In this document: piece after piece, positions 1 through 64,000 of the stretch | Layout of the letters: each line of letters starts with the position of its first letter | Position numbering within the stretch: the stretch's first letter is position 1 | NCBI GenBank assembly: GCA_964618625.1 | Contig: CAZUBI010000001.1 | Coordinates: 65,940 to 129,939 of the forward strand | Length of the DNA stretch: 64,000 bases | From: an uncultured Candidatus Saccharibacteria bacterium | Lineage (GTDB): Bacteria > Patescibacteriota > Minisyncoccia > UBA6257 | Direction of reading: 5' to 3' | Notes under the pieces: generated by a model | What the model saw: the letters and a program-made list of their open reading frames with translations, nothing else | Databases searched by the model: none | What the model was told of the DNA's origin: nothing | Translations under genes and position numbers: made by a program

Positions 1-171
1 ATTCTCTAATTTTTCTGGCGTAAGTACAGCAATATTGTTTTGTTTGGCTAAATTATAAACAGGGGTAGGGGAAGGAGCAGTGACTACTAAAACCGGCTTC
101 ATGCCAGAGTCAAAAAGTTTATTAAGCATTATTTTTGCAAATTCAGATGAACCAAAGAATATAAAACGCAT
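1..171 (-). CDS. fmt: methionyl-tRNA formyltransferase, N-terminal part (runs off window start)
   Basis: Reverse-strand translation from ATG at 171 gives MRFIFFGSSEFAKIMLNKLFDSGMKPVLVVTAPSPTP..., typical Fmt N-terminus; lies directly downstream of def as in the def-fmt operon. Confidence 0.7.
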   Translation of the reverse strand, partial: MRFIFFGSSEFAKIMLNKLFDSGMKPVLVVTAPSPTPVYNLAKQNNIAVLTPEKLEN

Positions 172-181
172 AATTTTAATT

Positions 182-655
182 TTATAGGGCTCCTGTTTTT
201 CGTGTTTGCTTTGTAATATTTTTTGCTTTATCGATGAAGAGTATGCCATCAAGATGATCTGCTTCATGTTGAATTACTCTGGCTAATAAACCAAAAGCTT
301 TCATCTTTATCTTTTTACCGTCAAAATTAATGGCTTTTAAGGTTATTCTTTTTGACCTTTCTACTTCACCATAAATATTTGGCAAACTTAAACAGCCTTC
401 TTCCATTACTGAAGTTTCTGGAAAAAACTTTATGATTTCAGGATTAATGAAAGTATAAAACTTATCATCTATTTCACAAATAATAATACGCGTAGGTTCT
501 CCCACCTGAATTGCCGCTAATCCCACCCCGTTATTTTGTCTTACCACCTCTTTCATCTGTTCAATCAAACTACGCACATCTGAGTCAATATGCTTCACAG
601 GAAGGCTTTTTTGCCTCAAAGTTTTATTATTTTCTCCAGTAAGTATTTCCATCAC
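182..655 (-). CDS. def: peptide deformylase
   Basis: All three PDF motifs seen in the ORF: GVGLAAIQVG, EGCLS, QHEADHLDG. Confidence 0.9.
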   Translation of the reverse strand: MMEILTGENNKTLRQKSLPVKHIDSDVRSLIEQMKEVVRQNNGVGLAAIQVGEPTRIIICEIDDKFYTFINPEIIKFFPETSVMEEGCLSLPNIYGEVERSKRITLKAINFDGKKIKMKAFGLLARVIQHEADHLDGILFIDKAKNITKQTRKTGAL

Positions 656-1800
656 AATATATTTATTGGGTCAACATCAATTTTCCAGTTTGAAGGAACG
701 AATTTTAAAATCTTATTCCTCAATGCCAATTCTTTTTTAGTTAAAATAGGTGAAAGTAAATTGAGCCCCAATAAAGGATTAATCTCTTCTTTAATTTTAC
801 TTTCAAAGTATTTATATTTTACCAGAATATTCCATTTATAAAAACCTTTTTCTTTAAAAACAAAGGCTTGCGCAGGTCCTAAAATAATAAAATCTTTCTG
901 AAGGTTCTTTGGAATTAACTTATTTATGGCTTGCTCTAAATTCCTTTTTGTTTCTTCAGCTTCTTTCACCCCCTTTTTTTGATCTTTGTCAGAAAGTGTC
1001 AATTTTATTAATTGAACATAAGGAGGCCAAAGATAATCTTTTCGCCATTTTTTTTCTTCTTGTAGGAATTTTTTTTCCTCATTGTTTATAAAACATTGGA
1101 ATAATCTATTTTCAGGAATTAATGTCTGTATTATTAATTTTTCTTTAGACAAAGCCTTCAGTTTTGAAAGATTTAAAAACACTCTTTCCTCGCTATAATA
1201 ATCTGGTAAGAAAAGTGCAGGATCAACAGAAGCCACTATTACTAAATAGGCAGCTTTTAATTGAGGATTTAAAAGAGCTTCAGTCCCTATTAATATTTTA
1301 ATATCTCCTCGATTAAATTTATCAAAAATATCTGATTTTTGTTTATCAGAAGTTTCCCCTTCGATTAACGTAAAAATAGGCGTTGGAATAATAAATCTTT
1401 TAATTTCTTCAGCAATTCTCTCAATACCAATTCCCAAGGCTTTAAGCTTATAACCCCTGCAGGAAGGACAAACTGGTGGTATAGAAACATTATAATTACA
1501 ATGATGGCAGATAAGAACCTTCGCTTCACTCAGAACCTTGTTTCTCACTTCGTTTGAAATAAGCCTAGATTTATTGTGAAACCCCAAGGGAATATCACAA
1601 TTTGGGCATTTAAATACAAAACCACATTCCTGGCATATAATGCTTGTCGCCAAGCCTTTTCTGTTAATAAAAATAATAATTCTTTTTCTTTTTTTTAGGG
1701 CTTTTTGAATTTCAATAAAAGCATCGGGAGAAATGGCTTGAAATGGTTTTTTCTCTTTTCTAACCTTTTTTAGATCAATAATTTTAATAAGAGGCATCAT
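652..1800 (-). CDS. priA: primosomal protein N' (PriA)-like, C-terminal half with Cys4 zinc-binding region
   Basis: CQECGF..CPNCD...CHHC...CPSC cysteine cluster typical of the PriA zinc-binding domain. Contiguous with upstream ORF 1784..2623 but in another frame. Confidence 0.6.
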   Translation of the reverse strand: MMPLIKIIDLKKVRKEKKPFQAISPDAFIEIQKALKKRKRIIIFINRKGLATSIICQECGFVFKCPNCDIPLGFHNKSRLISNEVRNKVLSEAKVLICHHCNYNVSIPPVCPSCRGYKLKALGIGIERIAEEIKRFIIPTPIFTLIEGETSDKQKSDIFDKFNRGDIKILIGTEALLNPQLKAAYLVIVASVDPALFLPDYYSEERVFLNLSKLKALSKEKLIIQTLIPENRLFQCFINNEEKKFLQEEKKWRKDYLWPPYVQLIKLTLSDKDQKKGVKEAEETKRNLEQAINKLIPKNLQKDFIILGPAQAFVFKEKGFYKWNILVKYKYFESKIKEEINPLLGLNLLSPILTKKELALRNKILKFVPSNWKIDVDPINIL

Positions 1801-2623
1801 AATAAATGATTGAAGAATTATAATACAAAGCTAAATAGTTAATAAGAAAAGTGGAGTTATAATAAGGTTTTTGATCCCATGATTTATAAGAATTATTGCT
1901 TCCATCCACTACAATTACAAGTCCTAAATTTTGCCAAGGCAAAAACAGAGATGAGCGCCGTCCTATAATTAATTGCGCTTCCTGAGAATTAACTTTTGTC
2001 CATAAAGAATTAAATTCTTTAATTTTTAAATCATTTGAGGAAATAAAAATTGGCGTAGAGATTTTAGATGATAATTTAGTAAAATAATAATTTTGATAGA
2101 AAATAGTCGGAACGAGAATTAACACCTGTTTTTTGTTTTTAAGATTTGCCTTTATTTTTTGAATAACATCAGAAAAATCATTGGAACCTATTTTTTCTAT
2201 TTTATCTTTTTTTGTCTTTGAAACTGATGGATCAAAATATTTTGGGAAGTCTTTTTCTAGTTTTTCTACATAATTTATTAAAGATTTTATTCGACGTGGT
2301 AAAATAATTTTCAAACACAACGAAATTGGATAAAAATAATAACGAGAGATAAAGTTTGCTAAAAGAAAAAACAGTGGCGGAACTATCTGTCTTGAAGAGA
2401 TGACTTTATTTATTGGTTTTAAAACAAAATCAGCCTTTTTTAAGGTTGCTTTTTTTGAGGACACAGACGCTGAATTCAACACTATTGCCATTACATTCCT
2501 GCGTCTTAAAGGTATTTCAACAATAGATCCTTTTATTAAATCCGACTTATAAAAATAAGAAAAAATTTGTGGTTGAGGTCTTGGAATATTAGTCAATGGA
2601 ATTACGTTAATGATAAACATCAT
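1784..2623 (-). CDS. priA: PriA-like N-terminal half (3'-DNA-binding region plus degenerate helicase core)
   Basis: KKQVLILVPTI resembles the PriA segment after Walker A, but there is no GxGKT Walker A, and the DExH box is replaced by VVDGSN. Overlaps the next ORF by 17 nt in a different frame. Confidence 0.5.
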   Translation of the reverse strand: MMFIINVIPLTNIPRPQPQIFSYFYKSDLIKGSIVEIPLRRRNVMAIVLNSASVSSKKATLKKADFVLKPINKVISSRQIVPPLFFLLANFISRYYFYPISLCLKIILPRRIKSLINYVEKLEKDFPKYFDPSVSKTKKDKIEKIGSNDFSDVIQKIKANLKNKKQVLILVPTIFYQNYYFTKLSSKISTPIFISSNDLKIKEFNSLWTKVNSQEAQLIIGRRSSLFLPWQNLGLVIVVDGSNNSYKSWDQKPYYNSTFLINYLALYYNSSIIYYDASY

Positions 2624-3177
2624 TTAAAATTTAATGTATATGTGGCTAAATCCGTATATTGTGGCCCTGAACGACTTAATTCGCTCTCTATAACAGATAT
2701 GGAATTAATTACAAAGGATTTATTAATTTTTTCTTCCAGTTCTGATAGACGCGGTGGTTTTGTTTCGTTTCTGAAGCGCGCTAAAGTAACATGGGGTTTG
2801 AATAAACGATTTTCTATTTTAAAATTTATTCCTTGATCCATTAATTCATTTTCTAATGCTTTATGAAGTTTGTCTAAATTCTTTGAAATTTCGCCTTCTG
2901 CCCAAATTAGGCGAGGGGAGTGTGGATTTGGACCATAAGTTATTTTATTTAATTTAACCTCTATTGGAAAGAACAAAGAAGCAATATTTTGACAAGCTTT
3001 ATTAATTTTTAATATATTATCATTACTAACATATCCAATAAAAATCAATGTTAAATGTAAGGCCTGCTCAGGTATAAGCCGAAAACCAAAATTGCGGAGT
3101 TTCTTTTGTTGATAATCTAAAAAAATCTTCTTAACATCATTTGACAAATGCGAAGCAATAAATATTCTATGTCCCAT
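2620..3177 (-). CDS. thpR: RNA 2',3'-cyclic phosphodiesterase (2H phosphoesterase, LigT/ThpR family)
   Basis: Two H-x-T-x motifs (HLTLIF and HVTLAR) at the expected spacing. Confidence 0.8.
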   Translation of the reverse strand: MGHRIFIASHLSNDVKKIFLDYQQKKLRNFGFRLIPEQALHLTLIFIGYVSNDNILKINKACQNIASLFFPIEVKLNKITYGPNPHSPRLIWAEGEISKNLDKLHKALENELMDQGINFKIENRLFKPHVTLARFRNETKPPRLSELEEKINKSFVINSISVIESELSRSGPQYTDLATYTLNFK

Positions 3178-3212
3178 AGCAACAAATTAATAAACTAGAT
3201 AGAAATAGAGGC

Positions 3213-3277
3213 GAGGGTAGATTGTTGAGAAAACCATAGCAATTAGCGTGTTTTTGAAACAATTACCTGGGTCTCTA
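3213..3277 (+). repeat. family-A palindromic intergenic element, copy a (core ...GAGAAAACCATAGCAATTAGCGTGTTTTTGAAAC...)
   Basis: Shares the conserved core with 8 other copies. Itself nested in an outer palindrome agatagaaatagag / ctctattctcattctatct (about 3197..3292). Confidence 0.8.
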
Positions 3278-3320
3278 TTCTCATTCTATCTTATTTCCCC
3301 TGTGATTTCCAGCTGTTAAA

Positions 3321-3387
3321 CCCCCACACCAAACGGGCACATACTCTGTTTAGTGCAAAGCACTCAGTGCTCATTATGGTGTGGGGG
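3321..3387 (+). ncRNA. candidate structured small RNA, copy 1 (P1 CCCCCACACC/GGUGUGGGGG; P2 GGGCAC/GUGCUC; P3 AGUGC-AAA-GCACU)
   Basis: Nested 3-helix hairpin. A second copy at 55016..55086 keeps the structure through compensatory changes. Confidence 0.5.
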
Positions 3388-3392
3388 TAAAA

Positions 3393-3422
3393 TTGACAAA
3401 AACAGTGTTTAAGATATATAAT
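3393..3422 (+). promoter_or_regulatory. sigma-70-like promoter (TTGACA-18-TATAAT) immediately upstream of murC; implies a leaderless or near-leaderless mRNA
   Basis: TTGACA at 3393-3398 and TATAAT at 3417-3422; ATG at 3429. Confidence 0.5.
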
Positions 3423-3428
3423 TACTAA

Positions 3429-4829
3429 ATGGCTATGAAGAAAAAGCAAATTCATTTAATCGGCATTGGAGGAGTAGGAATGACCGCTTTAGCCAATCTC
3501 TTATTAGAAAAAGGATATTCATTATCAGGCTCTGATAAAAATGATTTTGTAGCAAGAAAGATTTTAGAAAAAAAAGGAGCAAAGATATATATTGGCCACA
3601 AGGCTGATAATATAAAAAAAACAGAAATTGTAATTTATTCTTCTGCAATTCCTGTTAATAACATTGAGCTTGAAACAGCTCAAAAGATGAAAGTTCCTTT
3701 ATCGAATCGTTTTGATTTTCTGATGAATATTCTGGTTGAAAAAAAGATCATTAGCATTGCAGGAACTCATGGAAAAAGTACTACTGTAGCAATGATTGCC
3801 CATATTTTAGAAAAAGCAAAATTAAAACCAACAGTTTATTTAGGAGCTAAAAATAAAACGTATCCATTGGGAAGTAAATGGGGATCAGGAGAATATTCTG
3901 TTTTGGAAACAGATGAGCATGATAAATCGTTTTTAAAAACTCCGTTTTTTCTTTGTGTAATTACTAATGTTGATAAGGATCATTTAGATATTAATGGTCC
4001 TTATAAAGGACAATTTTCTTTATTGAAAAAAGCTTTTGAAGATTTTTCTCAAAATAATCAGTCTGGATTTATTGTTTTAAATAATGATGATTCTTTTTTA
4101 AAAAAAATAGCAAAACAAAAGAAAAGAAAATCTTTAACTTTTGGAATAAACAATAAAGCCGATCTTTTTGTCAAAAATATTGATTATAAAGGAATAAAAA
4201 CTTTTTCGGATTTATTTATAAATAATAAATTTCAAGGAAGATTAGAGCTCTCTTTGCCTGGAAAAGAAAATATCTACAATGCTTTAGGCGCTATTTCTGT
4301 TTCACAAATTCTCAATGTTCCTTTAAAAGATGCCCTGCAATATTTAAAAACCTTTACTGGTATAAAAAGAAGATTTTCCATCCTATATAATAAAGAAATT
4401 GCAATAATTGATGATTATGCGCATCATCCTACTGAAATAGAAGGTACTTTAAGAATGGCAAGAATTGTTTTTCCAAAAAGAAAAATTATATTAATTTTAG
4501 AACCTCATCGTTATTCTCGAATTTTTCTTCTGTATAAAGACTTTGCTCGAGCAATAAAGAATTGCGACATTTTATTTCTTTTACCGCTAGATTCATCTAA
4601 TGAAAAACCTATTAAAAGGATTAACAGCGAAAAAATATATAAGGAGATATTAAAAACAAAAACCTTAAGTAAAAATAAATTACATCTTGTAAAAAATGAA
4701 TCATCTTTTTTGAGAAATCTTTTCAAATTTCAAAAAGATGGTGATGTTTTCCTTTTTGCTGGTCCAGGAAAAATAGCAAATCTTCCCCCTCAATTTATTA
4801 ATTTATTGAAAAGTTATGAAAAAGAATAA
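3429..4829 (+). CDS. murC: UDP-N-acetylmuramate--L-alanine ligase (MurC-family Mur ligase)
   Basis: HLIGIGGVGMTALA N-terminal Rossmann motif and GTHGKSTT P-loop typical of MurC/Mpl. Confidence 0.8.
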   Translation: MAMKKKQIHLIGIGGVGMTALANLLLEKGYSLSGSDKNDFVARKILEKKGAKIYIGHKADNIKKTEIVIYSSAIPVNNIELETAQKMKVPLSNRFDFLMNILVEKKIISIAGTHGKSTTVAMIAHILEKAKLKPTVYLGAKNKTYPLGSKWGSGEYSVLETDEHDKSFLKTPFFLCVITNVDKDHLDINGPYKGQFSLLKKAFEDFSQNNQSGFIVLNNDDSFLKKIAKQKKRKSLTFGINNKADLFVKNIDYKGIKTFSDLFINNKFQGRLELSLPGKENIYNALGAISVSQILNVPLKDALQYLKTFTGIKRRFSILYNKEIAIIDDYAHHPTEIEGTLRMARIVFPKRKIILILEPHRYSRIFLLYKDFARAIKNCDILFLLPLDSSNEKPIKRINSEKIYKEILKTKTLSKNKLHLVKNESSFLRNLFKFQKDGDVFLFAGPGKIANLPPQFINLLKSYEKE

Positions 4830-6075
4830 TAACTATAGAAAAATTTGTTTAGTAATTTTAGTTATAATTTGCCTCGTAGGCGCATGGGTTTTTGGTTTTT
4901 CTCAAGGCGCAAATTGGGGTTGGAAAGCTAATTTACCTTCTCCTTTTGAAAAAATTATCAATAAAGAAAAACCTGCGGAAATCACAGAAACTGACATGAG
5001 TATTTTTTGGGATACATGGAAGGTTATTTTAGAAAAATATGTTGGTAGAAATGATTTAGATGCTCAAAAAATAATCTTAGGCGCTACCAGAGGTATAATA
5101 AACGCATTGAAAGACCCCTATTCAGAGTTTTTGGATTCTGAGCAAACAAAAAATCTTTCTCAGGAATTATCCGGAGAATTCTATGGTGTGGGAATGGAAA
5201 TTGGAAGACGCGATGGATTTTTGATAGTCATAGCGCCTCTTTCAGATACTCCTGCAGAAAAAGCTGGATTGAAGGCAAACGATAAAATTATTAAAATAGA
5301 TGAAACTGAAACAATTGATTTATCTCCGTTTGAAGCTGCTAAGCTAATACGAGGGCCAGAAAGAACAAAGGTAATATTAACTATTTATCGATCTAATTGG
5401 GATGAAGCAAAAAAAATAGAATTAATTAGAAAAAAGATTTCTATTCCTTCAGTAAAATGGGAAAAAATAGATAATAATATTGCTTATCTGAAAATTTATA
5501 ATTTTAACCAACCTCTTACACTTAATTTTTATAAAATAGCTTTAGAAATAGCTTTTACCAGACCACAGGGGTTAATTATAGATCTTAGAAATAATCCAGG
5601 CGGATATTTAGAATCAGTCGTTAATATTAGCGGTTGGTTTTTAGAAAAAGGAGATATTATTCTTAAAGAAGATTTTGGTAATGATAAAATAAAAATCTTT
5701 CGGGTAAGAATTGGGCAAGCATTACTGAAAAACATTCCTACAGTTATTCTAATAAATGAAGGTACAGCTTCAGCTTCAGAAATATTAGCTGGCGCTTTAA
5801 GAGATAATAGGGGAGTTAAATTAATTGGGGAGAAAAGCTTTGGCAAAGGATCTGTACAAGAATTAGTTTCCTTAAAAGATAATAATAGCGTTAAAATCAC
5901 TATATCACGATGGCTGACCCCCAATGAAACTATTATTGAAGATAATGGCCTTATTCCAGATATTGAAGTTAAAAACGAGGAAGAATTTGGCACTTTTTCT
6001 AAAATAGATTTAGAAAAAGACAAACAATTACAAACAGCTATAGCAGAATTACAAAAATTACTAACCACTAATTAA
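4816..6075 (+). CDS. ctpA: carboxyl-terminal processing protease (S41 family with PDZ domain)
   Basis: PDZ segment ([12 protein letters not shown]) and S41 catalytic region [13 protein letters not shown] ... [13 protein letters not shown]; N-terminal membrane anchor. Confidence 0.8.
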
Positions 6076-6083
6076 TAATCCTT

Positions 6084-6548
6084 ATGAAAATTTATCTTTT
6101 AAAAGATGTCCAAAGTTTAGGCAATAAAGGAGAAATTAAAAATGTAGCAGATGGTTATGCTATAAATTATCTTTTTCCCCAAAAAATTGCCCAAAGAGCT
6201 GATTCAGATATTATCAAAAAGGTTTCAGAAAAAAAAGAACAGAAGATAAAAACTGATAAAAAACAAAAAGAGCAAGCTCTTAAACTAGCCACCCGTCTTA
6301 AAAAGATTATTTTAGAAATTCCCCTTAAATTCCCTGAAAAAGGAAAGGGGGCTTATAGCTCTGTAAACAGCAAAAGAATTATTGAAGAATTGGAAGCTCA
6401 AGGCATTCATCTATTAGAAAATCAAATTGAATTAAAAAAATCCCTCAAAAAGGAAGGACTTTATGATGTGCGTTTAATTCTATATCCTGGAATAGAAACC
6501 TCCTTGAAGGTAAGGATTAAAGCTATTATTTCTGAACAGAAGGAATGA
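6084..6548 (+). CDS. rplI: 50S ribosomal protein L9
   Basis: [32 protein letters not shown] matches the L9 N-domain. Confidence 0.85.
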
Positions 6549-6813
6549 CATTTATCAGGCTAATTCTTTTTGTTTTGCCTGTAAAAGTTCTTTTTCTTTT
6601 ATTAGAAAATTTTACTATTCCATTAATAAGAGAATAAATAGTATCATCGCAACCTAATTTAGTGTTTAATCCTGGATGCCACTTAGTTCCTCTTTGCCTA
6701 ATTAAAACATTGCCAGATTTTACTATCTGACCATCAAATTTCTTAACTCCTAATCTTTTAGATTTTGAATCCCTTCCTAATTTTGTTGAACCACCTGACT
6801 TAACGTGCGCCAT
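6526..6813 (-). CDS. rpmA: 50S ribosomal protein L27
   Basis: [29 protein letters not shown]...[10 protein letters not shown] is the L27 signature. Confidence 0.9.
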
Positions 6814-6830
6814 ATCTTTTAATAAATTTT

Positions 6831-7199
6831 ATGCCCCACTGTTTGGAAATTCTAACAAAATTTGTTCTATTTGTCAAAAAGAATTTTTGGCTGTTTAGCC
6901 TGGGGTTTTTGAGTATAAGTCTTTCCTTTTCTGTTGGGATTATTATTGGAGCTGATATTATTTCCCGTCCACCGATCATTATAGAAAAAGAATTAATAAC
7001 AAGCATTGATGAACCTATAACAGATGAAACTACAATAACAGCTAAAGAATTTTCATTTGTAGCCAGTTCCAGAGGAAAATATTATTATCCAGTAGATTGT
7101 AATTTAGCTAATTCATTAAAAGAAGAAAATAGAATTTATTTTAAAACTCAGCAAGAAGCTGAGAATAGGGGATATATTTATAATACTAGATGTAATTGA
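6831..7199 (+). CDS. small membrane-anchored protein with a C-terminal Cys-containing domain (Ada-Zn-binding-like motif KYYYPVDC...NRIYF...QEAENRGY..RC)
   Basis: N-terminal TM helix, then the C-terminal motif. Preferred over the overlapping minus-strand 68-aa ORF. Confidence 0.4.
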   Translation: MPHCLEILTKFVLFVKKNFWLFSLGFLSISLSFSVGIIIGADIISRPPIIIEKELITSIDEPITDETTITAKEFSFVASSRGKYYYPVDCNLANSLKEENRIYFKTQQEAENRGYIYNTRCN

Positions 7200-7203
7200 A
7201 AAA

Positions 7204-8385
7204 TCACTCCATCTGTTCCTTAATTTCTTTTTTGCTTGTATGATCAGTGGTTAAACATTTGAATTCTTCGTCTATCTTTTCTATTTCTTTTATTTTTTCT
7301 CTTAAATCTACGGGTATCTCTTTTAAAACTTTTTTTAATTTCTTAGCATTAATTTCAATAACATCTTCCCATTTTTCCAATGGCTCTAAAATTTCTTTTA
7401 ATTTAGGAATATCATAAGAAATTTTATTATAAACAGTATGACTAAAGTAACCATTTTCGCCAAATACACGTTTTAAGCCTTTTTGTTGGCAATAAACATC
7501 AATTAAATTTTTTAATTCTAATAATTCTTGTTCTAATTTTTGTTTTTTCTCTTTTAAAGTAAAATATTTATCTATTTTTTCTTTAATATCTATATCATTT
7601 AAATGATTGCTTTCTTCATCTTCATAAAAATGTCGCCAAATTGGACAAATATTACGATAACCGCACCAACCGCACAATGCTGATGAATGAGGTTCAAAAT
7701 CGCTTTTTTCTATTTTATGAATTAAATCTATTGTTTTATTTTTTACTTCTTCTAGGTCTTTTTCTGTTCTTTTTGTATTTATTTTTTCATTAAATTTAAG
7801 AAAATATAAACTTAATCGTAAATTTTCCATTTTAATTCTTGGCCAGCGGTTTTTTAATCCAATAGCATAAAGAGAGAGTTGGTCATTCTTATCCAGAGCT
7901 TTTTGGGAAGGCATTCTTTTTCCTGTTTTATAATCTATTATTTCAAAAGTGCCATCTGGTAATTTATCTATTCTGTCTATTACGCCTGTTAAAATATGCT
8001 TGCCATTTGCTTTGTCAGAGTTTTCGTCAATAACAACTTCAAATCTTGTTTCTAAATCTAAAATAGCTGTTTTATGGGGAATATTTTTATTATAAAATTC
8101 TTCTAAAATTCTCAATCCTTCTTTAAAATAAGATTTTTCTTCTGCAGAATCTTTCCATTCAAAACCTTCTGTTTTTTGCGGCCAATAATCACGATAATAT
8201 TTTAATAAAGCATCAGGGGTAGGGAAGTGAGGATCTTTTTGATAAAACCATTTAAGAACTTTATGGATGTATGTACCAAAAATAGCCTCTTTGCTTTTAG
8301 GCTCTTCTATTTTATCTATATTTGAAAGTTTATATTTTAGAGGACACTGTTTAAAATTCTCTAAACTGGAATAAGAGATACGCAT
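7204..8385 (-). CDS. PD-(D/E)xK nuclease, RecB/Cas4-like, with C-terminal Cys cluster
   Basis: DRIDKL...EIIDYKTG (D..ExK core) plus CGWCGYRNICP cysteine cluster as in Cas4/AddB-type Fe-S nucleases. Confidence 0.6.
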   Translation of the reverse strand: MRISYSSLENFKQCPLKYKLSNIDKIEEPKSKEAIFGTYIHKVLKWFYQKDPHFPTPDALLKYYRDYWPQKTEGFEWKDSAEEKSYFKEGLRILEEFYNKNIPHKTAILDLETRFEVVIDENSDKANGKHILTGVIDRIDKLPDGTFEIIDYKTGKRMPSQKALDKNDQLSLYAIGLKNRWPRIKMENLRLSLYFLKFNEKINTKRTEKDLEEVKNKTIDLIHKIEKSDFEPHSSALCGWCGYRNICPIWRHFYEDEESNHLNDIDIKEKIDKYFTLKEKKQKLEQELLELKNLIDVYCQQKGLKRVFGENGYFSHTVYNKISYDIPKLKEILEPLEKWEDVIEINAKKLKKVLKEIPVDLREKIKEIEKIDEEFKCLTTDHTSKKEIKEQME

Positions 8386-8424
8386 ATTCAGTTATTTTAT
8401 CATGCATTTACCAACTTTCATATA

Positions 8425-8453
8425 TTGACAGATTAAGTAGACAATGATATAAT
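8425..8453 (+). promoter_or_regulatory. near-consensus sigma-70 promoter, TTGACA-17-TATAAT
   Basis: TTGACA 8425-8430, TATAAT 8448-8453, followed by AAGGAGGGG RBS and a TTG start at 8520. Confidence 0.6.
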
Positions 8454-8519
8454 AGAATTACTTGCAATTTGAAAACAGAATAAATTAAAAAATATAGAAA
8501 AGAAAAGGAGGGGATTTAA

Positions 8520-9056
8520 TTGAAATCTGATGTTGATATAATAGTAATTCTTGGTGCGAGCTTGAAAGCACCTTCCCAACTCAGTAAGCAAAGTCTAAAA
8601 AATTTAGATAAGCTGGTAGAGATCGGGTTGGAAGCACCAATAATTCTATCTGGAGGATTTTACAAAGGAAATAAAAATGATACAGAAGCATCACTGATGC
8701 TAAACGAGGTAAATAAGATATCTGAGCATTTGAGATCTATTTATCTTGAAACCGAAAGTCGAGATAGCAGCGAGAACGTACAATTCTCGCTAGACATTAT
8801 TCAAGAACATGGATGGAAGAACATTGTAATTATTGATCAACCACTTCATTTTTTTCAATTAAAGTTGTTATTTAAGCACTGCATGAGATTAAAACACCTG
8901 GATTTAAATTTGATATTTGTTCCTGCTGAAGGTGTTTATGGCGGTAATGTGAAGTGGTGGCAATACAGCTACTCCTTTGTGTATTTTGTGTATTTGGCAT
9001 TGTGCAATTGTTATTATATCTTAAAGGGGAAAATTACTCTTAGAGATATAGTATAG
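8520..9056 (+). CDS. DUF218 (YdcF/ElyC/SanA-like) domain protein, TTG start
   Basis: IVILGASLKA...PIILSGGF...ESRDSSENVQFS pattern typical of DUF218 proteins. Confidence 0.55.
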   Translation: MKSDVDIIVILGASLKAPSQLSKQSLKNLDKLVEIGLEAPIILSGGFYKGNKNDTEASLMLNEVNKISEHLRSIYLETESRDSSENVQFSLDIIQEHGWKNIVIIDQPLHFFQLKLLFKHCMRLKHLDLNLIFVPAEGVYGGNVKWWQYSYSFVYFVYLALCNCYYILKGKITLRDIV

Positions 9057-9086
9057 AAAAGAAAAGAAGAGGATTGTAATAAAAAA

Positions 9087-9130
9087 TGCGACAGGGAAAT
9101 AAGAAGTACCTGCCGCTATTTTATTTTATT
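9087..9130 (+). terminator. intrinsic terminator (GCGACAGG / CCTGCCGC stem then TATTTTATTTTATTT) after the DUF218 gene
   Basis: 8-bp stem with one mismatch, then a T-run. Confidence 0.5.
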
Positions 9131-10086
9131 TATGTTTTTAATTTACGACCGCTGTGAAATTTTTTATGAATTTCACGAAGTTTTTTACTGGTAACATGAG
9201 CATAAATTTGAGTAGCGGCAATACTTTTATGGCCAAGAAATTCCTGGAGTATTCTTAAGTCTACACCTTGGTTTAAAAGATCTGTCGAAAAACTATGGCG
9301 CATCGAATGTGGAGTAGTTGTTATTGGAACCCCTGACATAGCCACATATTTTTTCATATTCTTTTCAATTGAACGGGGAGTTAATCTTCGTGGTGCTCCT
9401 TTTTTACTCCTGTAATTGATAAATAACGCCTTTTCATTATCATTTCGAGTTTTAAAATATTTAGATAACCACAACAATGCTCTTTCAGAGAAATAAACAG
9501 TTCGTAATTTTTCTCCTTTACCAATAATTCCAACTTCTAATTCTCTTATTCCAGGATTTATCTTAATTTGATCTCTGTTTAATGAAACTAATTCCGCTAT
9601 TCTCATACCAGTAGAGAATAGAACCTCTAAAATAGCTCTATCCCGTAATCCTTGCTTTTTAGAGGTATCAGGGGCTGAAAATAATTTTTCTAATTGCTCT
9701 AAATTTAAAAAGCTAACTTGTTTTTCATCTCTGTCTTTAGCTAATTTTATCTTCTCAGCTGGTAAAGACAAAATATCTCTATCAGCAAAATAATTTAAGA
9801 AGGATCTTAAAGCTATTAAATAATAATTCTGAGTTGTTTTTTTAAGGGGTGTTTTTGTTTTAGGAAGATACCGACGCGAAAGAAAAACTCGATATTTCCA
9901 AATATGATCAGCATTTAATTCATGGGGCTTTAAACCTTCTAAATTATTTAATTTTAACCAATCTAAGAATTTTTTTAAAAATCTATTATAATTTTCCTGG
10001 GATTTAGAAGATAAACCTTTCTCAATATCTAACCAATCTAAAAAATCAGATAAATGGTCGGGGAGTGGTTTTTGGTTCTTTTTCAT
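9130..10086 (-). CDS. xerC: tyrosine site-specific recombinase, XerC/XerD family
   Basis: C-terminal catalytic region HSMRHSFSTDLLNQGVDLRILQEFLGHKSIAATQIYAHV (R..H-R-H..Y). Confidence 0.8.
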   Translation of the reverse strand: MKKNQKPLPDHLSDFLDWLDIEKGLSSKSQENYNRFLKKFLDWLKLNNLEGLKPHELNADHIWKYRVFLSRRYLPKTKTPLKKTTQNYYLIALRSFLNYFADRDILSLPAEKIKLAKDRDEKQVSFLNLEQLEKLFSAPDTSKKQGLRDRAILEVLFSTGMRIAELVSLNRDQIKINPGIRELEVGIIGKGEKLRTVYFSERALLWLSKYFKTRNDNEKALFINYRSKKGAPRRLTPRSIEKNMKKYVAMSGVPITTTPHSMRHSFSTDLLNQGVDLRILQEFLGHKSIAATQIYAHVTSKKLREIHKKFHSGRKLKT

Positions 10087-10267
10087 ATTATTAACGTATT
10101 AAAGTGTAATAGGATGTTATAAGCTATATTGACGTTCGCTTAACTATAATTATGCGAACCTTACTATACTTTAATTATAGCCATTTAAGATGGCTTGTCA
10201 AGGGCACTCCCCCAATTACTGTATATAGTACTGGGTATTGAGTATGCAGTTAAATAAATATTAATGA

Positions 10268-10465
10268 CTAATGCACAAAAAACTTTAAAATTCTAACTAA
10301 TGCTTCTAATGCCAGAATAATAAATTGGATTATTGTTTTTAAAAACGCCCATAAATGTCCTAATATTCCAGATATAAAAACCTGATCTGTGAGATGGGTT
10401 ATTTCGTAAAAAACCTTAGTAAAAATCTGTGAAGCCTGCACAATTAATTGATCTATATTGTCCAT
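10268..10465 (-). CDS. hypothetical small hydrophobic protein (65 aa)
   Basis: ORF only; sits just downstream of family-A repeat copy b. Confidence 0.25.
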   Translation of the reverse strand: MDNIDQLIVQASQIFTKVFYEITHLTDQVFISGILGHLWAFLKTIIQFIILALEALVRILKFFVH

Positions 10466-10500
10466 AATTTTAATGATTAACGATTAACAAAGTAGGTAAT

Positions 10501-10567
10501 AAGGTTTAAAATGTTGTTGAGAAAACTATAGCGTTTTGCGTGTGTTTGAAACAATATTCAGAACCTT
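10501..10567 (+). repeat. family-A palindromic intergenic element, copy b
   Basis: aaggtttaaaatgttgttGAGAAAACTATAGCGTTTTGCGTGTGTTTGAAACaatattcagaacctt. Confidence 0.8.
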
Positions 10568-10570
10568 CTA

Positions 10571-12073
10571 TCATTTAGCACTATATATAGCTTGTTTCAC
10601 TCTCTCAACACTCCCCTTTTTTCCTAAAACTTCAGCAATTTCAAATGGGCCTGGTGAATCTTTTTTTCCAGACAAAGCAGCCCTTAAAGGCCAAAGTAGT
10701 TTACCTTTATTTCCTGTATAATTTGGATCTTCATCTATAAAATTATAAAATCTTATTTGCAGATTAACTCTATTGAATTCACTTTCTTTTATTTTTTCTA
10801 AGATGTTTAAAGAATCTTGCAATGATTTTGCTAGCTCTGTATCAGTCATATCTTTCCATTTTAAAAGTTCTTTTGAATATTCAATCTTCTTTTTGAAAAA
10901 GAAATCTGATAAATCTATTAAATCGCTTAATTTATTCATTCTTGGAGCCTCTATGTCAATAACTTTTTTTATATAATCAATATCATATTCTTTGATTATT
11001 TGTGGAGTAGATGAAAAATTTTTAATATAATCCACTACCCTATTCATTAATTCGTCTGAAGACATCTTTTTAAAATACTGAGCATTAAACCAATCTAATC
11101 TTTTTATATTAAAAATAGCGCCTCCTTTTTGAACACGTTCTAAATCAAATTTATCAATTAACTCTTCCAAATTTAATATTTCCTGATTCCCTATTGGGTG
11201 CCACCCTAAAAACGCTAAGAAATTAACCAAAGCCTCAGGTAAATAACCCATTTTTCTATACTCTGTTAAAGCCATAGCCCCATGTCTTTTACTTAATTTA
11301 GACCTATCAGGTCCTAAAATCATCGGTAAATGCGCATAATTGGGTCTAGGAAGGTCTAATGCCTCTTGAATGGTCATTTGCTTAGGTGTATTGGAAATAT
11401 GGTCTTCCCCACGAATTACGTGCGTTATTTTCATTAAATAATCGTCTATAACCACAGCAAAATTGTATAAAGGCTCTTTAAAGCTTTTAGCTATCACTAT
11501 ATCGCCTATTAAGCTCAAATCAAATTCTACTTCCCCACGAATAATATCTTCAAATTTAATTACCTTATTAGGCATTTTTATCCTTATAACAGCTGGCTTG
11601 CCTTCAGCTAAATAGGTTTTTGCTACGCTTTCTGATAAATCACGGCATTTACCTGAATACTTAGGTGAAACGCCGCGAGCAATCATTTCCTCTTTTTGCA
11701 CCTCAATTTCCTCTGAAGAACAAAAACAATAATAAGCTTTTTTTTCTTTTAATAATTGATGAAGGTATTTTTCATAAATTTCCAATCTTTCACTTTGGCG
11801 ATACGGACCAAGAAATCCGCCAATATCAGGGCCTTCATCCCATTCAATTCCTAAAGATTTTAATCCTTCAAGTATATTATTCTCATATTCTTTTTTTGAT
11901 CTCTCTTTATCAGTATCTTCTATTCTTAAAATAAATTTTCCGCCTGCTTTACGGGCAAATAAATAATTAAACAGAGCTGTTCGGGCATTTCCTATATGAA
12001 ACCAACCAGTGGGACTAGGAGCTAACCTGACCCTAGGCCCGAATAATGATTGTGGGGTTTTAGGATCATCCAT
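10571..12073 (-). CDS. gltX: glutamyl-tRNA synthetase
   Basis: PSPTGWFHIGNARTA (HIGH) and KLSKR (KMSKS) class-I motifs. Confidence 0.9.
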   Translation of the reverse strand: MDDPKTPQSLFGPRVRLAPSPTGWFHIGNARTALFNYLFARKAGGKFILRIEDTDKERSKKEYENNILEGLKSLGIEWDEGPDIGGFLGPYRQSERLEIYEKYLHQLLKEKKAYYCFCSSEEIEVQKEEMIARGVSPKYSGKCRDLSESVAKTYLAEGKPAVIRIKMPNKVIKFEDIIRGEVEFDLSLIGDIVIAKSFKEPLYNFAVVIDDYLMKITHVIRGEDHISNTPKQMTIQEALDLPRPNYAHLPMILGPDRSKLSKRHGAMALTEYRKMGYLPEALVNFLAFLGWHPIGNQEILNLEELIDKFDLERVQKGGAIFNIKRLDWFNAQYFKKMSSDELMNRVVDYIKNFSSTPQIIKEYDIDYIKKVIDIEAPRMNKLSDLIDLSDFFFKKKIEYSKELLKWKDMTDTELAKSLQDSLNILEKIKESEFNRVNLQIRFYNFIDEDPNYTGNKGKLLWPLRAALSGKKDSPGPFEIAEVLGKKGSVERVKQAIYSAK

Positions 12074-12118
12074 AAATGCGTTTTTATACAGTATACAATA
12101 TACAGTATACTCTATACC

Positions 12119-13318
12119 TTATATATTTTGAAGTAGATGTTGCGCTATATTGTACGCTGCCTTTGGTTTAGAAAACTCAAGGGCTGCTTGGCTCATTTTT
12201 TCACTCTTTTTTTTATCAGAAACAATCTGAAGAATTAAACCTGAGAATACATTCGGTTTTAAATTTCCTTCTTCAACAACAATAGCTGCCCCATTTTTAG
12301 CATACTCATAGGCATTTTTCTTTTGATGGCCACGACTCGCCCATGGTAAGGGTATAAGAATTGAGGGTTTTCCACTTGCGGCAATTTCAAAAATTAAGCC
12401 ACTTCCAGCGCGAGCTATAATTAAATCACTAGCAGTAAATACTTCTTTTAAGGAAGAAATGCTTGGTATTGTTGTTTCTTCAAAAAATGGCAAAAAATGA
12501 TAATATTTTTGTTGCTCCTTATCCCCTATGATTTCCTGAAAAACAATATCAGTTTCTCTTGCTACCTCTTTATAATTTGTTTTGCCTGTTTGATGAATTA
12601 TTTCTACATTTTTAATAATTTTCGGAAGAATATCTAAAATAAAATCATTAATATGGCGAGAACCTTGCGATCCGCCAATTATTGTTACAACCGGCTTTTC
12701 TATGTCTAATTTTAATAATCTTTTAGTATTTTCTTTATCCAATGTTTCATCAAACAAATCTAATCGTATAGGATTTCCTGTTAACAATGTTTTTCTTGGC
12801 GAAAAATATCTTTTTGTGTAATCAAAAGATATAAAAACTTTTTGGCAAAATCTTCCTATAACATGATTAACTAAACCAGGAACAGCATCACTTTCATGTG
12901 TATAAGTAGGAATAAAGAAAAGAATTCCCCAAAAGACTACTGGGAAAGAACCATATCCCCCCTTAGAAAAAATAACATCAGGCATTAAAATATAAACATA
13001 ATAAAGAGATTGGAAAATACCTCCTATGGTTTTAAAAAATCCAAAAATACTTTCAATAAGATTAAATGAGCCCATGAATTTTCCGGTTGTAATTGTTCTT
13101 ATCTTTATCCCCTGCTCTTTTGAAATGTATGGAATAGTAAAATCATTAGGTCCTATATATATAATTTCTAAAGAAACTTTTTGCGTCTCAGCTACTTTCT
13201 TAAGTTCTCTATAAACAGCAATCAAAGGAAAGGTATGCCCGCCAGAGCCACCGCCAGTAAATACTATGCGTACGGTTTTATCAAAATAAAATCTAGGTTT
13301 TAAAAATGAAAGATCCAT
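12119..13318 (-). CDS. murG: MurG-family undecaprenyldiphospho-muramoylpentapeptide beta-N-acetylglucosaminyltransferase
   Basis: TGGGSGGHTFP N-terminal G-loop and GT-B fold length. Confidence 0.75.
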   Translation of the reverse strand: MDLSFLKPRFYFDKTVRIVFTGGGSGGHTFPLIAVYRELKKVAETQKVSLEIIYIGPNDFTIPYISKEQGIKIRTITTGKFMGSFNLIESIFGFFKTIGGIFQSLYYVYILMPDVIFSKGGYGSFPVVFWGILFFIPTYTHESDAVPGLVNHVIGRFCQKVFISFDYTKRYFSPRKTLLTGNPIRLDLFDETLDKENTKRLLKLDIEKPVVTIIGGSQGSRHINDFILDILPKIIKNVEIIHQTGKTNYKEVARETDIVFQEIIGDKEQQKYYHFLPFFEETTIPSISSLKEVFTASDLIIARAGSGLIFEIAASGKPSILIPLPWASRGHQKKNAYEYAKNGAAIVVEEGNLKPNVFSGLILQIVSDKKKSEKMSQAALEFSKPKAAYNIAQHLLQNI

Positions 13319-13352
13319 AGTTTACAATTATTAAATTGTTAATTGTTAGTTG

Positions 13353-14453
13353 TTATGTTTGTTTTGCTATATTGCTTAAAATTCCAATGCTTATCAAAGT
13401 TGCTACCATAGAAGAACCACCATAACTTATAAACGGCAAAGGAATACCTGTCATAGGAACCAACTGGCACATAGCCGCAATATTAATGAATGCCTGAAAA
13501 CCAATATTGCAAGTTAAACCTATTGCCAAAAATTTTCCTAAGCTATCTGGCGCTCTTTTGGCTATTTTCAACCCGATTGATATAAGGAAAATAAAAAGAA
13601 TAATTATTATTAAAGATCCCAAAAAACCAAATTCCTCGGCAATTATAGAAAAAATAGCATCGGTATGGCTCTCTGGTAAATAATTAAATTTTTGTATTGA
13701 TCTTCCAAACCCTATACCAAGTAATCCTCCAGAACCAATACCAATTAAAGATTGAATAATATGATAACCTTTACCTAATGGGTCACTTCCTGGCGACAAG
13801 AATGATAAGATTCTCTCAAAACGGTAAGAAGTTCTTTTAATTATAAAGGCCAGTCCCAAAATACCTACTAATCCTAAAGACAAAAATTGAGTTACGCTCA
13901 TGCCTGCAACAATATAGACCATTACACTGGATAAAGCTAAAACAATTAAAGTCCCTGTGGCTGGTTGCTTTATAATAATAGCACCAATAATGGCTAAAGA
14001 ACATACAAAAACAATAAAAGGCGTAATATGCATTTTCCGCCTTTTATCTAATGAAAAACGACTTAATAAACTGGCAAGAAAAAGAATGTAGGTTAGTTTT
14101 ATAAATTCAGAGGGTTGAAAATTTATAAAAGCGATCCTTAACCACCTATTGGCTGGCGAACCTATTGGTTGAAGTGCCGGAATAAAGCATAGAAGCAGCA
14201 AAAAGATATTAAAGATTAATAGAATTAAGGATAATTTTGCTAAAGAGTGATAATTTATTTTTGAAACAATCCAAGCAAGAATTAATCCTAAAAATATTCC
14301 AAGAAATAATTGTCTTTTAACAAAATGATAAACATCACCGTGTTCCTGTTCTCCGATTACAGCAGAAGCACTTATTAAGGCAATCAAACCTAACGCCAAA
14401 AGAAGTACGCTAAAAGTAACGAGCAAACGATTAAGTTTATTTGGTTTAATCAT
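13353..14453 (-). CDS. ftsW: SEDS-family peptidoglycan polymerase (FtsW/RodA)
   Basis: Polytopic membrane protein ending in PLPFISYGGSSMVA. Confidence 0.8.
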   Translation of the reverse strand: MIKPNKLNRLLVTFSVLLLALGLIALISASAVIGEQEHGDVYHFVKRQLFLGIFLGLILAWIVSKINYHSLAKLSLILLIFNIFLLLLCFIPALQPIGSPANRWLRIAFINFQPSEFIKLTYILFLASLLSRFSLDKRRKMHITPFIVFVCSLAIIGAIIIKQPATGTLIVLALSSVMVYIVAGMSVTQFLSLGLVGILGLAFIIKRTSYRFERILSFLSPGSDPLGKGYHIIQSLIGIGSGGLLGIGFGRSIQKFNYLPESHTDAIFSIIAEEFGFLGSLIIIILFIFLISIGLKIAKRAPDSLGKFLAIGLTCNIGFQAFINIAAMCQLVPMTGIPLPFISYGGSSMVATLISIGILSNIAKQT

Positions 14454-14570
14454 CTATTTTTTTAAGTATTCTTCTATTTTTTATCACTCCTCTATTGTAT
14501 AATATTTTCTTTTTAAGCTCAAATCATATATAATCTTAATGATACAAATATATTAATATGTACGAATTAT

Positions 14571-15890
14571 ATGAATAGAATTCTAACAATTCTGTCAGTA
14601 ATCCTAGTTTTAGGAATCGGAATATTTTTTGGTTCTCGTTTTTTCCAAAGATATTTAGAGTCCCAAGGAATTTTAGAGGCCCGAGTTCATCCTGCTGAAG
14701 CTACTTTAAAAATTAATAATAAAATTTATCAGAATAAACAAGGCATTTTTAAGATTAGATTACACCCTGGAGAACATTCTGTCTCCTTTTCATGTCCAGA
14801 TTATTCATTTTTGGAAGATAAAGTAAAAATTGAAAGTAATAAAACAACTAATCTTAATCATATTTATCTATTCCCTAATAGTTGGCCTAAAGAAAGAATT
14901 ATAACAAATGAAAAAATCGAACATTTCTATTTGAGCCCGGATTCTAATCGCATTCTTTTCATAAAAAAATCTTCTAATTATGATTGGTATATTTTTGATA
15001 GAAGCACAAAACAAAAAGAATACTTTCATAAAACCGCTTCTTTGCCATATGATATTGTTTTTTCTCCAAAAAAGATTCTAATTCATTCAGAAAAAAATAA
15101 TTGGGAAATTGTATTTTTACCAAAAAGCCTTATTAAAAATGGCATCTCTTTAAACACTCCATTTAAGGAAGCGCTGGATCAAGCGGAATTAAAAGAAAAA
15201 CAAACCTCTCTGACTATAAACCAAGCTATTTTCTACCTAAAAAATGATGGCGACATAATCGTTAAAACTACTGATGCAATTTATCTTTTTAATTTTCTTA
15301 CAGAATCTATAGAAAAAATATATGAAGGCAAAAGCTCCACTTTTATATTTGAGAACTATTATATCTATTTTATAAAAGAAAATGGGGTCTTTGCTAAAAT
15401 TTCTTTGGAGACAAAAAAAGAAATGGAAACATCTCTGTATAGTTTTTCTCTTGAAGATTTAGAGAAAGCTAAAATTAGAAAAGAAAAAAGTGAAAACAAC
15501 TTTTTAATTATTGAAGGATCAAAAAAAGCTTATTATTTAAAAGAATTTGAAAATTTACCAAAATTAATTGGTGAAAATGTTATTGATGGCATTTTTTCTT
15601 TAAACAAAAAAGAAATATTATTATATTCAAAGGATAAAATTGAAATTTATAATCCAGAAAGCGAAATTAAGTATTCTAAAAAACTTTATTCTGATATTCC
15701 AGTCACTTGGTTTCTTAATAACAACTATGTTTTATCCTTAAAAGATAACTTGCTTAATATTTATTCGCTCAAAAATAATAAAACCTGGCCTATTGCCAGT
15801 AATATAAAAAATAATAACTTTTTCTACGACCCTTCAATAAATTATATCTTTTATCTTTCCGATTCAGGTATAATAAAAGTATCTCTGTAA
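14571..15890 (+). CDS. membrane-anchored hypothetical protein with TolB-like beta-propeller-type repeats
   Basis: N-terminal TM helix, then a repetitive beta-rich pattern (YLSPDSNRILF, FSPKKILIHSE...). Confidence 0.4.
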   Translation: MNRILTILSVILVLGIGIFFGSRFFQRYLESQGILEARVHPAEATLKINNKIYQNKQGIFKIRLHPGEHSVSFSCPDYSFLEDKVKIESNKTTNLNHIYLFPNSWPKERIITNEKIEHFYLSPDSNRILFIKKSSNYDWYIFDRSTKQKEYFHKTASLPYDIVFSPKKILIHSEKNNWEIVFLPKSLIKNGISLNTPFKEALDQAELKEKQTSLTINQAIFYLKNDGDIIVKTTDAIYLFNFLTESIEKIYEGKSSTFIFENYYIYFIKENGVFAKISLETKKEMETSLYSFSLEDLEKAKIRKEKSENNFLIIEGSKKAYYLKEFENLPKLIGENVIDGIFSLNKKEILLYSKDKIEIYNPESEIKYSKKLYSDIPVTWFLNNNYVLSLKDNLLNIYSLKNNKTWPIASNIKNNNFFYDPSINYIFYLSDSGIIKVSL

Positions 15891-15892
15891 AT

Positions 15893-17146
15893 TTATTCGT
15901 ATCTTAAAGCATCAATTGGGCTTAATTTTGCTGCTTTGCGAGCAGGATAAATTCCAAAAATAAGGCCTATACTTGTAGCCACTCCAAACGCCAATATTAT
16001 AGAACTTAAAGAAAGAACAAAGTCCCACTTTATACCTAAAGCCATAGTTAAAGCAATGCTTATAAGATAAGAAAAAATAGCTCCTAATAAAATTCCTAAT
16101 ATTCCACCTAAAACAGTAAGAACCACTGCTTCAATTAAAAATTGATAAAGAATATCTTTTTTACGAGCGCCAACTGCTTTTCTTAAACCAATTTCCCTCG
16201 TTCTTTCGACCACTGAAACTAACATAATATTCATAATTCCAACTCCACCAACCACTAAAGCAATAGCGGCTACAGAAGATAAAAGTAATGTAAGGATGCT
16301 TGTAACTGTATTCATAATCGCGGCAGTTTCTTTTCCGCTCACCACCTTAAAATCATCTTTCGATAAATCTCCTTCTGGATTATATATATTATGCCTCTCC
16401 CTTAACATTAAACGAATACCTTCTACAGCTTCATCAATCTTATCCTGATTAACTATTTTAACTACAGAAGACTGCACGTGATTAATGCCTAATAAGAATT
16501 TTTGAGCACTAGAAATTGGAATATATATATATTCGTCAAGGTTTTGAAACATCTGCGTTCCTTGTTCCTCCATAACACCAATTACTCTAAAATTGGTTTT
16601 TTTAATTCTAATAATCTTGCCTATAGGATTTTCATCTTCAAACAAATCTTCCTTTATTTTATATCCTAAAACAACCACCTTTGACATACTCTGAACATCA
16701 AAATCAGTAAAATTAGATCCTAATATAGTTTGGACATCAGTTATTTTATTATATGCTGGAGTAGTGCCATAAAAGGTAATCTTTTCATCATTATTTTTAT
16801 AAATTACCCTACTCACACTAACAACTATTGGAGCAACCATTTCTACTAATGAATCTTTTTCAATTGCTTCCATGTCTTCAATGGTTAGTGTTTTAATTTC
16901 CATTCCCTCCATCATTTGTTGCGTCATATCACCTCCGCCTGCAAAGGCACCTGGTTCAACAAAAACATTATTAGCCCCCATTGACATAATCTGTCCTAAA
17001 ATTAAATTCTGAGCTCCATCGCCTAATGACATCATTAAAATAACTGATGCTATACCAATCACAATTCCCAAGATAGTTAAAAAAGAACGCGTTTTATTCG
17101 TTTTTAATCCTATTATTGCGGTTTTGAAAGAATTACTAAATTTCAT
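15893..17146 (-). CDS. ABC transporter permease, FtsX/MacB-type
   Basis: N-terminal TM helix, large periplasmic domain and C-terminal FtsX-like 3-TM region. Confidence 0.8.
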   Translation of the reverse strand: MKFSNSFKTAIIGLKTNKTRSFLTILGIVIGIASVILMMSLGDGAQNLILGQIMSMGANNVFVEPGAFAGGGDMTQQMMEGMEIKTLTIEDMEAIEKDSLVEMVAPIVVSVSRVIYKNNDEKITFYGTTPAYNKITDVQTILGSNFTDFDVQSMSKVVVLGYKIKEDLFEDENPIGKIIRIKKTNFRVIGVMEEQGTQMFQNLDEYIYIPISSAQKFLLGINHVQSSVVKIVNQDKIDEAVEGIRLMLRERHNIYNPEGDLSKDDFKVVSGKETAAIMNTVTSILTLLLSSVAAIALVVGGVGIMNIMLVSVVERTREIGLRKAVGARKKDILYQFLIEAVVLTVLGGILGILLGAIFSYLISIALTMALGIKWDFVLSLSSIILAFGVATSIGLIFGIYPARKAAKLSPIDALRYE

Positions 17147-17202
17147 AATTTTATTTCGAATGAAATGAGAAACAAGGTTCTGTGAGCAAAGCGAGCAGGT
17201 TC

Positions 17203-17913
17203 TTATTTAATCAAGCCATCTTTAGCATAATGTCTTGAATTTACCAATTCGTCACTAATTACCTTTCCGTCTTTTAATGAAATAATCCTTTTTGCCATTT
17301 CAGCTGTATATTTTTCATGAGTAACTAAAATTATAGTATGGCCCTGATTATTAAGTTTTTCAAAAATATCCATTATTTGCTGGCCCGATTTACTATCTAA
17401 ATTACCCGTTGGCTCATCTGCAAAAATTACAGATGGATGATTAACTATTGCTCGAGCAATTGCTGTTTTTTGCTGTTCTCCACCAGAAAGCTGATTTGGA
17501 AAATGAGAAGCCCTATGCAAAATACCAACTGCTTCAAGGGCCTGTTTTGTCATCTCATATTCTTTTTGTTTAGAAAAACCAGTATAAATTAAAGGCAATC
17601 TCACATTATCAAAAACTGTAGTTCTGGATAAAAGATTATAGGATTGAAAAACAAAACCCATTCTTTTGTTTCTAATTCTTGCTAATTCATCATCATTAAA
17701 ATTATCCATACTTTTTCCTTCAAATTTACAGATTCCTGAACTTGGTCTATCTAAAAAACACATAATGTGCATTAAAGTTGACTTTCCAGAACCAGAAGGC
17801 CCCATAATAGAAACAAATTCTCCTTGCGCAATCTTAAAAGAAACCCCTTGTAGAGCTGGGGTTTCAACAGAATCATTGCGATAAATCTTTTTAAGATTTT
17901 CAACTTTGATCAT
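17203..17913 (-). CDS. ABC transporter ATP-binding protein (MacB/LolD-type)
   Basis: Walker A GPSGSGKST, signature LSGGEQQ, Walker B IIFADEPTGNLD. Confidence 0.9.
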   Translation of the reverse strand: MIKVENLKKIYRNDSVETPALQGVSFKIAQGEFVSIMGPSGSGKSTLMHIMCFLDRPSSGICKFEGKSMDNFNDDELARIRNKRMGFVFQSYNLLSRTTVFDNVRLPLIYTGFSKQKEYEMTKQALEAVGILHRASHFPNQLSGGEQQKTAIARAIVNHPSVIFADEPTGNLDSKSGQQIMDIFEKLNNQGHTIILVTHEKYTAEMAKRIISLKDGKVISDELVNSRHYAKDGLIK

Positions 17914-17920
17914 AAAATTA

Positions 17921-19492
17921 TTATTTTTTGATAAAAGTAATCACTCTATCACCTTGTTTTAGTCCAGATATGATTTCAATATTTCCATCAGAACCTACTA
18001 AACCAGTTTCAACTTCAATTTCTTGAAAATCTCCGTCAACAGGAATTCTTACTATATTCTTTCCATCTTTTTCTATCACAGCTCTCCTTGGAATAATTAA
18101 AACATCTTCTCTTAAATCAGTAATAATGACAATATCTGCAGTCATCCCTGGCCTAATATTAATATCATCTGTATCAATAGTACATTTTCCTTTATAATAA
18201 ACGACACCATCAATTATACTTTCGGCAAAATCAAGCATTGCTACTTGTCCTGAAAATTCTTTTTGAGAATAAGCATCTAAAGTTATTAAGGCTGTATCTC
18301 CAATTTTAACTTTAGAAATATCAACTTCTGGAATATATACTTCAATCTCTAATCCTTTTTCTGCCATAATACTAATAACAGAAACATTAGCCAATACTAC
18401 TTCTCCTTTTTTGATTTCTTTTTTTGTAACCAAACCATCAATTGGGGCCCGAATAATGGTTTTTTCAATTAGCGCATAATAATTAGCTATATCGGCTTCA
18501 GCATATTTTACTTTTGCTTCTTGCGCAATAATCTGTTCTTCAGTAGAACCAGCTAATAAAAGATCAAGTTCATTTTGTGTCTTTTTAACTAATAAATTTT
18601 GAGAGGCAATATTTTGTTCTAAATTATTAATATTACTTATCGCGGTAATTACAAGATTTCTACCATCATTTGTATTTGTCCTATGAATATCAAGATTAGA
18701 ATTACTATAAGAACAATCTGCTAATAAAACGTTATTTAATTTTCCAAAAAAATCTTTAAAAAAAGCCAGATATCCTTTTGCATTATTCATAACTAGATTT
18801 AATTCTTCCTGAGAAGAGTTAAAGCCAAGTGTACTTAATTCATCTTTCCATTGCTTAAGTTTTCTTTCAGATATTAAACGTGAATATCCAGCATCTGAAG
18901 ATATTGAAGAAGACACACAAGGATCAAAACTTAATACATAACTATTTGCCGCTTCTGCTCCTAAAAAAATATCTTTAATATCTATTTTTATAGCTTCTTC
19001 GGATTTAGCATAAGAATCATCTAAAGTATCTAAAATATCTAGATAATAATTATCCAAGTCTTGCTGAGCCTTGAAAAGCTCTGTCTGTTTAATATCAATT
19101 GTTTCTAATCGAGTCCCTCTTTTTAATTCATCTAATTCAGCTTTTTCAACCTCTAAATTAGCTTTGGACTGTCTCAATTGGGCCCATAAATCATTGTTTT
19201 CTAAACTAGCCAAAACTTCACCATTTTTAACCTTATCCCCTGTTTCAACTAAAACTTGCGATACATTCCCTGTGGCTCTAAAAGATAAATCTATGCTTTC
19301 AGCAGCTTTTACTGTACCTGTTACTGAAACTTCCTCTCTTATAGATCCTCTCTCAGCTATTGCCAGATTATATTCTGATTCTTTGTTGTTTCTAAAAAAG
19401 AACAAACAAATAACCAATAAAATAACAGCGCCAATAATAACAATAACCCGTCTTTTAATAAGTTCTTTGTATATGTTTTTAAGAATATCCAT
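17921..19492 (-). CDS. HlyD/MacA-family periplasmic adaptor (membrane fusion protein)
   Basis: N-terminal TM anchor, long coiled-coil, C-terminal beta-barrel domains; adjacent to the ABC ATPase and FtsX permease. Confidence 0.75.
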   Translation of the reverse strand: MDILKNIYKELIKRRVIVIIGAVILLVICLFFFRNNKESEYNLAIAERGSIREEVSVTGTVKAAESIDLSFRATGNVSQVLVETGDKVKNGEVLASLENNDLWAQLRQSKANLEVEKAELDELKRGTRLETIDIKQTELFKAQQDLDNYYLDILDTLDDSYAKSEEAIKIDIKDIFLGAEAANSYVLSFDPCVSSSISSDAGYSRLISERKLKQWKDELSTLGFNSSQEELNLVMNNAKGYLAFFKDFFGKLNNVLLADCSYSNSNLDIHRTNTNDGRNLVITAISNINNLEQNIASQNLLVKKTQNELDLLLAGSTEEQIIAQEAKVKYAEADIANYYALIEKTIIRAPIDGLVTKKEIKKGEVVLANVSVISIMAEKGLEIEVYIPEVDISKVKIGDTALITLDAYSQKEFSGQVAMLDFAESIIDGVVYYKGKCTIDTDDINIRPGMTADIVIITDLREDVLIIPRRAVIEKDGKNIVRIPVDGDFQEIEVETGLVGSDGNIEIISGLKQGDRVITFIKK

Positions 19493-19510
19493 AAGTATTT
19501 TTGTTCTAAA

Positions 19511-19539
19511 ATTATATCACAAAAAAGCAAATATAGCAA
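19511..19539 (-). promoter_or_regulatory. sigma-70-like promoter (TTGCTA-17-TATAAT) for the HlyD-ABC-FtsX genes
   Basis: Minus strand: TTGCTA (19539-19534), 17-nt spacer, TATAAT (19516-19511); about 20 nt upstream of the HlyD ATG. Confidence 0.5.
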
Positions 19540-19543
19540 TTTA

Positions 19544-19590
19544 AAAACCGCTTGTTTAGTTACACTCATGTAACCTTCCAAGCGGTTTTG
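19544..19590 (-). terminator. hairpin attenuator/terminator between the micro-ORF cluster and the pump genes
   Basis: Minus strand: AAAACCGCTTG-24 nt loop-CAAGCGGTTTT followed by TAAATT; perfect 11-bp stem. Confidence 0.5.
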
Positions 19591-19595
19591 TTGTT

Positions 19596-19679
19596 TTATT
19601 TGATCCAAAGAGATAAAAAATACACTCCGATTATTATTATAAACCATGGAAGAAATTCGGAAAATTGAGTTACTATCAT
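19596..19679 (-). CDS. micro-ORF E, 27 aa single-TM peptide MIVTQFSEFLPWFIIIIGVYFLSLWIK
   Basis: AGGAGG 11 nt upstream; start ATG overlaps the stop of ORF D (TAATG). Confidence 0.5.
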   Translation of the reverse strand: MIVTQFSEFLPWFIIIIGVYFLSLWIK

Positions 19680-19780
19680 TATGTTTTTCGCCTCCTATTC
19701 TGTATATCTTTTATCTTATCATAAATTAAAATTGATACTAAAAATACAATTATAATCGTGGAAATAATCCATCCAACCAT
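19679..19780 (-). CDS. micro-ORF D, 33 aa single-TM peptide MVGWIISTIIIVFLVSILIYDKIKDIQNRRRKT
   Basis: AAGGAGA 8 nt upstream of ATG. Confidence 0.5.
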   Translation of the reverse strand: MVGWIISTIIIVFLVSILIYDKIKDIQNRRRKT

Positions 19781-19816
19781 CTTTTTATCTCCTTTATAAA
19801 ATCACGTTGCCTAAAA

Positions 19817-19939
19817 TCAAATTTCATTCATGTCGTATAAGTTCCCATTCGGATCAATTGCCATTTCGATTCCTTCAGGGGAGAGAAGAATCACAAAAGC
19901 AGTGCCATTTACTTTTTTTATTTTATTAAATCCTTCCAA
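19817..19939 (-). CDS. micro-ORF C, about 40 aa, TTG start: (M)EGFNKIKKVNGTAFVILLSPEGIEMAIDPNGNLYDMNEI
   Basis: TAGGAGAA 5 nt upstream of TTG; no in-frame ATG upstream (frame closed by TAA). Start is uncertain. Confidence 0.35.
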   Translation of the reverse strand: MEGFNKIKKVNGTAFVILLSPEGIEMAIDPNGNLYDMNEI

Positions 19940-19971
19940 AAATTCTCCTATTTTTTTACTTTTTCCTCTTC

Positions 19972-20052
19972 TTACAAAGGAGAAAAATTTTTAGAAATGA
20001 ATTTCCCTACTGCTTTTGTAATTTTTTTAACGTTCTTTTCAAAATTTCTCAT
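19972..20052 (-). CDS. micro-ORF B, 26 aa cationic amphipathic peptide MRNFEKNVKKITKAVGKFISKNFSPL
   Basis: AAGGAGGG upstream; ATG overlaps the stop of ORF A (TAATG). Confidence 0.5.
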   Translation of the reverse strand: MRNFEKNVKKITKAVGKFISKNFSPL

Positions 20053-20165
20053 TAAAATTCCCTCCTTCTCTTTATCTCTTTCCAAATAAAAAATGTAACA
20101 ATAGCCGAAGCCAAAACCCAAGAAATAAATCTAATCAGCGGTTGTTCAAACAGTTGTTCAAACAT
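20052..20165 (-). CDS. micro-ORF A, 37 aa single-TM peptide MFEQLFEQPLIRFISWVLASAIVTFFIWKEIKRRREF
   Basis: AGGAGGAGG RBS 8 nt upstream of ATG; first gene of the cluster. Confidence 0.5.
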   Translation of the reverse strand: MFEQLFEQPLIRFISWVLASAIVTFFIWKEIKRRREF

Positions 20166-20305
20166 TCTTTTACCTCCTCCTATCTTTTCTATTTTTTTAT
20201 TCTATTTTCAAAAGTAGTAATTAATACTACAATACAAATTTAAAATACTCTATATTACGAGCATCTTTAGTGTGCCATATTCTATTATAATAGTCAATAA
20301 ATAAT

Positions 20306-20863
20306 TTATCTCTTACTCCACTGTGCAGCCTTTCTAGCCTTTTTCAAACCATATTTCTTTCTTTCTACAACACGGGCATCACGTGTTAAAAATCCTGCTT
20401 TTCTTAAGGCGGGCTTTAATTTTTCATCAATTTTTATTAAACAACGGCTAATTCCCAATCTAATAGCTTCAGCTTGACCGGTAATTCCACCTCCTTTTAC
20501 TTTTATTGAAACAAAAAAACTATTCTCTAAATTAGTTGTTTTAAAAGGATCTAATATCTTCTTGTGGTAATCCTGCAAAGAAAAATATTCTTCCATTGTT
20601 TTTTCATTAATAACAAAACCTGGTTTGTCTTTAATAAGCCTTACACGAGCTACAGCTTCTTTTCTTCTGCCAATAGCTTCAATATATCTTTTCTTTACTT
20701 CTCTCTTTGCTTCTTTTTTCACTTCTTTTTTTACCTTTCTCTTCGTTTCTTTCTTCGCTGTTTTCTTTATCTCTTTCTTTGCAGATGTTGTTTTTTTTAC
20801 CTGCCTAAGTTTTCTTTCAGAAAATTTTGGTAGGTGAATTTTTTTCTCTTTTTTAACTACCAT
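20306..20863 (-). CDS. rpsI: 30S ribosomal protein S9 with a ~55-aa lysine-rich N-terminal extension
   Basis: C-terminal S9 core (GGGITGQAEAIRLGISR...KKYGLKKARKAAQWSKR); N-terminus is a KKE/KKV repeat tract. Confidence 0.85.
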   Translation of the reverse strand: MVVKKEKKIHLPKFSERKLRQVKKTTSAKKEIKKTAKKETKRKVKKEVKKEAKREVKKRYIEAIGRRKEAVARVRLIKDKPGFVINEKTMEEYFSLQDYHKKILDPFKTTNLENSFFVSIKVKGGGITGQAEAIRLGISRCLIKIDEKLKPALRKAGFLTRDARVVERKKYGLKKARKAAQWSKR

Positions 20864-20898
20864 ACCTTACAAATTTTTAATTATTTAATTATTTCTTT

Positions 20899-21261
20899 TT
20901 ACAAATTTATTTCTAATCTTTTTAGTCTTTTATCTCTAAGTTTATTTTTAGGCAACATGCCCCTAACGGCCATCCTAAGAACTTTTACTGGATCTTTTTC
21001 CCACATGTCAGATAACTTTGTTTCTCTTAAATGCCCTATATAGCCAGTATGTTTATAATAAATCTTTGTTCTTAATTTTGTCTCCTTGAATGGTTTTATC
21101 TTGCTAAGATTTTCTATTACAACAATAGTATCTCCAACTTTATTTGGGGCATATTGAGCTTTGTGTTTATCTTGAAGTAAAACAGCAATCCTAGAAGCAA
21201 CTCTTCCTAAAGATTGCCCTTCCATATCTATTGTAACAATATTTTTATTCTCTTTTTCCAT
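20899..21261 (-). CDS. rplM: 50S ribosomal protein L13
   Basis: L13-like sequence; conserved rplM-rpsI gene order. Confidence 0.8.
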   Translation of the reverse strand: MEKENKNIVTIDMEGQSLGRVASRIAVLLQDKHKAQYAPNKVGDTIVVIENLSKIKPFKETKLRTKIYYKHTGYIGHLRETKLSDMWEKDPVKVLRMAVRGMLPKNKLRDKRLKRLEINL

Positions 21262-21268
21262 TTACTCT

Positions 21269-21643
21269 TTATTTATTTACTGCCTTTTGTTCTTTAACAA
21301 ATTCTAATATCACTAAAGGCGAAGCATCCCTAACCTTTTTTATTGAAGTTTTAATAATTCTGGTGTATCCGCCCTTTCTATCTTTATACAATGGAGCAAT
21401 TTCATAATATAGTTTATTAGCTGCTTTTTCTGGTAAATTCTCTTTAACCTTCCTTAGGGCAATCAGATTTTGCTTTTTGGCAATAGTTATTAACTTCTCT
21501 ACTTTAGTTCTTGCCTCTTTAGCTTTTACTGAAGTAGTTTTAATCCTTTCCTGTAATATTAAATTAGCAGCTAAACCTTTTAAAAGAGCTTTTCGTTGAC
21601 CTGTCTTTCTATGAAGTTTTTTCCCTTTTTTTAAATGTCTCAT
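21269..21643 (-). CDS. rplQ: 50S ribosomal protein L17
   Basis: MRHLKKGKKLHRKTGQRKALLKGLAANLI... is the L17 signature. Confidence 0.85.
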   Translation of the reverse strand: MRHLKKGKKLHRKTGQRKALLKGLAANLILQERIKTTSVKAKEARTKVEKLITIAKKQNLIALRKVKENLPEKAANKLYYEIAPLYKDRKGGYTRIIKTSIKKVRDASPLVILEFVKEQKAVNK

Positions 21644-21712
21644 CTGTATTTTATTTTTTAATTTTGAAACAATAATCTAAACATCGTATCCTTGTATATA
21701 GCTTAAAGGCGA

Positions 21713-21767
21713 ATGTGATTGTTGAGAAAAACTATAGCGATTAGCGTGTTTTTGAGACAATCACATA
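21713..21767 (+). repeat. family-A palindromic intergenic element, copy c (between rpoA stop and rplQ start)
   Basis: atgtgattgttGAGAAAAACTATAGCGATTAGCGTGTTTTTGAGACaatcacat. Confidence 0.8.
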
Positions 21768-21788
21768 AACCTTTGCTATTTGTTTCTC

Positions 21789-22715
21789 TTATTTAAGTGT
21801 GTACTTTAGATTTTTAAGAATTGCTTTTATTTCTTCCAATGACTTTTTACCTAAACCATCCATGGTTGATAAATTTTCTTCGTTATATCTCAATAAGCCG
21901 GCTAAAGTCTTCACGCCATTATTTGTTAAAGCCTTTTTTGTTCGAGAACCCAAATCCAAATCTTTTATAAAAATGTCTTTTGGTGCTTTGCCTCCCTTTT
22001 TTGAAACAGCCTTTTTTTCTTCTGTAAATTCTGGAACAAATTTTTCTTCAATATTAATAAAATGATCTTTTAAAATCGTGGATGTTTTATTTAATACTTC
22101 TTTCGGAGAAACAGAACCATCTGTTTCAATTGAAATAATTAAACGATTGTAATCAGTTTTTTCTCCAACCCTCATATTTTCTACTTGAAAATTAACTCGT
22201 CGTACAGGAGAAAAGATAGCATCAACAGCAATAGTACCTATTGGTATCTTATCTTCCTTGCGCTCTTCTACCTGTGAATAACCTAATCCTTTTTCTACCA
22301 CTACCTCCATTTCTATTTTGCCTTTTTTATCTGTAATGGCTGTAATATATAAATCAGGGTTCATTACATCCACCATAGAATTAGCTTCAAAATCTTTGGC
22401 ATATACCTTTTTTTCACCTTCAACCTTTAATTTTAAAACCTGAGGTTCGTTACTATACAGTTTTACTCTTAGTTGTTTCAAATTAAGCATTATGTCCAAA
22501 ACTGTATCAGAGACATAATTAATAGTAGAAAATTCATGATGAACTCCTTTAATTTTAAAAGATGTCACTGCCGCGCCTTCTATAGAAGAAAGGAGAACCC
22601 GCCTTAAGGCATTGCCAATAGTTACTCCGTAACCAGGATATAGCCCTTCAATTTCAAATTTTCCATAGTTCTTTTCTTGCTCAATGATTTTTATTGAAGA
22701 AGGTAAATGAAACAT
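21789..22715 (-). CDS. rpoA: DNA-directed RNA polymerase alpha subunit
   Basis: Alpha-NTD pattern and conserved rpsD-rpoA-rplQ context. Confidence 0.85.
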   Translation of the reverse strand: MFHLPSSIKIIEQEKNYGKFEIEGLYPGYGVTIGNALRRVLLSSIEGAAVTSFKIKGVHHEFSTINYVSDTVLDIMLNLKQLRVKLYSNEPQVLKLKVEGEKKVYAKDFEANSMVDVMNPDLYITAITDKKGKIEMEVVVEKGLGYSQVEERKEDKIPIGTIAVDAIFSPVRRVNFQVENMRVGEKTDYNRLIISIETDGSVSPKEVLNKTSTILKDHFINIEEKFVPEFTEEKKAVSKKGGKAPKDIFIKDLDLGSRTKKALTNNGVKTLAGLLRYNEENLSTMDGLGKKSLEEIKAILKNLKYTLK

Positions 22716-22768
22716 GATATTAATATAATTTTTAATTTTGTAATTTTTAATTTTAAATCAAATTAATA

Positions 22769-23386
22769 CTATCTGCTATAAAATTCTACAATTGAAGTGA
22801 AATCAAAAGGCAATTGTAATTCTTCTAAATCTGGATCTGCCATAACTTTTCCTTCCATTTTATTCATATCTAATTTAAGATGCTTTGGAGGGCTATATTT
22901 TTTTAATCTTTCTTTAATATCTTTAAAAGGCGCTTTGCTACTACTCTGTGGCCTGATAGAAATAACGTCCTCTTTTTTCACAATTGTAGAAGAAATATTA
23001 TGTTTTCGTCCGTTTAAGCAAAAATGTCCATGGCTTACCAAGTGCCTAGCCATAGTTCTAGAAATAGTAAATCCTAAACGAAACACTGTATTATCAAAAC
23101 GATTTTCTATTAATTGAGCAAAAGCTTCTGGAGTAGAAATTTTCTTTTTTAACGCCATTTTAAAATATCTTCTAAATTGTTTTTCCCTCATTCCATAAGC
23201 TAACTTTACCTTTTGTTTTTCTAATAACTGTTTGCCATAAGAAGTTAACGTTTTTCTTCTTCTCCTTTTTCCTAAAACCCTAAATCCCCTTCTTATTAAG
23301 GCGCATTTGGGAGTAAAGCATCTTTCTCCTTTTAAAAACAGTTTCTCTCCAACTGCCCTACATTTTTTACATTTATCATCCAACAT
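22769..23386 (-). CDS. rpsD: 30S ribosomal protein S4 (zinc-ribbon form)
   Basis: N-terminal CKKC...C..C zinc motif and S4 domain. Confidence 0.85.
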   Translation of the reverse strand: MLDDKCKKCRAVGEKLFLKGERCFTPKCALIRRGFRVLGKRRRRKTLTSYGKQLLEKQKVKLAYGMREKQFRRYFKMALKKKISTPEAFAQLIENRFDNTVFRLGFTISRTMARHLVSHGHFCLNGRKHNISSTIVKKEDVISIRPQSSSKAPFKDIKERLKKYSPPKHLKLDMNKMEGKVMADPDLEELQLPFDFTSIVEFYSR

Positions 23387-23455
23387 ACTATTATATAATT
23401 TTTAGTTTCCAGTTTTTAATTTTTTAACAAATCTTAAATTCTACTTTTAAATAAT

Positions 23456-23523
23456 AAGGTTCGGAAATGTTGTTGAGAAAACCATAGCGATTAGCGTGTT
23501 TTAAAACAATATTCCGAATCTTT
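23456..23523 (+). repeat. family-A palindromic intergenic element, copy d (between rpsK and rpsD)
   Basis: aaggttcggaaatgttgttGAGAAAACCATAGCGATTAGCGTGTTTTAAAACaatattccgaatcttt. Confidence 0.8.
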
Positions 23524-23524
23524 G

Positions 23525-23968
23525 CTATACTCTTCTCACCTTTGGAGGACGTGGTCCATTATGAGGCATTGGCGTTATATCTTTTATTAAAAGAATATCA
23601 AGCCCATGATTAGCTAAAGAACGAATTGCTGTTTCTCTCCCACCACCAATCCCCTTTACATAAATTTCTACAGTTTTTAATCCAATCTTCTTTGTTTTTT
23701 CCATTAAAACAGACACTACTTTTGACGCAGCAAAAGGAGTTGCCTTCTTAGGTCCCTTAAATCCTAAAGATCCGGCTGAAGACCAGGCAATAAGACCACC
23801 TTTTAGATCAGTAAGTGATACAGATGTATTATTATAGGAAGCGCGAATATAAATTCTCCCTGTTTCTAAATGTTTCTTAGAAGAGGCTTTAGCTTTAATA
23901 GAAGATGCTTTTTCTTCTATTTTACTAATATCTTCTCCGGATTTAGTAATAACTCTCTTTTTGCCCAT
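23525..23968 (-). CDS. rpsK: 30S ribosomal protein S11
   Basis: S11 core (AHIKSTFNNTIV-like region and GGRE.AIR). Confidence 0.85.
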   Translation of the reverse strand: MGKKRVITKSGEDISKIEEKASSIKAKASSKKHLETGRIYIRASYNNTSVSLTDLKGGLIAWSSAGSLGFKGPKKATPFAASKVVSVLMEKTKKIGLKTVEIYVKGIGGGRETAIRSLANHGLDILLIKDITPMPHNGPRPPKVRRV

Positions 23969-23993
23969 ATCCCAAAATTAAAAATTATTAATC

Positions 23994-24386
23994 TTACTTT
24001 GCTGTTGGGGCTTTCTTTTTCCCAGAACCAACTGTTCTTCGTACATTTCCTCTTACTGTACGAGAATTTGTTTTTGTCCTTTGCCCCCTTAATGGCAATC
24101 TTTTTACATGCCTTATTCCACGATAAGAATTAATATTTATAAGACGTTTTATATTTGATCTAACTTTTCTTCTTAAATCACCCTCTGTGTTTATTTTATT
24201 TTTTTCTATTAATTCCCTTAAAGAATTTAATTCGGAAACACTTAAATCTTTTGTCTTTTTTTGAAAATCAATATTAGCTTCTTTTAAAAGCTTCTCTGAT
24301 GAAGAACGCCCTATTCCATAAATGTATGTAAGGGCAATATTTATATTTTTATCATCTGGTATATTTATACCTAAAAAACGAGTCAT
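23994..24386 (-). CDS. rpsM: 30S ribosomal protein S13
   Basis: MTRFLGINIPDDKNINIALTYIYGIG is the S13 signature. Confidence 0.85.
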   Translation of the reverse strand: MTRFLGINIPDDKNINIALTYIYGIGRSSSEKLLKEANIDFQKKTKDLSVSELNSLRELIEKNKINTEGDLRRKVRSNIKRLININSYRGIRHVKRLPLRGQRTKTNSRTVRGNVRRTVGSGKKKAPTAK

Positions 24387-24425
24387 TAAATTAATTCAAT
24401 TAATTTTAAAATCTAAAGGGTGAAA

Positions 24426-24480
24426 GGTAGTTGTTGAAGAAACCATAGCGATTAGCGTGTTTATGAAACAATCATCCGAG
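24426..24480 (+). repeat. family-A palindromic intergenic element, copy e (between rpmJ and rpsM)
   Basis: ggtagttgttGAAGAAACCATAGCGATTAGCGTGTTTATGAAACaatcatccgag. Confidence 0.75.
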
Positions 24481-24482
24481 CC

Positions 24483-24596
24483 TCATCCTTGTCGCTGTTT
24501 GTGTTTAGGATTTTGACAAATAACATACACACGACCTTTTCGTCGGACTATCTTGCAATTTCTACAAATTTTTTTTACTGATGCTCTAACTTTCAT
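24483..24596 (-). CDS. rpmJ: 50S ribosomal protein L36 (37 aa; absent from the supplied ORF track)
   Basis: Hand translation: [37 protein letters not shown]. Confidence 0.85.
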
Positions 24597-24616
24597 ATAT
24601 TAAAAATAAAATCGGT

Positions 24617-24838
24617 TTACAGCCGATAAACAATGCGACCACGGCTAGAATCATATGGTGATAGTTCTACTACGACTCTATCACCTGGAAGAATTTTAAT
24701 GTGATGAAGACGAAGCTTACCAGCTAAATGAGCTAAAATTTCTTTATCGCCTCCATCTAAACGCACTCTAAATATTGCATTGCGCAAAGATTCAGTTATA
24801 ATTCCTTCTTTGCGATCAGCTTCTTTTTTCTGTACCAT
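24617..24838 (-). CDS. infA: translation initiation factor IF-1
   Basis: S1-like OB fold sequence; conserved infA-rpmJ-rpsM order. Confidence 0.85.
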
Positions 24839-24870
24839 AAAGCGTTATTAGTTTATCAGAATAACTAATT

Positions 24871-26268
24871 TTAGTCAATAAAAAGGTTGATTTTGTCTAA
24901 AGAATTTGGAACTTTTCTTATCCACAATGGCCGAAGTTTTACTTCTACATCTTTTATCCCAGGATTAGCCTCAAAAATCTGATTTAACTCCTTTTTATCT
25001 TTTCCAACAACAAGTTGCTTTATTTCCTCCAAAGATAATTTATGACACACAACTTGATTTGTTTTAATTGACATTCTCATCGTACCTTTACTAAAGTCTG
25101 TTTTTAATTCTAAATATTCTAATTCTGGCTTTTGACAATAATGATAATTTTCATCCTTGTCTTTTTCGAGAATTCCTTGTATGTATTCAATCATACTATC
25201 TTCATCGAACGCAATAACTTTAATTTCACCTTCAACACTAACTGAAAACTTTTCACGATAATCTCCAATACTGGCATCACTACTCAAATTAGTGAGATTT
25301 ATACTGCTTTTTGCTCCTGGTAATACTTTTAATTCTTTTGGTTTTTTTGGCATTTTATTTTCTAAATCCTGATTAATAGAATCCATAACTTTTTCAAAAA
25401 TAATTTCTTCTGCCCCTTTTAAGTCTTCTGAAGTTACCAAAGGAACTGAAGCAAAAGCCCCTCCTGTCATCGCTTTAGTAGAAGCACCATAAAAGCCATC
25501 AAATTTTGATGTTCCTTCAAATCCTGGAATAGTAAATTTACAATCAGGCAAATTACAAACTTCTATATTATAATCAGTTCCTGATTTATCTGCAGTAACT
25601 TTTACATCAATCGTAGATCGTACAAGTTTTCCATTTTTAGTAGTAGCTCCTGGAATAACAATACGGGAATCTAAGCGAAATATCTTATGATCAGGTGTTT
25701 CAAAACGGGTTGTAGCTACCAAAATTTGAGGAGAAGTTGAGTAATTATTATATATAGTAATTATTCCTTTGGCTTTTCTTTCGTCTTTGCCCTGTCCAGA
25801 ACTTGAAAATTCTTGCGTCTCTTCTGCTTTAAAAACAAATGAATTTCCAGGAATTATTGCTTTATTAAAGTCTATTGAGGAAACACTTGTATCTACCAAA
25901 ACAACGCCTGAAAAAGGCATTTCTATCTTCTTTGTAGTGATATTAATTTCCGCCTTAGCTAAAAATACAAACCCTAAATAATAAAAGGCAACCAAAGAAA
26001 AAAATACACCAAGAAGAATTATAGTCTTTTTATTAATCGCCATCTTCTTCTTTGCCCATTTTTCTTTAAAACCAGAATTAATCACCGTTATACTCTCTTC
26101 ACTTTCTGTTTTAGTATCTTCAATCTTTCTCTCTTGCTGTAATTTATCGGCCAAATGAATTGGGATTTCTTTTTCCTCAACTTCTTTTTTGCCAGACGAA
26201 TAATTATTTAATTCGTGTGGAAAAAAGATATCTTTAACTTTTCTTTTCTTTTTTTGAGAATTTTCCAT
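24871..26268 (-). CDS. hypothetical membrane-anchored protein (465 aa) with a large extracytoplasmic domain
   Basis: Single TM around residues 92-112; no recognisable motifs. Confidence 0.4.
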   Translation of the reverse strand: MENSQKKKRKVKDIFFPHELNNYSSGKKEVEEKEIPIHLADKLQQERKIEDTKTESEESITVINSGFKEKWAKKKMAINKKTIILLGVFFSLVAFYYLGFVFLAKAEINITTKKIEMPFSGVVLVDTSVSSIDFNKAIIPGNSFVFKAEETQEFSSSGQGKDERKAKGIITIYNNYSTSPQILVATTRFETPDHKIFRLDSRIVIPGATTKNGKLVRSTIDVKVTADKSGTDYNIEVCNLPDCKFTIPGFEGTSKFDGFYGASTKAMTGGAFASVPLVTSEDLKGAEEIIFEKVMDSINQDLENKMPKKPKELKVLPGAKSSINLTNLSSDASIGDYREKFSVSVEGEIKVIAFDEDSMIEYIQGILEKDKDENYHYCQKPELEYLELKTDFSKGTMRMSIKTNQVVCHKLSLEEIKQLVVGKDKKELNQIFEANPGIKDVEVKLRPLWIRKVPNSLDKINLFID

Positions 26269-26324
26269 TATTATATATTGTTTTTTAGTATATCATAAAA
26301 AAGTAATTTATTCTATCACAATCT

Positions 26325-28196
26325 CTATTCTAAAACAGCCTTAATCCTTCTAACTCCTGCCCCTGACGACTCTTCTTTAATAATCTTAAAATGACCAAGT
26401 TTACCAGTAAATTTTACGTGTGGACCACCACAAATTTCTTTTGAAAAAGAATTATCTTTTTCTCCAATAGTATAAACTTTTACCTTCTCTCCATACTTTG
26501 ACTCAAAAACACCTACTGCTCCTTGCTTTTTAGCGTCTTTCAATAATATTTTTTCTGAAAACACCGGCAAATTATTTTGAATTGCTTCATTTACAATTTT
26601 TTCCACCTTAGCTTTTTGTTCAGGAATAAGTTTTTCAGTATGAGAAAAATCAAAACGAAGACGCTCAGCAGTAATATTTGATCCTTTTTGTTCTACATGA
26701 TCCCCTAACACCTTTCTTAAAGCAGATAGAAGAAGATGGCAAGCAGTATGAAATTTTTTAGTTTTATCAGAAACATCAGCTAATCCACCTTTAAATTTAC
26801 CAGCAGTAGCAGTTCGAGAAAGTTCTTGATGCTTAATCAATGCTTCTTTGAACTTTTCTGGATTCTTTATTTCAATATTAAATTTAAGTAATTCTTCTTC
26901 GGTCATTTCAAAAGGAAATCCATAGGTTTGATATAAATCAAAAGCTATTGTTCCTGTTATTTCTTTTCCACTACTCTTATATTTCCCTAATTCTTTTAAT
27001 CCTTTTTCTAATGTTTTATTGAATTTAATTTCTTCTTTTTCTAAATTATTCGTTATAAATTCAAGATTATGGATTAATTCGGGGTAAATTGATTTATAAT
27101 CATTAACTATAACTTTTGCTATCTCTTGAACCCAGGATTTCTGTTGAATACCTATTTGCCAACCATAACGTATAGCCCTTCTAATCAATCGACGAACTAT
27201 ATATCCCTGATCAATATTGGATGGAATAATGCCTTTATCATCACCCATGATAAAAGTCACAGCTCTTAAATGATCCGCAATAATCTCAAAAGACTGCATA
27301 TTATCTTCATATTTTAATCCTGACAATTCCTGAATTTTTTTTATAATATTAATGAATAAATCTGTTCTAAAAATATTATCCTTGTCTTGCGATACCATAA
27401 TAATTCGTTCTAACCCACCACCAAAATCTACATTTTTTTGTGGCAAGGATTCAAATCCTTTTTCAGAGCGAATGAACTCTATAAAAACGCTATTGCCAAT
27501 TTCAACAAAACGTCCGCAACCGCAATTAATATGGCAAGGTTGATCTCGCCATTTAGAATTTTCGTGGCGTTTTAATTCTTCTCCTAGATCATAAAAAACT
27601 TCACTATCTGGCCCTCCAATTTCTCCAACTGGCATATTGGCCGGAACTCCTGAACGCGACCACCAGTTTTTAATTTCGCTATAATAAAAAATGCGACCGC
27701 CTTGAAGTCCATATTTTTCAGACTCATCTACATCATTAGCTTCAATACCAACTCTTTTAAAAATATCTTTCCATGTCTGAACAGATTCTAAATCTTTATT
27801 AATACCAATCTTTTTGTTGCCTCGAAAAATAGATACATAAATTCTTTTAGGATCTAATTTTATTTCATCAACTAAAAACTCAAATAACCAATTCAATTGT
27901 TCTTTTTTAAAATAATCGCCTAATGACCAATTGCCTAACATTTCAAAGAATGTAGTATGTTGATTATCACCTACTTCTTCAATGTCTTCAGCCCGAAATG
28001 ATTTTTGGACATTTACTAATCGTTTGCCTTTGGGATGAGATTCACCCATTAAATACGGAACTAAAGGCTGCATTCCTGAACCAGTAAACAATGTTGTTGA
28101 ATCATTTTCTGGGATTAAAGAAGAAGATGGGATTATTTTATGACCCCTTTCTTCAAAAAACTTTAAAAATCTTTCTCGTAATTCTTTTGAATCCAT
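26325..28196 (-). CDS. alaS: alanyl-tRNA synthetase, short form (catalytic, tRNA-recognition and editing domains; no C-Ala domain)
   Basis: N-terminal class-II AlaRS region (FFEMLGNWSLGDYFK) and editing-domain HxxxH (HTACHLLLSA); ends right after the editing domain. Confidence 0.85.
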   Translation of the reverse strand: MDSKELRERFLKFFEERGHKIIPSSSLIPENDSTTLFTGSGMQPLVPYLMGESHPKGKRLVNVQKSFRAEDIEEVGDNQHTTFFEMLGNWSLGDYFKKEQLNWLFEFLVDEIKLDPKRIYVSIFRGNKKIGINKDLESVQTWKDIFKRVGIEANDVDESEKYGLQGGRIFYYSEIKNWWSRSGVPANMPVGEIGGPDSEVFYDLGEELKRHENSKWRDQPCHINCGCGRFVEIGNSVFIEFIRSEKGFESLPQKNVDFGGGLERIIMVSQDKDNIFRTDLFINIIKKIQELSGLKYEDNMQSFEIIADHLRAVTFIMGDDKGIIPSNIDQGYIVRRLIRRAIRYGWQIGIQQKSWVQEIAKVIVNDYKSIYPELIHNLEFITNNLEKEEIKFNKTLEKGLKELGKYKSSGKEITGTIAFDLYQTYGFPFEMTEEELLKFNIEIKNPEKFKEALIKHQELSRTATAGKFKGGLADVSDKTKKFHTACHLLLSALRKVLGDHVEQKGSNITAERLRFDFSHTEKLIPEQKAKVEKIVNEAIQNNLPVFSEKILLKDAKKQGAVGVFESKYGEKVKVYTIGEKDNSFSKEICGGPHVKFTGKLGHFKIIKEESSGAGVRRIKAVLE

Positions 28197-28222
28197 AAAT
28201 TTACGATGTCCGACGTCGTTAA

Positions 28223-29569
28223 TTATAAGTATCCTTGTTCTTTTAATACTTCCCTTACTACTTGCCTGTCATCAAAAGGCACTGTTTTAACCCCATAATC
28301 CATTGTTTGTTCATTGCCGCGGCCTAAAATTACTATTAGATCTCCATTATTAGCCTGTTTTATTGCTTCTTGAATTGCTTGTTTTCTATTTGAGAAAGAC
28401 AAATATTTATTTGAAGGAATATTTTTCCCCCTCACAAAATTTAAAAAATCATCAATACTTTTTTGAGGAGATTCTTCCTGAGGATCATCTTCTGTAATAA
28501 TAGTAATATCAAAAAAATTGGTTGCTATTTCTGCCAGTTTTTCCCTTTCTTTTAACGGACTTTCCCCAAAGTTTCCATAAACAGCAATTTTCTTTTTGGG
28601 ATTTAAAATTTTAATAAAATCTATTATACCACAAAAGGCTGCTGGTGTATTCGCTTTATCTACAATTATGGAAAAATGCTGTTTGCCATTTATATACTCT
28701 AATCGCCCTGGAATCTTTTTTAAACTTTCTAATCCCTTCTTTAATTTTTCAATGGAAAAAGAAAATCCATAAACAGCGCCAACAGCTGCTAAAGCATTAA
28801 GAATATTAAAAAGCCCGGGTAAAGGTAAATTAATAGAAAAAGAATTATCATTGCAATGAATAACCGCTTTATTTTCTGTTTTGGTAATTTCTTTTATGTC
28901 CATCCATAAATCGCAGGTTTTATCAATACCAAATTTTAGAACTTGAGCTTGCGTGTTCTTGGCAAATAAATCAAAATACTCGCTTTCTTTTGGCAAAACA
29001 GCAATTGATGTTGTTTTTAAATTACGGAATAATTTTAATTTTGCAGAAACATAATTATTCATATTACCATGCAGGGTAATATGGTGATTGTAAGAAATAT
29101 TAGTTAAAACTGCTGCTGAGAAATTTAATCCATAAACTCGTTCATACATTAAACCAAATGAAGCAACTTCAATTACTACAGCTTTTAAGCCTTTCTTTAC
29201 CATCTTTCTTAGCAAATAGTGAAGGAAAAACGGATCAGGTGTAGTACCTGGCGCTTTCAAACTTTTTTTTGCCATCTTTTTCAGTAAGTAATAAAGAAAA
29301 AATAGATCAGGCGTAGTACCCAACGCATAAGCTTCTGGATGTATCACTTCTTCTCCAATGTAATAACCTGCAGTACTAATTAATCCCGTCTTTATACCAT
29401 TAACCTCTAATATATTCCTAATCATAAAAGCTGTTGTGGTCTTGCCAGTGGTTCCTGTAATACCAATGATCGTAAGATGACGCCCTGGAAAACCAAATCT
29501 CAAAGCAGCCAAAAAAGCAATCATCTTTCGCAATAAGCTATTTCTTTTTATTTTTTCCAATAAATTCAT
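28223..29569 (-). CDS. murE: Mur ligase family protein (MurE-like) with an internal 23-aa tandem duplication
   Basis: P-loop GITGTTGKTTT. Duplicated segment GTTPDLFFLYYLLKKMAKKSLKA / GTTPDPFFLHYLLRKMVKKGLKA. Confidence 0.65.
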   Translation of the reverse strand: MNLLEKIKRNSLLRKMIAFLAALRFGFPGRHLTIIGITGTTGKTTTAFMIRNILEVNGIKTGLISTAGYYIGEEVIHPEAYALGTTPDLFFLYYLLKKMAKKSLKAPGTTPDPFFLHYLLRKMVKKGLKAVVIEVASFGLMYERVYGLNFSAAVLTNISYNHHITLHGNMNNYVSAKLKLFRNLKTTSIAVLPKESEYFDLFAKNTQAQVLKFGIDKTCDLWMDIKEITKTENKAVIHCNDNSFSINLPLPGLFNILNALAAVGAVYGFSFSIEKLKKGLESLKKIPGRLEYINGKQHFSIIVDKANTPAAFCGIIDFIKILNPKKKIAVYGNFGESPLKEREKLAEIATNFFDITIITEDDPQEESPQKSIDDFLNFVRGKNIPSNKYLSFSNRKQAIQEAIKQANNGDLIVILGRGNEQTMDYGVKTVPFDDRQVVREVLKEQGYL

Positions 29570-29571
29570 AT

Positions 29572-30879
29572 TTACTTTAAAAACTCTTTTAGCCTATCAG
29601 ACTGAGAATGCTCTTTGAGTTTTTCTAAGGTTTTAGCTTCAATCTGTCTAATTCTTTCTCGAGTCACACCAAAAGATTTTCCTACTTCTTCTAATGTATG
29701 GGTGATTTCATCTTTCAAGCCAAACCTCATTTTTATAATCTCTCTTTCTCTTTCAGATAATTCACTCATAATTTTTTCTAATTCGATTTTTAACAATTCT
29801 CTTGCAGCATGGCTATCAGGAGTTATGGCTTTCGTATCTGAAATAAAATCTCCTAACTGGCTGCCGCCATCTTCATCCCCTACTGGTTGATTTAATGATG
29901 AAGTGCTTTGAGAAATTTTCATAAGGTAAAGAACTTCTTCAACTTCTTTCCCCATTTCAGAAGCTATTTCTTCTGGTAAAGGATCCCTTCCCAATGTTTG
30001 AGCCAATGCCCTTCTTGTTTTTAAATATTTGGTAATTGTTTCAACCATATGTACGGGGATACGAATCGTCCGTCCTTGATCAGCTAAAGCCCGTGTAATC
30101 GCTTGTCTAATCCACCAAGTGGCATAAGTGGAAAATTTAAAACCTTTCTTGTAATCAAATTTATCAACTGCTTTAGAAAGACCGATATTGCCTTCCTGAA
30201 TCAAATCCAATAAGCCCAAATTTCTGCTTCGGCCGATATAACGTTTGGCAATAGAAACTACTAAACGGAGATTAGCTTCAATCATCTTCCGTCTTGCTTG
30301 TTCATCTCCACTATCTACTTTTTTTGCTAATTCCCTTTCTTCCTCAGCAGTTAAAAGAGAAACTTTTCCTATCTCCCTAAGATATGACTGAACTGCCCCA
30401 GATAATACCCTAGAACTTGAAACCCTTAAAGCATCTTCTAATTCTTTATCAGAAACTTCTTTTTTTGGTATCAATAAGTCCCCACTTTCTACTACTTCAA
30501 TATTAACTTCGGCTAATGCATCATAAAGTTTTTCTAAGAGATTAATATCTGCTTCAATGCGTGGAAAATATTTTAAAATCTCATCTTGAGTAATAAATCC
30601 TCGCGATTTACCCCTTTCAATTAATATCCCTATCTTTTCTTGTATTTTCTCTTTTTTGGACTGTTGCCCTTTTTTCTTAATATTCTTGATCTTCTTGCTA
30701 CCCTTAATCTTCCTAATTTTTTTGATTTTCCTCACTTTCCTTACTTTTTTTGTTTTCTTAATGATTTTTACTTCCCTTTTCTTCTTTACAACTTTCACCT
30801 TTTTTGCTCGCCTCACTGAAATTTTAGCAAGGCGGGTTTTTCCTTTTTTGACTTTTTTCTTTTTGTTTCTTTTAATCAT
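29572..30879 (-). CDS. rpoD: RNA polymerase sigma-70 factor RpoD with a ~75-aa Lys/Arg-rich N-terminal extension
   Basis: Sigma-70 regions 2-4 ([13 protein letters not shown]...); N-terminus is a KKxK repeat tract. Confidence 0.85.
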
Positions 30880-30880
30880 A

Positions 30881-32680
30881 TTAATTTAATAATTCTTTTG
30901 ATAATCTGTTAAATTTTGTCATTAAATCTTTGAGCGTTTTTTTGTCTTTATTTTTTTCCGCAACCTGAATCTCTTTTTCTATTTCTCCTAATATCTTCTT
31001 GGTATATTCCTTCTTTAATTCTTTTAATTCTTTATTAAATTCCTCATCAAAGGGAACCTGAAATTTTTCCAATAATTCTGTTTCATAATCAGCTCTCAAA
31101 GCTAATTGATTGATTTGATTAATTAAGTTTTCCGGTAAATTTACTTTTTTCAAATTTTCTGTACCCAAATCTTTTTCCGAGGAAATGTTTTTAATCACTT
31201 CAAAAATCTTTTGAAAATTCTCAGGAAAATATTCTTCATATCCAGAAACCTCCTTTTTTAATGAAGGCGTTTTTATTAAAAAAGATATTATTCTTTCAGC
31301 TATGCCATCTATCCGTGATTGCAATTGAGACGCAGGAAATTGATAGAGGGATTCATCCTCATCAGTAATATTCTCTTGATTGACTTCTTTTGATAATCTA
31401 CCTAATTCATCTTCAAGGACTTGTTCAGGGATATTTATAAAGCGCGAGAGCCTATTTATCCAAAAGGATCTATCTAAAACATTAATAAGTTTTTTGATTT
31501 TAGGAAGAAAATAAGAAGCTATAGCTTTTTTACCATCAATATTTGTTTTGTCGCCTGCGTTTTTAGCTCTGGTAAAATAAAAATCCATTATCGCCCCAGC
31601 TTGATTTATTAAATCTTTAATGTTTTCTTTGTTTTCTTTATCATTGAGATAATCGGCTAAATCTTTTCCCTGGGACAATCTTAGAATCTTTACATTAAAT
31701 TCTTTAGATAATGCTAATTCTATGCTCCTTTCAGCCGCTTTTTCTCCTGCTTCATCCATATCAAAACCTAAAACTAAAGTATTGTTATACCTTTTTAGAA
31801 TTTTTAATTGATAAGAAGTTAAAGCTGTTCCCGAAGTAGCTACTATATTTTTAATGCCTGTCTGCCAACCCATTAAAAAATCTGTTTGCCCTTCTACTAA
31901 TAAAGTACTTTCTTGAGAGCGTAGATAATTTTTGCTCTTTGATAAACCATATAAAATTTTACTTTTATCAAAGATTAAAGTTTGCGGGCTATTAATATAT
32001 TTCCCTATTTTTTCTATATCCCTAATCGTTTTTAAAGGAGTTTTGCCTTGAAAAATTCTGCCGGTAAAACCAACCATGTTTTGGGAGTAATCTTCTATAG
32101 GAAACATAATCCGTGAACGAAAACGATCGTATATTTCTGTGTTTTTAGAAATGGCTAGGCCACTAGCCACAATGTCTTCTGGTTTAAATTCTTTTTTTAT
32201 AAGAAAATCACTAAGAGATCGCCATTCATCAGAAGCCCAACCAAGATGAAATTCTTTTATTGTCTCTTGTTTAAAACCCCTTTTAATAAGATAATCTATA
32301 ACTTCTTTCTTTTTCCAAAGATTCTCTTCAAAAAATATCGCTGCTTCTTTATTAATATCAATCAACCTTTGTTTCTGAGAACGCACTTGAGGATTCTCAT
32401 AAGCTAATTTTACTCCCGCTTTTTGAGCTAATATTTTTAAAGCTTCTTTAAATTCAATATTTTCTATCTTCATTACAAAAGAAAAAATGTCACCTCCTAA
32501 AGAACACCCAAAACAATGCCAAATCTGACGGGATGGAGAAACAAAAAATGAAGGAGTTTTTTCTTTATGAAAAGGACAAAGAGCTCTATAATTAGCTCCT
32601 GCTTTTTGCAGTTTTACATACTGACCAACTACTTCTTTAATATCTAATTTATTTTTTATCTCTTCAGAAGAAGAAAGCAT
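30881..32680 (-). CDS. dnaG: DNA primase
   Basis: CHC2 zinc finger ([17 protein letters not shown]) and TOPRIM segment (LVEGQTDFL). Confidence 0.85.
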
Positions 32681-32715
32681 ACTTAAATAATTCTTAATTT
32701 TTTAATTTTAAATTT

Positions 32716-33081
32716 TTAAAATCTGAGAAGAATTTTGGGAATAAAGATTATAAATCCTAAAATAAGCGCTGTCAAACAAGCTATAAGAACTGCTCCTGCT
32801 ATTAAATCTTTAATCATTCTAATTTTATCAGAAATATATGGTTCTAAAAAATCTAATGTTTTTTCAAGAACAGTATTTAATATTTCTAAACTAAGAATAG
32901 AACCGATGAGAAAAATTATTATAAGCCATTCAAAATAAAAAATTTGCAGCCAAAATCCGAGAATTAATGTTCCAATTGCTATAAGAAACATTAAAAGAAA
33001 ACTTTGTTGCAAAAATACATATTTTATTCCTTGAGAAGCATGATATATACTTTTGAGTAATTCTTTGAAAGAAAGTTTCAT
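32716..33081 (-). CDS. dgkA: diacylglycerol/undecaprenol kinase (DgkA family)
   Basis: 3-TM small protein with LSLEILNTVLEK (the E-x-LN-[ST]-A/V-[IL]-E DgkA motif). Confidence 0.65.
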   Translation of the reverse strand: MKLSFKELLKSIYHASQGIKYVFLQQSFLLMFLIAIGTLILGFWLQIFYFEWLIIIFLIGSILSLEILNTVLEKTLDFLEPYISDKIRMIKDLIAGAVLIACLTALILGFIIFIPKILLRF

Positions 33082-33100
33082 TGATAATTTCTCTTTTTAA

Positions 33101-34654
33101 TTAAGTATCCTGACCAAAAATATTTTTAATTACTTCCTTTATTTCTTCTTTTTTTGGTTTAATTTTAGATTGAGTATACTGAACAGAATTTGTATGCGCT
33201 GAATTTTTTCCTCTTTGTCTTCGTATTTCTTTAAAACATTCATCACAATAAACAGGCCTGTCAGGATCTGGCCGAAAAGGCACAATAATTCTTTTTCCAC
33301 ACTGAGAACATACAGCTTCCCAGCCTTCTTTAACGCCAGCTTTTCTGCTTCTAGTATCTCCTGCCTTGGAGCTTGGAGAAAAATCCAATAACTCCCAATG
33401 CGCGATATTCTTTTCAACTTCTTGCCGCAAAGCCGCATAATGCTCGCGTGAATACTGAATCATTTCCTGTATAAATGACTGCTTTGGCAAACTGGAAGGC
33501 GGTATGTTCATTGCTGAAAAACTCTTGGATAAAATACCGTCAATCATTAACTTTATATAAAAATTATAATTTGGGAGGTTAATTAAGTTCTCTTTTGAAA
33601 ATTCTGGGGCGAAATATTTTTCTAATAATTCTGCGTCTTCAGGACCTAATCTAAAAGAAACCAAAGTTCCTATATTGCCAAAAATAGAATCTTTAACCTG
33701 CTCATTAAGTTGAGCTATATATTGGTGAGCTAAAATTAAATTTAAACGATATTTTCTAGCTTCGGCAAAAATAGAAGCAAATGATTCAGTGGAAAAATTT
33801 TGAAATTCATCTACATATAAATAAAAATCTTTTCTTTGCTCTTCAGGAACATCTATACGACTCATTGCAGCTAATTGTATTTTTGTAACTAAAAGAGCCC
33901 CCAAAAGACTAGAATTATCCTCCCCGATCATGCCTTTTGATAGATTGGCTAAAAGAATTTTACCTTCATCCATTATTTGCCTGATATCAATCTTTGATTC
34001 TTTCTGTCCAATAATATTCCTAATTAAAGGGTTGGAGATAAATTGTCCAATCTTATTTTGAATTGGGGCAATTGCTTCTGTCGCAAAACGGACATTATAA
34101 CGAGCAAACTCTCTTTCCCAAAAAGATCTAACTATGGGATCTGTCACCTTTTTCATTACTGCTTTACGAAAATCTTCGTCAGAAAGCAATCTGTTTACAG
34201 CCAAAAGCGTTGCGCCAGGGTATTCTAAAAGAGCCAGTAAAGCATTATTTAAAATATATTCCATTCTAGCAGACCATACATCCGGCCAGATTTTTTTAAA
34301 AACACCCATTAAACCCGCCACAACCAAATGTCGATATTCTACTGAAACTTCTTCAATAACATTAAAAGCAATCGGCCATTCAATATCGCCAGGATTAAAA
34401 TAAACCACATCTTTTATTCTGTTTTCAGGAATAAAGTAAAGAATTCTATTTATCAATTCTCCATGAGGATCAATGACACATACGCCTTTGCCATTATTAA
34501 TATCCTGCATAATCATATTCTCCACCATCGTTGTCTTGCCTACCCCGCTCTTTCCAACTAAATACATATGCCGACGCCTATCGTCAGTTTTAATTCCAAA
34601 TCGCTGAAATTCATCCCTGAAATTTGTTATCCCAATATGATTTATATCGCCCAT
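33101..34654 (-). CDS. soluble VirD4/TraG/TrwB-like (type IV coupling-protein-like) P-loop ATPase with C-terminal CxxC..CxxC zinc ribbon
   Basis: HMYLVGKSGVGKTT Walker A followed by VIDPHGE (TraG/VirD4-like DPxGE), DEFQNF Walker B, and terminal CSQCGK...CDEC ribbon; no TM segments. Confidence 0.5.
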   Translation of the reverse strand: MGDINHIGITNFRDEFQRFGIKTDDRRRHMYLVGKSGVGKTTMVENMIMQDINNGKGVCVIDPHGELINRILYFIPENRIKDVVYFNPGDIEWPIAFNVIEEVSVEYRHLVVAGLMGVFKKIWPDVWSARMEYILNNALLALLEYPGATLLAVNRLLSDEDFRKAVMKKVTDPIVRSFWEREFARYNVRFATEAIAPIQNKIGQFISNPLIRNIIGQKESKIDIRQIMDEGKILLANLSKGMIGEDNSSLLGALLVTKIQLAAMSRIDVPEEQRKDFYLYVDEFQNFSTESFASIFAEARKYRLNLILAHQYIAQLNEQVKDSIFGNIGTLVSFRLGPEDAELLEKYFAPEFSKENLINLPNYNFYIKLMIDGILSKSFSAMNIPPSSLPKQSFIQEMIQYSREHYAALRQEVEKNIAHWELLDFSPSSKAGDTRSRKAGVKEGWEAVCSQCGKRIIVPFRPDPDRPVYCDECFKEIRRQRGKNSAHTNSVQYTQSKIKPKKEEIKEVIKNIFGQDT

Positions 34655-34715
34655 ATTAATATAGTTTTTTAATTCTCAATTTTTAATATTCCAATGTATA
34701 GAGTTTGAGGCAAAG

Positions 34716-34775
34716 ATGATTGTTGAAAAAAACTGTAGCGATTAGCGTGTTTTTAAAACAATCATCTGAGCCTAA
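34716..34775 (+). repeat. family-A palindromic intergenic element, copy f
   Basis: agatgattgttGAAAAAAACTGTAGCGATTAGCGTGTTTTTAAAACaatcatctgag. Confidence 0.75.
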
Positions 34776-34783
34776 CTCGATTA

Positions 34784-35974
34784 CTACTCCACTGGTAACC
34801 CTGTTGGCGGTTCCCCTTTCTTACTCAAAACTCTAGTTAATGTAGGAGTTACAACTTTTAATGCTGGGAAATGGTAAACAGTCGCTAATTCTTCTGTATT
34901 TAAAATTATGGGATCTTGTGTTCGTGCTCGCTTCAAGCAACTTTGATAAAGATCCATCTTTTTCAAAAATAATCTTCTGTTCTGTAAAAATCTGGTTTTA
35001 AGAATTGTGGAAGCGTCTTTGTTAATCTTAAAACCATTCAAGTTTTTTGAATTAAATTGCTTCAAAAAAGCCATAAAAGCGGAAATATTAGATTCATTAA
35101 AAATCTTTTTTGGAGAAATATAAAGTAACCTTATGCTTGTATTAAATGATAATTGTTTTATTTTATTTTCAATTGATTTAATTACATCCTTTTCTCCAGA
35201 TGAAAGGACTATAGATGGCTCATTTTTCTTCTCTTCTTTTGTGGGCCAAACCAAAGGTTCAAATAGTCCTACTAAAAGATTTCTAAAAAAAGCACCGATC
35301 CAATCCAGCCAAGTAATTTTTTCCTCCTTTTTGCCTAACATAGTGTTAGTTTGTTTCTTTCCTTCATTTATAAACTTTTCCTCATCTTTATCAGAAAGAG
35401 GCTTAATAAGAATCTCTAAAATAAACCATTCAGATTTTTGAAGCTTGGCAATACTTTCTGCAAAACTTGATATTGGATCAATTCTTTTCTCTTCTTTTAA
35501 TTCCTCAAAATAAGAATAAGTTTTAATAGGGTAATAATTTTCTTTTTCTAAAATAATTTCTGTTCCCCATAAATCAAAATCCTTATTTGGCAAATGAGCT
35601 GGAAGACGTAAAAAATAATCATCAATTTCTTCAATTTCTATTTCTGGATATTGCGCGTAAAACTGTGACTCTATTAAATTTTTATATTCTTTAGGAACGC
35701 GAACAATAAAATATAGCTCTCTATCCATTCCAACCAGTTCTAAACAAATATGGCCTTTTTCTATAACATGAAAACCATTAAATACTTGCTCCATTGCTTT
35801 AGGGGTTTGTAAAATCTCACGATTAATTTTCACTTGCAAAGTAACCCAATCTTTTATCTCTTCTTTTTCTTTTTCTTTTTTTTCTTTATACTTTTTATTT
35901 AAATCAATAAAAAACTTCCCCAAAATAATAAGGGCTAATAGCCACCAAAATTCACGAATAATCTCTCCTAACAT
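34784..35974 (-). CDS. hypothetical N-terminally membrane-anchored protein (396 aa), overlapped/coupled with the neighbouring genes
   Basis: One N-terminal TM helix; its start overlaps the stop of the upstream HTH gene (ATGA); 129 nt upstream of the VirD4-like ATPase. Confidence 0.4.
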   Translation of the reverse strand: MLGEIIREFWWLLALIILGKFFIDLNKKYKEKKEKEKEEIKDWVTLQVKINREILQTPKAMEQVFNGFHVIEKGHICLELVGMDRELYFIVRVPKEYKNLIESQFYAQYPEIEIEEIDDYFLRLPAHLPNKDFDLWGTEIILEKENYYPIKTYSYFEELKEEKRIDPISSFAESIAKLQKSEWFILEILIKPLSDKDEEKFINEGKKQTNTMLGKKEEKITWLDWIGAFFRNLLVGLFEPLVWPTKEEKKNEPSIVLSSGEKDVIKSIENKIKQLSFNTSIRLLYISPKKIFNESNISAFMAFLKQFNSKNLNGFKINKDASTILKTRFLQNRRLFLKKMDLYQSCLKRARTQDPIILNTEELATVYHFPALKVVTPTLTRVLSKKGEPPTGLPVE

Positions 35975-37077
35975 TAAACCTCTAATATTTTATAAGACCT
36001 AATTAAGCTATAATATTTATTCGGCAATTTTTTAAAATATCTCTTATTATGAAGATTTAAAATAATAGTATTATCTTTAGCCATTCTGCGTTTTTTAACT
36101 TCCTTGATGATTGTTTCCTGTTTTAACGACTTTCCTGCCTCTTTCAAGATATCTTTAATAACATTGATTATCTTTCCGGGTTTATAACCCCATTCCCCTA
36201 ACGCATAAATTCCCCTTCCAATAAGAACAAAGCGAGAATCACGAATTAGTTCATTGTGCACTGTTTGAACACATACTTTCTTCTGCCAAGAATGAGAAGC
36301 CACAGATGCTGGAATAGTTATTGCATTACATTCATTAAGGCGTTTTGTAATATCAGAAAAATGTAATGGCTTTTTAGAATGTTTCATTATCAAATATGCC
36401 CTATCACGAGCGCCAGATGGATCTATTTCCATCCAATCAAATAAACCATACTCGCCAAAAGGATTCATGCCAACCTTCTTTGATATTTCTAAACATGCCT
36501 TTAGTTCTTCCTTATTAATACTAGATGAAACATTATTTTTAACCGAAGCTAATATTTCGTCTATCAGACAAGTTGATTGTTTTTTCTTAAAGAACCCTTC
36601 TATATCTTTAATATTCTTATAAATTTTATTTTTGGAAATCCTGGAAAAATGCCAAAAACTATTGTACAAATCATTTTCTTCTTCAAATGAAAAATTAGGA
36701 TTTAATGCCAATAAAAATCTAATCACCGACAAATTTCCTTTTGATTCTTTAAACTGTTTATCTATTTTTACAAGAAATCTCTCGTTCTCATCTACTCCTC
36801 TACTCTGTCTTAAAATTTGCCCAGCTTGTTTTATAAAAACATCAGCCATTTTTAAAACAGGCTGTTTTTTAACAGTTTTTAAAGCTACCTCTATAATTTG
36901 CCTGATTCTTTCTCGGGTAACTTTATAATCCCGACCAACTGCCTCTAATGTTTTAGGATCGTTATTATCTAAACCAAATCTTTTCTTAACAATGTCCTGC
37001 GTGCGAGAGGGTAAAATAGCAATGATTTTAAGAGCCAATTGGTATGGACTCTCTTTATTTAAATTAGAATTTTTCAT
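35974..37077 (-). CDS. DNA-binding protein: N-terminal sigma-70 region-4-type HTH plus C-terminal HARE-HTH-like winged helix
   Basis: N-terminus [41 protein letters not shown] (also in RpoD region 4 here); C-terminus HFSDITKRL...NELIRDSRFVLIGRGIYALGEWGY resembles the HARE-HTH of RNAP delta. Confidence 0.45.
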   Translation of the reverse strand: MKNSNLNKESPYQLALKIIAILPSRTQDIVKKRFGLDNNDPKTLEAVGRDYKVTRERIRQIIEVALKTVKKQPVLKMADVFIKQAGQILRQSRGVDENERFLVKIDKQFKESKGNLSVIRFLLALNPNFSFEEENDLYNSFWHFSRISKNKIYKNIKDIEGFFKKKQSTCLIDEILASVKNNVSSSINKEELKACLEISKKVGMNPFGEYGLFDWMEIDPSGARDRAYLIMKHSKKPLHFSDITKRLNECNAITIPASVASHSWQKKVCVQTVHNELIRDSRFVLIGRGIYALGEWGYKPGKIINVIKDILKEAGKSLKQETIIKEVKKRRMAKDNTIILNLHNKRYFKKLPNKYYSLIRSYKILEV

Positions 37078-37113
37078 GTTTGTTAATAATTAAAACTTAA
37101 TAGTTTTAATTCA

Positions 37114-37140
37114 ACGTTCTTGAGCAAAGCCACGTTTGAC
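37114..37140 (-). terminator. imperfect hairpin downstream of secF (possible terminator or processing site)
   Basis: GCAAAGCCACG-TTTGA-CGTGGCGAAGC; weak U-run. Shares the motif GTTCTKTGAGCAAAGC with 17183..17200. Confidence 0.3.
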
Positions 37141-37194
37141 GTGGCGAAGCAAAAGGTTGTTATATTATAATTAAAGCAAGAATTTAGCAAAGAG

Positions 37195-38076
37195 TCAACC
37201 CTTTTTAGACCAATCATATAATAATGGAGCAGCAAGACAAATTGAAGAATAAGTACCTATTATTACACCGCTAATCATTGCTATCACCAGTATTTTAATA
37301 GAAATAGGGCCTAAAAAATATAAAGCTATCAAAGGAAAAGTTGTTGTAAGGGATGTATTTAAAGATCGCAAAAGGGTTTGATTAATGCTTAAATTGATAA
37401 TTCCAGTCAAACTTTCTTTTGTTTTTAAACGTATATTTTCCCTAACCCTATCAAAAACTACTATTGTGTCATGAACAGAATAACCGGCTACTACCAATAA
37501 GGCCACCAAAAAATCCGAATTTACTTCCCAGCCTTTTAATTTTCCCAACAAAGAAAACAAACCTATAATGAACACTGCATCGTGCATCAATACTAAAACT
37601 GCCAAAATCCCGTAACGATAAGATGGAACACGAAAAGAAGAATGGTGAAAAGCATAGGAAAGATATGCTAAAATTCCAAAAAAGACCAAAAGAACCGCCC
37701 AAATAGATTTGGATTTCAATTCTTGACCAATAGAAGGGCCAATTGACTCAAATTTTCTTTCCTGAATTAAAGGAATTATCCCTTGTAATCCTTTAAATAA
37801 TTGAACGTGTTTTTCTTCGGAAATATTAGAAAAACGTAATATTAAACTATCTTCGTTTGTGGTTTGAACATTAATTTGCCCTAATCCTTCATTTTCTAAA
37901 TAATCAACAATTTTAATCGCATCATTTTTAATATTTAAGGATGTTATCTCCCAAAGACTTCCACCAGTAAAATCAATTCCCCAATTAAACCCAAAAATCG
38001 AAAGACATAAAAAAGAACCAGCAATCATTGCTATTGAAAACCCATAAAAGATGTTCCGTTTATTAATAAAATCCAT
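37195..38076 (-). CDS. secF: protein-export membrane protein SecF
   Basis: SecF topology and sequence; follows secD. Confidence 0.85.
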   Translation of the reverse strand: MDFINKRNIFYGFSIAMIAGSFLCLSIFGFNWGIDFTGGSLWEITSLNIKNDAIKIVDYLENEGLGQINVQTTNEDSLILRFSNISEEKHVQLFKGLQGIIPLIQERKFESIGPSIGQELKSKSIWAVLLVFFGILAYLSYAFHHSSFRVPSYRYGILAVLVLMHDAVFIIGLFSLLGKLKGWEVNSDFLVALLVVAGYSVHDTIVVFDRVRENIRLKTKESLTGIINLSINQTLLRSLNTSLTTTFPLIALYFLGPISIKILVIAMISGVIIGTYSSICLAAPLLYDWSKKG

Positions 38077-38078
38077 AA

Positions 38079-39401
38079 CTACTTATTTGTTATTAATGTC
38101 TGCAAAAATATCCTTGTGATATACAAAGCGGTAATTAAACTCACACCCACTCCAATTGCCAATGTAACAGAAAACCCTCTTATCATACTTGATGTAAAAT
38201 AATAAAGAATTACAGCAGAAATTATTGTAGCGATATTAGAATCTCGAATAGCTGGCCATGATCTTTGAAAACCGTCTTCCATAGAAATCCTCATCGGTTT
38301 ATTTTTTTTAATTTCTTCCTTGGCATGTTCAAAAATTAAAATATTTGCATCCACAGCCATACCAATAGAAAGAATAAACCCGGTAATACCCGCTAAGGTA
38401 AGAGTCACTGGTAAGGCTTTAAAAATGCCCATTGTTAAAATAACATAGATTATTAAAGAAATTGAAGCCAAAAACCCCGGCATACGATAAATCAAAATCA
38501 TAAATATAAGAACTAAAACAAATCCTAAAAGGGCCGCTTTAGCAATTTTCTGAATCGATTCTTCGCCTAAAACAGCGCCAACTGATTGTTGAGAAATTAA
38601 ATTAATTGGGACAGGTAAAGCGCCTTGGTTCAATCTCGTTACTAATTCTTTTGCTTCTGATAAACTAAATCTTCCAGAAATCTGGGCCTTGCCTGAAGGA
38701 ATTTCTTCCCGTACTATAGGAATACTAATTGGATAATTATCTAAATAAATTGCTAGTGGTTGCCCTATATTCTTTTTTGTCAAAGCAGCAAAAATCTTTG
38801 TACCTTCATCATTAAATTGAAGATTAATTATAGGTAAAGAAGTATTTTGATCAAAACTCAATTCTGCTCTTTCTAAATATTGTCCTGTTAAAGAAGTCTG
38901 TTTAAAATATGGATCAGTCTGCATGATTCTTAAATCAGAATTTTCCTTTTTCGCTTCTTCCTCTTGTAATTCTAATATGGCTTTAGCCTCCTCTTCTGTA
39001 CGAACCTCTTTAAATTCTAAATAAGGAGTTTCTCCAATCATTTTTATTGCTTCTTGAATATCTTTAATTCCGGCTAATTCCACTATTAAACGCCATTTTT
39101 CTCCACTTCTATTTATTTGCACACGCGGTTCTCTAACCCCTGAATAATTTATACGCCTTTCTATTACATCTCTTAAACCATCCATTGCTGAAGCATAATC
39201 AGAAACTTCAATATTATTTAAATCAGCTTCGTAAAGTAAAAGTGTTCCGCCAGAAACATCCAATCCAAAGCTAAAAGACCTGTCAAAAAAACGGGGAAGT
39301 TCAATCCCCCTTTCTTTTAATCCATCAGGATAAACAAAAGCCCCCAATAAAATGGTGACTATAAAAATACCAATAATAATTAATAACTTTTTGTAGTTCA
39401 T
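38079..39401 (-). CDS. secD: protein-export membrane protein SecD
   Basis: SecD periplasmic domain plus 6 TM C-terminal region. Confidence 0.85.
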   Translation of the reverse strand: MNYKKLLIIIGIFIVTILLGAFVYPDGLKERGIELPRFFDRSFSFGLDVSGGTLLLYEADLNNIEVSDYASAMDGLRDVIERRINYSGVREPRVQINRSGEKWRLIVELAGIKDIQEAIKMIGETPYLEFKEVRTEEEAKAILELQEEEAKKENSDLRIMQTDPYFKQTSLTGQYLERAELSFDQNTSLPIINLQFNDEGTKIFAALTKKNIGQPLAIYLDNYPISIPIVREEIPSGKAQISGRFSLSEAKELVTRLNQGALPVPINLISQQSVGAVLGEESIQKIAKAALLGFVLVLIFMILIYRMPGFLASISLIIYVILTMGIFKALPVTLTLAGITGFILSIGMAVDANILIFEHAKEEIKKNKPMRISMEDGFQRSWPAIRDSNIATIISAVILYYFTSSMIRGFSVTLAIGVGVSLITALYITRIFLQTLITNK

Positions 39402-39494
39402 TTCCTAATTCTTTACAATCCTATCAAAAATTTTAATTAAGTATAATTTAACACAACTGTTATGGTTTGTCTATTTTCTGATTATATCATTATA

Positions 39495-39677
39495 TTAAAG
39501 CCCAATCTGAATAGATATTTTTAAAAAGAAAAAAATTATAATCCAAAAAATTGATGTGAATATTACTCCGGCTATAAAGCCAGAAAGAGAAGAAGCTAAT
39601 GTTTCACCTATTTTGAATTTAAATTGCCGTTGCTCTTCAGAAATAAAATCTCTGGAAAAATTCTGTAATTTATTCAT
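39495..39677 (-). CDS. hypothetical small C-terminally anchored membrane protein (60 aa) upstream of secD
   Basis: ORF only; no YajC-like features. Confidence 0.25.
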   Translation of the reverse strand: MNKLQNFSRDFISEEQRQFKFKIGETLASSLSGFIAGVIFTSIFWIIIFFFLKISIQIGL

Positions 39678-39739
39678 ATTTTTTTATTATTTATAAATAT
39701 ATTATTTATATCACTTTTATTATACCACAATTCTTTTTG

Positions 39740-39790
39740 AAAATAAAAAAGTCGCATCCCAACAGCTTTATACTGTGAGAGGGATGCGAC
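39740..39790 (-). terminator. bidirectional intrinsic terminator after fabD (10-bp perfect stem GTCGCATCCC/GGGATGCGAC flanked by A- and T-runs)
   Basis: Minus strand: AGTCGCATCCC-20 nt-GGGATGCGACTTTTTTATTTTC. Confidence 0.7.
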
Positions 39791-39799
39791 TGGTAGAAA

Positions 39800-40729
39800 C
39801 TATTTTGCTTTTTCTGAGAGAAAAGCCATCAGTGTTGCATAGTCTTGTATATTGTTGACCACAAAATTCTTGTCAATTTGTTTTATCAGTTCAGAGATAA
39901 CTTTTCCCGGCCCAAATTCAAGATAAGATTTGACTCCATTGTCTGTAAACCAATTTATACAAAACACCCATTTTACTAAAGATGTAACTTGTTTCACCAT
40001 AGTTTTTTTGATTTCTTCAGAACTGCCATGAGGCTGTCCAGTAACGTTTGCCACTACAGGTATTGAAAGAGGTTTTATGTCTATGCCGTTAAGAAAATTC
40101 TCCAGTTTTCTCGCAGCGGATTTCATCAATGAAGAATGAAATGCGCCTGCGACATTAAGTACAATCACGCTTCTGGCGTCCATCTCCTTTGCAATCCTCT
40201 CAGCCTCTGCAATGCCGGTTTTTTCGCCCGACAAAACCGTCTGTTCCAGTGAATTAAAATTGGCTATTTCTATCCCCGTTTTTTTGCAAATCTCTTCCAG
40301 TTTTTCCATGGGAAGTCCAATAATACTGACCATTCCACCCTGTTTTTCCTCACAAGCTTCCTGCATAAAACGGCCACGGGCTTCCAGTACACGCAAAGTA
40401 TCTTCAAACGAAAGACCACCTGCAACATGAAGTGCGGTCCATTCGCCCAGGCTAAGCCCCGCCATTCCTTTAAGCACCGGGTTTCCCGCTTCTTCTGCGA
40501 ACGCTGTGTAACAAGCCACACTGATTACAAAAATTCCCGGCTGACAATTACTTGATTCTGTCAGTTTAGATTTCGGACCCTCAAAACAGATTTTTGAGAG
40601 GTTATATCCAAGAACTGCATCAGCCTTATCAAAAAGCATTTTACATTCAGGGTATGCTTCAACAAGATCCTTTCCCATTCCAATATATTGCGCGCCTTGT
40701 CCTGCAAAAACAACAGCTTTATCGTTCAT
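39800..40729 (-). CDS. fabD: malonyl-CoA:ACP transacylase (FabD); start probably the internal Met (MNDKAVVFAGQGAQ), alternative start at 40819
   Basis: FAGQGAQY...GLSLGEW...AGAFHS are FabD motifs. GC content is visibly higher than the surroundings. Confidence 0.8.
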   Translation of the reverse strand: MNDKAVVFAGQGAQYIGMGKDLVEAYPECKMLFDKADAVLGYNLSKICFEGPKSKLTESSNCQPGIFVISVACYTAFAEEAGNPVLKGMAGLSLGEWTALHVAGGLSFEDTLRVLEARGRFMQEACEEKQGGMVSIIGLPMEKLEEICKKTGIEIANFNSLEQTVLSGEKTGIAEAERIAKEMDARSVIVLNVAGAFHSSLMKSAARKLENFLNGIDIKPLSIPVVANVTGQPHGSSEEIKKTMVKQVTSLVKWVFCINWFTDNGVKSYLEFGPGKVISELIKQIDKNFVVNNIQDYATLMAFLSEKAK

Positions 40730-40784
40730 AACTCTCTCCTTTCCCTGTTCAGGGTTTTTAAAAATTTTAAATGTGCAATCCACG

Positions 40785-40860
40785 CTTGGTGCCCCCAGGA
40801 GGAATCGAACCTCCATCAATAGCTTAAAAGGCTACTGCTTTTCCGTTAAGCCATGGGGGC
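40785..40860 (-). tRNA. tRNA-Lys (anticodon UUU), encoded CCA
   Basis: Hand-folded: acceptor GCCCCCA/TGGGGGC, D-arm GCTT/AAGC, anticodon stem GTAGC/GCTAT with loop CTTTTAA, T-arm GGAGG-TTCGATT-CCTCC, ACCA end. Confidence 0.8.
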
Positions 40861-40865
40861 AATAA

Positions 40866-41345
40866 TTATTCTTCTTTTTTGTCTTTTATTTTCTCAATCT
40901 TTTTTTCTAGTCGCTTTTCAAGCGGCAAAACAACAAAATTAATTAAAAGAATTAATATTGTGACAGATATTGCCAACCAATATAGTTCTAATCCTACTGC
41001 CGCTCCAACAGCTGCTGTTGTCCACATCATCGCTGCTGTAGTCAACCCCTCAATTTTGCCTTCTCTTTGCCTAAAAATGATAATTCCAGCACCTAAAAAT
41101 CCTATACCAACAATAATCTGCCCCAAAGTTCGTGAAGGATCTAAGCTTGATATTCCAAGATATTGGCTAAAACTCAAACGGGAAATCATTACAAATAAAG
41201 CTGCTCCTAAACTAATTAAAGAAAATGTTCTTAATCCTGCTGCTCTTTGAGCCCATTCTCTTTCAAGACCAATTAAAGCACCGAGCATAGCTGCCAATAT
41301 TAAACTCTTCAAACTTAAAATAAAAATACTTGACGAAATATCCAT
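40866..41345 (-). CDS. mgtC: MgtC/SapB family membrane protein
   Basis: GLEREW...GLRT MgtC signature near the N-terminus. Confidence 0.7.
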   Translation of the reverse strand: MDISSSIFILSLKSLILAAMLGALIGLEREWAQRAAGLRTFSLISLGAALFVMISRLSFSQYLGISSLDPSRTLGQIIVGIGFLGAGIIIFRQREGKIEGLTTAAMMWTTAAVGAAVGLELYWLAISVTILILLINFVVLPLEKRLEKKIEKIKDKKEE

Positions 41346-41386
41346 TGTAGAATACTATAGCACTAGAAAAATCAAAAATCAATAAT

Positions 41387-41947
41387 ATGATATCTACTTC
41401 AGATTTTGAAAAAGGAATGGTAATTAAAGTTAATGGCGAAGCTTGGCAAATCGTCAATTTTGAATTTTATAAACCTGGAAAAGGAGGAGCTGTAATGAGA
41501 ACTGAATTAAAGAATTTTCAAACAGGAAAAGTTTTACAAAAAACATTTCGCTCTGGAGACAAATTTGAAGAAATAGAAACAGAATATCAATCCGCTTTTT
41601 ATTTGTACAGCGATAGAAAATCAGCTTTTTTCCAATTGAAAGATAGTAATGAAAGAATTAATTTTCCTCTGGAAAAAGTAGAAAATTTGATTCAATTTTT
41701 AAAAGAAAAAAGTGAAGTTTCAATTATTTTTCTTGATGAAAAACCAGTTAATATTAATATTCCAATAAAAGTAGAGCTATTAGTTGTGGAAGCCCCAGCA
41801 GCAATTAAAGGAAATACTGTTTCGGGAGGTATAAAAACTGTCGTTTTAGAAACAGGATTAAAAATTAATACACCTCTCTTTATAAAAGAAGGTGATATAT
41901 TAATTATTAATACTGAAACAGCAAGCTATGTAGCAAGAGCAAAATAA
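41387..41947 (+). CDS. efp: elongation factor P
   Basis: KPGKGGA loop region and three OB/KOW-like domains; 186 aa. Confidence 0.85.
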   Translation: MISTSDFEKGMVIKVNGEAWQIVNFEFYKPGKGGAVMRTELKNFQTGKVLQKTFRSGDKFEEIETEYQSAFYLYSDRKSAFFQLKDSNERINFPLEKVENLIQFLKEKSEVSIIFLDEKPVNINIPIKVELLVVEAPAAIKGNTVSGGIKTVVLETGLKINTPLFIKEGDILIINTETASYVARAK

Positions 41948-41948
41948 A

Positions 41949-43721
41949 TTATTTAACTGTAACGCTTTTTGCTAAATTACGAGGTTTATCTGGATCTATC
42001 CCCTTTTCTAAAGCAATATAATAACTTAAAAGAAAAATCGGAATAATATTTACTAAAAGAGAAAAAATCTCTTCAACTTCTGGGACTTCAACAAAAAAAT
42101 CAAAATCTTTTTTCTTCTCAGGACCTATTCCAATAATGTAAGCGCCCCTGCTTTGTAATTCCATTGCATTTATTAAAGTATTGTCTTCTTCTTCGCCTTT
42201 TGATAAATGAATTATACAAGGAGTTCCTTTTTCTATTAAAGCAATCACTCCGTGTTTTAATTCTCCTCCTGCAAAAGCTTCAGTATGGATATAACAACCT
42301 TCTTTAATTTTTAATGCAGTTTCTAAAGTAGTTGGATAATTATAACTTCTCCCGATTACATAGATATGTTTTGTTGAAGATAATTTTCTGGCTAATTTCT
42401 TTATCTTTGTAATAAATAATTTATTCTTTAATAACTGGTTTATTTGCCAGCTTATTTTTTTTAATTCTTTTTCTCCTTTTTTATGCTGACCAAAAATAGA
42501 ATAGAAAAGCAAAATTATTAAACTTAATTGTGATAAATAACTTTTTGTCGCTAAGACACATTTTTCCGGACCAGCATTAATCATCAATACATAATCACTT
42601 ATTCTTGTTAAACTAGAGCCCATTACATTCACCAAAGACACTATTTTTATTCCTTTCTCTTTGGCTTTTTTTACAGCTTCTATTGTATCAATGGTCTCTC
42701 CACTTTGCGAAACAGCAATTAACAAAGTTTTTTTATCTAAAGTAGGAAGAAAATTTTTAAATTCACTAGCAGGACTAAAATTAGTTTGTTTCCCTACAGA
42801 TGAAAATAAATATTGGCCAGCTAAACAAGAATGCCCAGCAGTTCCGCAAGCTACAAAAAATAAACTAGAGCTTTTCTTAATCAAATCTGCTATTAATTTC
42901 AATTTCTTACTATCCTGCCAAACAGCTTTTTTTATGGCTTCTGGTATTTCTGTTATTTCTTTTATCATAAAGTGTGGATATTTTCCTTTTTCTGCTTCTT
43001 CTTGAGTCCACTTAATCGTATCTATTTTCTTTTTCAATATTTTTTTTGAAAATAAATTCTTAATATTGTATGTTTCATTATCAATAATATGCACCATATC
43101 CCCGTCATCTAAAAATATAACCTTGTTTGTTTTATTTAAAAAAGCTGGTACATCTGAAGCCAAAAAAAGTCCTTTATCACCTATTCCCATTACTAAAGGA
43201 GATCCTTTTCTAGTACCAATAATTTCTCCTGTTTTTTTATCTAATACCACAACAGCAAATAGACCTTTCAATCGGCGAAAAGTTTTTTCACAAGAAATAA
43301 CAAAACTATTATTCTTTCTATATTCTTCAATTAAATGAGGAATAACTTCTGTATCAGTTTGAGAAACAAAATGATGACCTTTTTTAATTAATTCTTCTTT
43401 CAGAATTTCATAATTTTCAACAATTCCATTGTGAACAACAAAAATATTTTTATCGCAGGAAAAATGAGGATGAGCATTTACTACTAAAACCTTGCCGTGT
43501 GTTGCCCAGCGACTATGGCCAATTGCAACAGAAGAATTTAAAAGTTTATTTTCCTCCTTAAACTCACCAATTTTTCCAACTTTTTTTAATAAATGAGCCT
43601 TTTGATTATTCAAATAAACAATCCCCCAAGAATCATATCCCCTGTATTCCAGATATTTTAAACCATTTATAACAATTGAAGTAGCGTTTTCTTTTCCTTT
43701 ATAAGCAATAATTCCACACAT
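41949..43721 (-). CDS. glmS: glutamine--fructose-6-phosphate aminotransferase
   Basis: N-terminal MCGIIAY (Ntn Cys) and two SIS domains; ends ...VTVK. Confidence 0.9.
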   Translation of the reverse strand: MCGIIAYKGKENATSIVINGLKYLEYRGYDSWGIVYLNNQKAHLLKKVGKIGEFKEENKLLNSSVAIGHSRWATHGKVLVVNAHPHFSCDKNIFVVHNGIVENYEILKEELIKKGHHFVSQTDTEVIPHLIEEYRKNNSFVISCEKTFRRLKGLFAVVVLDKKTGEIIGTRKGSPLVMGIGDKGLFLASDVPAFLNKTNKVIFLDDGDMVHIIDNETYNIKNLFSKKILKKKIDTIKWTQEEAEKGKYPHFMIKEITEIPEAIKKAVWQDSKKLKLIADLIKKSSSLFFVACGTAGHSCLAGQYLFSSVGKQTNFSPASEFKNFLPTLDKKTLLIAVSQSGETIDTIEAVKKAKEKGIKIVSLVNVMGSSLTRISDYVLMINAGPEKCVLATKSYLSQLSLIILLFYSIFGQHKKGEKELKKISWQINQLLKNKLFITKIKKLARKLSSTKHIYVIGRSYNYPTTLETALKIKEGCYIHTEAFAGGELKHGVIALIEKGTPCIIHLSKGEEEDNTLINAMELQSRGAYIIGIGPEKKKDFDFFVEVPEVEEIFSLLVNIIPIFLLSYYIALEKGIDPDKPRNLAKSVTVK

Positions 43722-43774
43722 ACATTTAATAATTCTTCATTTAAAATTTATAATTTTTAATCAATTCTCTAATT

Positions 43775-44596
43775 TTAAATTACCTTTAATATATCTTTGA
43801 TATTTTCACTCACATAACCCTGGAATAAAACCCTCACTGCCTCTTTTTCATAAGATGAAGTATTAGAATTAGCAACCAAAAAAATATTACAACCGAGTAT
43901 AGCCGGCAAAGCTAGATCCAGTTCAAAAATATCGCCTATTACTAAAGTTTGTCCCGATTTTACAGAAGTTGCTTTCCAAATTTGATTTAAGACGTCAAAA
44001 TATTCTTTTCTTCTTAAATAAATGACTCTATTCAAGCCATTTATTGTCAAAGTTTCAGGAACAGCATCAAGACTAGAATCAATAGAATATTTTTGCGCGT
44101 CGCCAAAAAGTGTAATTTTTTCTTTGCCTTGAGGATCTAATTTTTCTATTTTATTAGTAACAGCGCCTGAATTGGAATTAGTCACGATAAAAACGGGCAT
44201 TCTTTTAATCAATTCTTCTAAAACTTCTTTTGCCTGTTTTTTAAAAACAATGCCACTTTTTGTATAATTGCGCTGAAAAATCTGCTGAAGAATATCGTCT
44301 CTTTCATTTTTATCCATTAAAACTCCTGCTTTATCCAAAAGAGATTTGGCTATAACTGTTGCTAATACATAATTATCTACATTTGGAGGGGCAACAATCT
44401 TTCCTTTATATTTCCAACCATATCCATTAGGATTTTGTAAAATTTCTCTTTCTGTCTTTCTCCATTCTTCATCTATATCTTTCTTGTCTAATAGATTAGC
44501 AATATCCTTTTTAAAATTAATTAAAAATGGTTTTGCTTCTTCATTAGCCAAAGTTAAAGTGCCATCAAAATCCAAAATTACAATTTTACTCTTCAT
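43775..44596 (-). CDS. HAD-superfamily hydrolase
   Basis: ILDFDGTLT motif I. Confidence 0.6.
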   Translation of the reverse strand: MKSKIVILDFDGTLTLANEEAKPFLINFKKDIANLLDKKDIDEEWRKTEREILQNPNGYGWKYKGKIVAPPNVDNYVLATVIAKSLLDKAGVLMDKNERDDILQQIFQRNYTKSGIVFKKQAKEVLEELIKRMPVFIVTNSNSGAVTNKIEKLDPQGKEKITLFGDAQKYSIDSSLDAVPETLTINGLNRVIYLRRKEYFDVLNQIWKATSVKSGQTLVIGDIFELDLALPAILGCNIFLVANSNTSSYEKEAVRVLFQGYVSENIKDILKVI

Positions 44597-44639
44597 TTAA
44601 TAACAATTTTAATGCTTTGATTTTTAAACTGGAGTCATA

Positions 44640-44708
44640 AAAGGTTCGGAATGTTGTTGAGAGAACTATAGCGTTTAGCGTGTTTATGAAACAATATTCC
44701 GAACCTTT
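44640..44708 (+). repeat. family-A palindromic intergenic element, copy g
   Basis: aaaggttcggaatgttgttGAGAGAACTATAGCGTTTAGCGTGTTTATGAAACaatattccgaaccttt. Confidence 0.8.
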
Positions 44709-44716
44709 GTCAAAAA

Positions 44717-45076
44717 TTACCTTGGGTCTATTTTAAGCCCATCATTAAAACGACGAGGAATAATATGAATATGAGGACGATGAGCAACAACTGATTGAGC
44801 TGCTTCACCTTGATTAGTCAAAAAATTATACCCATCAGCTTTTATTTCCTTTATATGTTTTTCTGCTAAATTACGACCTAAAACACAAATTTTCTGCCAT
44901 TCTTGTTCAGGCATTTCTTCAGTATTAGAATAATGATTTTTAGAAAATACAACAATATGCCCTTCACTAATAGGGCTTATATCAAAAATAGCTAAAAAGT
45001 TATCATCTTCATAGTATTTTTTTGATGGAATTTCTCCTTTGACAATTTTACAAAAAAGGCAGTCTTCTTTTAACAT
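44717..45076 (-). CDS. HIT-family (histidine triad) hydrolase
   Basis: HRPHIHIIP histidine-triad motif. Confidence 0.7.
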   Translation of the reverse strand: MLKEDCLFCKIVKGEIPSKKYYEDDNFLAIFDISPISEGHIVVFSKNHYSNTEEMPEQEWQKICVLGRNLAEKHIKEIKADGYNFLTNQGEAAQSVVAHRPHIHIIPRRFNDGLKIDPR

Positions 45077-45097
45077 AATTTTAATATTTAAATTATT

Positions 45098-45166
45098 AAG
45101 GTTCGGGGATATTGTTGAGAAAACCGTAGCGATTAGCGTGTTTTCGAAACAATATTCTGAACCTTT
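45098..45166 (+). repeat. family-A palindromic intergenic element, copy h
   Basis: aaggttcggggatattgttGAGAAAACCGTAGCGATTAGCGTGTTTTCGAAACaatattctgaaccttt. Confidence 0.8.
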
Positions 45167-45177
45167 ATTAAAAATTA

Positions 45178-46188
45178 CTAAACTAAATTTCTTGCCTCTC
45201 CTTTTAAATAACCCTCAATATTCTCCATTGTAGTAATAACAATATTCTGAAGCGCTTCTTTTGTATTAAAAGCGTTATGCGGAGAAATAATCACATTATC
45301 CAAATCAATGAAAATATGATTGGCTAAAAGTGTTTTTAATTTCTCAGGAGGGATATTTTCTTTTTCTAAAAGCATTCTTTGTTCTTCAATTAAATCGCCT
45401 TCTTCTTCTAAAACATCCAATGCCGCGCCTCCTATTTGACCTTTCTTTAATGCCTGATAAAGCGCTTGCGTTTCTATTACTCCTCCTCTGGCAGTATTAA
45501 TAATATAAACTCCTTTTTTTGTTTTTGATAAATTCTCTTTGTTCAATAAATGATGTGTCTCTTTATTATAAGGAACGTGCAAAGTAATTATATCTGATTG
45601 GGACAATAAATCTTCGAAAGAAACATATTTAAAACCTAATTGCTCAGTTAATTCTTCTCTTGGGTATTTATCATAAGCAATCACTTCCATTGAAAATCCT
45701 TTAGCTATTTTTATAACCTCGGTTCCAATTTGTCCTGTTCCTATTATTCCTATGGTTTTTTCAAATAATTCTTCACCTCGCAACCCTTCTAAAGAAAAAC
45801 TTCCCGTTTCTCTAACACGATGATAAGAATTATAGACTTTTCTTATCAAGCATAAAAGTAAAGCAAAAGTATATTCAGCCACAGTATGGCTCCCATAAGC
45901 AGGAACATTAGATATCAAAATCTCTTTTTTCTTACAATAATCCAAATCAATATGATCAAAACCAGTAGAGCGCGTTGCAATAAATTTTAGATTTTCCAGT
46001 TGCCCTAATACCTCTGCTGATATTTGAGAACCAATAAAAGTAGAAATAATTTCATAATCCTTAAATTCTTTGGCATTTTCCAAAGTAAGCTTTTCTGAAA
46101 AAAAATCCACTTTCCCCAAAAAATCAGGATATTTTTGGAAAATTCCTTTTTCCCAATCAGCTGCTTCTAAAAAGATTATCTTCTTCAT
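45178..46188 (-). CDS. D-isomer-specific 2-hydroxyacid dehydrogenase (NAD-binding)
   Basis: GIIGTGQIG Rossmann motif and catalytic R/E/H region. Confidence 0.75.
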   Translation of the reverse strand: MKKIIFLEAADWEKGIFQKYPDFLGKVDFFSEKLTLENAKEFKDYEIISTFIGSQISAEVLGQLENLKFIATRSTGFDHIDLDYCKKKEILISNVPAYGSHTVAEYTFALLLCLIRKVYNSYHRVRETGSFSLEGLRGEELFEKTIGIIGTGQIGTEVIKIAKGFSMEVIAYDKYPREELTEQLGFKYVSFEDLLSQSDIITLHVPYNKETHHLLNKENLSKTKKGVYIINTARGGVIETQALYQALKKGQIGGAALDVLEEEGDLIEEQRMLLEKENIPPEKLKTLLANHIFIDLDNVIISPHNAFNTKEALQNIVITTMENIEGYLKGEARNLV

Positions 46189-47374
46189 AAATTTTAATTA
46201 ATCTATTGTATTTTACCATCCTTTCTTCTTGATTGGGAGCCCCGGCCTTTAATGCCCATGCTCCGCTTGCCCAAGCCAAATCCGCAATAAAATGATCATC
46301 AGTTTCTGCGCTTCTATGGCTTATAATAATTTTTAAATTATGTTCATTTGCCAAATCAATTGTTGATAAAGTTTCAGAGATTGTTCCAATTTGGGTAGGT
46401 TTTATAATTACTCCGGTAATCGCTTTTATATCTATAGCTTTTTTAACCAACCCTGAATTAGTTACTGTTAAGTCATCTCCAATTATTACAATTTTATCCC
46501 CTATTCCATAGACTAATTTTTGAAAATTTTCCCAATCTTTTTCTTCAAAAGGATCTTCTATAGAGAGAATGCCATATTCAGAAATAAGTTTTTTATATAT
46601 TTCGCCTAATTCTTCTTTTGAAAAACTTTTATCTTTTTCTAATAAATATATTCCCTCTTCTTTATCATAAAAAGAAGACGCCGCAACATCCAATGAAAAC
46701 TTTATTTTATCTTCTAAGTTTAATTCCTCTTTGATCTGATTAAGAATTTTTAGAGGTTTTTCATAATCATCTTCAGGAATCAATAATCCACCTTCATCGC
46801 CAAATTTATTTTCTCTATATTCTTTTTTAAAATATTCCTTTAAACCAGCAAAAAATATCTGGGCAACTTCTAAAGAAACCTTTGGATTATCAACTTGAGG
46901 CACAATCATATATTCTTGAATTTTCGGTCCATATACAGCATGTTTACCTCCGTTAATTAAATTAAATAAAAAAAACGGAACCTTCTTTTCAATAGAAACA
47001 GATAATTGTGTTTCTAAATATTGCCAAAGTTCCAAATTCTCTAATTTTGCAGCTAATCGGCAAAATGTTTGAGATAAAACCAAAATTAAATTTCCGCCAA
47101 GATTGCTTTTATTTTCCGTCCCATCTAATCTTAATAAATAATTATCAAAATCCTTTAAATTGGAAAACTCAACATCTATAATTTTATCCTTAATCATTTT
47201 AAATCTTCTAATTGCTGAATGCGGTTCTAAAATATAAGCCTCTTTTTCTCCCTTGCTTTTTCCTTGTGGAATACTAGAATTAACTTCAATATTACCACTC
47301 TTCATCGTGGCCTTTAAAGTCTCGTGCCCCCGTGAATCAAGAATTATTTTAAGAAAAATATCATCAATTTTCAT
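46157..47374 (-). CDS. eno: enolase (phosphopyruvate hydratase)
   Basis: Enolase fold motifs including ISHRSAETDD and N-terminal SRGHETLKA. Confidence 0.8.
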   Translation of the reverse strand: MKIDDIFLKIILDSRGHETLKATMKSGNIEVNSSIPQGKSKGEKEAYILEPHSAIRRFKMIKDKIIDVEFSNLKDFDNYLLRLDGTENKSNLGGNLILVLSQTFCRLAAKLENLELWQYLETQLSVSIEKKVPFFLFNLINGGKHAVYGPKIQEYMIVPQVDNPKVSLEVAQIFFAGLKEYFKKEYRENKFGDEGGLLIPEDDYEKPLKILNQIKEELNLEDKIKFSLDVAASSFYDKEEGIYLLEKDKSFSKEELGEIYKKLISEYGILSIEDPFEEKDWENFQKLVYGIGDKIVIIGDDLTVTNSGLVKKAIDIKAITGVIIKPTQIGTISETLSTIDLANEHNLKIIISHRSAETDDHFIADLAWASGAWALKAGAPNQEERMVKYNRLIKIYEEDNLFRSS

Positions 47375-49760
47375 TTTTGCTAATATCTAAAATTGTCTTT
47401 ATTACTGTATCTGGATTTAGAGACATGCTTTCTATCCCCTGTTTTGCCAAAAATTGTGCGAATTCTGGAAAATCCGATGGAGCTTGACCACAGATTCCCA
47501 CATATTTTTTCCTCTTCTTACAAACTTTGATTACTTCTGCAATCATTTTTTTAACAGCTTCATTTCTTTCATCTCCTATTTTTTGTATAACAGCATTATC
47601 TCTGTCTATTCCTAATGTTAATTGAGTTAAATCATTGCTTCCTATACTCATCCCATCAAAAATATCTAAAAATTCATTTATTAATACTACATTTGATGGA
47701 ATTTCACACATTACATATAGCTTTGTTGATTTTCCTCCATCTAGTAAGCCTGATTTTTGAATCAATGCTTTTACTTCCTTCGCTTCTTTTATAGTACGAC
47801 AAAAAGGAACCATTATTGTAATATTTTTTAATCCAAAAACTTGCTTTGCTCTTTTTATTGCCTCACATTCCATTAAAAAAGCCGGCTTAAATTGTGGGTC
47901 AATATAACGGCATGCGCCTCTAAATCCAAGCATTGGATTGGCTTCATCTTCTTGTTCAAAAAGCTCTCCTCCAATCAGATTGCGATATTCATTAGTCTTA
48001 AAATCAGAAAATCTTACTATTACTTCTTTCGGATAAAAAGCAGCAGCTATCTGGGCAATCCCCTCTGCTAACTCTTTTATAAAATATTCTTTCTTATCCT
48101 TATGCTCCACAGTCATTTCGTCAATTTTTCTAACAAGCTCTTTTGACTTAAGTTTCTTGTAATGATAAAGAGCTAAAGGATGAATTCTAATCTTCTCTGC
48201 AATAATAAATTCTTCTCTGGCTAATCCTACTCCATTATTGGGAAGAAATGATGTTGAAAAAGCAATTTCAGGAGCGCCAATATTAATCATGATCTTGGTT
48301 TTAATCTTGGGAAATTTTTTAAAATTATATTCTTTAATTTTAAAAGGAACTTTTCCATCAAAAATCTTCCCATCAAGACCTTGAGTGCAATCTACAGTTA
48401 CATCTTGTCCGTTTTTAAGAATTTTCGTAGCATTTATTGTCCCTACAATACACGGCACGCCTAATTCTCTGGAAATAATTGCGGCGTGACATGTTTTACT
48501 TCCTTCATTAGTAATAATAGCTGAAGCCATTGGAAAAACTGAAGTCCAATCAGGATCAGTCATTTTAGTAACTAAAACCTCTCCTTTTTTAAATTCAGAA
48601 AGTTTTGAAGCATTTTTTATAATATGCACTTTTCCTATACCAATTTTATTGCCAATAGCTATGCCATTTAAAATGGGCTTTTTTGTGGTTTTTATTTTAT
48701 ATTTCTGATAAATATTTGCTTTGATTGAATGGACAGTTTCTGGTCTTGATTGGACAATAAATAATTCGCCTGTTTTTCCATCCTTTGCCCATTCTATGTC
48801 CTGAGGCATCCATTTTTTTTGAATCTTTGAATAGTGTTCTTCAATAATAATCCCCCATTTTGCCAAAGTAAGAATTTCGTCATCAGAAAGAGAAAATTTT
48901 AATTGGTCTTTTTCAGAAACCGCAATTTCCTTAAGCCCGGTCTTTTTGTTGTAAATATATTTTTTTGTCTTTCTTCCTAAATCTTTTCTAATAATTGGCC
49001 TATATAGCCTGCCCTGAGTTTGTCGAAGGGTAGGTTTAAAAACATAAAATTCGTCAGGAGTAATCAACCCTTTTACTATCATCTCCCCTATTCCAAAAAT
49101 GGAATTAATCAAAACCACATTGGAAAATCCCGTCTCTGTATCTAAGGTAAACATAACTCCAGAAGACGCTAAATCAGAACGCACCATTTTTTGAACTCCA
49201 GTGGAAAGCCCAATATCCATATGCTTAAATCCTTTTTCTTCCCGGTACATTATTGCCCTATCAGTAAACAAAGATGCGTAACTATTTTTAACCGCTTTTA
49301 GTAATTCTTCTTCTCCCCTTACATTCAAATAAGTTTCATGTTGACCTGCAAAACTAGCTGAAGGAAGATCCTCGGCTGTGGCAGAAGAACGAACTGCCAC
49401 ATCTAAATCATTTTGTTTATATATCCTGCAAAGCTTTTGATAATTCTTAATAATGTCTTTCTCCAAATCTTTAGGTAAAGGCGTCCCTAAAATTAATTTT
49501 CTTATTTTCTTTCCTGTTTTTTGAAGGTTTTTAATGCTCTTCGGATTAAACTCAGATAAAATTCCTTGAATAGTTTTTTTAATTTTGCCTTTTTCTAAAA
49601 AATAAAAATATGCTTGAGCAGAAATAGCAAAACCATTTGGGATATTTATTCCTTTTTTTGATAAATTCCTATACATCTCCCCCAAAGAGGCATTCTTTCC
49701 CCCTACAATAGGAACATCTTTGATATTTATTTCCTTAAACCACAAAACATATCTCTTCAT
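47364..49760 (-). CDS. ppsA: phosphoenolpyruvate synthase (PEP-utilising enzyme family)
   Basis: N-terminal ATP-grasp (GGKNASLGEM) and phosphohistidine domain GSKTCHAAIISRELGVPCIVGT; 798 aa. Confidence 0.8.
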   Translation of the reverse strand: MKRYVLWFKEINIKDVPIVGGKNASLGEMYRNLSKKGINIPNGFAISAQAYFYFLEKGKIKKTIQGILSEFNPKSIKNLQKTGKKIRKLILGTPLPKDLEKDIIKNYQKLCRIYKQNDLDVAVRSSATAEDLPSASFAGQHETYLNVRGEEELLKAVKNSYASLFTDRAIMYREEKGFKHMDIGLSTGVQKMVRSDLASSGVMFTLDTETGFSNVVLINSIFGIGEMIVKGLITPDEFYVFKPTLRQTQGRLYRPIIRKDLGRKTKKYIYNKKTGLKEIAVSEKDQLKFSLSDDEILTLAKWGIIIEEHYSKIQKKWMPQDIEWAKDGKTGELFIVQSRPETVHSIKANIYQKYKIKTTKKPILNGIAIGNKIGIGKVHIIKNASKLSEFKKGEVLVTKMTDPDWTSVFPMASAIITNEGSKTCHAAIISRELGVPCIVGTINATKILKNGQDVTVDCTQGLDGKIFDGKVPFKIKEYNFKKFPKIKTKIMINIGAPEIAFSTSFLPNNGVGLAREEFIIAEKIRIHPLALYHYKKLKSKELVRKIDEMTVEHKDKKEYFIKELAEGIAQIAAAFYPKEVIVRFSDFKTNEYRNLIGGELFEQEDEANPMLGFRGACRYIDPQFKPAFLMECEAIKRAKQVFGLKNITIMVPFCRTIKEAKEVKALIQKSGLLDGGKSTKLYVMCEIPSNVVLINEFLDIFDGMSIGSNDLTQLTLGIDRDNAVIQKIGDERNEAVKKMIAEVIKVCKKRKKYVGICGQAPSDFPEFAQFLAKQGIESMSLNPDTVIKTILDISKNEN

Positions 49761-49780
49761 ATTAATATAATTTCAGATTT

Positions 49781-50008
49781 TTAATTGTTATTTATTTTAT
49801 AATCTTCAATAAATTTCTTTATTGAACGATCATAGCTCTTTTCTGCTTCTTTAGAAAAACAACAAGCAGGCAATTCGTCATTTGCTAAATGATATTTTAT
49901 GCACTCACAACAAATCCCCTTTCTGGGACAACCTGGATAAGTACAAGAACATATTTTTAAATTTTTTTCTTTCTGACATTCCATAATTGTTATAATAAAG
50001 TTATCCAC
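49781..50008 (-). CDS. small Cys-rich protein (75 aa, 9 Cys; putative metal-binding)
   Basis: MECQKEKNLKICSCTYPGCPRKGICCEC...ACC. Confidence 0.4.
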   Translation of the reverse strand: MDNFIITIMECQKEKNLKICSCTYPGCPRKGICCECIKYHLANDELPACCFSKEAEKSYDRSIKKFIEDYKINNN

Positions 50009-50024
50009 ATGGGGCTTGACAAGA

Positions 50025-50121
50025 TTAAAATGTTTGCTATACTACCAATGCTACTGTCTAGAGAGATTGAATAGCTTGCTATTTAGTTTCAAAGGGCAGT
50101 AGCATTCTTTTTACTACTCTT
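50025..50121 (+). ncRNA. candidate plus-strand small RNA: TTGACA-16-TATACT promoter followed by a 9-bp stem (ATGCTACTG/CAGTAGCAT, nested ATAGC/GCTAT) and TCTTTTT
   Basis: Promoter 50025-50052, hairpin 50057-50114, U-run 50115-50121; no plus-strand CDS nearby. Overlaps the 3' end of minus-strand gene 50114..50962. Confidence 0.3.
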
Positions 50122-50962
50122 CCAATAATAATATCTCTGCCTCTCTTTTGATGGCAGAGATCTTTTTTTCGGGAATTCTTGTTTTTTTTGAAAATTTTAC
50201 TACATCTATCTTTAATAAATTCTGAACTAACATTAATTTTTGCTGATAAAATATTTCTAACAAATTATTGGTTAAAGATGGAAGAATAGTAATTGGATAA
50301 AATTTTTCTGATTCAATCACATACTCTAACCCTCTTAGCTCTGGATATTTCCATCCTAATAAATCTATGCCAGCACACTCAGCATATTTAATTATTTTGC
50401 TTGTAAATTTAGTATTAGTGACAATAATCGGTCGTATTTTTAGTTTTTCTGATTTAATTTTTGCAAAAAAATTACCTGATTTCAAATCTAAAAAGCGGGC
50501 ACAATGAATTAAACCAACTTTTAAATCCACCCTTCCCCCTGGCAAACTATGATATTTACATTCTCCAATTAAAAAATATCTTTCCTCTTTGGCTAAAAAA
50601 TCAATTTCGTGACGAACACATTGTCCTTTAACATATTGATTAAGTTCAATAGAAAAACCTAATTGTTTTAAAATCCCTCCAACATATTTTTCAAATGGAA
50701 AACCACTGGGACCTAAGCGTCTCATCGCTTCTTTTAACCTAAAACGAATTCTACCGCGAGGATACTCTTTTGATAAGATTTGTTCAACTCGTTGAAAAAT
50801 TTCTTTTGTGGTTATTCCAGGATATGCTTCCCTTTCAATAATAGTGGCAATTTCTTTTGCTAATGCCCTTGGAGCACCAACTCGTTCAGCGCCATTACAA
50901 ATCTTTTTCCATGAAAAAGTCTCCTTCCTGCCTAAACTGTTGATAACATATAATTTTTTCAT
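50114..50962 (-). CDS. ATP-cone domain fused to a PD-(D/E)xK (Mrr-like) restriction-endonuclease-like domain
   Basis: N-terminal ATP-cone-like region (KKICNGAER...) and HEIDFLAKEERYFLIGECKYH nuclease core. Confidence 0.5.
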   Translation of the reverse strand: MKKLYVINSLGRKETFSWKKICNGAERVGAPRALAKEIATIIEREAYPGITTKEIFQRVEQILSKEYPRGRIRFRLKEAMRRLGPSGFPFEKYVGGILKQLGFSIELNQYVKGQCVRHEIDFLAKEERYFLIGECKYHSLPGGRVDLKVGLIHCARFLDLKSGNFFAKIKSEKLKIRPIIVTNTKFTSKIIKYAECAGIDLLGWKYPELRGLEYVIESEKFYPITILPSLTNNLLEIFYQQKLMLVQNLLKIDVVKFSKKTRIPEKKISAIKREAEILLLEE

Positions 50963-50966
50963 ATTT

Positions 50967-51677
50967 TTATCTTACTTTACTACCAGGTGATACTTCTCCT
51001 TCTGGGACTAATAAAACAGGCCCTTGCGAAGAATCAACTGCTAAAAGCATACCCTGACTTACATAACCCTTTATTTTTTTAGGCTCTAAATTAGCCACAA
51101 TAATAATCTTTTTGCCTTCTAATTCTTCTAAAGAATAGTCCTTAGCAATACCGGCAACTAATTGTCTTTTTTCTGTACCCAAATCAATGTGCAAAATAAG
51201 AAGCTCGTCTGCTTCTTCTATTTTTTCTGCTTTTAAAATTTTAGCTACACGTAAATCCAATTGTTCAAATTGATCAAAAGTAATCATATTTTTTTGAGAA
51301 AATGGTTTCTTGTTTTGAACTCGTTTTTGAATTTCCTCTTCATTCATACCAAAGTGATGAGCTATTTCATGCCAAACCGTTTCTTGCACAATTTCTTTAA
51401 TTCTTTCTTCATTATTATTCGTTGCTTTTTCAATGTTTTTTTGAAATAAAGTTATTTTGTCTGGCGCTGCCCTATAATAGTACCCTCTTTTAATTTGAGG
51501 AACTCCCTCGTACAAACCCAAAATAGAACCGCCAGAAGAATAGCCTAATTGTTGTCTCTGAAATTCACTTGGTTCATTTTGCGCTACAATAGCAATATTT
51601 TTTAATTTATTTAGAAACCGATAAGAGAGTTTTTTAAGGGCCTGGCTTATTAAATCTTCAAATCTTTCTTTCTCCAT
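50967..51677 (-). CDS. fusion of a putative Zn-metallopeptidase-like domain (HEIAHH) with a C-terminal tRNA-binding (CsaA/Myf/EMAP-type) domain
   Basis: VWHEIAHHFGM HExxH motif; C-terminus LDLRVAKILKAEKIEEADELLILHIDLG...GMLLAV typical of the OB-fold tRNA-binding domain. Confidence 0.5.
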   Translation of the reverse strand: MEKERFEDLISQALKKLSYRFLNKLKNIAIVAQNEPSEFQRQQLGYSSGGSILGLYEGVPQIKRGYYYRAAPDKITLFQKNIEKATNNNEERIKEIVQETVWHEIAHHFGMNEEEIQKRVQNKKPFSQKNMITFDQFEQLDLRVAKILKAEKIEEADELLILHIDLGTEKRQLVAGIAKDYSLEELEGKKIIIVANLEPKKIKGYVSQGMLLAVDSSQGPVLLVPEGEVSPGSKVR

Positions 51678-51679
51678 AT

Positions 51680-52078
51680 TTATGTTTCAAGATGTTTAAT
51701 AATTTCCTCAAAAATATCCGGTGGGATTGGAATTGGATCCCCTGGTTTAGTTATTCCCGGATATTTCCACGCACTAATAACTTTTATTCTACGGCCTCGC
51801 TCACTAACAAGTTGATACATTACCCAAATCTCATAAGGATGCTTTTTAGAGCCAGCCTTTTGCATTGAAGCTAAAGTTTTTGGAGCAATACCTTCTTCCA
51901 CTCTTTTGGGATTTCTTATCACCCGCTTTACCCTGCTTTCAGAAAGCATATATTGGCGCATCTTTGCTTGAGAATGTTTGGTCCAAACAAATAAACTTTC
52001 TTTATTTCGAGCGGAGCGAGAAACAAAGTTCTCGCCGAAGGCGGGGTTTTTATTCTCTTTGTACTTAATAAAATTCAT
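51680..52078 (-). CDS. hypothetical protein (possibly DUF4258-like)
   Basis: HSQAKMRQYMLSESRVKRVIRNP resembles the DUF4258 core. Weak call. Confidence 0.25.
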   Translation of the reverse strand: MNFIKYKENKNPAFGENFVSRSARNKESLFVWTKHSQAKMRQYMLSESRVKRVIRNPKRVEEGIAPKTLASMQKAGSKKHPYEIWVMYQLVSERGRRIKVISAWKYPGITKPGDPIPIPPDIFEEIIKHLET

Positions 52079-52335
52079 TTTATTTCAAAATCAATTAGCC
52101 CCTCGTCTTTTTCTATACTTTCTTCTATATTTTCAATATTATCCTGAAAATAATCTTTTAAGCAATTTATTAAACTTTCTATATTTTCTTCTAGTCCCTC
52201 TACTACTAAAGTAACACTTCCATCATCATTATTCTCTACCCAACCAGTTAAATTATGCTTTTTAGCTAACATCGCAACTCTAAAACGAAACCCTACACCT
52301 TGAATTTGACCATAGAAAATGATTTTTTTACGCAT
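52075..52335 (-). CDS. acyP: acylphosphatase; start at the internal Met (MRKKIIFYGQIQGVGFRF), since the longer ORF would run through repeat copy i
   Basis: V.G.VQGVGFR acylphosphatase signature. Confidence 0.7.
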   Translation of the reverse strand: MRKKIIFYGQIQGVGFRFRVAMLAKKHNLTGWVENNDDGSVTLVVEGLEENIESLINCLKDYFQDNIENIEESIEKDEGLIDFEIK

Positions 52336-52350
52336 AATACTGTCATAAGA

Positions 52351-52411
52351 CGAATGGATGTTATTGAAGAAACTGTAGCGATTAGCATGTTTATGAAATA
52401 ACATCTACTCG
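52351..52411 (+). repeat. family-A palindromic intergenic element, copy i (most diverged core, TGTAGCGATTAGCATG)
   Basis: cgaatggatgttattGAAGAAACTGTAGCGATTAGCATGTTTATGAAATaacatctactcg. Confidence 0.7.
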
Positions 52412-52417
52412 TCATAA

Positions 52418-53431
52418 TTATCCGTGTTTAAATATTATAACATCTCCATCCTGTACTTCATACTCTTTTCCTTCTAATTGAATCCACCCTTTTTGACGGG
52501 CAGTACTCCATTTACCTGCCTCTAATAATTTTTGCCAATCAATAACTTCAGCTTTAATAAATTTATCGGCAAAATCACTGTGAATCATTCCTGCCGCTTC
52601 CTGAGCTTTAATACCTTTTTTTGCAGGCCAAGCGCGCGCCTCCTTTTCGCCTACTACAGTGAAAAAACTAATAAGCCCTAAAGTCTGATAGGCTTTTTTA
52701 ATAAGATCTAATAAATCTGGATTTGTTTCTAAATCAGCAATAATATATTCACTTTTTAATTGTTCAACAAGATTAATAACTTCTTTTGGCAAATCCTCAT
52801 CTCTGCCATTAAATAAATAGATTTGCTTTTTTGCTGTTAAAAAATCTAAATTTTTTACTGCTGAATTCTTTAATAATTCCTCGCTTAAAAAATTTACTAA
52901 AAGACTGCCCCGATTAAATAAATCCTTTATCTGATTTAATATTTCTAATTCTTTAACAATATCCTTATTCCCAGCACGAACTTCTCCTTCAGCTTTATTT
53001 ATTCTTTTTTCTACAGTTTCTAAATCTTTTAAAACCAGTTCGGTATTAACTACCTCAATATCTCTTAGAGGATCTATACTTCCTTCTATATGGACTACGG
53101 TTTCTTTTGAAAAACAACGGACCACTTGTACTATAGCATTCGTTTCGCGAATCTGAGCTAAAAATTGATTTCCTAACCCCTCTCCTTTATTAGCTCCTTT
53201 TACTAATCCTGCAATATCAAAAAATTCAATTGCAGCAGGAATTACTTTTTCTGGCCTACTTATTTGAGCTATTTTTTCCAATCTTTCATCAGCCACTGAA
53301 ACAACAGCCACATTGGGATCAATAGTGGTAAATGGATAATTAGCAATATTAACTTCTTGCTTTGTTAAAAGTTTAAAAAGGGTAGATTTTCCAACATTAG
53401 GCAAGCCAACAATTCCAATTGATAAATTCAT
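52418..53431 (-). CDS. ychF: ribosome-binding ATPase YchF (Obg-family)
   Basis: GIVGLPNVGKSTLF G1 motif and C-terminal TGS domain. Confidence 0.85.
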   Translation of the reverse strand: MNLSIGIVGLPNVGKSTLFKLLTKQEVNIANYPFTTIDPNVAVVSVADERLEKIAQISRPEKVIPAAIEFFDIAGLVKGANKGEGLGNQFLAQIRETNAIVQVVRCFSKETVVHIEGSIDPLRDIEVVNTELVLKDLETVEKRINKAEGEVRAGNKDIVKELEILNQIKDLFNRGSLLVNFLSEELLKNSAVKNLDFLTAKKQIYLFNGRDEDLPKEVINLVEQLKSEYIIADLETNPDLLDLIKKAYQTLGLISFFTVVGEKEARAWPAKKGIKAQEAAGMIHSDFADKFIKAEVIDWQKLLEAGKWSTARQKGWIQLEGKEYEVQDGDVIIFKHG

Positions 53432-53503
53432 AATATCTTTATCTTATAATAAAACAGGGCTGATAACAATATCAGCCCTGTTTTTAATCAAATTTAATCT
53501 CTT

Positions 53504-54835
53504 TTATTTGAAAAGCTTTTGACCTATAAAAAGAGATACCAGAGAGATAAATAAGGAGACGGTAATAGTTTCTGGCCTTATAAATCCTAACGATACCATT
53601 AAAAAGGTATAGGATAATCCTGATAAAATACTTAATAATATTGCCTTCCTTTTTAATTTAATATACAAAGAGCCAATTATTGTTGGAGCCAAAACAAAAG
53701 TCATACTAGCTAATGATAAAGCTGCATTTATTATATTTGAATAAAATAAAGCTATAACTAAAGCTAGTGTAATAAATATGAATATTCCTAAACGAGTTAA
53801 AGTAACAAGATCTTTTTTACTAGTTTCTTCAGTTTTTAATCTTGATACAAAATCTTTAGAAAAATTAGTAGCAAGAACAAATGTTATTGTATCTATGGTA
53901 GACATAATTGCTGCAAATAAAACAACAAGCGCTAAGCCAGACAGTCCAACAGGTAATAAATATGAGATACCATAAATAAGCGCTTCTTCAGATAAAATAT
54001 TTGGAAAATTTGCTTTAGCCGCAAAACCAATCATAGATACTCCAATGCCAATAACTGGAAGAGTAATAGCTGAAATAATCAAAGATTTTTTAATTGTCTT
54101 GAAATTTTCCCCTGCGTAAATACGTTGCCACATATCCGCACCAATCGTCACAGTAATCAGTCCATATAGAAAAAATGATATGGACATAAGTCCACTTCTA
54201 AAAGGATTAAACTCTGAAATGGTAATGCCTTTTCCAGTGGATAAAAAAATAGCAATTATTAAAAGCGGTATCAAAATAATAAAATATTGAAAGATATCTG
54301 TTTTAACAACTGCTTTGAAACCTGCTGCAAGTAAATAAAGAAAAACAACTGCGGTTACGATAAAAACAGATAATACATAGCTCAAACCAATTATTTTACT
54401 TAGCAGAATGCTGCCAGCGATTACCTGAACAAGTAAGAGAATAAAAAAGGTTAATGTAATAGTAAAAGCTATTAACAAACCAACGTTTTTACCATATTTT
54501 TCGTAAAAAAAATCACTAAGGGTGTAGAATCTTTTTTCATCGGCTAATGATTTTACTTTTTTTGTTACAAAAATAAGGCATAAACAACCACAGGAAAGTC
54601 CTATAAAACCCCAAAAAGCAGAAATCCCATATAGAAAAATAGCTGTTGTAAAAACAACAATAGCGTTTCCTCCAATAAGCGAAGCCACTATCGTAGATAC
54701 CAAAGGAAATGAAGAAAGCTTTCTATTGGAGATAAGAAAACCTTCTGTAGTTTGTTTTCTTGCTGCAAATAAACCTATAAGAATAATTATTACGAAATAG
54801 GATATAATCAAAAATGTGTCGATTGTATAAGACAT
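53504..54835 (-). CDS. sodium:solute symporter family (SSF) transporter
   Basis: 13-TM profile with an SSF-like N-terminal region. Confidence 0.65.
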   Translation of the reverse strand: MSYTIDTFLIISYFVIIILIGLFAARKQTTEGFLISNRKLSSFPLVSTIVASLIGGNAIVVFTTAIFLYGISAFWGFIGLSCGCLCLIFVTKKVKSLADEKRFYTLSDFFYEKYGKNVGLLIAFTITLTFFILLLVQVIAGSILLSKIIGLSYVLSVFIVTAVVFLYLLAAGFKAVVKTDIFQYFIILIPLLIIAIFLSTGKGITISEFNPFRSGLMSISFFLYGLITVTIGADMWQRIYAGENFKTIKKSLIISAITLPVIGIGVSMIGFAAKANFPNILSEEALIYGISYLLPVGLSGLALVVLFAAIMSTIDTITFVLATNFSKDFVSRLKTEETSKKDLVTLTRLGIFIFITLALVIALFYSNIINAALSLASMTFVLAPTIIGSLYIKLKRKAILLSILSGLSYTFLMVSLGFIRPETITVSLFISLVSLFIGQKLFK

Positions 54836-55015
54836 AATTAATAAAATAAATTGGTTCCAAAAAATTTTTATATCCCTTCTATTTTATCAAAAAATCGCCT
54901 CCTTGGCAATTGAAAAATATAAAAAAATGCTGTCGCTTTTCAAGATAAATAGCAAGCTATAAATCTATCTAAACGACAGCATTCTTAGTATAGCAAAGAA
55001 AAATGATTTGTCAAT

Positions 55016-55086
55016 CCCCATACCAAATGAGCACATACTTCGTATCTTAGTGCCAAAGGCACTTAGTGCTCGTTATGGTGTGGGGG
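55016..55086 (+). ncRNA. candidate structured small RNA, copy 2 (homolog of 3321..3387)
   Basis: CCCCAUACC...GGUGUGGGG outer stem with a U.G wobble where copy 1 has C-G; GAGCAC/GUGCUC; AGUGCC-AAA-GGCACU (extra G-C pair relative to copy 1). Confidence 0.5.
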
Positions 55087-55121
55087 TCAAGTCCAATTGT
55101 GAATAACTTTATGTGTAAATA

Positions 55122-55160
55122 AAAAGACCTGCTACATCAAATACAACAGGCCTTTTTAAA
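55122..55160 (-). terminator. intrinsic terminator after the small secreted-protein gene (usable on both strands)
   Basis: Minus strand: GGCCTG-loop-CAGGTC followed by TTTTTATTT; plus strand: flanked by A-run/T-run. Confidence 0.5.
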
Positions 55161-55166
55161 AATTAT

Positions 55167-55370
55167 CTATTCAACATCAGGAACCACTGCTTCATCTTCT
55201 AAAACTTCAGCTTCAATTACTTCATCTTCTAAAGGCAAAGTTTCATCTACAACTGCTTCAGTAGTAGTCGTTGTTTCAGGAACATCAGTTGGCGCTCCTG
55301 TACTACGAACTATCATAATAATAACCACTACTAATACTGCAAGTGCTATGATTAACCAGGTTTTATTCAT
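55167..55370 (-). CDS. small secreted/anchored acidic protein (67 aa)
   Basis: N-terminal signal/TM helix, then a Thr/Glu/Asp/Val-rich tail. Confidence 0.4.
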   Translation of the reverse strand: MNKTWLIIALAVLVVVIIMIVRSTGAPTDVPETTTTTEAVVDETLPLEDEVIEAEVLEDEAVVPDVE

Positions 55371-55488
55371 ATTTTTAAAATTCCAATTATAATTATTTTA
55401 AAGTTTTTATCGACCTTTTTATTTGATTTTCTTCTACATTAAAAGTATAACAACCTTTAGCTATTAGTCAAGAACCTGAAATTACCAG

Positions 55489-55562
55489 TGCGCGTGTCTG
55501 GATTCGAACCAGAGACCTTACGAATGTGAATCGTACGCTCTAACCAACTGAGCTACACGCGC
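55489..55562 (-). tRNA. tRNA-Val (anticodon CAC)
   Basis: Hand-folded cloverleaf: acceptor GCGCGTG/CACGCGC, D-arm GCTC/GAGC, anticodon loop TTCACAT, T-arm TCTGG-TTCGAAT-CCAGA; no encoded CCA. Confidence 0.8.
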
Positions 55563-55578
55563 ACTTTTCATTTAATTC

Positions 55579-55998
55579 TTATTTTATCTCTACTGTAGCA
55601 CCAGCTTCTTCTAATCTTTTCTTAATTTCTTCTGCTTCAGACACAGAAATATTCTCTTTTAACGCTTTTGGAGCAGCATCAACTAAATCTTTTGCTTCTT
55701 TCAGTCCCAAACCCATAATTTCCTTTATATCTTTTATTATCTGCACTTTTGCTTGACCAGCGTCTTTAAGAATTACAGAAACTGATTCTTTCTTTTCTCC
55801 AGCTACCTCTTCTTCACCGGCGCTAGTTGCGCCAGCTGAAGCTACTACTTGAGGAACAGCAGAAACACCAAATTTATCTTCCAAAGCATTAACTAAATCA
55901 ACTAACTCTATAACATTTAATTCCTCTACCTTTTTAATTATCTCCTGTAATTTTTCAGAAACTTTTTCTTCTTTCTTTTTCTCTTTTTTTTCTACCAT
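55579..55998 (-). CDS. rplL: 50S ribosomal protein L7/L12 with a Lys/Glu-rich N-terminal extension
   Basis: C-terminal L12 domain ([64 protein letters not shown]). Confidence 0.85.
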
Positions 55999-56028
55999 GA
56001 TAATTATATTACTAAATTATTAAATAAA

Positions 56029-56547
56029 TTATTTTGTTGCTTTTATGCCCTCCAATACCACAACTAATTTCTGAATATTTCCATTTAAGGTATATAATAA
56101 TCGTTGCATTGGAGAAGCTATTGAACCAACTAATCGACCTAAAAGTATATCTTTTGATGGTATTTTTGCTAATCTTATTACTTTTTCTGCGTCTAAGAAT
56201 GCCCCGTCTGTTATTCCTCCCAAAATTTGAAATTTATCATTCTTTTTGGAAAAATTCCAAAGTACTTTAGCTGTGTTAATCGGATCATCAAAAGCAAAAT
56301 TGACCATAAAAGAATTTGCTTCGTTATTGGAAACCTCATCTTTATAGCCTTCATGAGAAAAAACGATTTTAGCTAAGTTCTTTTTTACTACTCTCGCTTT
56401 AGCATTATCTTTTTTTAATTCTTGGCGTAATTCATTCATTTCAGAAACTTTCAATCCTAAAAATTTGACAAAATAAATTGCCTTAGCTTTTTTTATCTGT
56501 TCTGATAATTCTTTAATAATTTGTTTCTTTTTTTCTTTAGAAATCAT
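56029..56547 (-). CDS. rplJ: 50S ribosomal protein L10; start taken at MISKEKKK (the ORF could extend 19 codons upstream to 56604)
   Basis: L10 sequence; rplJ-rplL order. Confidence 0.8.
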   Translation of the reverse strand: MISKEKKKQIIKELSEQIKKAKAIYFVKFLGLKVSEMNELRQELKKDNAKARVVKKNLAKIVFSHEGYKDEVSNNEANSFMVNFAFDDPINTAKVLWNFSKKNDKFQILGGITDGAFLDAEKVIRLAKIPSKDILLGRLVGSIASPMQRLLYTLNGNIQKLVVVLEGIKATK

Positions 56548-56570
56548 AAAAAATAATAAATAATTAAAAA

Positions 56571-56588
56571 TCTGTGGTTTCCCACAGA
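56571..56588 (-). promoter_or_regulatory. rplJ leader hairpin plus U-run (attenuator-like) immediately before the rplJ ATG
   Basis: Minus strand: TCTGTGG-GAAA-CCACAGA followed by TTTTTAATTATTTATTATTTTTT ATG. Confidence 0.4.
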
Positions 56589-56786
56589 TAGAATATAAAA
56601 ACATTAAATTTATTCCTTACCAGGTCTTATACGTAATTGTTGCCTGATGTCTTGGGAAACTTTGGAAATTTTCCTTAAGTATACAGGATTAAACTTTTTT
56701 GTCAACTATAAAGAGTGAGTGGAGTGGGGTAATGGCAGGATATTTTATCTTATTCTTTTTAAGTTGCACTATTTATATTTCTCCTT

Positions 56787-57113
56787 TTAGAATTTTGTAA
56801 ATTTCCCAATAAATCTCTCTGCTTCATCTATCATCAAACTATTTAGGTAGAGATTTATTGATTGCATTTTCTTCAGAATCACCCCCTCCTTCAACATTGC
56901 ATTTTTTAAAAGCCTTTTTAATTTAACAACGGTTAAATCCTTGCCCTGAGCTTTTAATTTCGCAACAGATAAAACATACTTCATCTGTTGATCATCTTTT
57001 TCCTTCAGTACTTTTTCTAACACATTCTTGCTTTTAGTAATCTCTTGTCCGTATGTAGAAAAGAAGTGTTTCCTTGGTCCAGAGATTGTTCTTTTAATTT
57101 CCACGACAAACAC
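56787..57113 (-). CDS. hypothetical 108-aa protein inside a cassette bracketed by a 14-bp perfect inverted repeat
   Basis: ORF; IR GGGTAATGGCAGGA at 56727-56740 and its reverse complement at 57127-57140. Confidence 0.35.
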   Translation of the reverse strand: MFVVEIKRTISGPRKHFFSTYGQEITKSKNVLEKVLKEKDDQQMKYVLSVAKLKAQGKDLTVVKLKRLLKNAMLKEGVILKKMQSINLYLNSLMIDEAERFIGKFTKF

Positions 57114-57180
57114 CTCCTTTTATTTTTCCTGCCATTACCCTAATCAATAATTATAGAATAAAGTAAGATGAAGTCAAGAG

Positions 57181-57252
57181 AGCCGGAGGCGAGATTCGAA
57201 CTCGCGACTTGCTGTTTACGAAACAGCTACTCTACCACTGAGTTACCCCGGC
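57181..57252 (-). tRNA. tRNA-Thr (anticodon CGU)
   Basis: Hand-folded: acceptor GCCGGGG/CTCCGGC (one G.U), D-arm ACTC/GAGT, anticodon loop TTCGTAA, T-arm GCGAG-TTCGAAT-CTCGC. The plus-strand ORF 57168..57584 over it is spurious. Confidence 0.8.
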
Positions 57253-57697
57253 GTGTCATAGCCAATAAACGACCTTCTTTAACCCTTTTGCTCAAAGCTC
57301 GGTCTTTCCTGCCATTTCCCTTATTTAACCCAGCATATGTGGGAGTCAATGAGTCACAATTTGGACAAATTAAGCGAAGATTGCTTTCAATATTATTGCG
57401 CCAATTGCCATCAATATGGTCAGCAACCAATGGAACTTGTCCGGTCTTAGGATTAATCTTTGACCATCCACACAAACAACACTTATTTCCAAACTTTCTT
57501 CGTAAATATCGTTTAATATATGCTGAAACTATACCTATACTTTGTAACCCTTTCACTTCCCCAGCTTTCCATTTTTTGATATAAGACTGATATTGATATT
57601 CAATTTGGCATGCATTGCTACAATATTTATATCCCACACGTGGTGTTTCTTTACCACAACTGAGACATTTCTTTCTGGGTTTTTTAGGTATTGGCAT
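57227..57697 (-). CDS. HNH endonuclease (stand-alone, homing-endonuclease-like); 3' end overlaps tRNA-Thr by 26 nt
   Basis: Cys4 pairs CLSCGK...CSNAC and CCLCGW..., HNH core ADHIDGNWRNNIESNLRLICPNCD. Confidence 0.65.
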   Translation of the reverse strand: MPIPKKPRKKCLSCGKETPRVGYKYCSNACQIEYQYQSYIKKWKAGEVKGLQSIGIVSAYIKRYLRRKFGNKCCLCGWSKINPKTGQVPLVADHIDGNWRNNIESNLRLICPNCDSLTPTYAGLNKGNGRKDRALSKRVKEGRLLAMTRRGNSVVE

Positions 57698-57762
57698 ACA
57701 TATTAAGTATATGGGATTTATCGACCAGCGTCAAGATTAGAAGTGGTTGCAGGTTGAAAAAA

Positions 57763-57790
57763 GATTGCTCTACCATTGAGCTATCCAGGC
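57763..57790 (-). pseudogene. tRNA-like 5' fragment (acceptor plus D-arm only: GCCTGGATAGCTCAATGGTAGAGCAATC)
   Basis: Perfect tRNA 5' half but no anticodon/T-arm or matching 3' acceptor within 150 nt. Confidence 0.35.
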
Positions 57791-57869
57791 GTTCTTTGTA
57801 TAAATTACCAGAAATTATAAGAATTGTAAATATGCTTTATCTATGCTAAAATTCACTAAATTAAAAATT

Positions 57870-59030
57870 ATGAAAAGAATATATTTAGATTATGCTGCCA
57901 CTACTCCTGTTGACCCTCGCGTATTAAAAGCGATGCTTCCTTATTTTACAGAAAGATTTGGAAATTCTGTTTCTCTATATAGTCTCGGGCAAGAAGCAAA
58001 AAAAGCTTTAGAAAAAAGCCGTTTGATAATGGCAGAAGCTATTAATACAAAAGACAAAGAAGAAATAATTTTTACGAGCTCAGCAACAGAAAGTAATAAT
58101 CTTGCTATTAAGGGAATAGCTTTTGCCAACCAAAACAAAGGCAAACATATTATTATCTCCTCTATTGAACATAGCTGCGTTCTAAACAGCGCTGAATGGT
58201 TAGAAAAACAAGGGTTTAAAATTACAAAAATAAAAGTAAATAAATACGGTTTAATAAACCCAAAAGAAATAGAAAAAGCTATAAGAAAAGATACAATATT
58301 AGTATCAATTATTCATGCTAATAATGAGATTGGAACGATTGAACCAATTGAAAAAATAGGAAAAATCTGTGAAAAGAAAAAGATATATTTTCATACTGAC
58401 GCAGTTCAAAGTTTTGGAAAAATGCCTCTTGATGTACAGAAAATGAAAGTTGATTTACTAACTGCTTCTTCACATAAAATTTATGGGCCAAAAGGCGCGG
58501 CTTTATTATATATTAAAAAAGGAACAAAAATAGAACCATTGATTCATGGCGGAGGCCATGAATTTGGGTTAAGAGCATCAACAGTTAATGTTCCGGCAAT
58601 TGTAGGATTTGGAAAAGCAGTAGAAATCTGTGAAAAAGAAATGAAAAAAGAATCAAAAAGACAAATTAAGTTGAGAGATAGGCTAATCAATGGAGTTTTG
58701 GATAAAATACCAGATTCTCATCTTAATGGCCATTCAAAAAAACGATTGCCTAATAATGCTAATTTTTGGTTTTCTTACGTTGAAGGCGAATCTATTGTAA
58801 TAAATTTAAATTCCTATGGAATTGCCGCTTCTACTGGTTCTGCTTGTTCTTCTGAGGAATTAGAGCCTAGTCATATTCTTTTAGCATGCGGATTACGACC
58901 AGAACAGGCGCATGGTTCTTTAAGATTAACCATAGGAAGATGGACTAAAAAACAAGACATTGATTACCTGCTTGAAATACTGTCAAAAACTATAAAAAAA
59001 TTAAGAAAGATATCCCCATATGTACAATAA
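57870..59030 (+). CDS. iscS: cysteine desulfurase (IscS/NifS); start at MKRIYLDYAATTP (the ORF track extends to 57843)
   Basis: Class-V PLP fold with SSHKIYGPKG lysine motif and SACSS active-site Cys region. Confidence 0.85.
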   Translation: MKRIYLDYAATTPVDPRVLKAMLPYFTERFGNSVSLYSLGQEAKKALEKSRLIMAEAINTKDKEEIIFTSSATESNNLAIKGIAFANQNKGKHIIISSIEHSCVLNSAEWLEKQGFKITKIKVNKYGLINPKEIEKAIRKDTILVSIIHANNEIGTIEPIEKIGKICEKKKIYFHTDAVQSFGKMPLDVQKMKVDLLTASSHKIYGPKGAALLYIKKGTKIEPLIHGGGHEFGLRASTVNVPAIVGFGKAVEICEKEMKKESKRQIKLRDRLINGVLDKIPDSHLNGHSKKRLPNNANFWFSYVEGESIVINLNSYGIAASTGSACSSEELEPSHILLACGLRPEQAHGSLRLTIGRWTKKQDIDYLLEILSKTIKKLRKISPYVQ

Positions 59031-59490
59031 AAAGGTTCTACAATATTTTAAACATCCCCGTAATTTTGGGCGAATAAAAAACCCTAACGGTATTGGTAAA
59101 GTCGGAAACATTATATGTGGAGATGTAATGAAATTATATATAAAAGTTGATAAAAACAAAAAGGGCGAAGAGATAATCAAGGATATAAAATTTGAAACAT
59201 ATGGCTGCGTCGCCGCGATTGCTAGTAGTAGTATAATTACCGATTTAGCTAAAGGAAAAACTATTAGGGAAGTTTTAAAACTCAACAAAAATAAAATTAT
59301 AGATTCTCTAGGGGAATTACCGCCAATCAAAATCCATTGTTCTGTTTTAGCCATTGATGCTCTCTTGGAGGCAATCTATGATTATTTAATAAAAAACAAA
59401 AAGATAATTCCTAAAGAATTAGAAAAGCGCCATCAAAGAATAGAAAGAGAAAAAAAGATAATCGAAGAGAAATACAAAGAATGGGCTTAG
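59020..59490 (+). CDS. iscU: Fe-S cluster assembly scaffold (IscU/NifU-like)
   Basis: Three conserved Cys (ICGDVM, YGCVAAIASS, HCSVLA). Confidence 0.8.
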   Translation: MYNKKVLQYFKHPRNFGRIKNPNGIGKVGNIICGDVMKLYIKVDKNKKGEEIIKDIKFETYGCVAAIASSSIITDLAKGKTIREVLKLNKNKIIDSLGELPPIKIHCSVLAIDALLEAIYDYLIKNKKIIPKELEKRHQRIEREKKIIEEKYKEWA

Positions 59491-60563
59491 ATAAGGGTAA
59501 AAAAATTGTTGTAGGGATGTCAGGAGGGATAGACTCTTCTATGGCTTTGATATTGCTGAAAGAACAAGGGTGGCAACCCGTTGGTGTTTCTTTAAAATTA
59601 CCTGTTTGGCAAAACAAAGCAAATCTTTTTAAAGAAAATGTTTGCTGCACTAAAGAATCTTTAAAAATTGCCAAAAGCGTTTGTGAAAAATTAAATGTCC
59701 CCTATTATATTGTAGACGCCAGAAAAGATTTTCAAAAAGAAGTTGTTGATTATTTTATTTCTGAATGGAAGAATTTAAGGACTCCAAATCCTTGCGTTGT
59801 TTGTAATCCTAATTTTAAATTTAAACAATTATTGAAATGGGCAAAAAAACACAACATTCAATATATTGCTACTGGTCATTACGCGCGTTTGCGCTTAAAT
59901 CCCAGAACTAAAAAATACGAGCTTTTAGAAGCTAAAGATAAAAATAAAGATCAATCATATAATTTATGTTTTTTGCCGCAAAAATATCTTGCTTATATTA
60001 TTTTCCCATTAGGAAATTATACCAAAAAAGAAATATATAAAATGGCTGAAAAGCAAGGTTTCGGGTTTTTTATTAAAAAAAAACAAAGCCAAGATTTCTG
60101 CTTTGTTGCTGGCCAATCACTTTGTCCCTTCCTTAAAGAAAAAATTGGAGAAAAACAAGGGTTAATTTTAGATTTAAAAGGAAATATACTGTCCAAACAT
60201 CAGGGATTGCATTTTTTTACTTTAGGGCAACGAAAAGGCATAAAATTATCTGGCGGTCCATATTTTGTAACAGGCTGGGATAAGAAAAAAAATATTCTTT
60301 TTATTACTAAAAATAAAAAAACTCTTTATAAAAAAGAGCTGTTTGTTTTTCCATATCATTTGATCTCAGGAAAAAGAATAACAAAAGCTATTCATGCGCA
60401 AGTTAAAACCCGCTATCAACAAAAACTATCACAAGCTTGTTTAATTCCAGAAAAAAGAAAATTAAAAATCATTTTGAAAAAGAATATTTTCGCTCCATGC
60501 CCTGGCCAATTTGCCGTATTTTATCAAAAAGATAAATGCCTAGGCGGCGGAAGAATAATTTGA
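59481..60563 (+). CDS. mnmA: tRNA-specific 2-thiouridylase
   Basis: PP-loop VVGMSGGIDSS and conserved Cys pair. Confidence 0.85.
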   Translation: MGLDKGKKIVVGMSGGIDSSMALILLKEQGWQPVGVSLKLPVWQNKANLFKENVCCTKESLKIAKSVCEKLNVPYYIVDARKDFQKEVVDYFISEWKNLRTPNPCVVCNPNFKFKQLLKWAKKHNIQYIATGHYARLRLNPRTKKYELLEAKDKNKDQSYNLCFLPQKYLAYIIFPLGNYTKKEIYKMAEKQGFGFFIKKKQSQDFCFVAGQSLCPFLKEKIGEKQGLILDLKGNILSKHQGLHFFTLGQRKGIKLSGGPYFVTGWDKKKNILFITKNKKTLYKKELFVFPYHLISGKRITKAIHAQVKTRYQQKLSQACLIPEKRKLKIILKKNIFAPCPGQFAVFYQKDKCLGGGRII

Positions 60564-60633
60564 GCGGACAATGGGAATCGAACCCACACTTTAACCTTGG
60601 GAAGGTTACGTACTGCCACTATACGATGCCCGC
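60563..60633 (-). tRNA. tRNA-Gly (anticodon CCC)
   Basis: Hand-folded: acceptor GCGGGCA/TGTCCGC (one G.U), anticodon stem TAACC/GGTTA with loop TTCCCAA, T-arm GTGGG-TTCGATT-CCCAT. Confidence 0.75.
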
Positions 60634-60638
60634 AACGT

Positions 60639-61034
60639 CTATTTTTTTAATTTCCCTATTAAATTATACCAAATTTGGGAAATTTTGGAAAAAAATGAAT
60701 TAAAAGGTTTTTCAGGCAAAGGATCAGAAGAAGTGCTGTTTTGAAGTTCTAAAACATCAGAAGAATCCTTAATTGGTAAAACCATTATCACCTCTTCCCC
60801 GCTTTTTTTAAGTCCTAACATTAAACGCGCTGCCTGCTCAAGTGTTTCTTCTTGCTTTTCCTTTTCCAAAAGTTGCTCAGTCTTCTCCCTCTCTTTTTCA
60901 ATATTGCCTTTTGTTTGCTCTAAACTTTTCACTTCATCAGTTAATAATTGATATCTCTGCAAATCCTCCCTAATCCTTAATGAAAAGAAAAAAATGAGAG
61001 CTAAACTAATTATAATAATTAATAATTTTTTCAT
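60639..61034 (-). CDS. FtsB/DivIC-like septum-formation protein (N-terminal TM plus coiled coil)
   Basis: Architecture only: TM helix then heptad-rich region. Confidence 0.35.
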   Translation of the reverse strand: MKKLLIIIISLALIFFFSLRIREDLQRYQLLTDEVKSLEQTKGNIEKEREKTEQLLEKEKQEETLEQAARLMLGLKKSGEEVIMVLPIKDSSDVLELQNSTSSDPLPEKPFNSFFSKISQIWYNLIGKLKK

Positions 61035-61036
61035 GT

Positions 61037-62824
61037 TTAATCTGATTTAGAAAAGATTTTGAGGAAAACCTCTGGGGGAACCTGAAGATTTGCTTGATCC
61101 AACAATCTTTTTTTCCCCTTTTGTTGTCTTTTCAAAACTTTCATCTTTCTTGTTCTATCGCCTCCATAAAGACCCGCCGTTACATCCTTTTTTAACGCTG
61201 ATAGAGTTTCCCTGGCAACAATTCTCCCAAACGCTCTTACTTGAATAGAAACTGGATAATTTTGACGCAATAGAATTTTTTTAAGTTTTAGAGCCAAACT
61301 CCTAGCTTCCTTTTCTGCTTTTTTTTCAAAAATTATTCTAGACAAACTTTGGAATGTTTTTCCCGCTAAAATTACTTCCAATTTTTCTAATTGAGTCTTT
61401 TTATATCCAGATATTTCATAATTTAAAGAAGCATATCCTGAAGAAATAGATTTTAAATTATCATAAAAATCTTTAATGACTTCTTCTAAAGGAATCTGGC
61501 AAGTAATTATCAGCCTATCTGAAAGACTAAGTGTATTTATATCCTTCCCACGAGAGTTGTTAATAAGTTTCAAAATTACTGATAAATATTCTAAAGGTGT
61601 AATGATTTCCATTTTTACCCAAGGTTCTTCACAATAAAGAATTTCATCTGAAAGTGGCCATTTACTGGGGCTAGTAATAATCTTGGGCGTCTTGTCACCT
61701 TTTAATAAAACTTTATACGGTACAGTAGGATGAGTAATAATCAAATCTAACCCATATTCATCTTTAAGCCGCTCTTGTGTAATCTTTAAGTGTAACATCC
61801 CTAAAAATCCAAGACGATAACCTCTCCCCAATACTTCTGAATTTTCAGGAACAAAATAGAGAGCAGAATCATTTAATTTTAATTGGGATAAAGAGTAGCG
61901 GAAGTTTTCAAAGTCGGGACCGCCTTTAGCCAAATAGAAACCGGCAAATACCATTGGTTTTGGTTCTTCATATCCTGGCAAAATCTCTATTGGTAATCTT
62001 TTAGTTATTGTATCACCTACTCTCACTAATCCTGGATTTTTTAAACCAGTGGCTATCCATCCTATTTCTCCAGATTTCAAGCTTTCCTTCGATTTTAATT
62101 CTGGAGCAAAATAACCCAGATCTACAATATCACCTTTTGTTTTACTTGCAGTAAAAATAATCTTTTCCCTTTTTTTAATTTCACCTTCTACAACGCGAAC
62201 ATAAGCTATTACTCCTTTATAATCATCATAATGGGAATCAAAAATTAAAGCGCGAAAAGGTAATTTTTCATTAATAACTGGCTCAGGAACTTCAGAAATA
62301 ATCTTTTTCAATAATAAATCCGTATTTTCACCTGTCTTAGCAGAAACAAGAACAATATCGTCACTTGTTGTATTTAATAAATCTGCTAATTCCTTTTTCT
62401 TGTTTTCCAAATCATGAATATCTAAATCAATCTTATTGATAGCGCCAATAATTTTCAATTTTTGCTTCTTAGCCAATTGGAGGTTAGAGAGTGTCTGCGC
62501 TTGAATCCCTTGGATACCATCAACTAATAATATAGCGCCTTCTACAGCAGCTAAAGCGCGAGAAACTTCATAAGTAAAATCTACGTGGCCGGGAGTATCA
62601 ATAAGGTTTAAAATAAAACCATCATAATTCATCTGAACAGGATGCATTTTAATGGTAATTCCATGTTCTTTTTCCAAAGCCATCCCATCCAAGTATTGTG
62701 GCGTTAGTTTACTTTGGGAAATAGTATTTGTTATTTCCAAAAATCTATCAGCCAAAGTAGATTTACCATGATCTATATGCGCAATTATAACAAAATTTCT
62801 AATATTTTTATCTTTTTGCTCCAT
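61037..62824 (-). CDS. lepA: elongation factor 4 (LepA)
   Basis: G-domain AHIDHGKSTLADR, DTPGHVDF, and LepA-specific C-terminal domain. Confidence 0.9.
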   Translation of the reverse strand: MEQKDKNIRNFVIIAHIDHGKSTLADRFLEITNTISQSKLTPQYLDGMALEKEHGITIKMHPVQMNYDGFILNLIDTPGHVDFTYEVSRALAAVEGAILLVDGIQGIQAQTLSNLQLAKKQKLKIIGAINKIDLDIHDLENKKKELADLLNTTSDDIVLVSAKTGENTDLLLKKIISEVPEPVINEKLPFRALIFDSHYDDYKGVIAYVRVVEGEIKKREKIIFTASKTKGDIVDLGYFAPELKSKESLKSGEIGWIATGLKNPGLVRVGDTITKRLPIEILPGYEEPKPMVFAGFYLAKGGPDFENFRYSLSQLKLNDSALYFVPENSEVLGRGYRLGFLGMLHLKITQERLKDEYGLDLIITHPTVPYKVLLKGDKTPKIITSPSKWPLSDEILYCEEPWVKMEIITPLEYLSVILKLINNSRGKDINTLSLSDRLIITCQIPLEEVIKDFYDNLKSISSGYASLNYEISGYKKTQLEKLEVILAGKTFQSLSRIIFEKKAEKEARSLALKLKKILLRQNYPVSIQVRAFGRIVARETLSALKKDVTAGLYGGDRTRKMKVLKRQQKGKKRLLDQANLQVPPEVFLKIFSKSD

Positions 62825-64000
62825 ATATTTTTTGAAGAATAATTCTCTTTAATTCATCTATTTCCTTAATTTTTAACCAATTACAAAGCACTACAAATAA
62901 AGTAAAGCAAGTTATAAAAGCAACGCAAGCACACAACGCCAAATTGACCACTTTATCTATAGGAAAGATTCCCTTAAGAAAGGCAAAAAATAAATAAGCT
63001 ACTATTCCGCTTAATATGGAAACAATGGTTATTTTTCCTAAAGAATAATAAAACTTTTTCAATAAAGAAATAGGAATATCTGTTTTTAATAAAAAGAAAA
63101 GAATAAAAAAATAAAAAAGGTAGGTAATTGCCACTGCAATAGCTAAACCAGCTACTTCATAAATTAATCCTAATTTATAACACAAAAACAAACCTGTTGA
63201 ATAAGAAATCACACTGGCAATAAACGGCTTTAAAGCATCCCCTTTTGCAAAAAACACTCTTAAAAGAAAGGCGTTAACTCCTTGGAAAATCATTCCAAAA
63301 GAAAGTATAGAAAAAACCTGTATTGTTTTTACAGTAGAAGTCCAATCAAACTTCCCGTAACCGAATAAAAGACGGACAATTGGTTCACGGAAAACAAAAA
63401 ACCAAATAGCTATTGGGATGAGAAAAAAGAATATTTGTAAAAGCGTATCAAAAGAAGTTTTAACAAAATCTTTATATCTTTTCTCGACGTTTAATTTCGA
63501 CAAACTGGGAAAAGCGGCAATAGCAAAAGATAGAGCAAAAACTGTTTGAGGTAAATTCTGGATTTCGTTAGCCAAATTAAATACAGCAATACTTCCTTCT
63601 TTTAACATACTAGCTATGGCAGTAATACCTAAAAGAAAAGCTTGATAAGCAATAATTCCTAAGGAACGAGGCACCATCATTAAAACTACTTTTTTTAAAC
63701 CACTACTCAGCTCTCTGAAAATAGAAATATTAAAAGTAAATTTATAATCTGTCCCAATAAGAGCTGGGATTTGGACTAAAATATGAAGCAAGGCTCCTAA
63801 AACCACCCCCCAAGCTAATCCTTTTAAACCCATTAATGGAACAAAGAAAAGAATACCGATTATTATCCCTAAATTATATACCACAGGCGCTAATGCACTG
63901 GCTAAAAACAATTTAAATATTTTTAAAATACTAGCAACAACAGATGAAATACCCATTAAAATAGGTTGAATCATCATAATTCTTGTCAAAATAACAGCCA
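62808..64000 (-). CDS. murJ: lipid II flippase MurJ/MviN, C-terminal part (5' end beyond the window)
   Basis: Polytopic membrane protein of the MATE-like MurJ type; ORF open to the window edge. Confidence 0.6.
   Translation of the reverse strand, partial: AVILTRIMMIQPILMGISSVVASILKIFKLFLASALAPVVYNLGIIIGILFFVPLMGLKGLAWGVVLGALLHILVQIPALIGTDYKFTFNISIFRELSSGLKKVVLMMVPRSLGIIAYQAFLLGITAIASMLKEGSIAVFNLANEIQNLPQTVFALSFAIAAFPSLSKLNVEKRYKDFVKTSFDTLLQIFFFLIPIAIWFFVFREPIVRLLFGYGKFDWTSTVKTIQVFSILSFGMIFQGVNAFLLRVFFAKGDALKPFIASVISYSTGLFLCYKLGLIYEVAGLAIAVAITYLFYFFILFFLLKTDIPISLLKKFYYSLGKITIVSILSGIVAYLFFAFLKGIFPIDKVVNLALCACVAFITCFTLFVVLCNWLKIKEIDELKRIILQKIYGAKR

Follow-up and report, generated by a model that had tools for sequence, protein, structure and literature searches.

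A strand-specific hairpin repeat dispersed behind the genes of a low-GC Saccharibacteria genome

Described hairpin repeats and the family A element

The REPIN/REP and RAYT system (PMC3116915) is built on short, non-coding, extragenic and non-autonomous sequences that occur in many copies. These sequences form long hairpins in single-stranded DNA or RNA that are kept by compensatory changes, they persist over long times with largely vertical inheritance, and they cluster with other repeats. All of these features recur in the element described here, family A. The design of the two elements differs. In a REPIN the two inverted REP units at the ends are highly conserved and the spacer between them is less so, whereas family A combines a conserved centre with a variable mid-stem. 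Family A is also A/T-rich, about 70 nt long and devoid of the GTAG/CGTC tag (GTAG arises only if the R in its loop is a G). It is strongly biased in its orientation to genes, its host belongs to the CPR bacteria and has a genome of only about 1 Mb, and no RAYT was found in 840 kb around the copies. Correia/NEMIS, ERIC/IRU, RUP and bcr1 repeats resemble family A as inverted repeats of 70–150 nt at A/T-rich intergenic sites, with insertion polymorphism, hairpins in transcripts, and longer as well as internally deleted forms. In contrast to these MITE-like palindromes, family A copies have only AAGG/CCTT in common at their termini, flanked by no conserved sequence, and no clear TA or fixed-length duplication. 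The longer form is non-coding (150 nt), and the non-canonical pairs are strand-specific.

Integron attC sites are likewise imperfect palindromes that lie just past open reading frames in one orientation, with structure conserved over sequence and a single active strand. Family A lacks R''/R' core sites in the right order, however, and its neighbours are fixed housekeeping genes instead of cassettes: the element comes and goes, and the genes stay. Nearby, tyrosine recombinases are represented only by a generic protein of the XerC/D-like type. A fourth likeness is to ssoA, the single-strand origin of rolling-circle plasmids, whose RSB and CS-6 motifs have been defined previously (PMC4598088, PMC8860593). 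Both elements are long, imperfect and strand-specific hairpins, and both carry GAGAAAAC (the RSB core) and TAGCGA/T (CS-6) in the same order on the folding strand. We would take this likeness as a lead and not as membership. The covariance model detects no homology between the two, and family A is a multi-copy chromosomal element.

Family A is a previously undescribed repeat. Searches of Rfam 15 returned no family at gathering score other than tRNAs; the best match over copies g and h was a miRNA model at 19.9 bits, and the longer form matched nothing. BLAST gave no plasmid or phage hits, and we found no paper describing repeats of this kind in CPR bacteria, Saccharibacteria included. An intrinsic terminator was also considered and finds no support: a U tract of at least four T lies within 12 nt of the hairpin end in 27% of copies when read in gene sense and in 7% when read in plus sense, and a terminator scan calls no copy.

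A covarying hairpin in one orientation

The window, the analysed stretch of 64,000 nt, is part of a Saccharibacteria (CPR) genome of low GC content. When two mismatches are allowed, the 13-mer TAGCGATTAGCGT matches it nine times, always on the plus strand, where shuffles lead one to expect 0.52 matches; a 27-mer core with up to three mismatches matches six times against none expected. A covariance model built from the nine copies recovers exactly those nine in the window, with 72–93 bits (Table 1). The original prediction had placed nine copies at these positions in a single orientation, and all nine are confirmed. It had missed a right-arm half copy next to copy c. It had also described all copies as intergenic, which is correct: copy i touches only the over-extended 5' end of the acyP reading frame, and the overlap of copy e concerns the stop codon of an unlisted rpmJ.

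Table 1. Family A copies and one remnant in the window, with hairpin extents taken from folds
Feature	Position	Strand	Setting	Score (bits)	Loop or stem	Site in related genomes
Copy a	3205..3278	+	divergent spacer thpR(-)-murC(+)	85.2	loop variant TAGCAATTAGCGT; outer palindrome reaches beyond hairpin	present in L069; inverted in L072, L036
Copy b	10501..10567	+	3 nt past gltX stop, upstream of conserved 65-aa ORF	79.1	loop variant TAGCGTTTTGCGT	filled in L035, L048, L080, L089; absent in L102
Right-arm half copy	21663..21693	+	remnant adjoining copy c		TTTGAAACAATAATCTAAAC	in L041, deletion between half copy and right arm of copy c
Copy c	21704..21775	+	rpoA-rplQ junction, 13 nt past rpoA stop	81		different repeat family in L007, L037, L109; half copy in L041
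Copy d	23456..23522	+	rpsK-rpsD junction, 2 nt past rpsK stop	86.1		empty in L007, L010, L041, L037; filled in L109; 150-nt long form in L008
Copy e	24416..24490	+	rpmJ-rpsM junction, overlapping rpmJ stop	78.6	most degenerate stem of the nine	filled in L007, L008, L010, L037, L092, L109; short hairpin only in L041
Copy f	34708..34773	+	10 nt past DUF8128 gene stop, upstream of VirD4/TraG-like ATPase	77		
Copy g	44640..44708	+	8 nt past HIT gene stop, upstream of HAD hydrolase	84.5	perfect stem	present in L018, L029, L055, L068; TTCGGAA changed to TTTGAAA on both arms
Copy h	45098..45165	+	12 nt past 2-hydroxyacid dehydrogenase stop, upstream of HIT	93.3		empty in L018, L029, with junction AAAYTAA/AATTATG
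Copy i	52349..52413	+	4 nt past ychF-like GTPase stop, upstream of acyP	72.4	loop variant TAGCGATTAGCAT	core at orthologous gap in L055

Family A is a hairpin of about 70 nt with a conserved apical part and covarying stems. Read from outside in on the plus strand, it has a base of AAGG...CCTT, followed by an outer stem that is hypervariable yet complementary and often contains a tandem G·A/G·A mismatch. Next comes a conserved collar, TTGTT-GA-GAAAAC / GTTTTT-GA-AACAA, which holds a second tandem G·A, and then an apical module of the form YR-TAGC-(5-7 nt)-GCGT, of which only TAGC...GCGT is conserved in copies outside the seed. Across the alignment, 95.3% of the pair cells are paired, compared to 46–54% when the partners are slid against each other. 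Changes on both sides of a pair account for 147 cells versus 38.4 in shuffles (none of 500 shuffles reaches 147), and compensatory change is found in 11 of the 21 stem pairs. Where orthologous copies have diverged at sites g and e, they have done so through double substitutions, which preserve pairing.

The hairpin is also a property of one strand. Of 106 unique copies, 105 fold better as the plus strand, with a mean of -30.0 kcal/mol versus -22.2 for the minus strand. Among the non-Watson-Crick pairs of the inner stem, G·T on the plus strand outnumbers A·C by 105 to 6, and the outer-stem mismatches are purine-purine in 84 cases and pyrimidine-pyrimidine in 8. The two tandem G·A motifs belong to the purine-purine mismatches. 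This bias opposes the background composition of the plus strand, which is rich in C and T. Since the non-Watson-Crick pairs are so strongly strand-specific, we regard the plus strand as the folding strand. Three features predicted from the window copies hold on about 105 unique copies, namely the tandem G·A/G·A internal loop, flanks that covary, and wobbles whose pairing is confined to the plus strand. The folding strand is antisense to most neighbouring genes.

In eight of the nine window copies the hairpin ends 0–13 nt past the stop codon of the preceding minus-strand gene. The earlier description of the copies as lying upstream of start codons follows from the very short spacers. Insertions lie right at the stop codon even in spacers of 20 nt or more, and the median distance from hairpin end to upstream stop codon is 9 nt. 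In relatives, the context of 89 copies could be classified: 61 run antisense to both flanking genes and 7 in sense, while the flanking genes are divergent at 13 copies and convergent at 8. The "always" of the original claim that copies precede minus-strand gene starts thus does not hold across relatives. The supposed preference for ribosomal-protein junctions came from three of nine copies, and relatives fill other junctions.

Gain and loss of copies among relatives, and a longer form

Related Saccharibacteria MAGs and metagenome contigs contain about 115–120 further copies, and none was detected elsewhere among the sequences searched. As far as these sequences reach, family A is restricted to one narrow clade of Saccharibacteria with low GC content. 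For at least 12 orthologous sites, some relatives have a copy and others have none, and at site a the orientation of the copy differs between relatives. Which element is found at the rpsK-rpsD and rpoA-rplQ junctions depends on the lineage. A 5'-truncated copy and half copies exist. This insertion polymorphism, for which a comparison with relatives had been proposed, and the truncated forms support the suggestion of a REP/MITE-like palindrome. The short-read contigs of the source genome break at family A copies.

A rarer structured element of about 150 nt in the relatives has the same collar but bears a GC-rich, three-way apical domain in place of the short apical module. Its model (R2) aligns to the short copies from end to end, and in two hybrids (L031 and L058) the long apical domain is enclosed by family A arms and has TAGCG at either end. 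The long form is a conserved three-way junction; its unpaired nucleotides are invariant across three genomes, and its outer stem and one hairpin covary (z-score -7.0). By these comparisons, family A looks like a miniature of the 150-nt element with the loop deleted.

Several observations count against mobility. No transposase or other mobilising gene was identified: a phmmer search of all reading frames in 840 kb around the copies, with IS200 and IS608 TnpA queries, gave no IS200/IS605 TnpA-like match below E = 0.19. Nor did a scan for isolated arms in about 0.7 Mb around copies reveal a cognate autonomous IS with the same ends; it yielded only the non-coding long form (150–190 nt) and remnants. 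The arms are complementary only within each copy, so that there are no terminal inverted repeats of shared sequence beyond AAGG/CCTT. No consistent target-site duplication can be read at the A/T-rich junctions; in about 12 aligned filled/empty pairs, ATTAA, ATCAA or TAA could be duplicated at three or four, and the others are ambiguous. GC skew indicates that the folding strand is the leading-strand template, and single-strand transposition of the IS200/IS605 type reportedly follows the opposite strand rule (Ton-Hoang et al. 2010). The window copies are only 67–89% identical to each other, hence there is no sign of recent activity in the source genome. Finally, sites e, g, b and a are kept with preserved structure across relatives whose flanking genes are only 70–85% identical, and this long-term retention also fits a host function.

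Weighing the possible roles of family A

Among the readings that the original prediction offered was a portable cassette, a promoter of the σ70 type or an operator, read on the minus strand as TTGTTT-N18-TAYRGT and directed toward the downstream gene. The hexamers do keep TTG and TA...T, the variable YR falls on the least important -10 positions, and 74 of 89 copies have a correctly oriented gene downstream. On the other hand, only copy c passes a lenient consensus scan (one of four copies in the scanned region), and in this A/T-rich DNA promoter-like sites number 60, compared to 64.6 in shuffles. The best-conserved bases are those of the supposed spacer, and the apparent conservation of the -35 hexamer reflects pairing: where this hexamer changes, the opposite arm carries a compensating change. 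The 8 convergent and 7 sense copies (15 of 89) would fire into or against genes, and where a site is empty, the orthologous gene has no such element. We therefore regard the promoter reading as unsupported and very improbable. The element could also act in cis within the neighbouring mRNAs, read on the minus (gene-sense) strand, as a 3'-end stabiliser or terminator of the transcript upstream or as an intercistronic processing site of the RNase III type, as described for REP, ERIC and Correia repeats. The placement at stop codons, even in wide spacers, speaks for such a function, 61 of the 68 copies between co-oriented genes share one orientation, and the gene-sense RNA still folds at about -22 kcal/mol. 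Yet the pairing is selected on the other strand, and reading in gene sense turns G·T into A·C and G·A into U·C. Runs of at least four U are as infrequent as noted above, the 13 divergent copies have no upstream transcript, 7 copies are reversed, and the same operon junctions are filled or empty in close relatives. Such a role is quite unlikely.

A host function could instead reside on the plus strand, with family A acting as a small antisense or stand-alone structured RNA or as a single-stranded DNA signal, for example an sso-like priming site for RNA polymerase; the long form would be the full version and spread would be secondary. The two tandem G·A motifs and the G·T pairs favour this strand against composition, the three-way junction of the long form combines invariant unpaired nucleotides with a covarying stem and hairpin, and orthologous copies persist with compensatory changes. 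The plus strand reads ATGTTGTTGAGAAAAC-YR-TAGCGA, and the functional strand of ssoA in pT181/pE194 reads ATGCCGAGAAAAC...TAGCGA, which is RSB followed by CS-6. The plus strand has no recognisable promoter or terminator, however (T runs after the hairpin are rare, as stated), and many sites are polymorphic even within essential ribosomal-protein operons. Against an sso-like site in particular, the best match of model R1 in pT181/pE194 scores 11.5 bits (E = 0.8), the spacing between the RSB-like and CS-6-like motifs is 4 nt instead of about 50, and only TAGC...GCGT is kept in non-seed copies. The element is chromosomal and sits among housekeeping genes, DnaG is present, and priming on the leading-strand template is normally not required. 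A host-functional plus strand thus seems unlikely to us. It is similarly doubtful, though worth stating, that short copies and 150-nt parents are more than passive palindromes of DNA and together constitute a new class of structured nucleic acid, specific to one strand and functional or mobile as the strand antisense to genes. This could be a mobile, structured small RNA built on a conserved three-way core, or a set of chromosomal analogues of plasmid single-strand origins in which hairpins bearing GAGAAAAC and TAGCG motifs recruit RNA polymerase on single-stranded DNA; in either version it would be retained in a genome-reduced CPR bacterium through host benefit.

We consider it probable that family A is a REP/REPIN/MITE-like repeat, a dispersed hairpin element of the non-coding and non-autonomous kind, and not a promoter. 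Copies have been gained and lost at single intergenic sites as close relatives diverged, and persist almost solely right behind stop codons, mostly antisense to the flanking genes. The plus strand, in single-stranded form (DNA or RNA), may be recognised and propagated by a protein acting in trans. Stop-codon placement and antisense bias would result from purifying selection acting on a highly compact genome: no other insertion point spares the leader of the downstream gene, and no other orientation gives the mRNA the weaker hairpin (about 8 kcal/mol less stable). Should family A influence how its neighbours are expressed, that influence would be secondary.

The genomes of Saccharibacteria and other CPR bacteria are very small and densely packed with genes, and are thought to be poor in repeats and mobile elements. 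The present genome contains several families of structured intergenic hairpin repeats, at about one copy per 7 kb in the window, also within ribosomal-protein operons. Since its copies break short-read assemblies, such elements are a practical cause of fragmented MAGs; they could also serve as strain markers. The strand-specific G·A/G·T pattern and the conserved 150-nt parent make the family a candidate for a new structured RNA or single-stranded DNA motif, and family A points to a mobilisation system that may be discoverable through phylogenetic profiling.

Anatomy and strand asymmetry of the hairpin

Family A, a hairpin repeat of about 70 nt, occurs nine times in the window (copies a to i). 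As originally predicted, all nine copies are intergenic, and their positions were confirmed by mismatch matching and by R1, a covariance model built from them. The 13-mer TAGCGATTAGCGT with up to two mismatches gave nine window matches, all on the plus strand, versus 0.52 expected, and the 27-nt core with up to three mismatches gave six versus none expected. R1 returned exactly the nine copies at 72–93 bits, and only 21–29 bits on the reverse strand. Folding predicts a ~70-nt hairpin for each. Eight of the hairpins closely follow a minus-strand gene, ending 0–13 nt past its stop codon; these genes are gltX, rpoA, rpsK, rpmJ, a DUF8128 gene, a HIT gene and those for a 2-hydroxyacid dehydrogenase and a YchF-like GTPase. 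GC content of the window is 31%, and most genes lie on its G-rich minus strand. Since the window copies are only 67–89% identical, there has been no recent burst of copies.

On the plus strand, the base of the element reads AAGG...CCTT. An outer stem of about 12 bp follows, widely variable in sequence and consistently complementary, and then a conserved collar, TTGTT-GA-GAAAAC / GTTTTT-GA-AACAA, which contains the tandem G·A/G·A internal loop predicted between the core helices. The collar encloses an apical module. In copies found independently of the search seed, the conserved part of this module is YR-TAGC-(5–7 variable nt)-GCGT rather than the direct repeat TAGCG...TAGCG. The prediction of covarying stems was also borne out. 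In an alignment of 96 copies, standard pairs fill 95.3% of pair cells, versus 45–54% with the partners slid. Both sides have changed in 147 cells, versus 38.4 in shuffles (0 of 500 reach 147), and 11 of 21 pairs show compensatory change, both counts being inflated by shared descent of the copies. Many stem positions occur with three or four Watson–Crick pair types.

The RNA fold of the plus strand is the more stable one in 105 of 106 unique copies (means of −30.0 vs −22.2 kcal/mol). This advantage stems from non-canonical pairs: the inner stem holds 105 G·T vs 6 A·C, and the outer stem 84 purine–purine vs 8 pyrimidine–pyrimidine mismatches. A second tandem G·A/G·A is found in the outer stem of 16 copies; the reciprocal arrangement is nearly absent. 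The plus strand is C- and T-rich overall, so the reverse pattern would be expected from composition or from the usual mutation biases. From this asymmetry we infer that constraint acts on the folded plus strand, which runs antisense to most of the adjacent genes and, judged by GC skew, is the leading-strand template. The folding molecule may be RNA or single-stranded DNA.

Coordinates of family A and of other features in the window and in relatives (L-numbers are loci or contigs from MAGs and metagenome assemblies)
Feature	Coordinates	Strand	Remarks
Copy a	3205–3278	+	divergent spacer thpR/murC; element in opposite orientation in L072, L036
Copy b	10501–10567	+	
Copy c	21704–21775	+	rpoA–rplQ junction; half copy in L041; another repeat, present one to three times, in L007, L037, L109
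Copy d	23456–23522	+	site empty in L007, L010, L041, L037; filled in L109
Copy e	24416–24490	+	
Copy f	34708–34773	+	
Copy g	44640–44708	+	
Copy h	45098–45165	+	site empty in L018, L029
Copy i	52349–52413	+	
Right-arm half copy	21663–21693		
Copies in relatives only	~7200, ~8390, ~23990, ~28210, ~29573, ~38078, ~41384		equivalent window positions, empty
Hybrids	L031:3238–3392; L058:1673–1871		family A arms around a ~100-nt GC-rich insert
Long form (~150 nt)	L036:2706–2852; L008:4709–4854; L060:5325–5475; L061; L108:912–1051		
rpsK–rpsD junction	L008		long form
rpmJ–rpsM site of one lineage	L038:716–846; L100:5542–5672		full copy, then rearranged second copy
rpmJ (L36) gene	~24491–24610	−	absent from gene list; C-terminal end of the protein read; stop codon within the outer stem of copy e
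XerC/XerD-like tyrosine recombinase	9130–10086	−	318 aa; below equivalog cut-offs
A/T-rich modules	23390–23440; 22723–22757; 32685–32719		directly 5' of start codons, with or without hairpin
Second long-hairpin family	3317–3393; 55013–55090; L009:3901–3980; L017:3498–3576		CCCCCACACC...GGTGTGGGGG
Third repeat family	17146–17211; 37083–37164; L007:4477–4543; L109:7111–7285	+	GCAAAGC and GCGAAGC mini-hairpin motifs
ORF	24871–26268	−	465 aa; no Pfam or NCBIfam match; directly upstream of infA, ribosomal-protein cluster
ORF	14571–15890	+	439 aa; no Pfam or NCBIfam match

Distribution, turnover and a longer relative

When 185,579 species-representative genomes were scanned for the exact core, the element turned up at 13 places in three 'Candidatus Saccharibacteria' MAGs and also in two contigs labelled Pacearchaeota and Paceibacterota. 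One of these two contigs (L008) carries a ribosomal-protein operon 66–76% identical to that of the window. The remaining matches, single and in unrelated taxa, have only a 17-mer in common. The MAG CAYZJA01 is 85–94% identical to the window across syntenic stretches, and proteins identical to those of the window are encoded in the Logan assemblies of SRR8482191, SRR8482192 and SRR8482198. In these assemblies (L114, L115–L117 and L118), short-read contigs of the window genome have their ends within copies b and h, which indicates that assemblies of this organism are fragmented by the repeats. A metagenome scan yielded 84 loci with 100 copies detected by R1; together with the window and MAG loci, the total is 124 copies, of which 106 are unique in sequence. 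The exact-core scan of IMG/VR gave no match. A second scan of IMG/VR with the 14-mer GAGCGGGCATGGTT gave at least 120 matches that we regard as chance, the 14-mer being a poor query. Plasmid and phage collections produced only chance-level fragments of family A, and we found no published account of repeats of this kind from either Saccharibacteria or CPR bacteria.

Whether copies are polymorphic or fixed among relatives had been raised along with the original prediction. When syntenic relatives are aligned, at least 12 sites prove polymorphic, holding a copy in some lineages and none in others. Sites e, g, b and i are common to relatives with flanking genes only 70–87% identical. At shared sites, double substitutions preserve the structure, such as the change from TTCGGAA/TTCCGAA to TTTGAAA/TTTCAAA at site g. 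At eight or more sites the insertion point coincides precisely with the stop codon of the gene upstream, even with an original spacer of 20 nt or longer. A few junctions would allow a short A/T-rich duplication (ATTAA, ATCAA or TAA); others are ambiguous. The outer stems are not copied from the target, as empty sites have no similarity to them. Judging from these alignments, copies of family A come and go between genes, at positions immediately after stop codons.

By scanning for isolated family A arms we found hybrids, in which such arms surround a GC-rich insert, and a related family of about 150 nt, the long form, which has no copy in the window and no match in Rfam, plasmids or phages; the short form is likewise without an Rfam family. 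The long form shares its lower stem and G·A collar with family A; its outer stem is likewise variable and complementary, and its collar reads YTTT-GA-GAAAC / GTTTTC-GA-AAAR. The GC-rich, three-way apical domain contains GAGCGGGCATGGTT, AGCGAGGAGG and CTCGCTGGGGATTTTTGGACG; its core is nearly invariant between genomes, and one hairpin covaries. The long form in L036 folds with −65.8 kcal/mol on the plus strand (z = −7.0) and −54.1 kcal/mol on the other, a plus-strand advantage of about 12 kcal/mol. R2, a model built for the long form, matches several short copies over their whole length. In the hybrids the apical domain is bounded on either side by TAGCG, and the loop of the short form, CYR-TAGCG-AT-TAGCGT, can therefore be read as these two ends joined. 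Family A thus looks like a miniature derived from this structured relative by internal deletion.

At the rpmJ–rpsM site of one lineage, the rearranged second copy includes the 3' end of the apical domain known from the long form (CTGGGAAATTTGATAGCGT), so that nested or adjacent insertions are clustered there. Two further repeat families were observed. The structured RNA candidate previously noted beside copy a belongs to a second dispersed long-hairpin family, which recurs in relatives. The third family accounts for the tandem repeats at the rpoA–rplQ junction of relatives.

Gene context, candidate roles and mobilising systems

For 89 unique copies the gene context could be classified. The copy runs antisense to the genes on both sides in 61 cases and sense to both in 7; a further 13 copies have divergent and 8 convergent neighbours. 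Background intergenic regions are 83% co-oriented, ~8% divergent and ~8% convergent. By these counts the orientation bias is strong yet not absolute, and convergent sites are not avoided. The claim that the element always sits in one orientation upstream of a minus-strand gene holds insofar as the nine window copies share a strand; across the 89 copies the context is not invariant. Replication direction alone does not set the orientation, as the syntenic site a is seen both ways and L063 carries two opposite copies 3 kb apart with co-oriented genes around them. Hairpin stability is the same across gene contexts.

The element had also been read as a sigma-70 promoter, TTGTTT-N18-TAYRGT. In 16 kb scanned for such sites, only copy c of four copies passed a lenient σ70 scan, and promoter-like sites were not enriched (60 vs 64.6 in shuffles). 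The supposed promoter spacer is the most conserved part of the element, and substitutions in the '−35' hexamer have counterparts on the opposite arm, as a stem predicts. The promoter interpretation is not supported. We also reject an intrinsic terminator: downstream of the hairpin, at least four consecutive T are seen in 27% of copies read in the gene sense and in 7% in the plus sense, and a terminator scan called no copy terminator-like. An A/T-rich 'tail' is not part of the element either. It comprises a few recurrent modules that are found also without the hairpin, and no conserved sequence adjoins AAGG/CCTT on the outside. We treat these tails as separate modules. At many loci they lie between the hairpin and the downstream ATG, and in the gene sense they are TTAAAAATTAAAAATTGGAAATTAAAAATTAT-like or runs of a (TTGTTAA)n heptamer.

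A phmmer search of all ORFs of 840 kb of sequence around copies for an IS200/IS605 or RAYT transposase, with IS200 and IS608 TnpA queries, returned nothing below E = 0.19. The window genes are housekeeping. The tyrosine recombinase adjoining copy b was rejected as mobiliser, being of a generic type with no specific tie to the element; it is probably a housekeeping gene. In L080, the recombinase region lies between two inverted family A copies. By inspection, attC-like sites were dismissed, as the core sites are not in the required order. The ssoA origins are strand-specific hairpins with an RSB motif as the RNA polymerase binding place and a CS-6 motif, TAGCGT, in the loop (PMC4598088, PMC8860593, PMC5703833). 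The functional strand of pT181 and pE194 reads ATGCCGAGAAAAC..., then TAGCGA 48–62 nt on, and the plus strand of family A reads ATGTTGTTGAGAAAAC-YR-TAGCGA, a likeness by eye of two short motifs only. The context of family A is chromosomal, and DnaG is present. R1 finds nothing in pT181 or pE194, so homology is not supported, and the resemblance is no more than a low-probability lead.

Family A is a real, clade-specific set of hairpin repeats; its stems covary, and its G·A and G·T pairs are specific to one strand. It behaves like a non-autonomous element of the REP/REPIN or MITE type and failed the defining tests of both; we therefore file it as a variant of this kind. A host function as a structured RNA or single-stranded DNA signal of the plus strand is possible and, if true, would be the interesting outcome.

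Follow-up and report, generated by a model that had tools for sequence, protein, structure and literature searches.

The window analysed here, i.e. the whole stretch of 64,000 nucleotides, comes from an AT-rich, gene-dense CPR genome whose best named MurC relatives belong to Paceibacterota. A LigT-like gene (2620-3177, minus strand) and murC (3429-4829, plus strand) diverge in its left part, and between their divergent promoters lies a palindromic element of 67 nt. The other copy, of 72 nt, is located between a hairpin followed by a T-run and a minus-strand, promoter-like TTGACA-16-TATACT, and is antisense to every neighbouring gene. The two copies are present as an earlier, sequence-only reading had described them; their exact limits and their parts, in an orientation set by the bulged A in the right arm, are given below.

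3317..3320, no strand: left target-site duplication of copy 1, TAAA, read from the sequence
3321..3387, plus strand: copy 1 of the palindromic element, 67 nt, CCCCCACACC...GGTGTGGGGG; covariance model 93.1 bits
3321..3340, plus strand: left terminal inverted repeat of copy 1 (5' strands of the helices P1 and P2 of the earlier description), CCCCCACACCAAACGGGCAC
3352..3364, plus strand: interior mini-hairpin of copy 1 (P3), AGTGC-AAA-GCACT
3367..3387, plus strand: right terminal inverted repeat of copy 1, GTGCTCATT[A]TGGTGTGGGGG, with bulged A3376
3388..3391, no strand: right target-site duplication of copy 1, TAAA, read from the sequence
3393..3422, plus strand: murC promoter, TTGACA-18-TATAAT, 5 nt beyond copy 1; kept in relatives without the element
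54987..55014, minus strand: promoter-like TTGACA-16-(TG)TATACT, directly adjoining copy 2 and pointing away from it; conserved in the related contig L005
55011..55014, no strand: left target-site duplication of copy 2, TCAA, read from the sequence
55015..55086, plus strand: copy 2 of the palindromic element, 72 nt, TCCCCATACC...GGTGTGGGGG; covariance model 76.7 bits
55049..55063, plus strand: interior mini-hairpin of copy 2 (P3), AGTGCC-AAA-GGCACT
55087..55090, no strand: right target-site duplication of copy 2, TCAA, read from the sequence

The two copies are ~85% identical, and their similarity ends exactly at the limits of the palindrome, the flanks being unrelated; the first C of the left end has mutated to T in copy 2. 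What had been taken for two separate helices, P1 and P2, with conserved internal loops (AAAY and RUUAU) is a single 20-bp stem, continuous but for one bulged A, in which the supposed loop residues are actually paired (A-U, A-U, A-U and Y-R). Compared with shuffled sequences, both copies fold strongly on the plus strand (copy 1, -33.8 kcal/mol, z = -4.8; copy 2, -38.2 kcal/mol, z = -7.3), and folding is of similar strength on their minus strands (z = -6.5 and -5.4, respectively). Neither a full covariance-model scan of the 64-kb window with filters off nor a paired-end search allowing up to 3 mismatches per arm revealed any further copy there. Both copies lie between genes, and neither has a length divisible by 3 once the 4-bp repeat is added (67+4 and 72+4).

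The murC promoter noticed beyond copy 1 is confirmed, with its -35 box TTGACA at 3393-3398 and its -10 box TATAAT at 3417-3422, and the earlier conclusion that the element is no murC riboswitch stands with it. A leader or riboswitch of either murC or LigT was rejected on the grounds that relatives lacking the element keep the promoters; a leader of the sodium:solute symporter gene near copy 2 was likewise rejected, the region upstream of that gene in relatives not being homologous, and so was a terminator function, as no T-run follows the element hairpin in either copy. The hairpin with a T-run ~40 nt past copy 2, which had been described as a bidirectional terminator, is visible in the sequence. 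Plus-strand promoter-like sites upstream of copy 1 are sub-consensus (the strongest, 10/12, is ~150 nt away and the nearest, 9/12, at 40 nt), the scanned surroundings of copy 2 yielded none, and no promoter or flank is common to both copies. Some other features of these neighbourhoods are of interest in their own right. The -10 box of murC ends 6 nt before the ATG at 3429, an arrangement conserved in relatives, and because of this short distance the sequence suggests that the murC mRNA is leaderless or that a second ATG at 3435 is used. On the minus strand at 54918-55014, a long hairpin (AATGCTGTCG...CGACAGCATT) and a stretch of 7 T come after the TTGACA-16-(TG)TATACT site; this unit, wholly conserved in L005 despite a different downstream gene, lies upstream of the symporter gene and may represent a small RNA or an attenuator. 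Finally, PriA (652-2623, minus strand) is apparently split into two overlapping ORFs, one of 279 aa with the N-terminal 3'-DNA-binding part and one of 382 aa with the helicase and C-terminal part, and the split is identical in all relatives examined.

Does the element encode an RNA, as had been proposed? It does match no known RNA family, since Rfam 15 at gathering thresholds gives only 4 tRNAs in the window, and at E <=10 both copies yield only generic hairpins, the best sub-threshold E being >=0.2; tRNA or tmRNA identity was tested too, and the element is neither. The helices with their compensatory changes are also real and hold across relatives in an alignment of 19 sequences: pairing extends to 98.5% of its cells, both partners vary in 11 pairs, and values as high were obtained in 0 of 500 shuffles, a result that leans towards the structure because the alignment was fitted to it. 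All 5 pairs of P3 change on both sides across the family in this model-fitted alignment, and the variation lies in P3 and the inner stem: the outer 11 bp are essentially invariant and the inner 9 bp covary. Invariant ends combined with covarying inner arms is the look of paired transposon ends, and the helix covariation reflects that such an element requires its ends to pair and a hairpin to form; it is not the mark of an RNA gene. The claim that the wobble pairs are valid for the plus strand only holds in part: G.U pairs are indeed present, but copy 1 has an A.C mismatch (C3334/A3373) on that very strand, and among 31 members oriented by the bulged A the wobbles number 14 G.U and 11 A.C (the latter corresponding to G.U on the minus strand), so that neither strand is favoured. 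The interiors of 18 of these 31 members fold clearly better than shuffles (z below -2), and most of the 31 contain a hairpin of 4-7 bp, usually G+C-rich and most often with a 3-nt loop (UUC, AAA, GAA), which stands on either side of an A/T-rich stretch. End recognition by a transposase does not explain why this triloop hairpin is kept, which makes it the main unexplained feature; it hints at a further role that depends on the hairpin, be it in single-stranded DNA or in RNA, and those copies that are transcribed may exert a secondary effect at the RNA level.

Pattern scans of genomes and metagenomes revised the idea of a two-copy element, in that both loci proved to be members of a large dispersed family. 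Species-representative genomes, scanned with a pattern for the right half of the element (20 positions with 19 specified bases and one N), contained 11 true matches in 5 CPR assemblies, all labelled Saccharibacteria or Paceibacterota, with 5, 3 and 2 copies in three of them; some of these matches form tandem arrays and one copy is nested, and 3 further matches in GC-rich actinomycetes arose by chance. Two 10-nt ends placed 40-70 nt apart matched at least 120 loci in metagenome contigs, mostly in contigs with a flank GC median of 39%, with about 16 of the 119 scored matches being GC-rich look-alikes. Members share the ends CCCCCACACC(A)...(T)GGTGTGGGGG, which belong to terminal inverted repeats of ~20 bp whose outer 10-12 bp are invariant (CCCCCACACCA...TGGTGTGGGGG), and enclose short, very diverse interiors, in which a single G+C-rich mini-hairpin, closed by a 3-nt loop, usually accompanies an A/T-rich stretch. 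Lengths range from 27 to ~110 nt without any transposase ORF, and the minimal members (27-38 nt) are nothing but the two ends. These ends occur almost solely as left-right pairs 27-110 nt apart, solitary ends being rare in ~1 Mb of fetched loci, and the idea of a DNA-uptake sequence was rejected for the reason that they are almost never single. A public assembly contig (Logan, L015) breaks off inside copy 2, as is expected of a repeat.

Look-alikes of two kinds were set apart from this family. Six viral-contig matches to the two-end pattern, which might have spoken for phage-borne spread, were judged not to belong to it: 0 of them have direct-repeat flanks, all have ends extended by C/G runs, and three lie in GC-rich loci. 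In addition, an unrelated GC-rich repeat, CCCCCACACCGGGAGAGGG...CTCCCGGTGTGGGGG, was seen in L043, L056, L067, L081, L089, L091, L126 and L131; it has 10-nt ends in common with the CPR element by chance or convergence, is flanked by inverted and not direct repeats, and is probably a different palindromic family from other phyla.

Directly outside the C5/G5 ends of the CPR element, a 4-bp direct repeat of variable sequence is found. It is perfect (4/4) in 72 of 143 elements, GC-rich look-alike matches included, when shuffled pairing of the flanks would lead one to expect 9.3 (maximum 18 in 2000 shuffles); shifted flank registers give only 0-1 perfect repeats, and 9 result if the flanks are read as inverted repeats. 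When split by GC, perfect duplications amount to 60/103 in low-GC contigs vs 2/16 in GC-rich ones. Only about half of the duplications are perfect, which counts against a mobile element. The reconstructed insertion target is dyad-symmetric, RG|YWWR|CY, a preference that persists with tandem arrays removed and that also accounts for arrays with a common 4-nt spacer. An outward TTGACN, resembling a -35 box and often followed by a plausible -10, has its first base right at the element end in 13 of 280 flanks, and at almost all other offsets in no more than 2. Both window copies have an outward TTGACA 0-5 nt from the element (55009-55014 for copy 2, 3393-3398 for copy 1), and the left duplication of copy 2, TCAA, represents on the minus strand the first four bases of such a box. 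Insertions appear to land in, or survive in, -35 hexamers, apparently because the hexamer is restored by the TTGA duplication.

Comparison of relatives provided both filled and empty sites. The spacer between LigT and murC is free of the element in L016, L017, L018 and L020, which have the same synteny and 80-85% MurC identity; conserved flanks, ATTTCCAGCT and TAAAATTGACA..., surround their empty site, and a single TAAA precedes ATTGACA. This empty site is imperfect, as ~12 nt differ on its left side, which counts against the insertion. L157 and L159, whose MurC clusters with that of the window at >=90% identity, carry copy 1 at the same site, with uncompensated point changes such as a C-G pair turned into a C.A mismatch. 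The insertion of copy 1 would accordingly be younger than the split from the relatives at 80-85% MurC identity and older than that from the >=90% ones; the covariance model found no copy in ~190 kb from relatives L016-L030. For copy 2, L005 contains a probable ortholog with the same right-hand promoter and leader, in whose loop a second element with a TAAA duplication is nested, at a place where the window has a single TAAG. Insertion of copy 2 would thus predate the split from the L005 genome; a precise empty site for it was sought in metagenomes with a 24-mer across the reconstructed site, and no match was obtained. A further case is offered by L075, which is syntenic with the window (tRNA-Val, rplL/rplJ-like minus-strand ORFs recognised by eye only, tRNA-Thr, iscS, tRNA-Gly): its iscS has, at codon 6, a 74-nt member with a TCTA repeat that keeps the frame, and the iscS start of the window is empty (MKRIYLDYAATTP). 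Insertion polymorphism between relatives and several copies per genome are both characteristic of transposable elements of the miniature inverted-repeat type (MITEs).

The same L075 contig displays a peculiar arrangement at 2166-2273, where tRNA-Thr(CGU) is flanked by CCCCCACACC/GGTGTGGGGG ends in a unit of 108 nt with no flanking repeat. Around it (2100-2330) lie what appear to be two halves of another tRNA-like sequence, with a further tRNA fragment nearby, and the whole is either an element with tRNA cargo or a rearrangement hotspot. A similar tRNA-Thr(UGU) is situated between CCCCCCCACC/GGTGGGGGGG repeats in L102 (7737-7836).

Other members reside within genes. Crude ORF calling placed 41 of 153 elements within long ORFs, and in ten hosts checked with Pfam (RecJ, SMC, PheT, IscS, LepA, GatB, MraY, HtrA, G6PD and peptidase U32) the domains continue on both sides of the insert (in-gene loci L099, L148, L132, L122, L111, L012, L138, L095, L115, L050 and L075). 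The inserts add 22-29 aa, which read ...PHT(K)...GVGV... or ...PPH...CGG...; alignment of IscS with the protein from the window displays a clean 24-aa insert just before the SSHK motif. Of 103 elements from low-GC contigs, 62 have a length that, with 4 added, is divisible by 3 (p = 2e-8), and a stop-free PHT frame was observed 111 times vs 68 with shuffled interiors.

Taken together, 4-bp duplications, nested and tandem copies, and filled and empty sites are insertion behaviour, and both loci are therefore very probably intergenic copies of a non-autonomous, MITE-like transposable element, the CPR palindromic element. A DNA-level element is precisely what the sequence-only reading had named as an outcome that would argue against a functional RNA, and it is what the terminal inverted repeats, the duplications and the filled and empty sites revealed. 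How might such an element move? A transposase, presumably supplied in trans, would recognise the invariant ends, make 4-bp staggered cuts at the symmetric RG|YWWR|CY target and insert the element there, the 4 bp being duplicated in the process to TAAA at copy 1 and TCAA at copy 2. It counts against this reading that no transposase-bearing full-length element with these ends occurred in ~1 Mb of fetched CPR DNA; end pairs 130-5000 nt apart with matching flanks were only tandem or composite artefacts. Both copies would have landed just upstream of -35 boxes and left the promoters intact, and they are most likely selfish and near-neutral.

The mobilising enzyme would presumably be of the DDE type; the length of the duplication, 4 bp, and the C-rich tips allow a guess, by analogy, at an enzyme similar to those of IS1380/piggyBac or IS5/IS701. 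DDE transposons of the IS1380/piggyBac and IS5/IS701 groups make 4-bp duplications, with tips CCC...GGG in piggyBac and CC... in IS1380, and the piggyBac target, TTAA, is of the T..A type, AT-rich and symmetric. The 4-bp duplication, C-rich tips and AT-rich symmetric target of the CPR element resemble these features and provide a lead only, given that its target is looser than that of piggyBac-type transposons (YWWR, including CTTG and CAAG) and that no gene for such a transposase was found beside the ends.

Among known systems, bacterial MITEs come closest in type. They are small and dispersed, with terminal inverted repeats, short duplications, stable hairpins and no transposase coding, and occasionally form in-frame ORF fusions (PMC10969869). 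These traits, known from the Correia/NEMIS elements of Neisseria, RUP of pneumococcus, ERIC, Nezha and the QMITEs of Coxiella, are also present in the CPR element, the window copies of which have a size of 67/72 nt without a transposase ORF, terminal inverted repeats and a fixed 4-bp duplication. It differs from them in being very short (27-110 nt), with minimal members that are just two ends, and from IS630-derived elements, which duplicate TA, in its 4-bp YWWR duplication. In contrast to MITEs, moreover, its ends are invariant across many divergent genomes, its interiors are diverse and modular, and no parent insertion sequence was found; that the interiors are far more diverse than in a typical single-parent insertion-sequence family counts against the MITE reading. 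Rickettsia palindromic elements (RPEs) lie in frame within unrelated housekeeping genes, PheT included (PMC1779305; PMC10969869), and the CPR family resembles them through its in-frame members in RecJ, SMC, PheT, IscS, LepA, GatB and MraY. Such in-frame palindromes in unrelated genes are a property of the family and not of the two window copies, which are intergenic with lengths that do not preserve a frame. Unlike RPEs, which measure 100-150 bp, the CPR elements have 60-85 nt with clear terminal inverted repeats and 4-bp duplications, and their hosts are CPR/Patescibacteria, not Rickettsiales; the CPR element is hence an analogue of RPEs set apart by host and size, not a member. A full-text literature search, end sequence included, found no description of such elements in CPR bacteria. 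The family is apparently undescribed there, i.e. a known type (MITE) with RPE-like behaviour in a new lineage. The wider notion, of an undescribed CPR/Patescibacteria superfamily of coding-competent palindromic mobile elements with CCCCCACACC ends, a piggyBac-like 4-bp YWWR duplication, in-frame members in essential enzymes and possibly tRNA cargo, stands at about an even chance of being right.

Could the hairpins nonetheless represent a family of small structured RNA genes, in which the outer stem of a plus-strand transcript would form a protein-binding platform below a variable interior? The strong fold, helices kept with changes on both sides and an interior hairpin in most of the 31 members are what such genes would display, and without an Rfam match the family would be new; the idea is nevertheless very improbable. 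An independent small-RNA gene would be expected to have its own conserved promoter and terminator and a consistent strand, none of which was found: no promoter or terminator is common to the copies, similarity stops at the palindrome, copy 1 sits between divergent promoters and copy 2 is antisense to its neighbours. The wobbles have no strand bias, folding is as good on the minus strand, the outer stem has an invariant sequence instead of covarying, and duplications, nested or tandem copies, filled and empty sites and in-frame members within genes speak against an RNA gene. Even harder to sustain, with hardly any probability left to it, is a cis-regulatory or structural element (an insulator, UP-element substitute, terminator or protein site) selected at both sites for the sake of murC/LigT and the symporter gene. 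Both copies do lie 0-5 nt upstream of an outward TTGACA -35 box, and the exact coincidence of TTGACN with the element end in 13/280 flanks fits this idea as well, but the conserved murC promoter evidently works without the element in relatives, the hairpin lacks the T-run of a terminator, and the genes next to the copies are unrelated. The YWWR target preference, plus the survival of those insertions that leave the -35 box intact, explains the TTGA|CA association.

A somewhat better case, still improbable, can be made for REP/BIME-like palindromes, i.e. single-stranded DNA hairpins handled by a single genome-encoded transposase of the RAYT type (IS200/IS605-like Y1). Like REPs and BIMEs, the CPR elements are short palindromes with no transposase inside the repeat, their tandem mosaics of alternating subtypes resemble BIMEs, and no autonomous copy between these ends was found. 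The hairpin shape is kept beyond the invariant ends, and the interior loops are mostly of 3 nt, as in GCGAAGC or GCAAAGC, the GCGAAGC type being a DNA mini-hairpin of exceptional stability. Y1 transposases and REPs are not known to leave a target-site duplication, however, and the precise 4-bp duplication at a symmetric target is the strongest signal here. Furthermore, REPs are 20-40 nt long and strictly extragenic, whereas CPR elements also occur inside genes, and no asymmetry of orientation or strand was seen. These differences favour the non-autonomous, MITE-like transposable element.

The window contains a second, unrelated hairpin repeat family with 9 copies in its 64 kb, all in one orientation and all intergenic.

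3205-3274: copy 1 of the second hairpin family
10497-10566: copy 2 of the second hairpin family
21703-21772: copy 3 of the second hairpin family
23459-23525: copy 4 of the second hairpin family
24414-24483: copy 5 of the second hairpin family
34704-34773: copy 6 of the second hairpin family
44637-44706: copy 7 of the second hairpin family
45095-45164: copy 8 of the second hairpin family
52350-52415: copy 9 of the second hairpin family

Its outer stem of ~17 bp covaries, its loop of ~30 nt is strongly conserved (GAGAAAACYATAGCGATTAGCGTGTTT), and 7 of the 9 copies lie 0-17 nt past the stop of a minus-strand gene; Rfam gave no match. One copy, folded on both strands, reached -30.6 kcal/mol on the plus strand (antisense to the genes) vs -20.4 kcal/mol on the minus strand. 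The copy at 3205-3274 is missing from L157/L159 and from L016-L020, so that insertion polymorphism is seen in this family as well; L007 and L157 contain one copy each. As a candidate for a structured RNA or a mobile hairpin, the family may surpass the two-copy element.

For annotation, these findings mean that the hairpins of the CPR palindromic element should be masked as repeats and not called as small RNAs, that they break assemblies, and that the 22-29-aa inserts in conserved proteins could be mistaken for lineage-specific domains. The invariant 10-12-bp ends offer a handle both for a search for the enzyme and for strain-level tracking of insertions in metagenomes, and the symmetric 4-bp target, combined with landing in -35 boxes that stay intact, provides a model of insertion survival in compact genomes. 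Tiny CPR genomes are expected to purge selfish DNA, and yet they harbour an abundant family that is apparently still moving and is tolerated in essential genes, in parallel with the RPEs of Rickettsia. If the superfamily reading is true, selfish palindromes would have colonised proteins of a reduced-genome symbiont in a second, independent instance, the CPR elements being mobilised by an enzyme that is possibly not encoded by an insertion sequence.

What the first reader, a model, noticed from the sequence alone, without database searches (positions are those of the whole stretch)
15893..20305. Five tandem SD-led micro-ORFs (26-40 aa) upstream of a tripartite MacAB-type pump: candidate leaderless multi-peptide export or toxin locus
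Seen directly: on the minus strand between rpsI and the HlyD-adaptor gene lie five tiny ORFs, A to E. A is 20165..20052 (37 aa), B is 20052..19972 (26 aa), C is 19939..19817 (TTG start, about 40 aa), D is 19780..19679 (33 aa) and E is 19679..19596 (27 aa). Each has a strong AGGAG-type RBS 5-11 nt upstream. A/B and D/E are fused through TAATG stop-start overlaps. A, D and E are single-span hydrophobic peptides, B is a Lys-rich amphipathic peptide, and C is acidic. None has a double-glycine leader. The peptide cluster is followed by a perfect 11-bp hairpin with a T-tail (19590..19544), then a TTGCTA-17-TATAAT promoter, then the HlyD/MacA adaptor (17921..19492), ABC ATPase (17203..17913) and FtsX-type permease (15893..17146). 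This architecture (peptide genes, partial terminator, then a dedicated transporter with its own promoter) is typical of bacteriocin and peptide-toxin loci. Known examples are multi-peptide leaderless bacteriocins such as aureocin A70 and YknWXYZ-type peptide-toxin resistance pumps. It has not been described for MacB-type pumps in reduced-genome bacteria. Alternatives are small regulatory membrane subunits of the pump, or type-I-toxin-like peptides.
Basis: partly seen in the sequence, partly recalled or inferred. Interest (0 to 1): 0.85.

Follow-up and report, generated by a model that had tools for sequence, protein, structure and literature searches.

The report
Variable small-protein cassette beside MacB pump
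The five tiny genes are really there, but two of them are the halves of one broken 80-residue gene. One (E) is a conserved 27-residue membrane peptide. The set is a fast-shuffling, often-decaying accessory cassette next to a peptide-type efflux pump in an uncultured ultra-small bacterium, and nothing yet shows that it makes a bacteriocin.

Summary
Five such ORFs are far more than chance gives (0.19 expected; 0 of 2000 shuffles reach 5).

Comparison with 32 related lineages (CPR/Patescibacteria MAGs and metagenome contigs) changes the picture.
- **B and C** are not separate peptides. They are the N- and C-terminal pieces of one 73-88-aa gene ("X"), intact in 28 relatives. Here it is broken by a TAA nonsense codon and a 1-nt deletion in a poly-A run.
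- **X** is a new, unannotated, lineage-restricted alpha+beta protein.
- **E** is a real, conserved 26-30-aa single-span membrane microprotein (dN/dS 0.1-0.3), always the last gene before a covarying intrinsic terminator.
- **D** occurs in two other lineages. **A** is an orphan.

E alleles are shuffled independently of the pump: pumps 96% identical carry E peptides 25% identical. E has been truncated at least six times independently.

So this is a polymorphic, partly decayed accessory small-protein operon beside a YknXYZ-like pump. No peptide resembles a known bacteriocin. A role in antagonism or protection is plausible but unproven.

The parts
20269..20297 (-). Putative promoter of the small-ORF operon: -35 TTGACT (20297..20292), 17-nt spacer, TGG + CACACT (20277..20269), directly after the rpsI stop
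   Evidence: Read from the sequence. It is conserved in L015 and L048 as TTGACT-17-TGGTACACT in an 89%-identical leader. The consensus scanner did not call it, so it is inferred.
20166..20268 (-). Conserved 5' leader, about 100 nt
   Evidence: It is 86-89% identical to L015/L033 and L048 up to the first start codon, where the first ORF differs: A here, X3 in L015, X1 in L048. It has no significant fold (z -1.1) and no Rfam hit.
20052..20165 (-). ORF A, 37 aa: single hydrophobic span plus a KRRREF tail; orphan
   Evidence: It has a GGAGGAGG SD at 20180..20173. No homologue exists in any of 48 fetched loci. It was called as a gene in Logan contig L049. Coding status is unproven.
19972..20052 (-). 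ORF B: N-terminal fragment (helix 1, residues 1-26) of the disrupted X gene
   Evidence: It aligns to residues 1-26 of intact X in L001, L002, L008 and L038. The X profile hits this piece at E 3.2e-4. TAA at 19974..19972 stands where relatives have AGG or AAT.
19940..19971 (-). Disrupted linker of X: remains of helix 2, with a 1-nt deletion in the A-run 19957..19951
   Evidence: DNA alignment A1: the window reads GTAAAAAA-ATAGGAG and L001 reads ATAAAAAAGATAGGAG. The AF2 model places helix 2 at residues 28-40.
19817..19939 (-). ORF C: C-terminal fragment (beta-sheet part, residues 39-78) of the disrupted X gene
   Evidence: tblastn to L001, L002 and L005 gives 1e-12 to 5e-8. The X profile hits it at E 1.6e-12. 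dN/dS against intact X is 0.24-0.26.
19679..19780 (-). ORF D, 33 aa: single-span peptide with a basic NRRRKT tail that contains E's SD; sporadic accessory gene
   Evidence: It is 84% identical over 32 aa to an ORF at the same position in L026, whose pump is only 63% identical. dN/dS is 0.35 from 10 substitutions. L048 holds a D(1-7)/E(C-terminus) deletion remnant. D is absent from L001 and L002.
19596..19679 (-). ORF E, 27 aa: conserved single-span membrane microprotein, always the last gene before the terminator
   Evidence: Homologues of 25-30 aa are intact in 24 of 32 lineages, in four subfamilies. dN/dS is 0.10-0.31. AGGAGG SD at 19696..19691. Net charge 0, GRAVY 1.54.
19543..19589 (-). 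Intrinsic terminator: bipartite hairpin plus T-run
   Evidence: dG -22.8 kcal/mol, z -7.45. It is present in all relatives with compensatory changes; 3 of 9 outer pairs show double changes in 4-7 sequences. The inner helix covaries in L020 and L022.
19511..19539 (-). Pump promoter TTGCTA-17-(TG)TATAAT
   Evidence: Scanner hit with 10 of 12 matches plus TG. It is conserved in all relatives with at least 58% identical pumps.
17921..19492 (-). Membrane-fusion adaptor (MacA/YknX-like, 523 aa, N-terminal TM)
   Evidence: Pfam HlyD_D23 and HlyD_3. PDB MacA 5nik_D at 4.6e-21. Orthologues carry precomputed BSH_CzcB and Beta-barrel_YknX hits.
17203..17913 (-). ABC ATPase (separate polypeptide, YknY/Spr0694-like arrangement)
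   Evidence: Pfam ABC_tran at 2.2e-33.
15893..17146 (-). MacB-type (type VII ABC) permease
   Evidence: Pfam MacB_PCD at 1.2e-45 plus FtsX at 2.9e-23. PDB MacB 5gko at 5e-68, S. pneumoniae permease 5xu1_M at 7e-48, and the YknZ domain 5f9q.

Best explanation
**Shown**
- The interval between rpsI and the pump is a separate small operon. It runs from a conserved promoter and leader through A, [B|C], D and E to an intrinsic terminator.
- It sits in a strain-variable slot of a Patescibacteria (CPR, Paceibacteria-like) lineage.
- Its ancestral core is two genes. X is a soluble, lineage-restricted 73-88-aa alpha+beta protein. E is a 26-30-aa single-pass membrane microprotein.
- In this genome X has been inactivated by one nonsense codon and one homopolymer deletion. 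That leaves fragments B (helix 1) and C (beta-sheet).
- E is intact. D is an optional extra single-span peptide shared with two other lineages. A is an orphan ORF.
- The D-E pair is translationally coupled through a TAATG overlap, and so is the A-B pair.
- Cassette content and E/X alleles are exchanged between lineages independently of the pump, and are repeatedly lost by deletion.

**Inferred (function)**
- E, and probably D and possibly A, insert into the cytoplasmic membrane as bare TM helices.
- They form a polymorphic module of the antagonism/protection or self-recognition type.
- The adjacent YknXYZ/MacAB-like pump works from the outer face of the membrane. It either extracts and expels such peptides or protects the cell against them.
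- X is a dispensable cytoplasmic partner.

The pump itself is transcribed from its own conserved promoter.
For: **Anatomy**.

**B + C are one gene**
- They form a single ORF in L001, L002, L005, L008, L038 and many others.
- The lesions are seen base by base.
- The profile hits only these two pieces in the 64-kb window.
- The lesions are reproduced in a second assembly.

**X family**
- It has 10 clusters among 1.84e9 representatives and 28 among 5.8e9 proteins, with no family annotation.

**E**
- It is intact in 24 of 32 lineages, truncated in 6 and absent in 2.
- It is under purifying selection.

**Terminator covariation**.

**Shuffling**
- HlyD identity and E identity are uncorrelated (Spearman 0.10, p 0.24).
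- L017 and L020 have pumps 96% identical and E 25% identical. The window and L020 have pumps 74% identical and E 78% identical.
- D is 84% identical between genomes whose pumps are 63% identical.
- Window versus L038, from the same metagenome, is mosaic: 92.7% nt identity from E's 3' end into the pump gene, against 72.8% in X.
- The first ORF is swapped exactly at the start codon behind a conserved leader.

**Linkage to the pump**
- X-(E)-terminator-pump stays together even where the upstream genes are not rpsI (L042; L043).

**Pump family precedent for peptide toxins**
- YknXYZ-SDP, AS-48EFGH and MacAB-STII (PMC5985334, PMC7132975).
Against: **General limits**
- There are no expression or peptide data. 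All relatives are MAGs or metagenome contigs from one clade. Conserved adjacency to the pump may therefore be inheritance rather than function. Only one rearrangement (L042) tests this.

**Against an antagonism or substrate role**
- E is uncharged and too hydrophobic to resemble any known secreted bacteriocin.
- It has no leader, and no biosynthetic or processing genes lie nearby.
- The cassette is nearly universal at a fixed site, rather than sporadic.
- E and X are not co-dependent. E is intact with X broken in the window, and with X absent in L024/L040. X is intact with E lost in at least 6 lineages. This argues against a strict toxin/immunity pair.
- A strong terminator and a separate promoter uncouple the cassette from the pump.
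- Intact pumps exist without the cassette (L011, 89% identical).
- Pseudogenisation of X here shows that at least part of the module is dispensable.
Confidence: 0.35

Rival explanations
1. Unrelated neighbours. X, E, D and A are lineage-specific small proteins sitting in a recombination and insertion hot spot at the 3' end of the ribosomal-protein operon. Their adjacency to the pump is historical, and they have no functional link with it.
For: - The slot also holds unrelated genes in other lineages: a PRTase, a DUF502-like protein, an XRE-HTH protein, and assorted small TM proteins.
- A strong terminator and an independent, conserved pump promoter separate the units.
- Pumps exist without the cassette (L011).
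- E does not covary with the pump.
- Decay is frequent.
Against: - X and E always occupy the two positions immediately 5' of the pump terminator, while the variable genes lie further upstream.
- The block persists in L042 with different upstream genes.
- No X homologue was found at any pump-less locus among those inspected.
Confidence: 0.25
2. E is a small accessory or regulatory membrane subunit of the MacB-type pump, in the manner of AcrZ-AcrB, KdpF-KdpABC, VraH-VraDE or YknW-YknXYZ. X is a cytoplasmic cofactor.
For: - E is a 26-30-aa single-pass peptide under purifying selection, always directly upstream of the pump in the same orientation. It is intact in 24 of 32 lineages.
- Conserved small residues (G/S) and aromatic belts in the TM segment suggest helix packing.
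- The MacB review explicitly leaves open unknown small-protein partners (PMC5985334).
Against: - E sequence does not track the pump or the adaptor TM helix. Pumps 96% identical carry E peptides 25% identical.
- E is transcriptionally separated from the pump by a -22.8 kcal/mol terminator.
- E was lost or truncated at least 8 times while the pump stayed intact.
Confidence: 0.2
3. One reading: five independent leaderless peptides form a multi-peptide bacteriocin or toxin (aureocin A70-like) exported by the pump.
For: - The ORFs are small, SD-led and tightly packed, and are followed by a partial terminator and a dedicated ABC system.
- B alone looks like a cationic amphipathic helix.
Against: - B and C are fragments of one disrupted 80-aa globular protein gene.
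- A is an orphan.
- E, D and A are TM helices rather than cationic amphipathic peptides.
- None matches a bacteriocin family.
- Relatives have one to three, not five, small ORFs of these kinds.
Confidence: 0.04
4. E is a regulatory leader peptide. Ribosomes finishing E sit on the 5' arm of the terminator, because the stop codon lies 5-10 nt from the stem in all subfamilies. Translation of E would therefore tune read-through into the pump genes.
For: - The E stop codon is consistently 5-10 nt upstream of the terminator stem across E subfamilies.
- The layout resembles ribosome-mediated attenuation upstream of resistance ABC genes (general knowledge).
Against: - No alternative antiterminator structure is predicted.
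- The pump has its own conserved extended -10 promoter downstream of the hairpin.
- E's hydrophobic TM character is conserved while its sequence drifts, so selection acts on the peptide product.
- Lineages with E deleted keep the terminator and the promoter.
Confidence: 0.05
5. E, D and A are type-I-toxin-like hydrophobic killer peptides controlled by an antisense RNA.
For: They are small hydrophobic single-span peptides, and they are frequently lost.
Against: - Their consensus SDs are strong and unoccluded, and they are translationally coupled.
- No conserved antisense promoter or terminator was found in the scan, and there is no Rfam antitoxin RNA.
- E sits at a fixed syntenic position with long-term purifying selection across a clade.
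Confidence: 0.03

Closest known systems
YknWXYZ (Bacillus) and Spr0693-0695 (S. pneumoniae): MacAB-like pumps of monoderm bacteria
   Same: - The pump has the same three-gene core: an MFP adaptor with an N-terminal TM, a separate ABC ATPase, and a MacB_PCD+FtsX permease.
- Orthologues carry YknX-type Pfam barrels.
- YknXYZ protects against a peptide toxin (SDP). YknXYZ also has an extra co-encoded membrane protein, YknW (PMC5985334, PMC4887032).
   Different: - There is no YknW (Yip1-type, multi-TM) homologue. The adjacent genes here are a 27-aa single-span peptide and an unrelated 80-aa soluble protein.
- These adjacent genes lie in a separate transcription unit.
- No SdpC-like toxin gene was seen.
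Bacteriocin loci with HlyD/ABC/FtsX immunity-export modules (AS-48 as-48EFGH; circular and leaderless bacteriocin clusters)
   Same: - Small peptide genes and small TM proteins sit beside an MFP + ATPase + FtsX-type permease set with independent promoters (PMC5985334, PMC7132975).
- Gene content varies between strains.
   Different: - No structural peptide here resembles a circular, leaderless or GG-leader bacteriocin.
- E is uncharged and purely hydrophobic.
- There are no maturation genes.
- The locus is near-universal in its clade.
Pneumococcal blp-type bacteriocin/immunity region (from general knowledge, not tested here)
   Same: Conserved flanks enclose a cassette region. Small peptide and small TM protein genes are shuffled, duplicated and pseudogenised among near-identical strains.
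   Different: blp peptides have double-glycine leaders and use a C39-peptidase ABC exporter. Neither feature is present here.
Small membrane-protein modulators of transporters (AcrZ, KdpF, VraH)
   Same: E is a single-pass peptide of under 50 aa encoded beside a transporter. The MacB review notes that such partners may exist for MacB pumps (PMC5985334).
   Different: E shows no covariation with the pump, has a separate transcript and has been lost repeatedly.

Membership tests
MacB-family (type VII ABC) tripartite pump, monoderm YknXYZ/Spr0693-95 arrangement | Permease with an N-terminal TM, a large extracytoplasmic MacB_PCD domain and a C-terminal FtsX 3-TM bundle | tested here: met
   Pfam MacB_PCD at 1.2e-45 plus FtsX at 2.9e-23. 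phmmer to MacB 5gko at 5e-68, 5xu1_M at 7e-48 and the YknZ domain 5f9q.
MacB-family (type VII ABC) tripartite pump, monoderm YknXYZ/Spr0693-95 arrangement | Separate ABC ATPase gene adjacent to the permease | tested here: met
   ABC_tran at 2.2e-33 for the 236-aa ORF 17203..17913.
MacB-family (type VII ABC) tripartite pump, monoderm YknXYZ/Spr0693-95 arrangement | Membrane-fusion (HlyD/MacA-type) adaptor with an N-terminal TM helix | tested here: met
   HlyD_D23 and HlyD_3. MacA 5nik_D at 4.6e-21. Hydrophobic N-terminal segment RRVIVIIGAVILLVICLFFF.
Leaderless (class IId) bacteriocins, e.g. aureocin A70/A53, lacticin Q, enterocin L50 | Cationic, amphipathic, usually Trp-containing helical peptide of 30-55 aa, soluble after synthesis | tested here: not met
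   E has net charge 0, GRAVY 1.54 and one TM-length hydrophobic run. D and A are a TM span plus a basic tail. B is cationic but is helix 1 of the X fold.
Leaderless (class IId) bacteriocins, e.g. aureocin A70/A53, lacticin Q, enterocin L50 | Sequence similarity to a described bacteriocin family | tested here: not met
   No Pfam, NCBIfam, PADLOC or PHROG hit for A, D, E or X. B and C were scanned against Pfam only, also without a hit.
Leaderless (class IId) bacteriocins, e.g. aureocin A70/A53, lacticin Q, enterocin L50 | Antimicrobial activity of the unprocessed peptide | not testable with these tools
   Needs synthetic peptides or expression.
Double-glycine-leader class II bacteriocins with C39-ABC exporter | GG/GA leader cleavage motif in the peptides and a C39 peptidase domain on the ABC exporter | tested here: not met
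   No GG motif in A-E. The transporter proteins carry only HlyD, ABC_tran and MacB_PCD/FtsX domains.
Small membrane-protein subunits or modulators of transporters (AcrZ/KdpF/VraH type) | Single-pass peptide of under 50 aa | tested here: met
   E is 27 aa and its best 17-aa window has a Kyte-Doolittle score of 2.22.
Small membrane-protein subunits or modulators of transporters (AcrZ/KdpF/VraH type) | Co-expression or co-evolution with the transporter | tested here: inconclusive
   Intact E is present in 24 of 32 lineages, but behind a strong terminator with a separate pump promoter. E identity is uncorrelated with pump identity (rho 0.10) and with the adaptor TM sequence.
Small membrane-protein subunits or modulators of transporters (AcrZ/KdpF/VraH type) | Physical association with the transporter | not testable with these tools
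   Needs pull-down, cryo-EM or a multimer prediction with paired alignments.
Type I toxin-antitoxin | Antisense or overlapping regulatory RNA with its own promoter and terminator | tested here: not met
   No Rfam hit. No conserved plus-strand promoter/terminator pair over A-E in the scan. This is weak negative evidence.
Ribosome-mediated attenuation leader peptide | Alternative antiterminator structure, and a downstream gene that depends on read-through | tested here: not met
   Only the terminator folds. The pump has its own conserved promoter.

The most novel reading that the evidence does not exclude
The E family, with D and perhaps A, is a set of leaderless, uncharged transmembrane micropeptides. 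A MacB-type pump would extract them from the producer's membrane and release them, in the way LolCDE extracts lipoproteins. They would then serve in strain-level antagonism, kin recognition or host-membrane interaction in episymbiotic Patescibacteria. The recombining E/X alleles would be maintained by frequency-dependent selection. This would be the first peptide-warfare or recognition system described in CPR bacteria, and the first TM-peptide substrate class for a MacB pump.
Probability: 0.15. Interest if true: 0.8.

Novelty: new variant of a known kind. Interest (0 to 1): 0.42.

Why it matters
- **New families.** The work defines two unannotated protein families in ultra-small uncultured bacteria. 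One is an 80-aa alpha+beta protein. The other is a 27-aa membrane microprotein too short for standard gene callers.
- **Unusual dynamics.** These genes behave as a recombining, frequently decaying cassette at a fixed site beside a peptide-type efflux pump.
- **A testable handle.** This gives concrete alleles, a partner pump and natural knock-outs. They can be used to ask whether Patescibacteria use small hydrophobic peptides for competition or host interaction. They can also be used to ask whether MacB-type pumps have small-protein partners, a point left open in the MacB literature (PMC5985334).
- **A caution.** Two of the five 'micro-ORFs with strong RBS' are pseudogene fragments. The RBS of one of them (C) is just coding sequence of the ancestral gene.

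Tried and rejected
1. **Non-coding RNA.** Rfam found only four tRNAs elsewhere at gathering threshold. At E<=1 it found one chance hit over 19480..20320. The leader has no significant fold.
2. **'A-like' ORFs in L001 and L002.** These (LTNKIISGII...) first looked like homologues of A. They are actually the rpsI terminator plus a TTGAC(C/T)-17-TATAAT promoter read as protein. A remains an orphan.
3. **Family assignment.** Pfam, NCBIfam, PADLOC and PHROGs gave nothing above noise for X, A, D, E and the other cassette proteins.
4. **Structure of X.**
   - Foldseek against BFVD found nothing at E<=0.001.
   - The afdb50 library was unavailable.
5. **Phage origin.** The viral-contig scan with the X alignment could not run because the alignment had no conserved stretch.
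6. **Homology search for A.** An exact look-up of C found no record.
7. **E-pump co-evolution.** I looked at the HlyD tree, the adaptor TM helix and an identity correlation, and found none.
8. **Attenuator model.** No alternative fold was predicted.
9. **Assembly artefact for the B/C split.** This is unlikely. There are two different lesion types, and the same sequence appears in metagenome contig SDBT01153363.1 (L010) and in a Logan assembly of SRR8482195. Those assemblies may share reads, however.

Full report
**Observation**

- Each has an AGGAG/GGAGG-type Shine-Dalgarno (SD) site 5-11 nt upstream.
- A/B and D/E overlap through TAATG.
- The region is 27% G+C.
- Five SD-led ORFs of at least 26 aa on one strand of 716 nt compare with 0.19 expected. 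None of 2000 dinucleotide-preserving shuffles reached 5, and the maximum was 3.
- The hairpin at 19589..19544 folds at -22.8 kcal/mol with z = -7.45. It has 11 outer pairs and 7 inner pairs, and a T-run follows it.
- The pump promoter TTGCTA-17-TGnTATAAT (19539..19511) is one of the five top-scoring minus-strand promoter-like sites in the interval (10 of 12 matches) and the only one of them with a TG extension.
- The three pump proteins carry HlyD_D23/HlyD_3, ABC_tran, and MacB_PCD+FtsX domains.
- Their closest solved relatives are MacA (5nik_D, 4.6e-21), MacB (5gko, 5e-68), the S. pneumoniae MacB-like permease (5xu1_M, 7e-48) and the YknZ extracellular domain.
- The ATPase is a separate polypeptide, as in the YknXYZ/Spr0693-0695 systems of monoderm bacteria.

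**Source and relatives**

The closest records are MAGs labelled Candidatus Paceibacterota, Parcubacteria or "Saccharibacteria". The window is therefore a Patescibacteria (CPR) genome.
- Searching genomes and metagenomes with the adaptor protein gave L001-L041.
- Context look-ups of X homologues added L008/L009 and L042-L048.
- After removing duplicates, about 32 lineages have pumps 58-98% identical to the window's.
- L010 (SDBT01153363.1) and L049 (a Logan assembly of SRR8482195) are 100% identical to the window.

**B and C are one broken gene**

In L001, L002, L005, L008, L038 and most other relatives, a single SD-led ORF of 73-88 aa occupies the place of B plus C. I call it X.

The DNA alignment shows exactly two differences that matter.
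- A TAA at 19974..19972 stands where relatives have AGG or AAT.
- One base is missing from the A-run at 19957..19951. The window reads GTAAAAAA-ATAGGAG and L001 reads ATAAAAAAGATAGGAG.

An HMM of the X family hits only these two pieces in the whole 64-kb window (C at 1.6e-12, B at 3.2e-4).

An AlphaFold2 model of an intact member (P0001, 13-sequence alignment) is confident, with pLDDT 89.6 and pTM 0.77.
- Helix 1 spans residues 2-22 and helix 2 spans 28-40. A four-stranded sheet follows.
- B corresponds to helix 1 and C to the sheet. Helix 2 is lost in the disrupted linker, so the fold can hardly survive.
- dN/dS of C against intact homologues is 0.24-0.26. B gives 0.33-0.64. Intact-versus-intact comparisons give 0.14-0.25. 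This fits recent inactivation.

An NCBI MAG (L048, GCA_030590245.1) carries an independent +1 frameshift in another A-run of X.

**The X family**
- X is narrowly distributed and unannotated. It has 10 clusters in 1.84 billion representatives and 28 proteins in the 5.8-billion-protein database, none with a Pfam domain or an informative name.
- It has no Pfam, NCBIfam, PADLOC or PHROG hit.
- X occurs in several subtypes and often as two tandem paralogues, as in L014, L015 and L027-L029.

**E is a genuine conserved microprotein**
- An SD-led ORF of 25-30 aa with one hydrophobic span is the last gene before the terminator in 24 of 32 lineages.
- It falls into four sequence subfamilies that share one pattern: M-[IV]-V-x-x-[FL]-x-x-[FY]..., a G/S in mid-helix, an F-Y-[FL] motif, and a polar or basic end.
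- Within the window's subfamily, dN/dS is 0.10-0.31.
- E has net charge 0 and GRAVY 1.54.
- Standard gene calls miss it.

**D and A**
- D (33 aa) is 84% identical over 32 aa to an ORF at the same position in L026, whose pump is only 63% identical.
- L048 retains a deletion remnant that fuses D codons 1-7 to E's last codons.
- L001 and L002 lack D but keep its last 23 nt, which contain E's SD.
- The basic tails of A (KRRREF) and D (NRRRKT) are encoded by the AGGAGG SD of the next gene.
- A has no homologue in any fetched locus. It could not be searched in the big databases because it is under 40 aa.
- A sits between a conserved leader and X. In L048 that leader runs straight into X, and in L015 it runs into a different X paralogue.

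**Transcription signals**
- The leader (20268..20166) is 86-89% identical among the window, L015/L033 and L048. It begins with TTGACT-17-TGG(Y)ACACT (20297..20269), which I take as the operon's promoter. This is an inference, since the scanner did not call it.
- The terminator is present in every relative and shows compensatory changes, CCGC/GCGG to CCAT/ATGG, CCAC/GTGG and TCGC/GCGA. Three of nine outer pairs show double changes in 4-7 sequences. The inner helix also covaries (L020, L022).
- The pump promoter immediately downstream is conserved throughout.
- No antiterminator alternative is predicted.

**Evolutionary behaviour**

The slot between rpsI and the terminator is highly variable.
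- Besides X, E and D, other lineages carry a PRTase gene, a DUF502-like protein, an XRE-HTH protein and several 62-88-aa multi-TM proteins. They also carry 74-aa and 97-aa soluble proteins. The small TM and soluble proteins have no family hit.
- E subfamilies do not follow the pump tree. Over 136 pairs, adaptor identity and E identity are uncorrelated (Spearman 0.10, p = 0.24).
  - L017 and L020 have pumps 96% identical and E 25% identical.
  - The window and L020 have pumps 74% identical and E 78% identical.
  - The adaptor's TM helix does not track the E subtype either.
- The window and L038, from the same metagenome, are 92.7% identical from E's 3' part into the adaptor gene, but only 72.8% identical in X, and unalignable further upstream.
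- E has been truncated by independent deletions in L009, L016, L038, L042, L015/L033 and L048. It is absent in L011 and in the L005 group.
- X is disrupted in the window and in L048, and absent in L011 and L024/L040.
- E and X are not mutually dependent. E is intact with X broken or absent in two lineages, and X is intact with E lost in at least six.
- X-(E)-terminator-pump stays together where the upstream genes are not ribosomal (L042, L043). I found no X at a pump-less locus, but all the data come from a single clade.

**Interpretation**

The anatomical and evolutionary description is well supported; I put it at about 0.9. This is a polymorphic accessory small-protein operon whose core is X plus E. 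In this genome it is partly decayed (X is broken) and carries the extra single-span ORFs D (sporadic) and A (orphan).

Function is inferred only. The recombining alleles, presence/absence polymorphism and repeated loss point one way. So do the accompanying small TM proteins and the neighbouring pump, whose family handles peptide toxins: YknXYZ-SDP, AS-48EFGH and MacAB-STII (PMC5985334, PMC4887032, PMC7132975). Together these features favour a module of the antagonism/protection or recognition type. In that model, membrane-inserted peptides are handled by the MacB-type pump from the outer face of the membrane. I give this about 0.3-0.35.

The rivals are nearly as likely.
- The genes may be unrelated occupants of a hot spot (0.25).
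- E may be a pump-modulating microprotein of the AcrZ/KdpF/VraH kind (0.2).
- The literal five-peptide leaderless-bacteriocin model is essentially excluded (0.04).
- The leader-peptide and type-I-toxin readings are unlikely (0.05 and 0.03).

**Novelty and verdict**

The pump is an ordinary member of the MacB family. X and E are new, unannotated families. The cassette dynamics beside a MacB-type pump in a CPR genome have no description that I could find. I rate the finding as a new variant of a known kind and of moderate interest (0.42). It would be high only if the peptide-export or recognition model proved true.

Noticed in passing
window 20306..20863 (minus), rpsI: Ribosomal protein S9 carries a Lys-rich low-complexity N-terminal extension. 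The protein is 185 aa and the S9 domain spans residues 65-185. The total length differs among close relatives: 146, 164, 172 and 176 aa.
   Followed up: partly
window 19559..19574 (inside the terminator loop): The inner palindrome GTTACATGAGTGTAAC is conserved in many relatives and covaries in L020 and L022. It forms a second helix of the terminator. It lies just upstream of the pump -35, so it could also be a protein operator.
   Followed up: partly
window 14571..15890 (+): A convergent 439-aa ORF has an N-terminal TM and only weak PEGA/CarboxypepD_reg-like hits. It is syntenic with the pump in L008, L046 and L047. It is a conserved neighbour of unknown function.
   Followed up: no
window 20141..20162 (start of ORF A): A begins with a 10-nt direct repeat, TTTGAACAAC, spaced by 2 nt and encoding MFEQLFEQ. 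This may be a trace of how this orphan ORF arose between the conserved leader and X.
   Followed up: no
L048 2259..2620 (GCA_030590245.1, JAUUYY010000004.1): X has an independent inactivation by an extra A in a 9-A run. A deletion also fuses D codons 1-7 to the last 8 codons of E. The cassette is decaying in parallel in a second genome.
   Followed up: yes
L009 6263..6370: A deletion removes the 3' end of E and the whole terminator. This joins E directly to the pump promoter region.
   Followed up: partly
L001 5400..5470 and L002 5400..5470 (also L008, L012, L014, L021, L022): Downstream of rpsI these relatives have a near-consensus TTGAC(C/T)-17-TATAAT promoter. In some it follows a GC-rich hairpin with a T-run. 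The region reads as a spurious conserved 'ORF' (…LLTDKVISGIIKLL…). The window instead has a different leader and promoter, shared with L015 and L048.
   Followed up: yes
L024 105..398 and L040 3425..3718: In these lineages a 97-aa soluble protein replaces X upstream of an intact E. It starts MPNIEIHG and has no family hit.
   Followed up: no
L017 291..671 and L023 2898..3278: An XRE-type HTH protein (126 aa, HTH_3 at 9e-11) sits at the 5' end of the cassette in two lineages. It is a possible local regulator.
   Followed up: no
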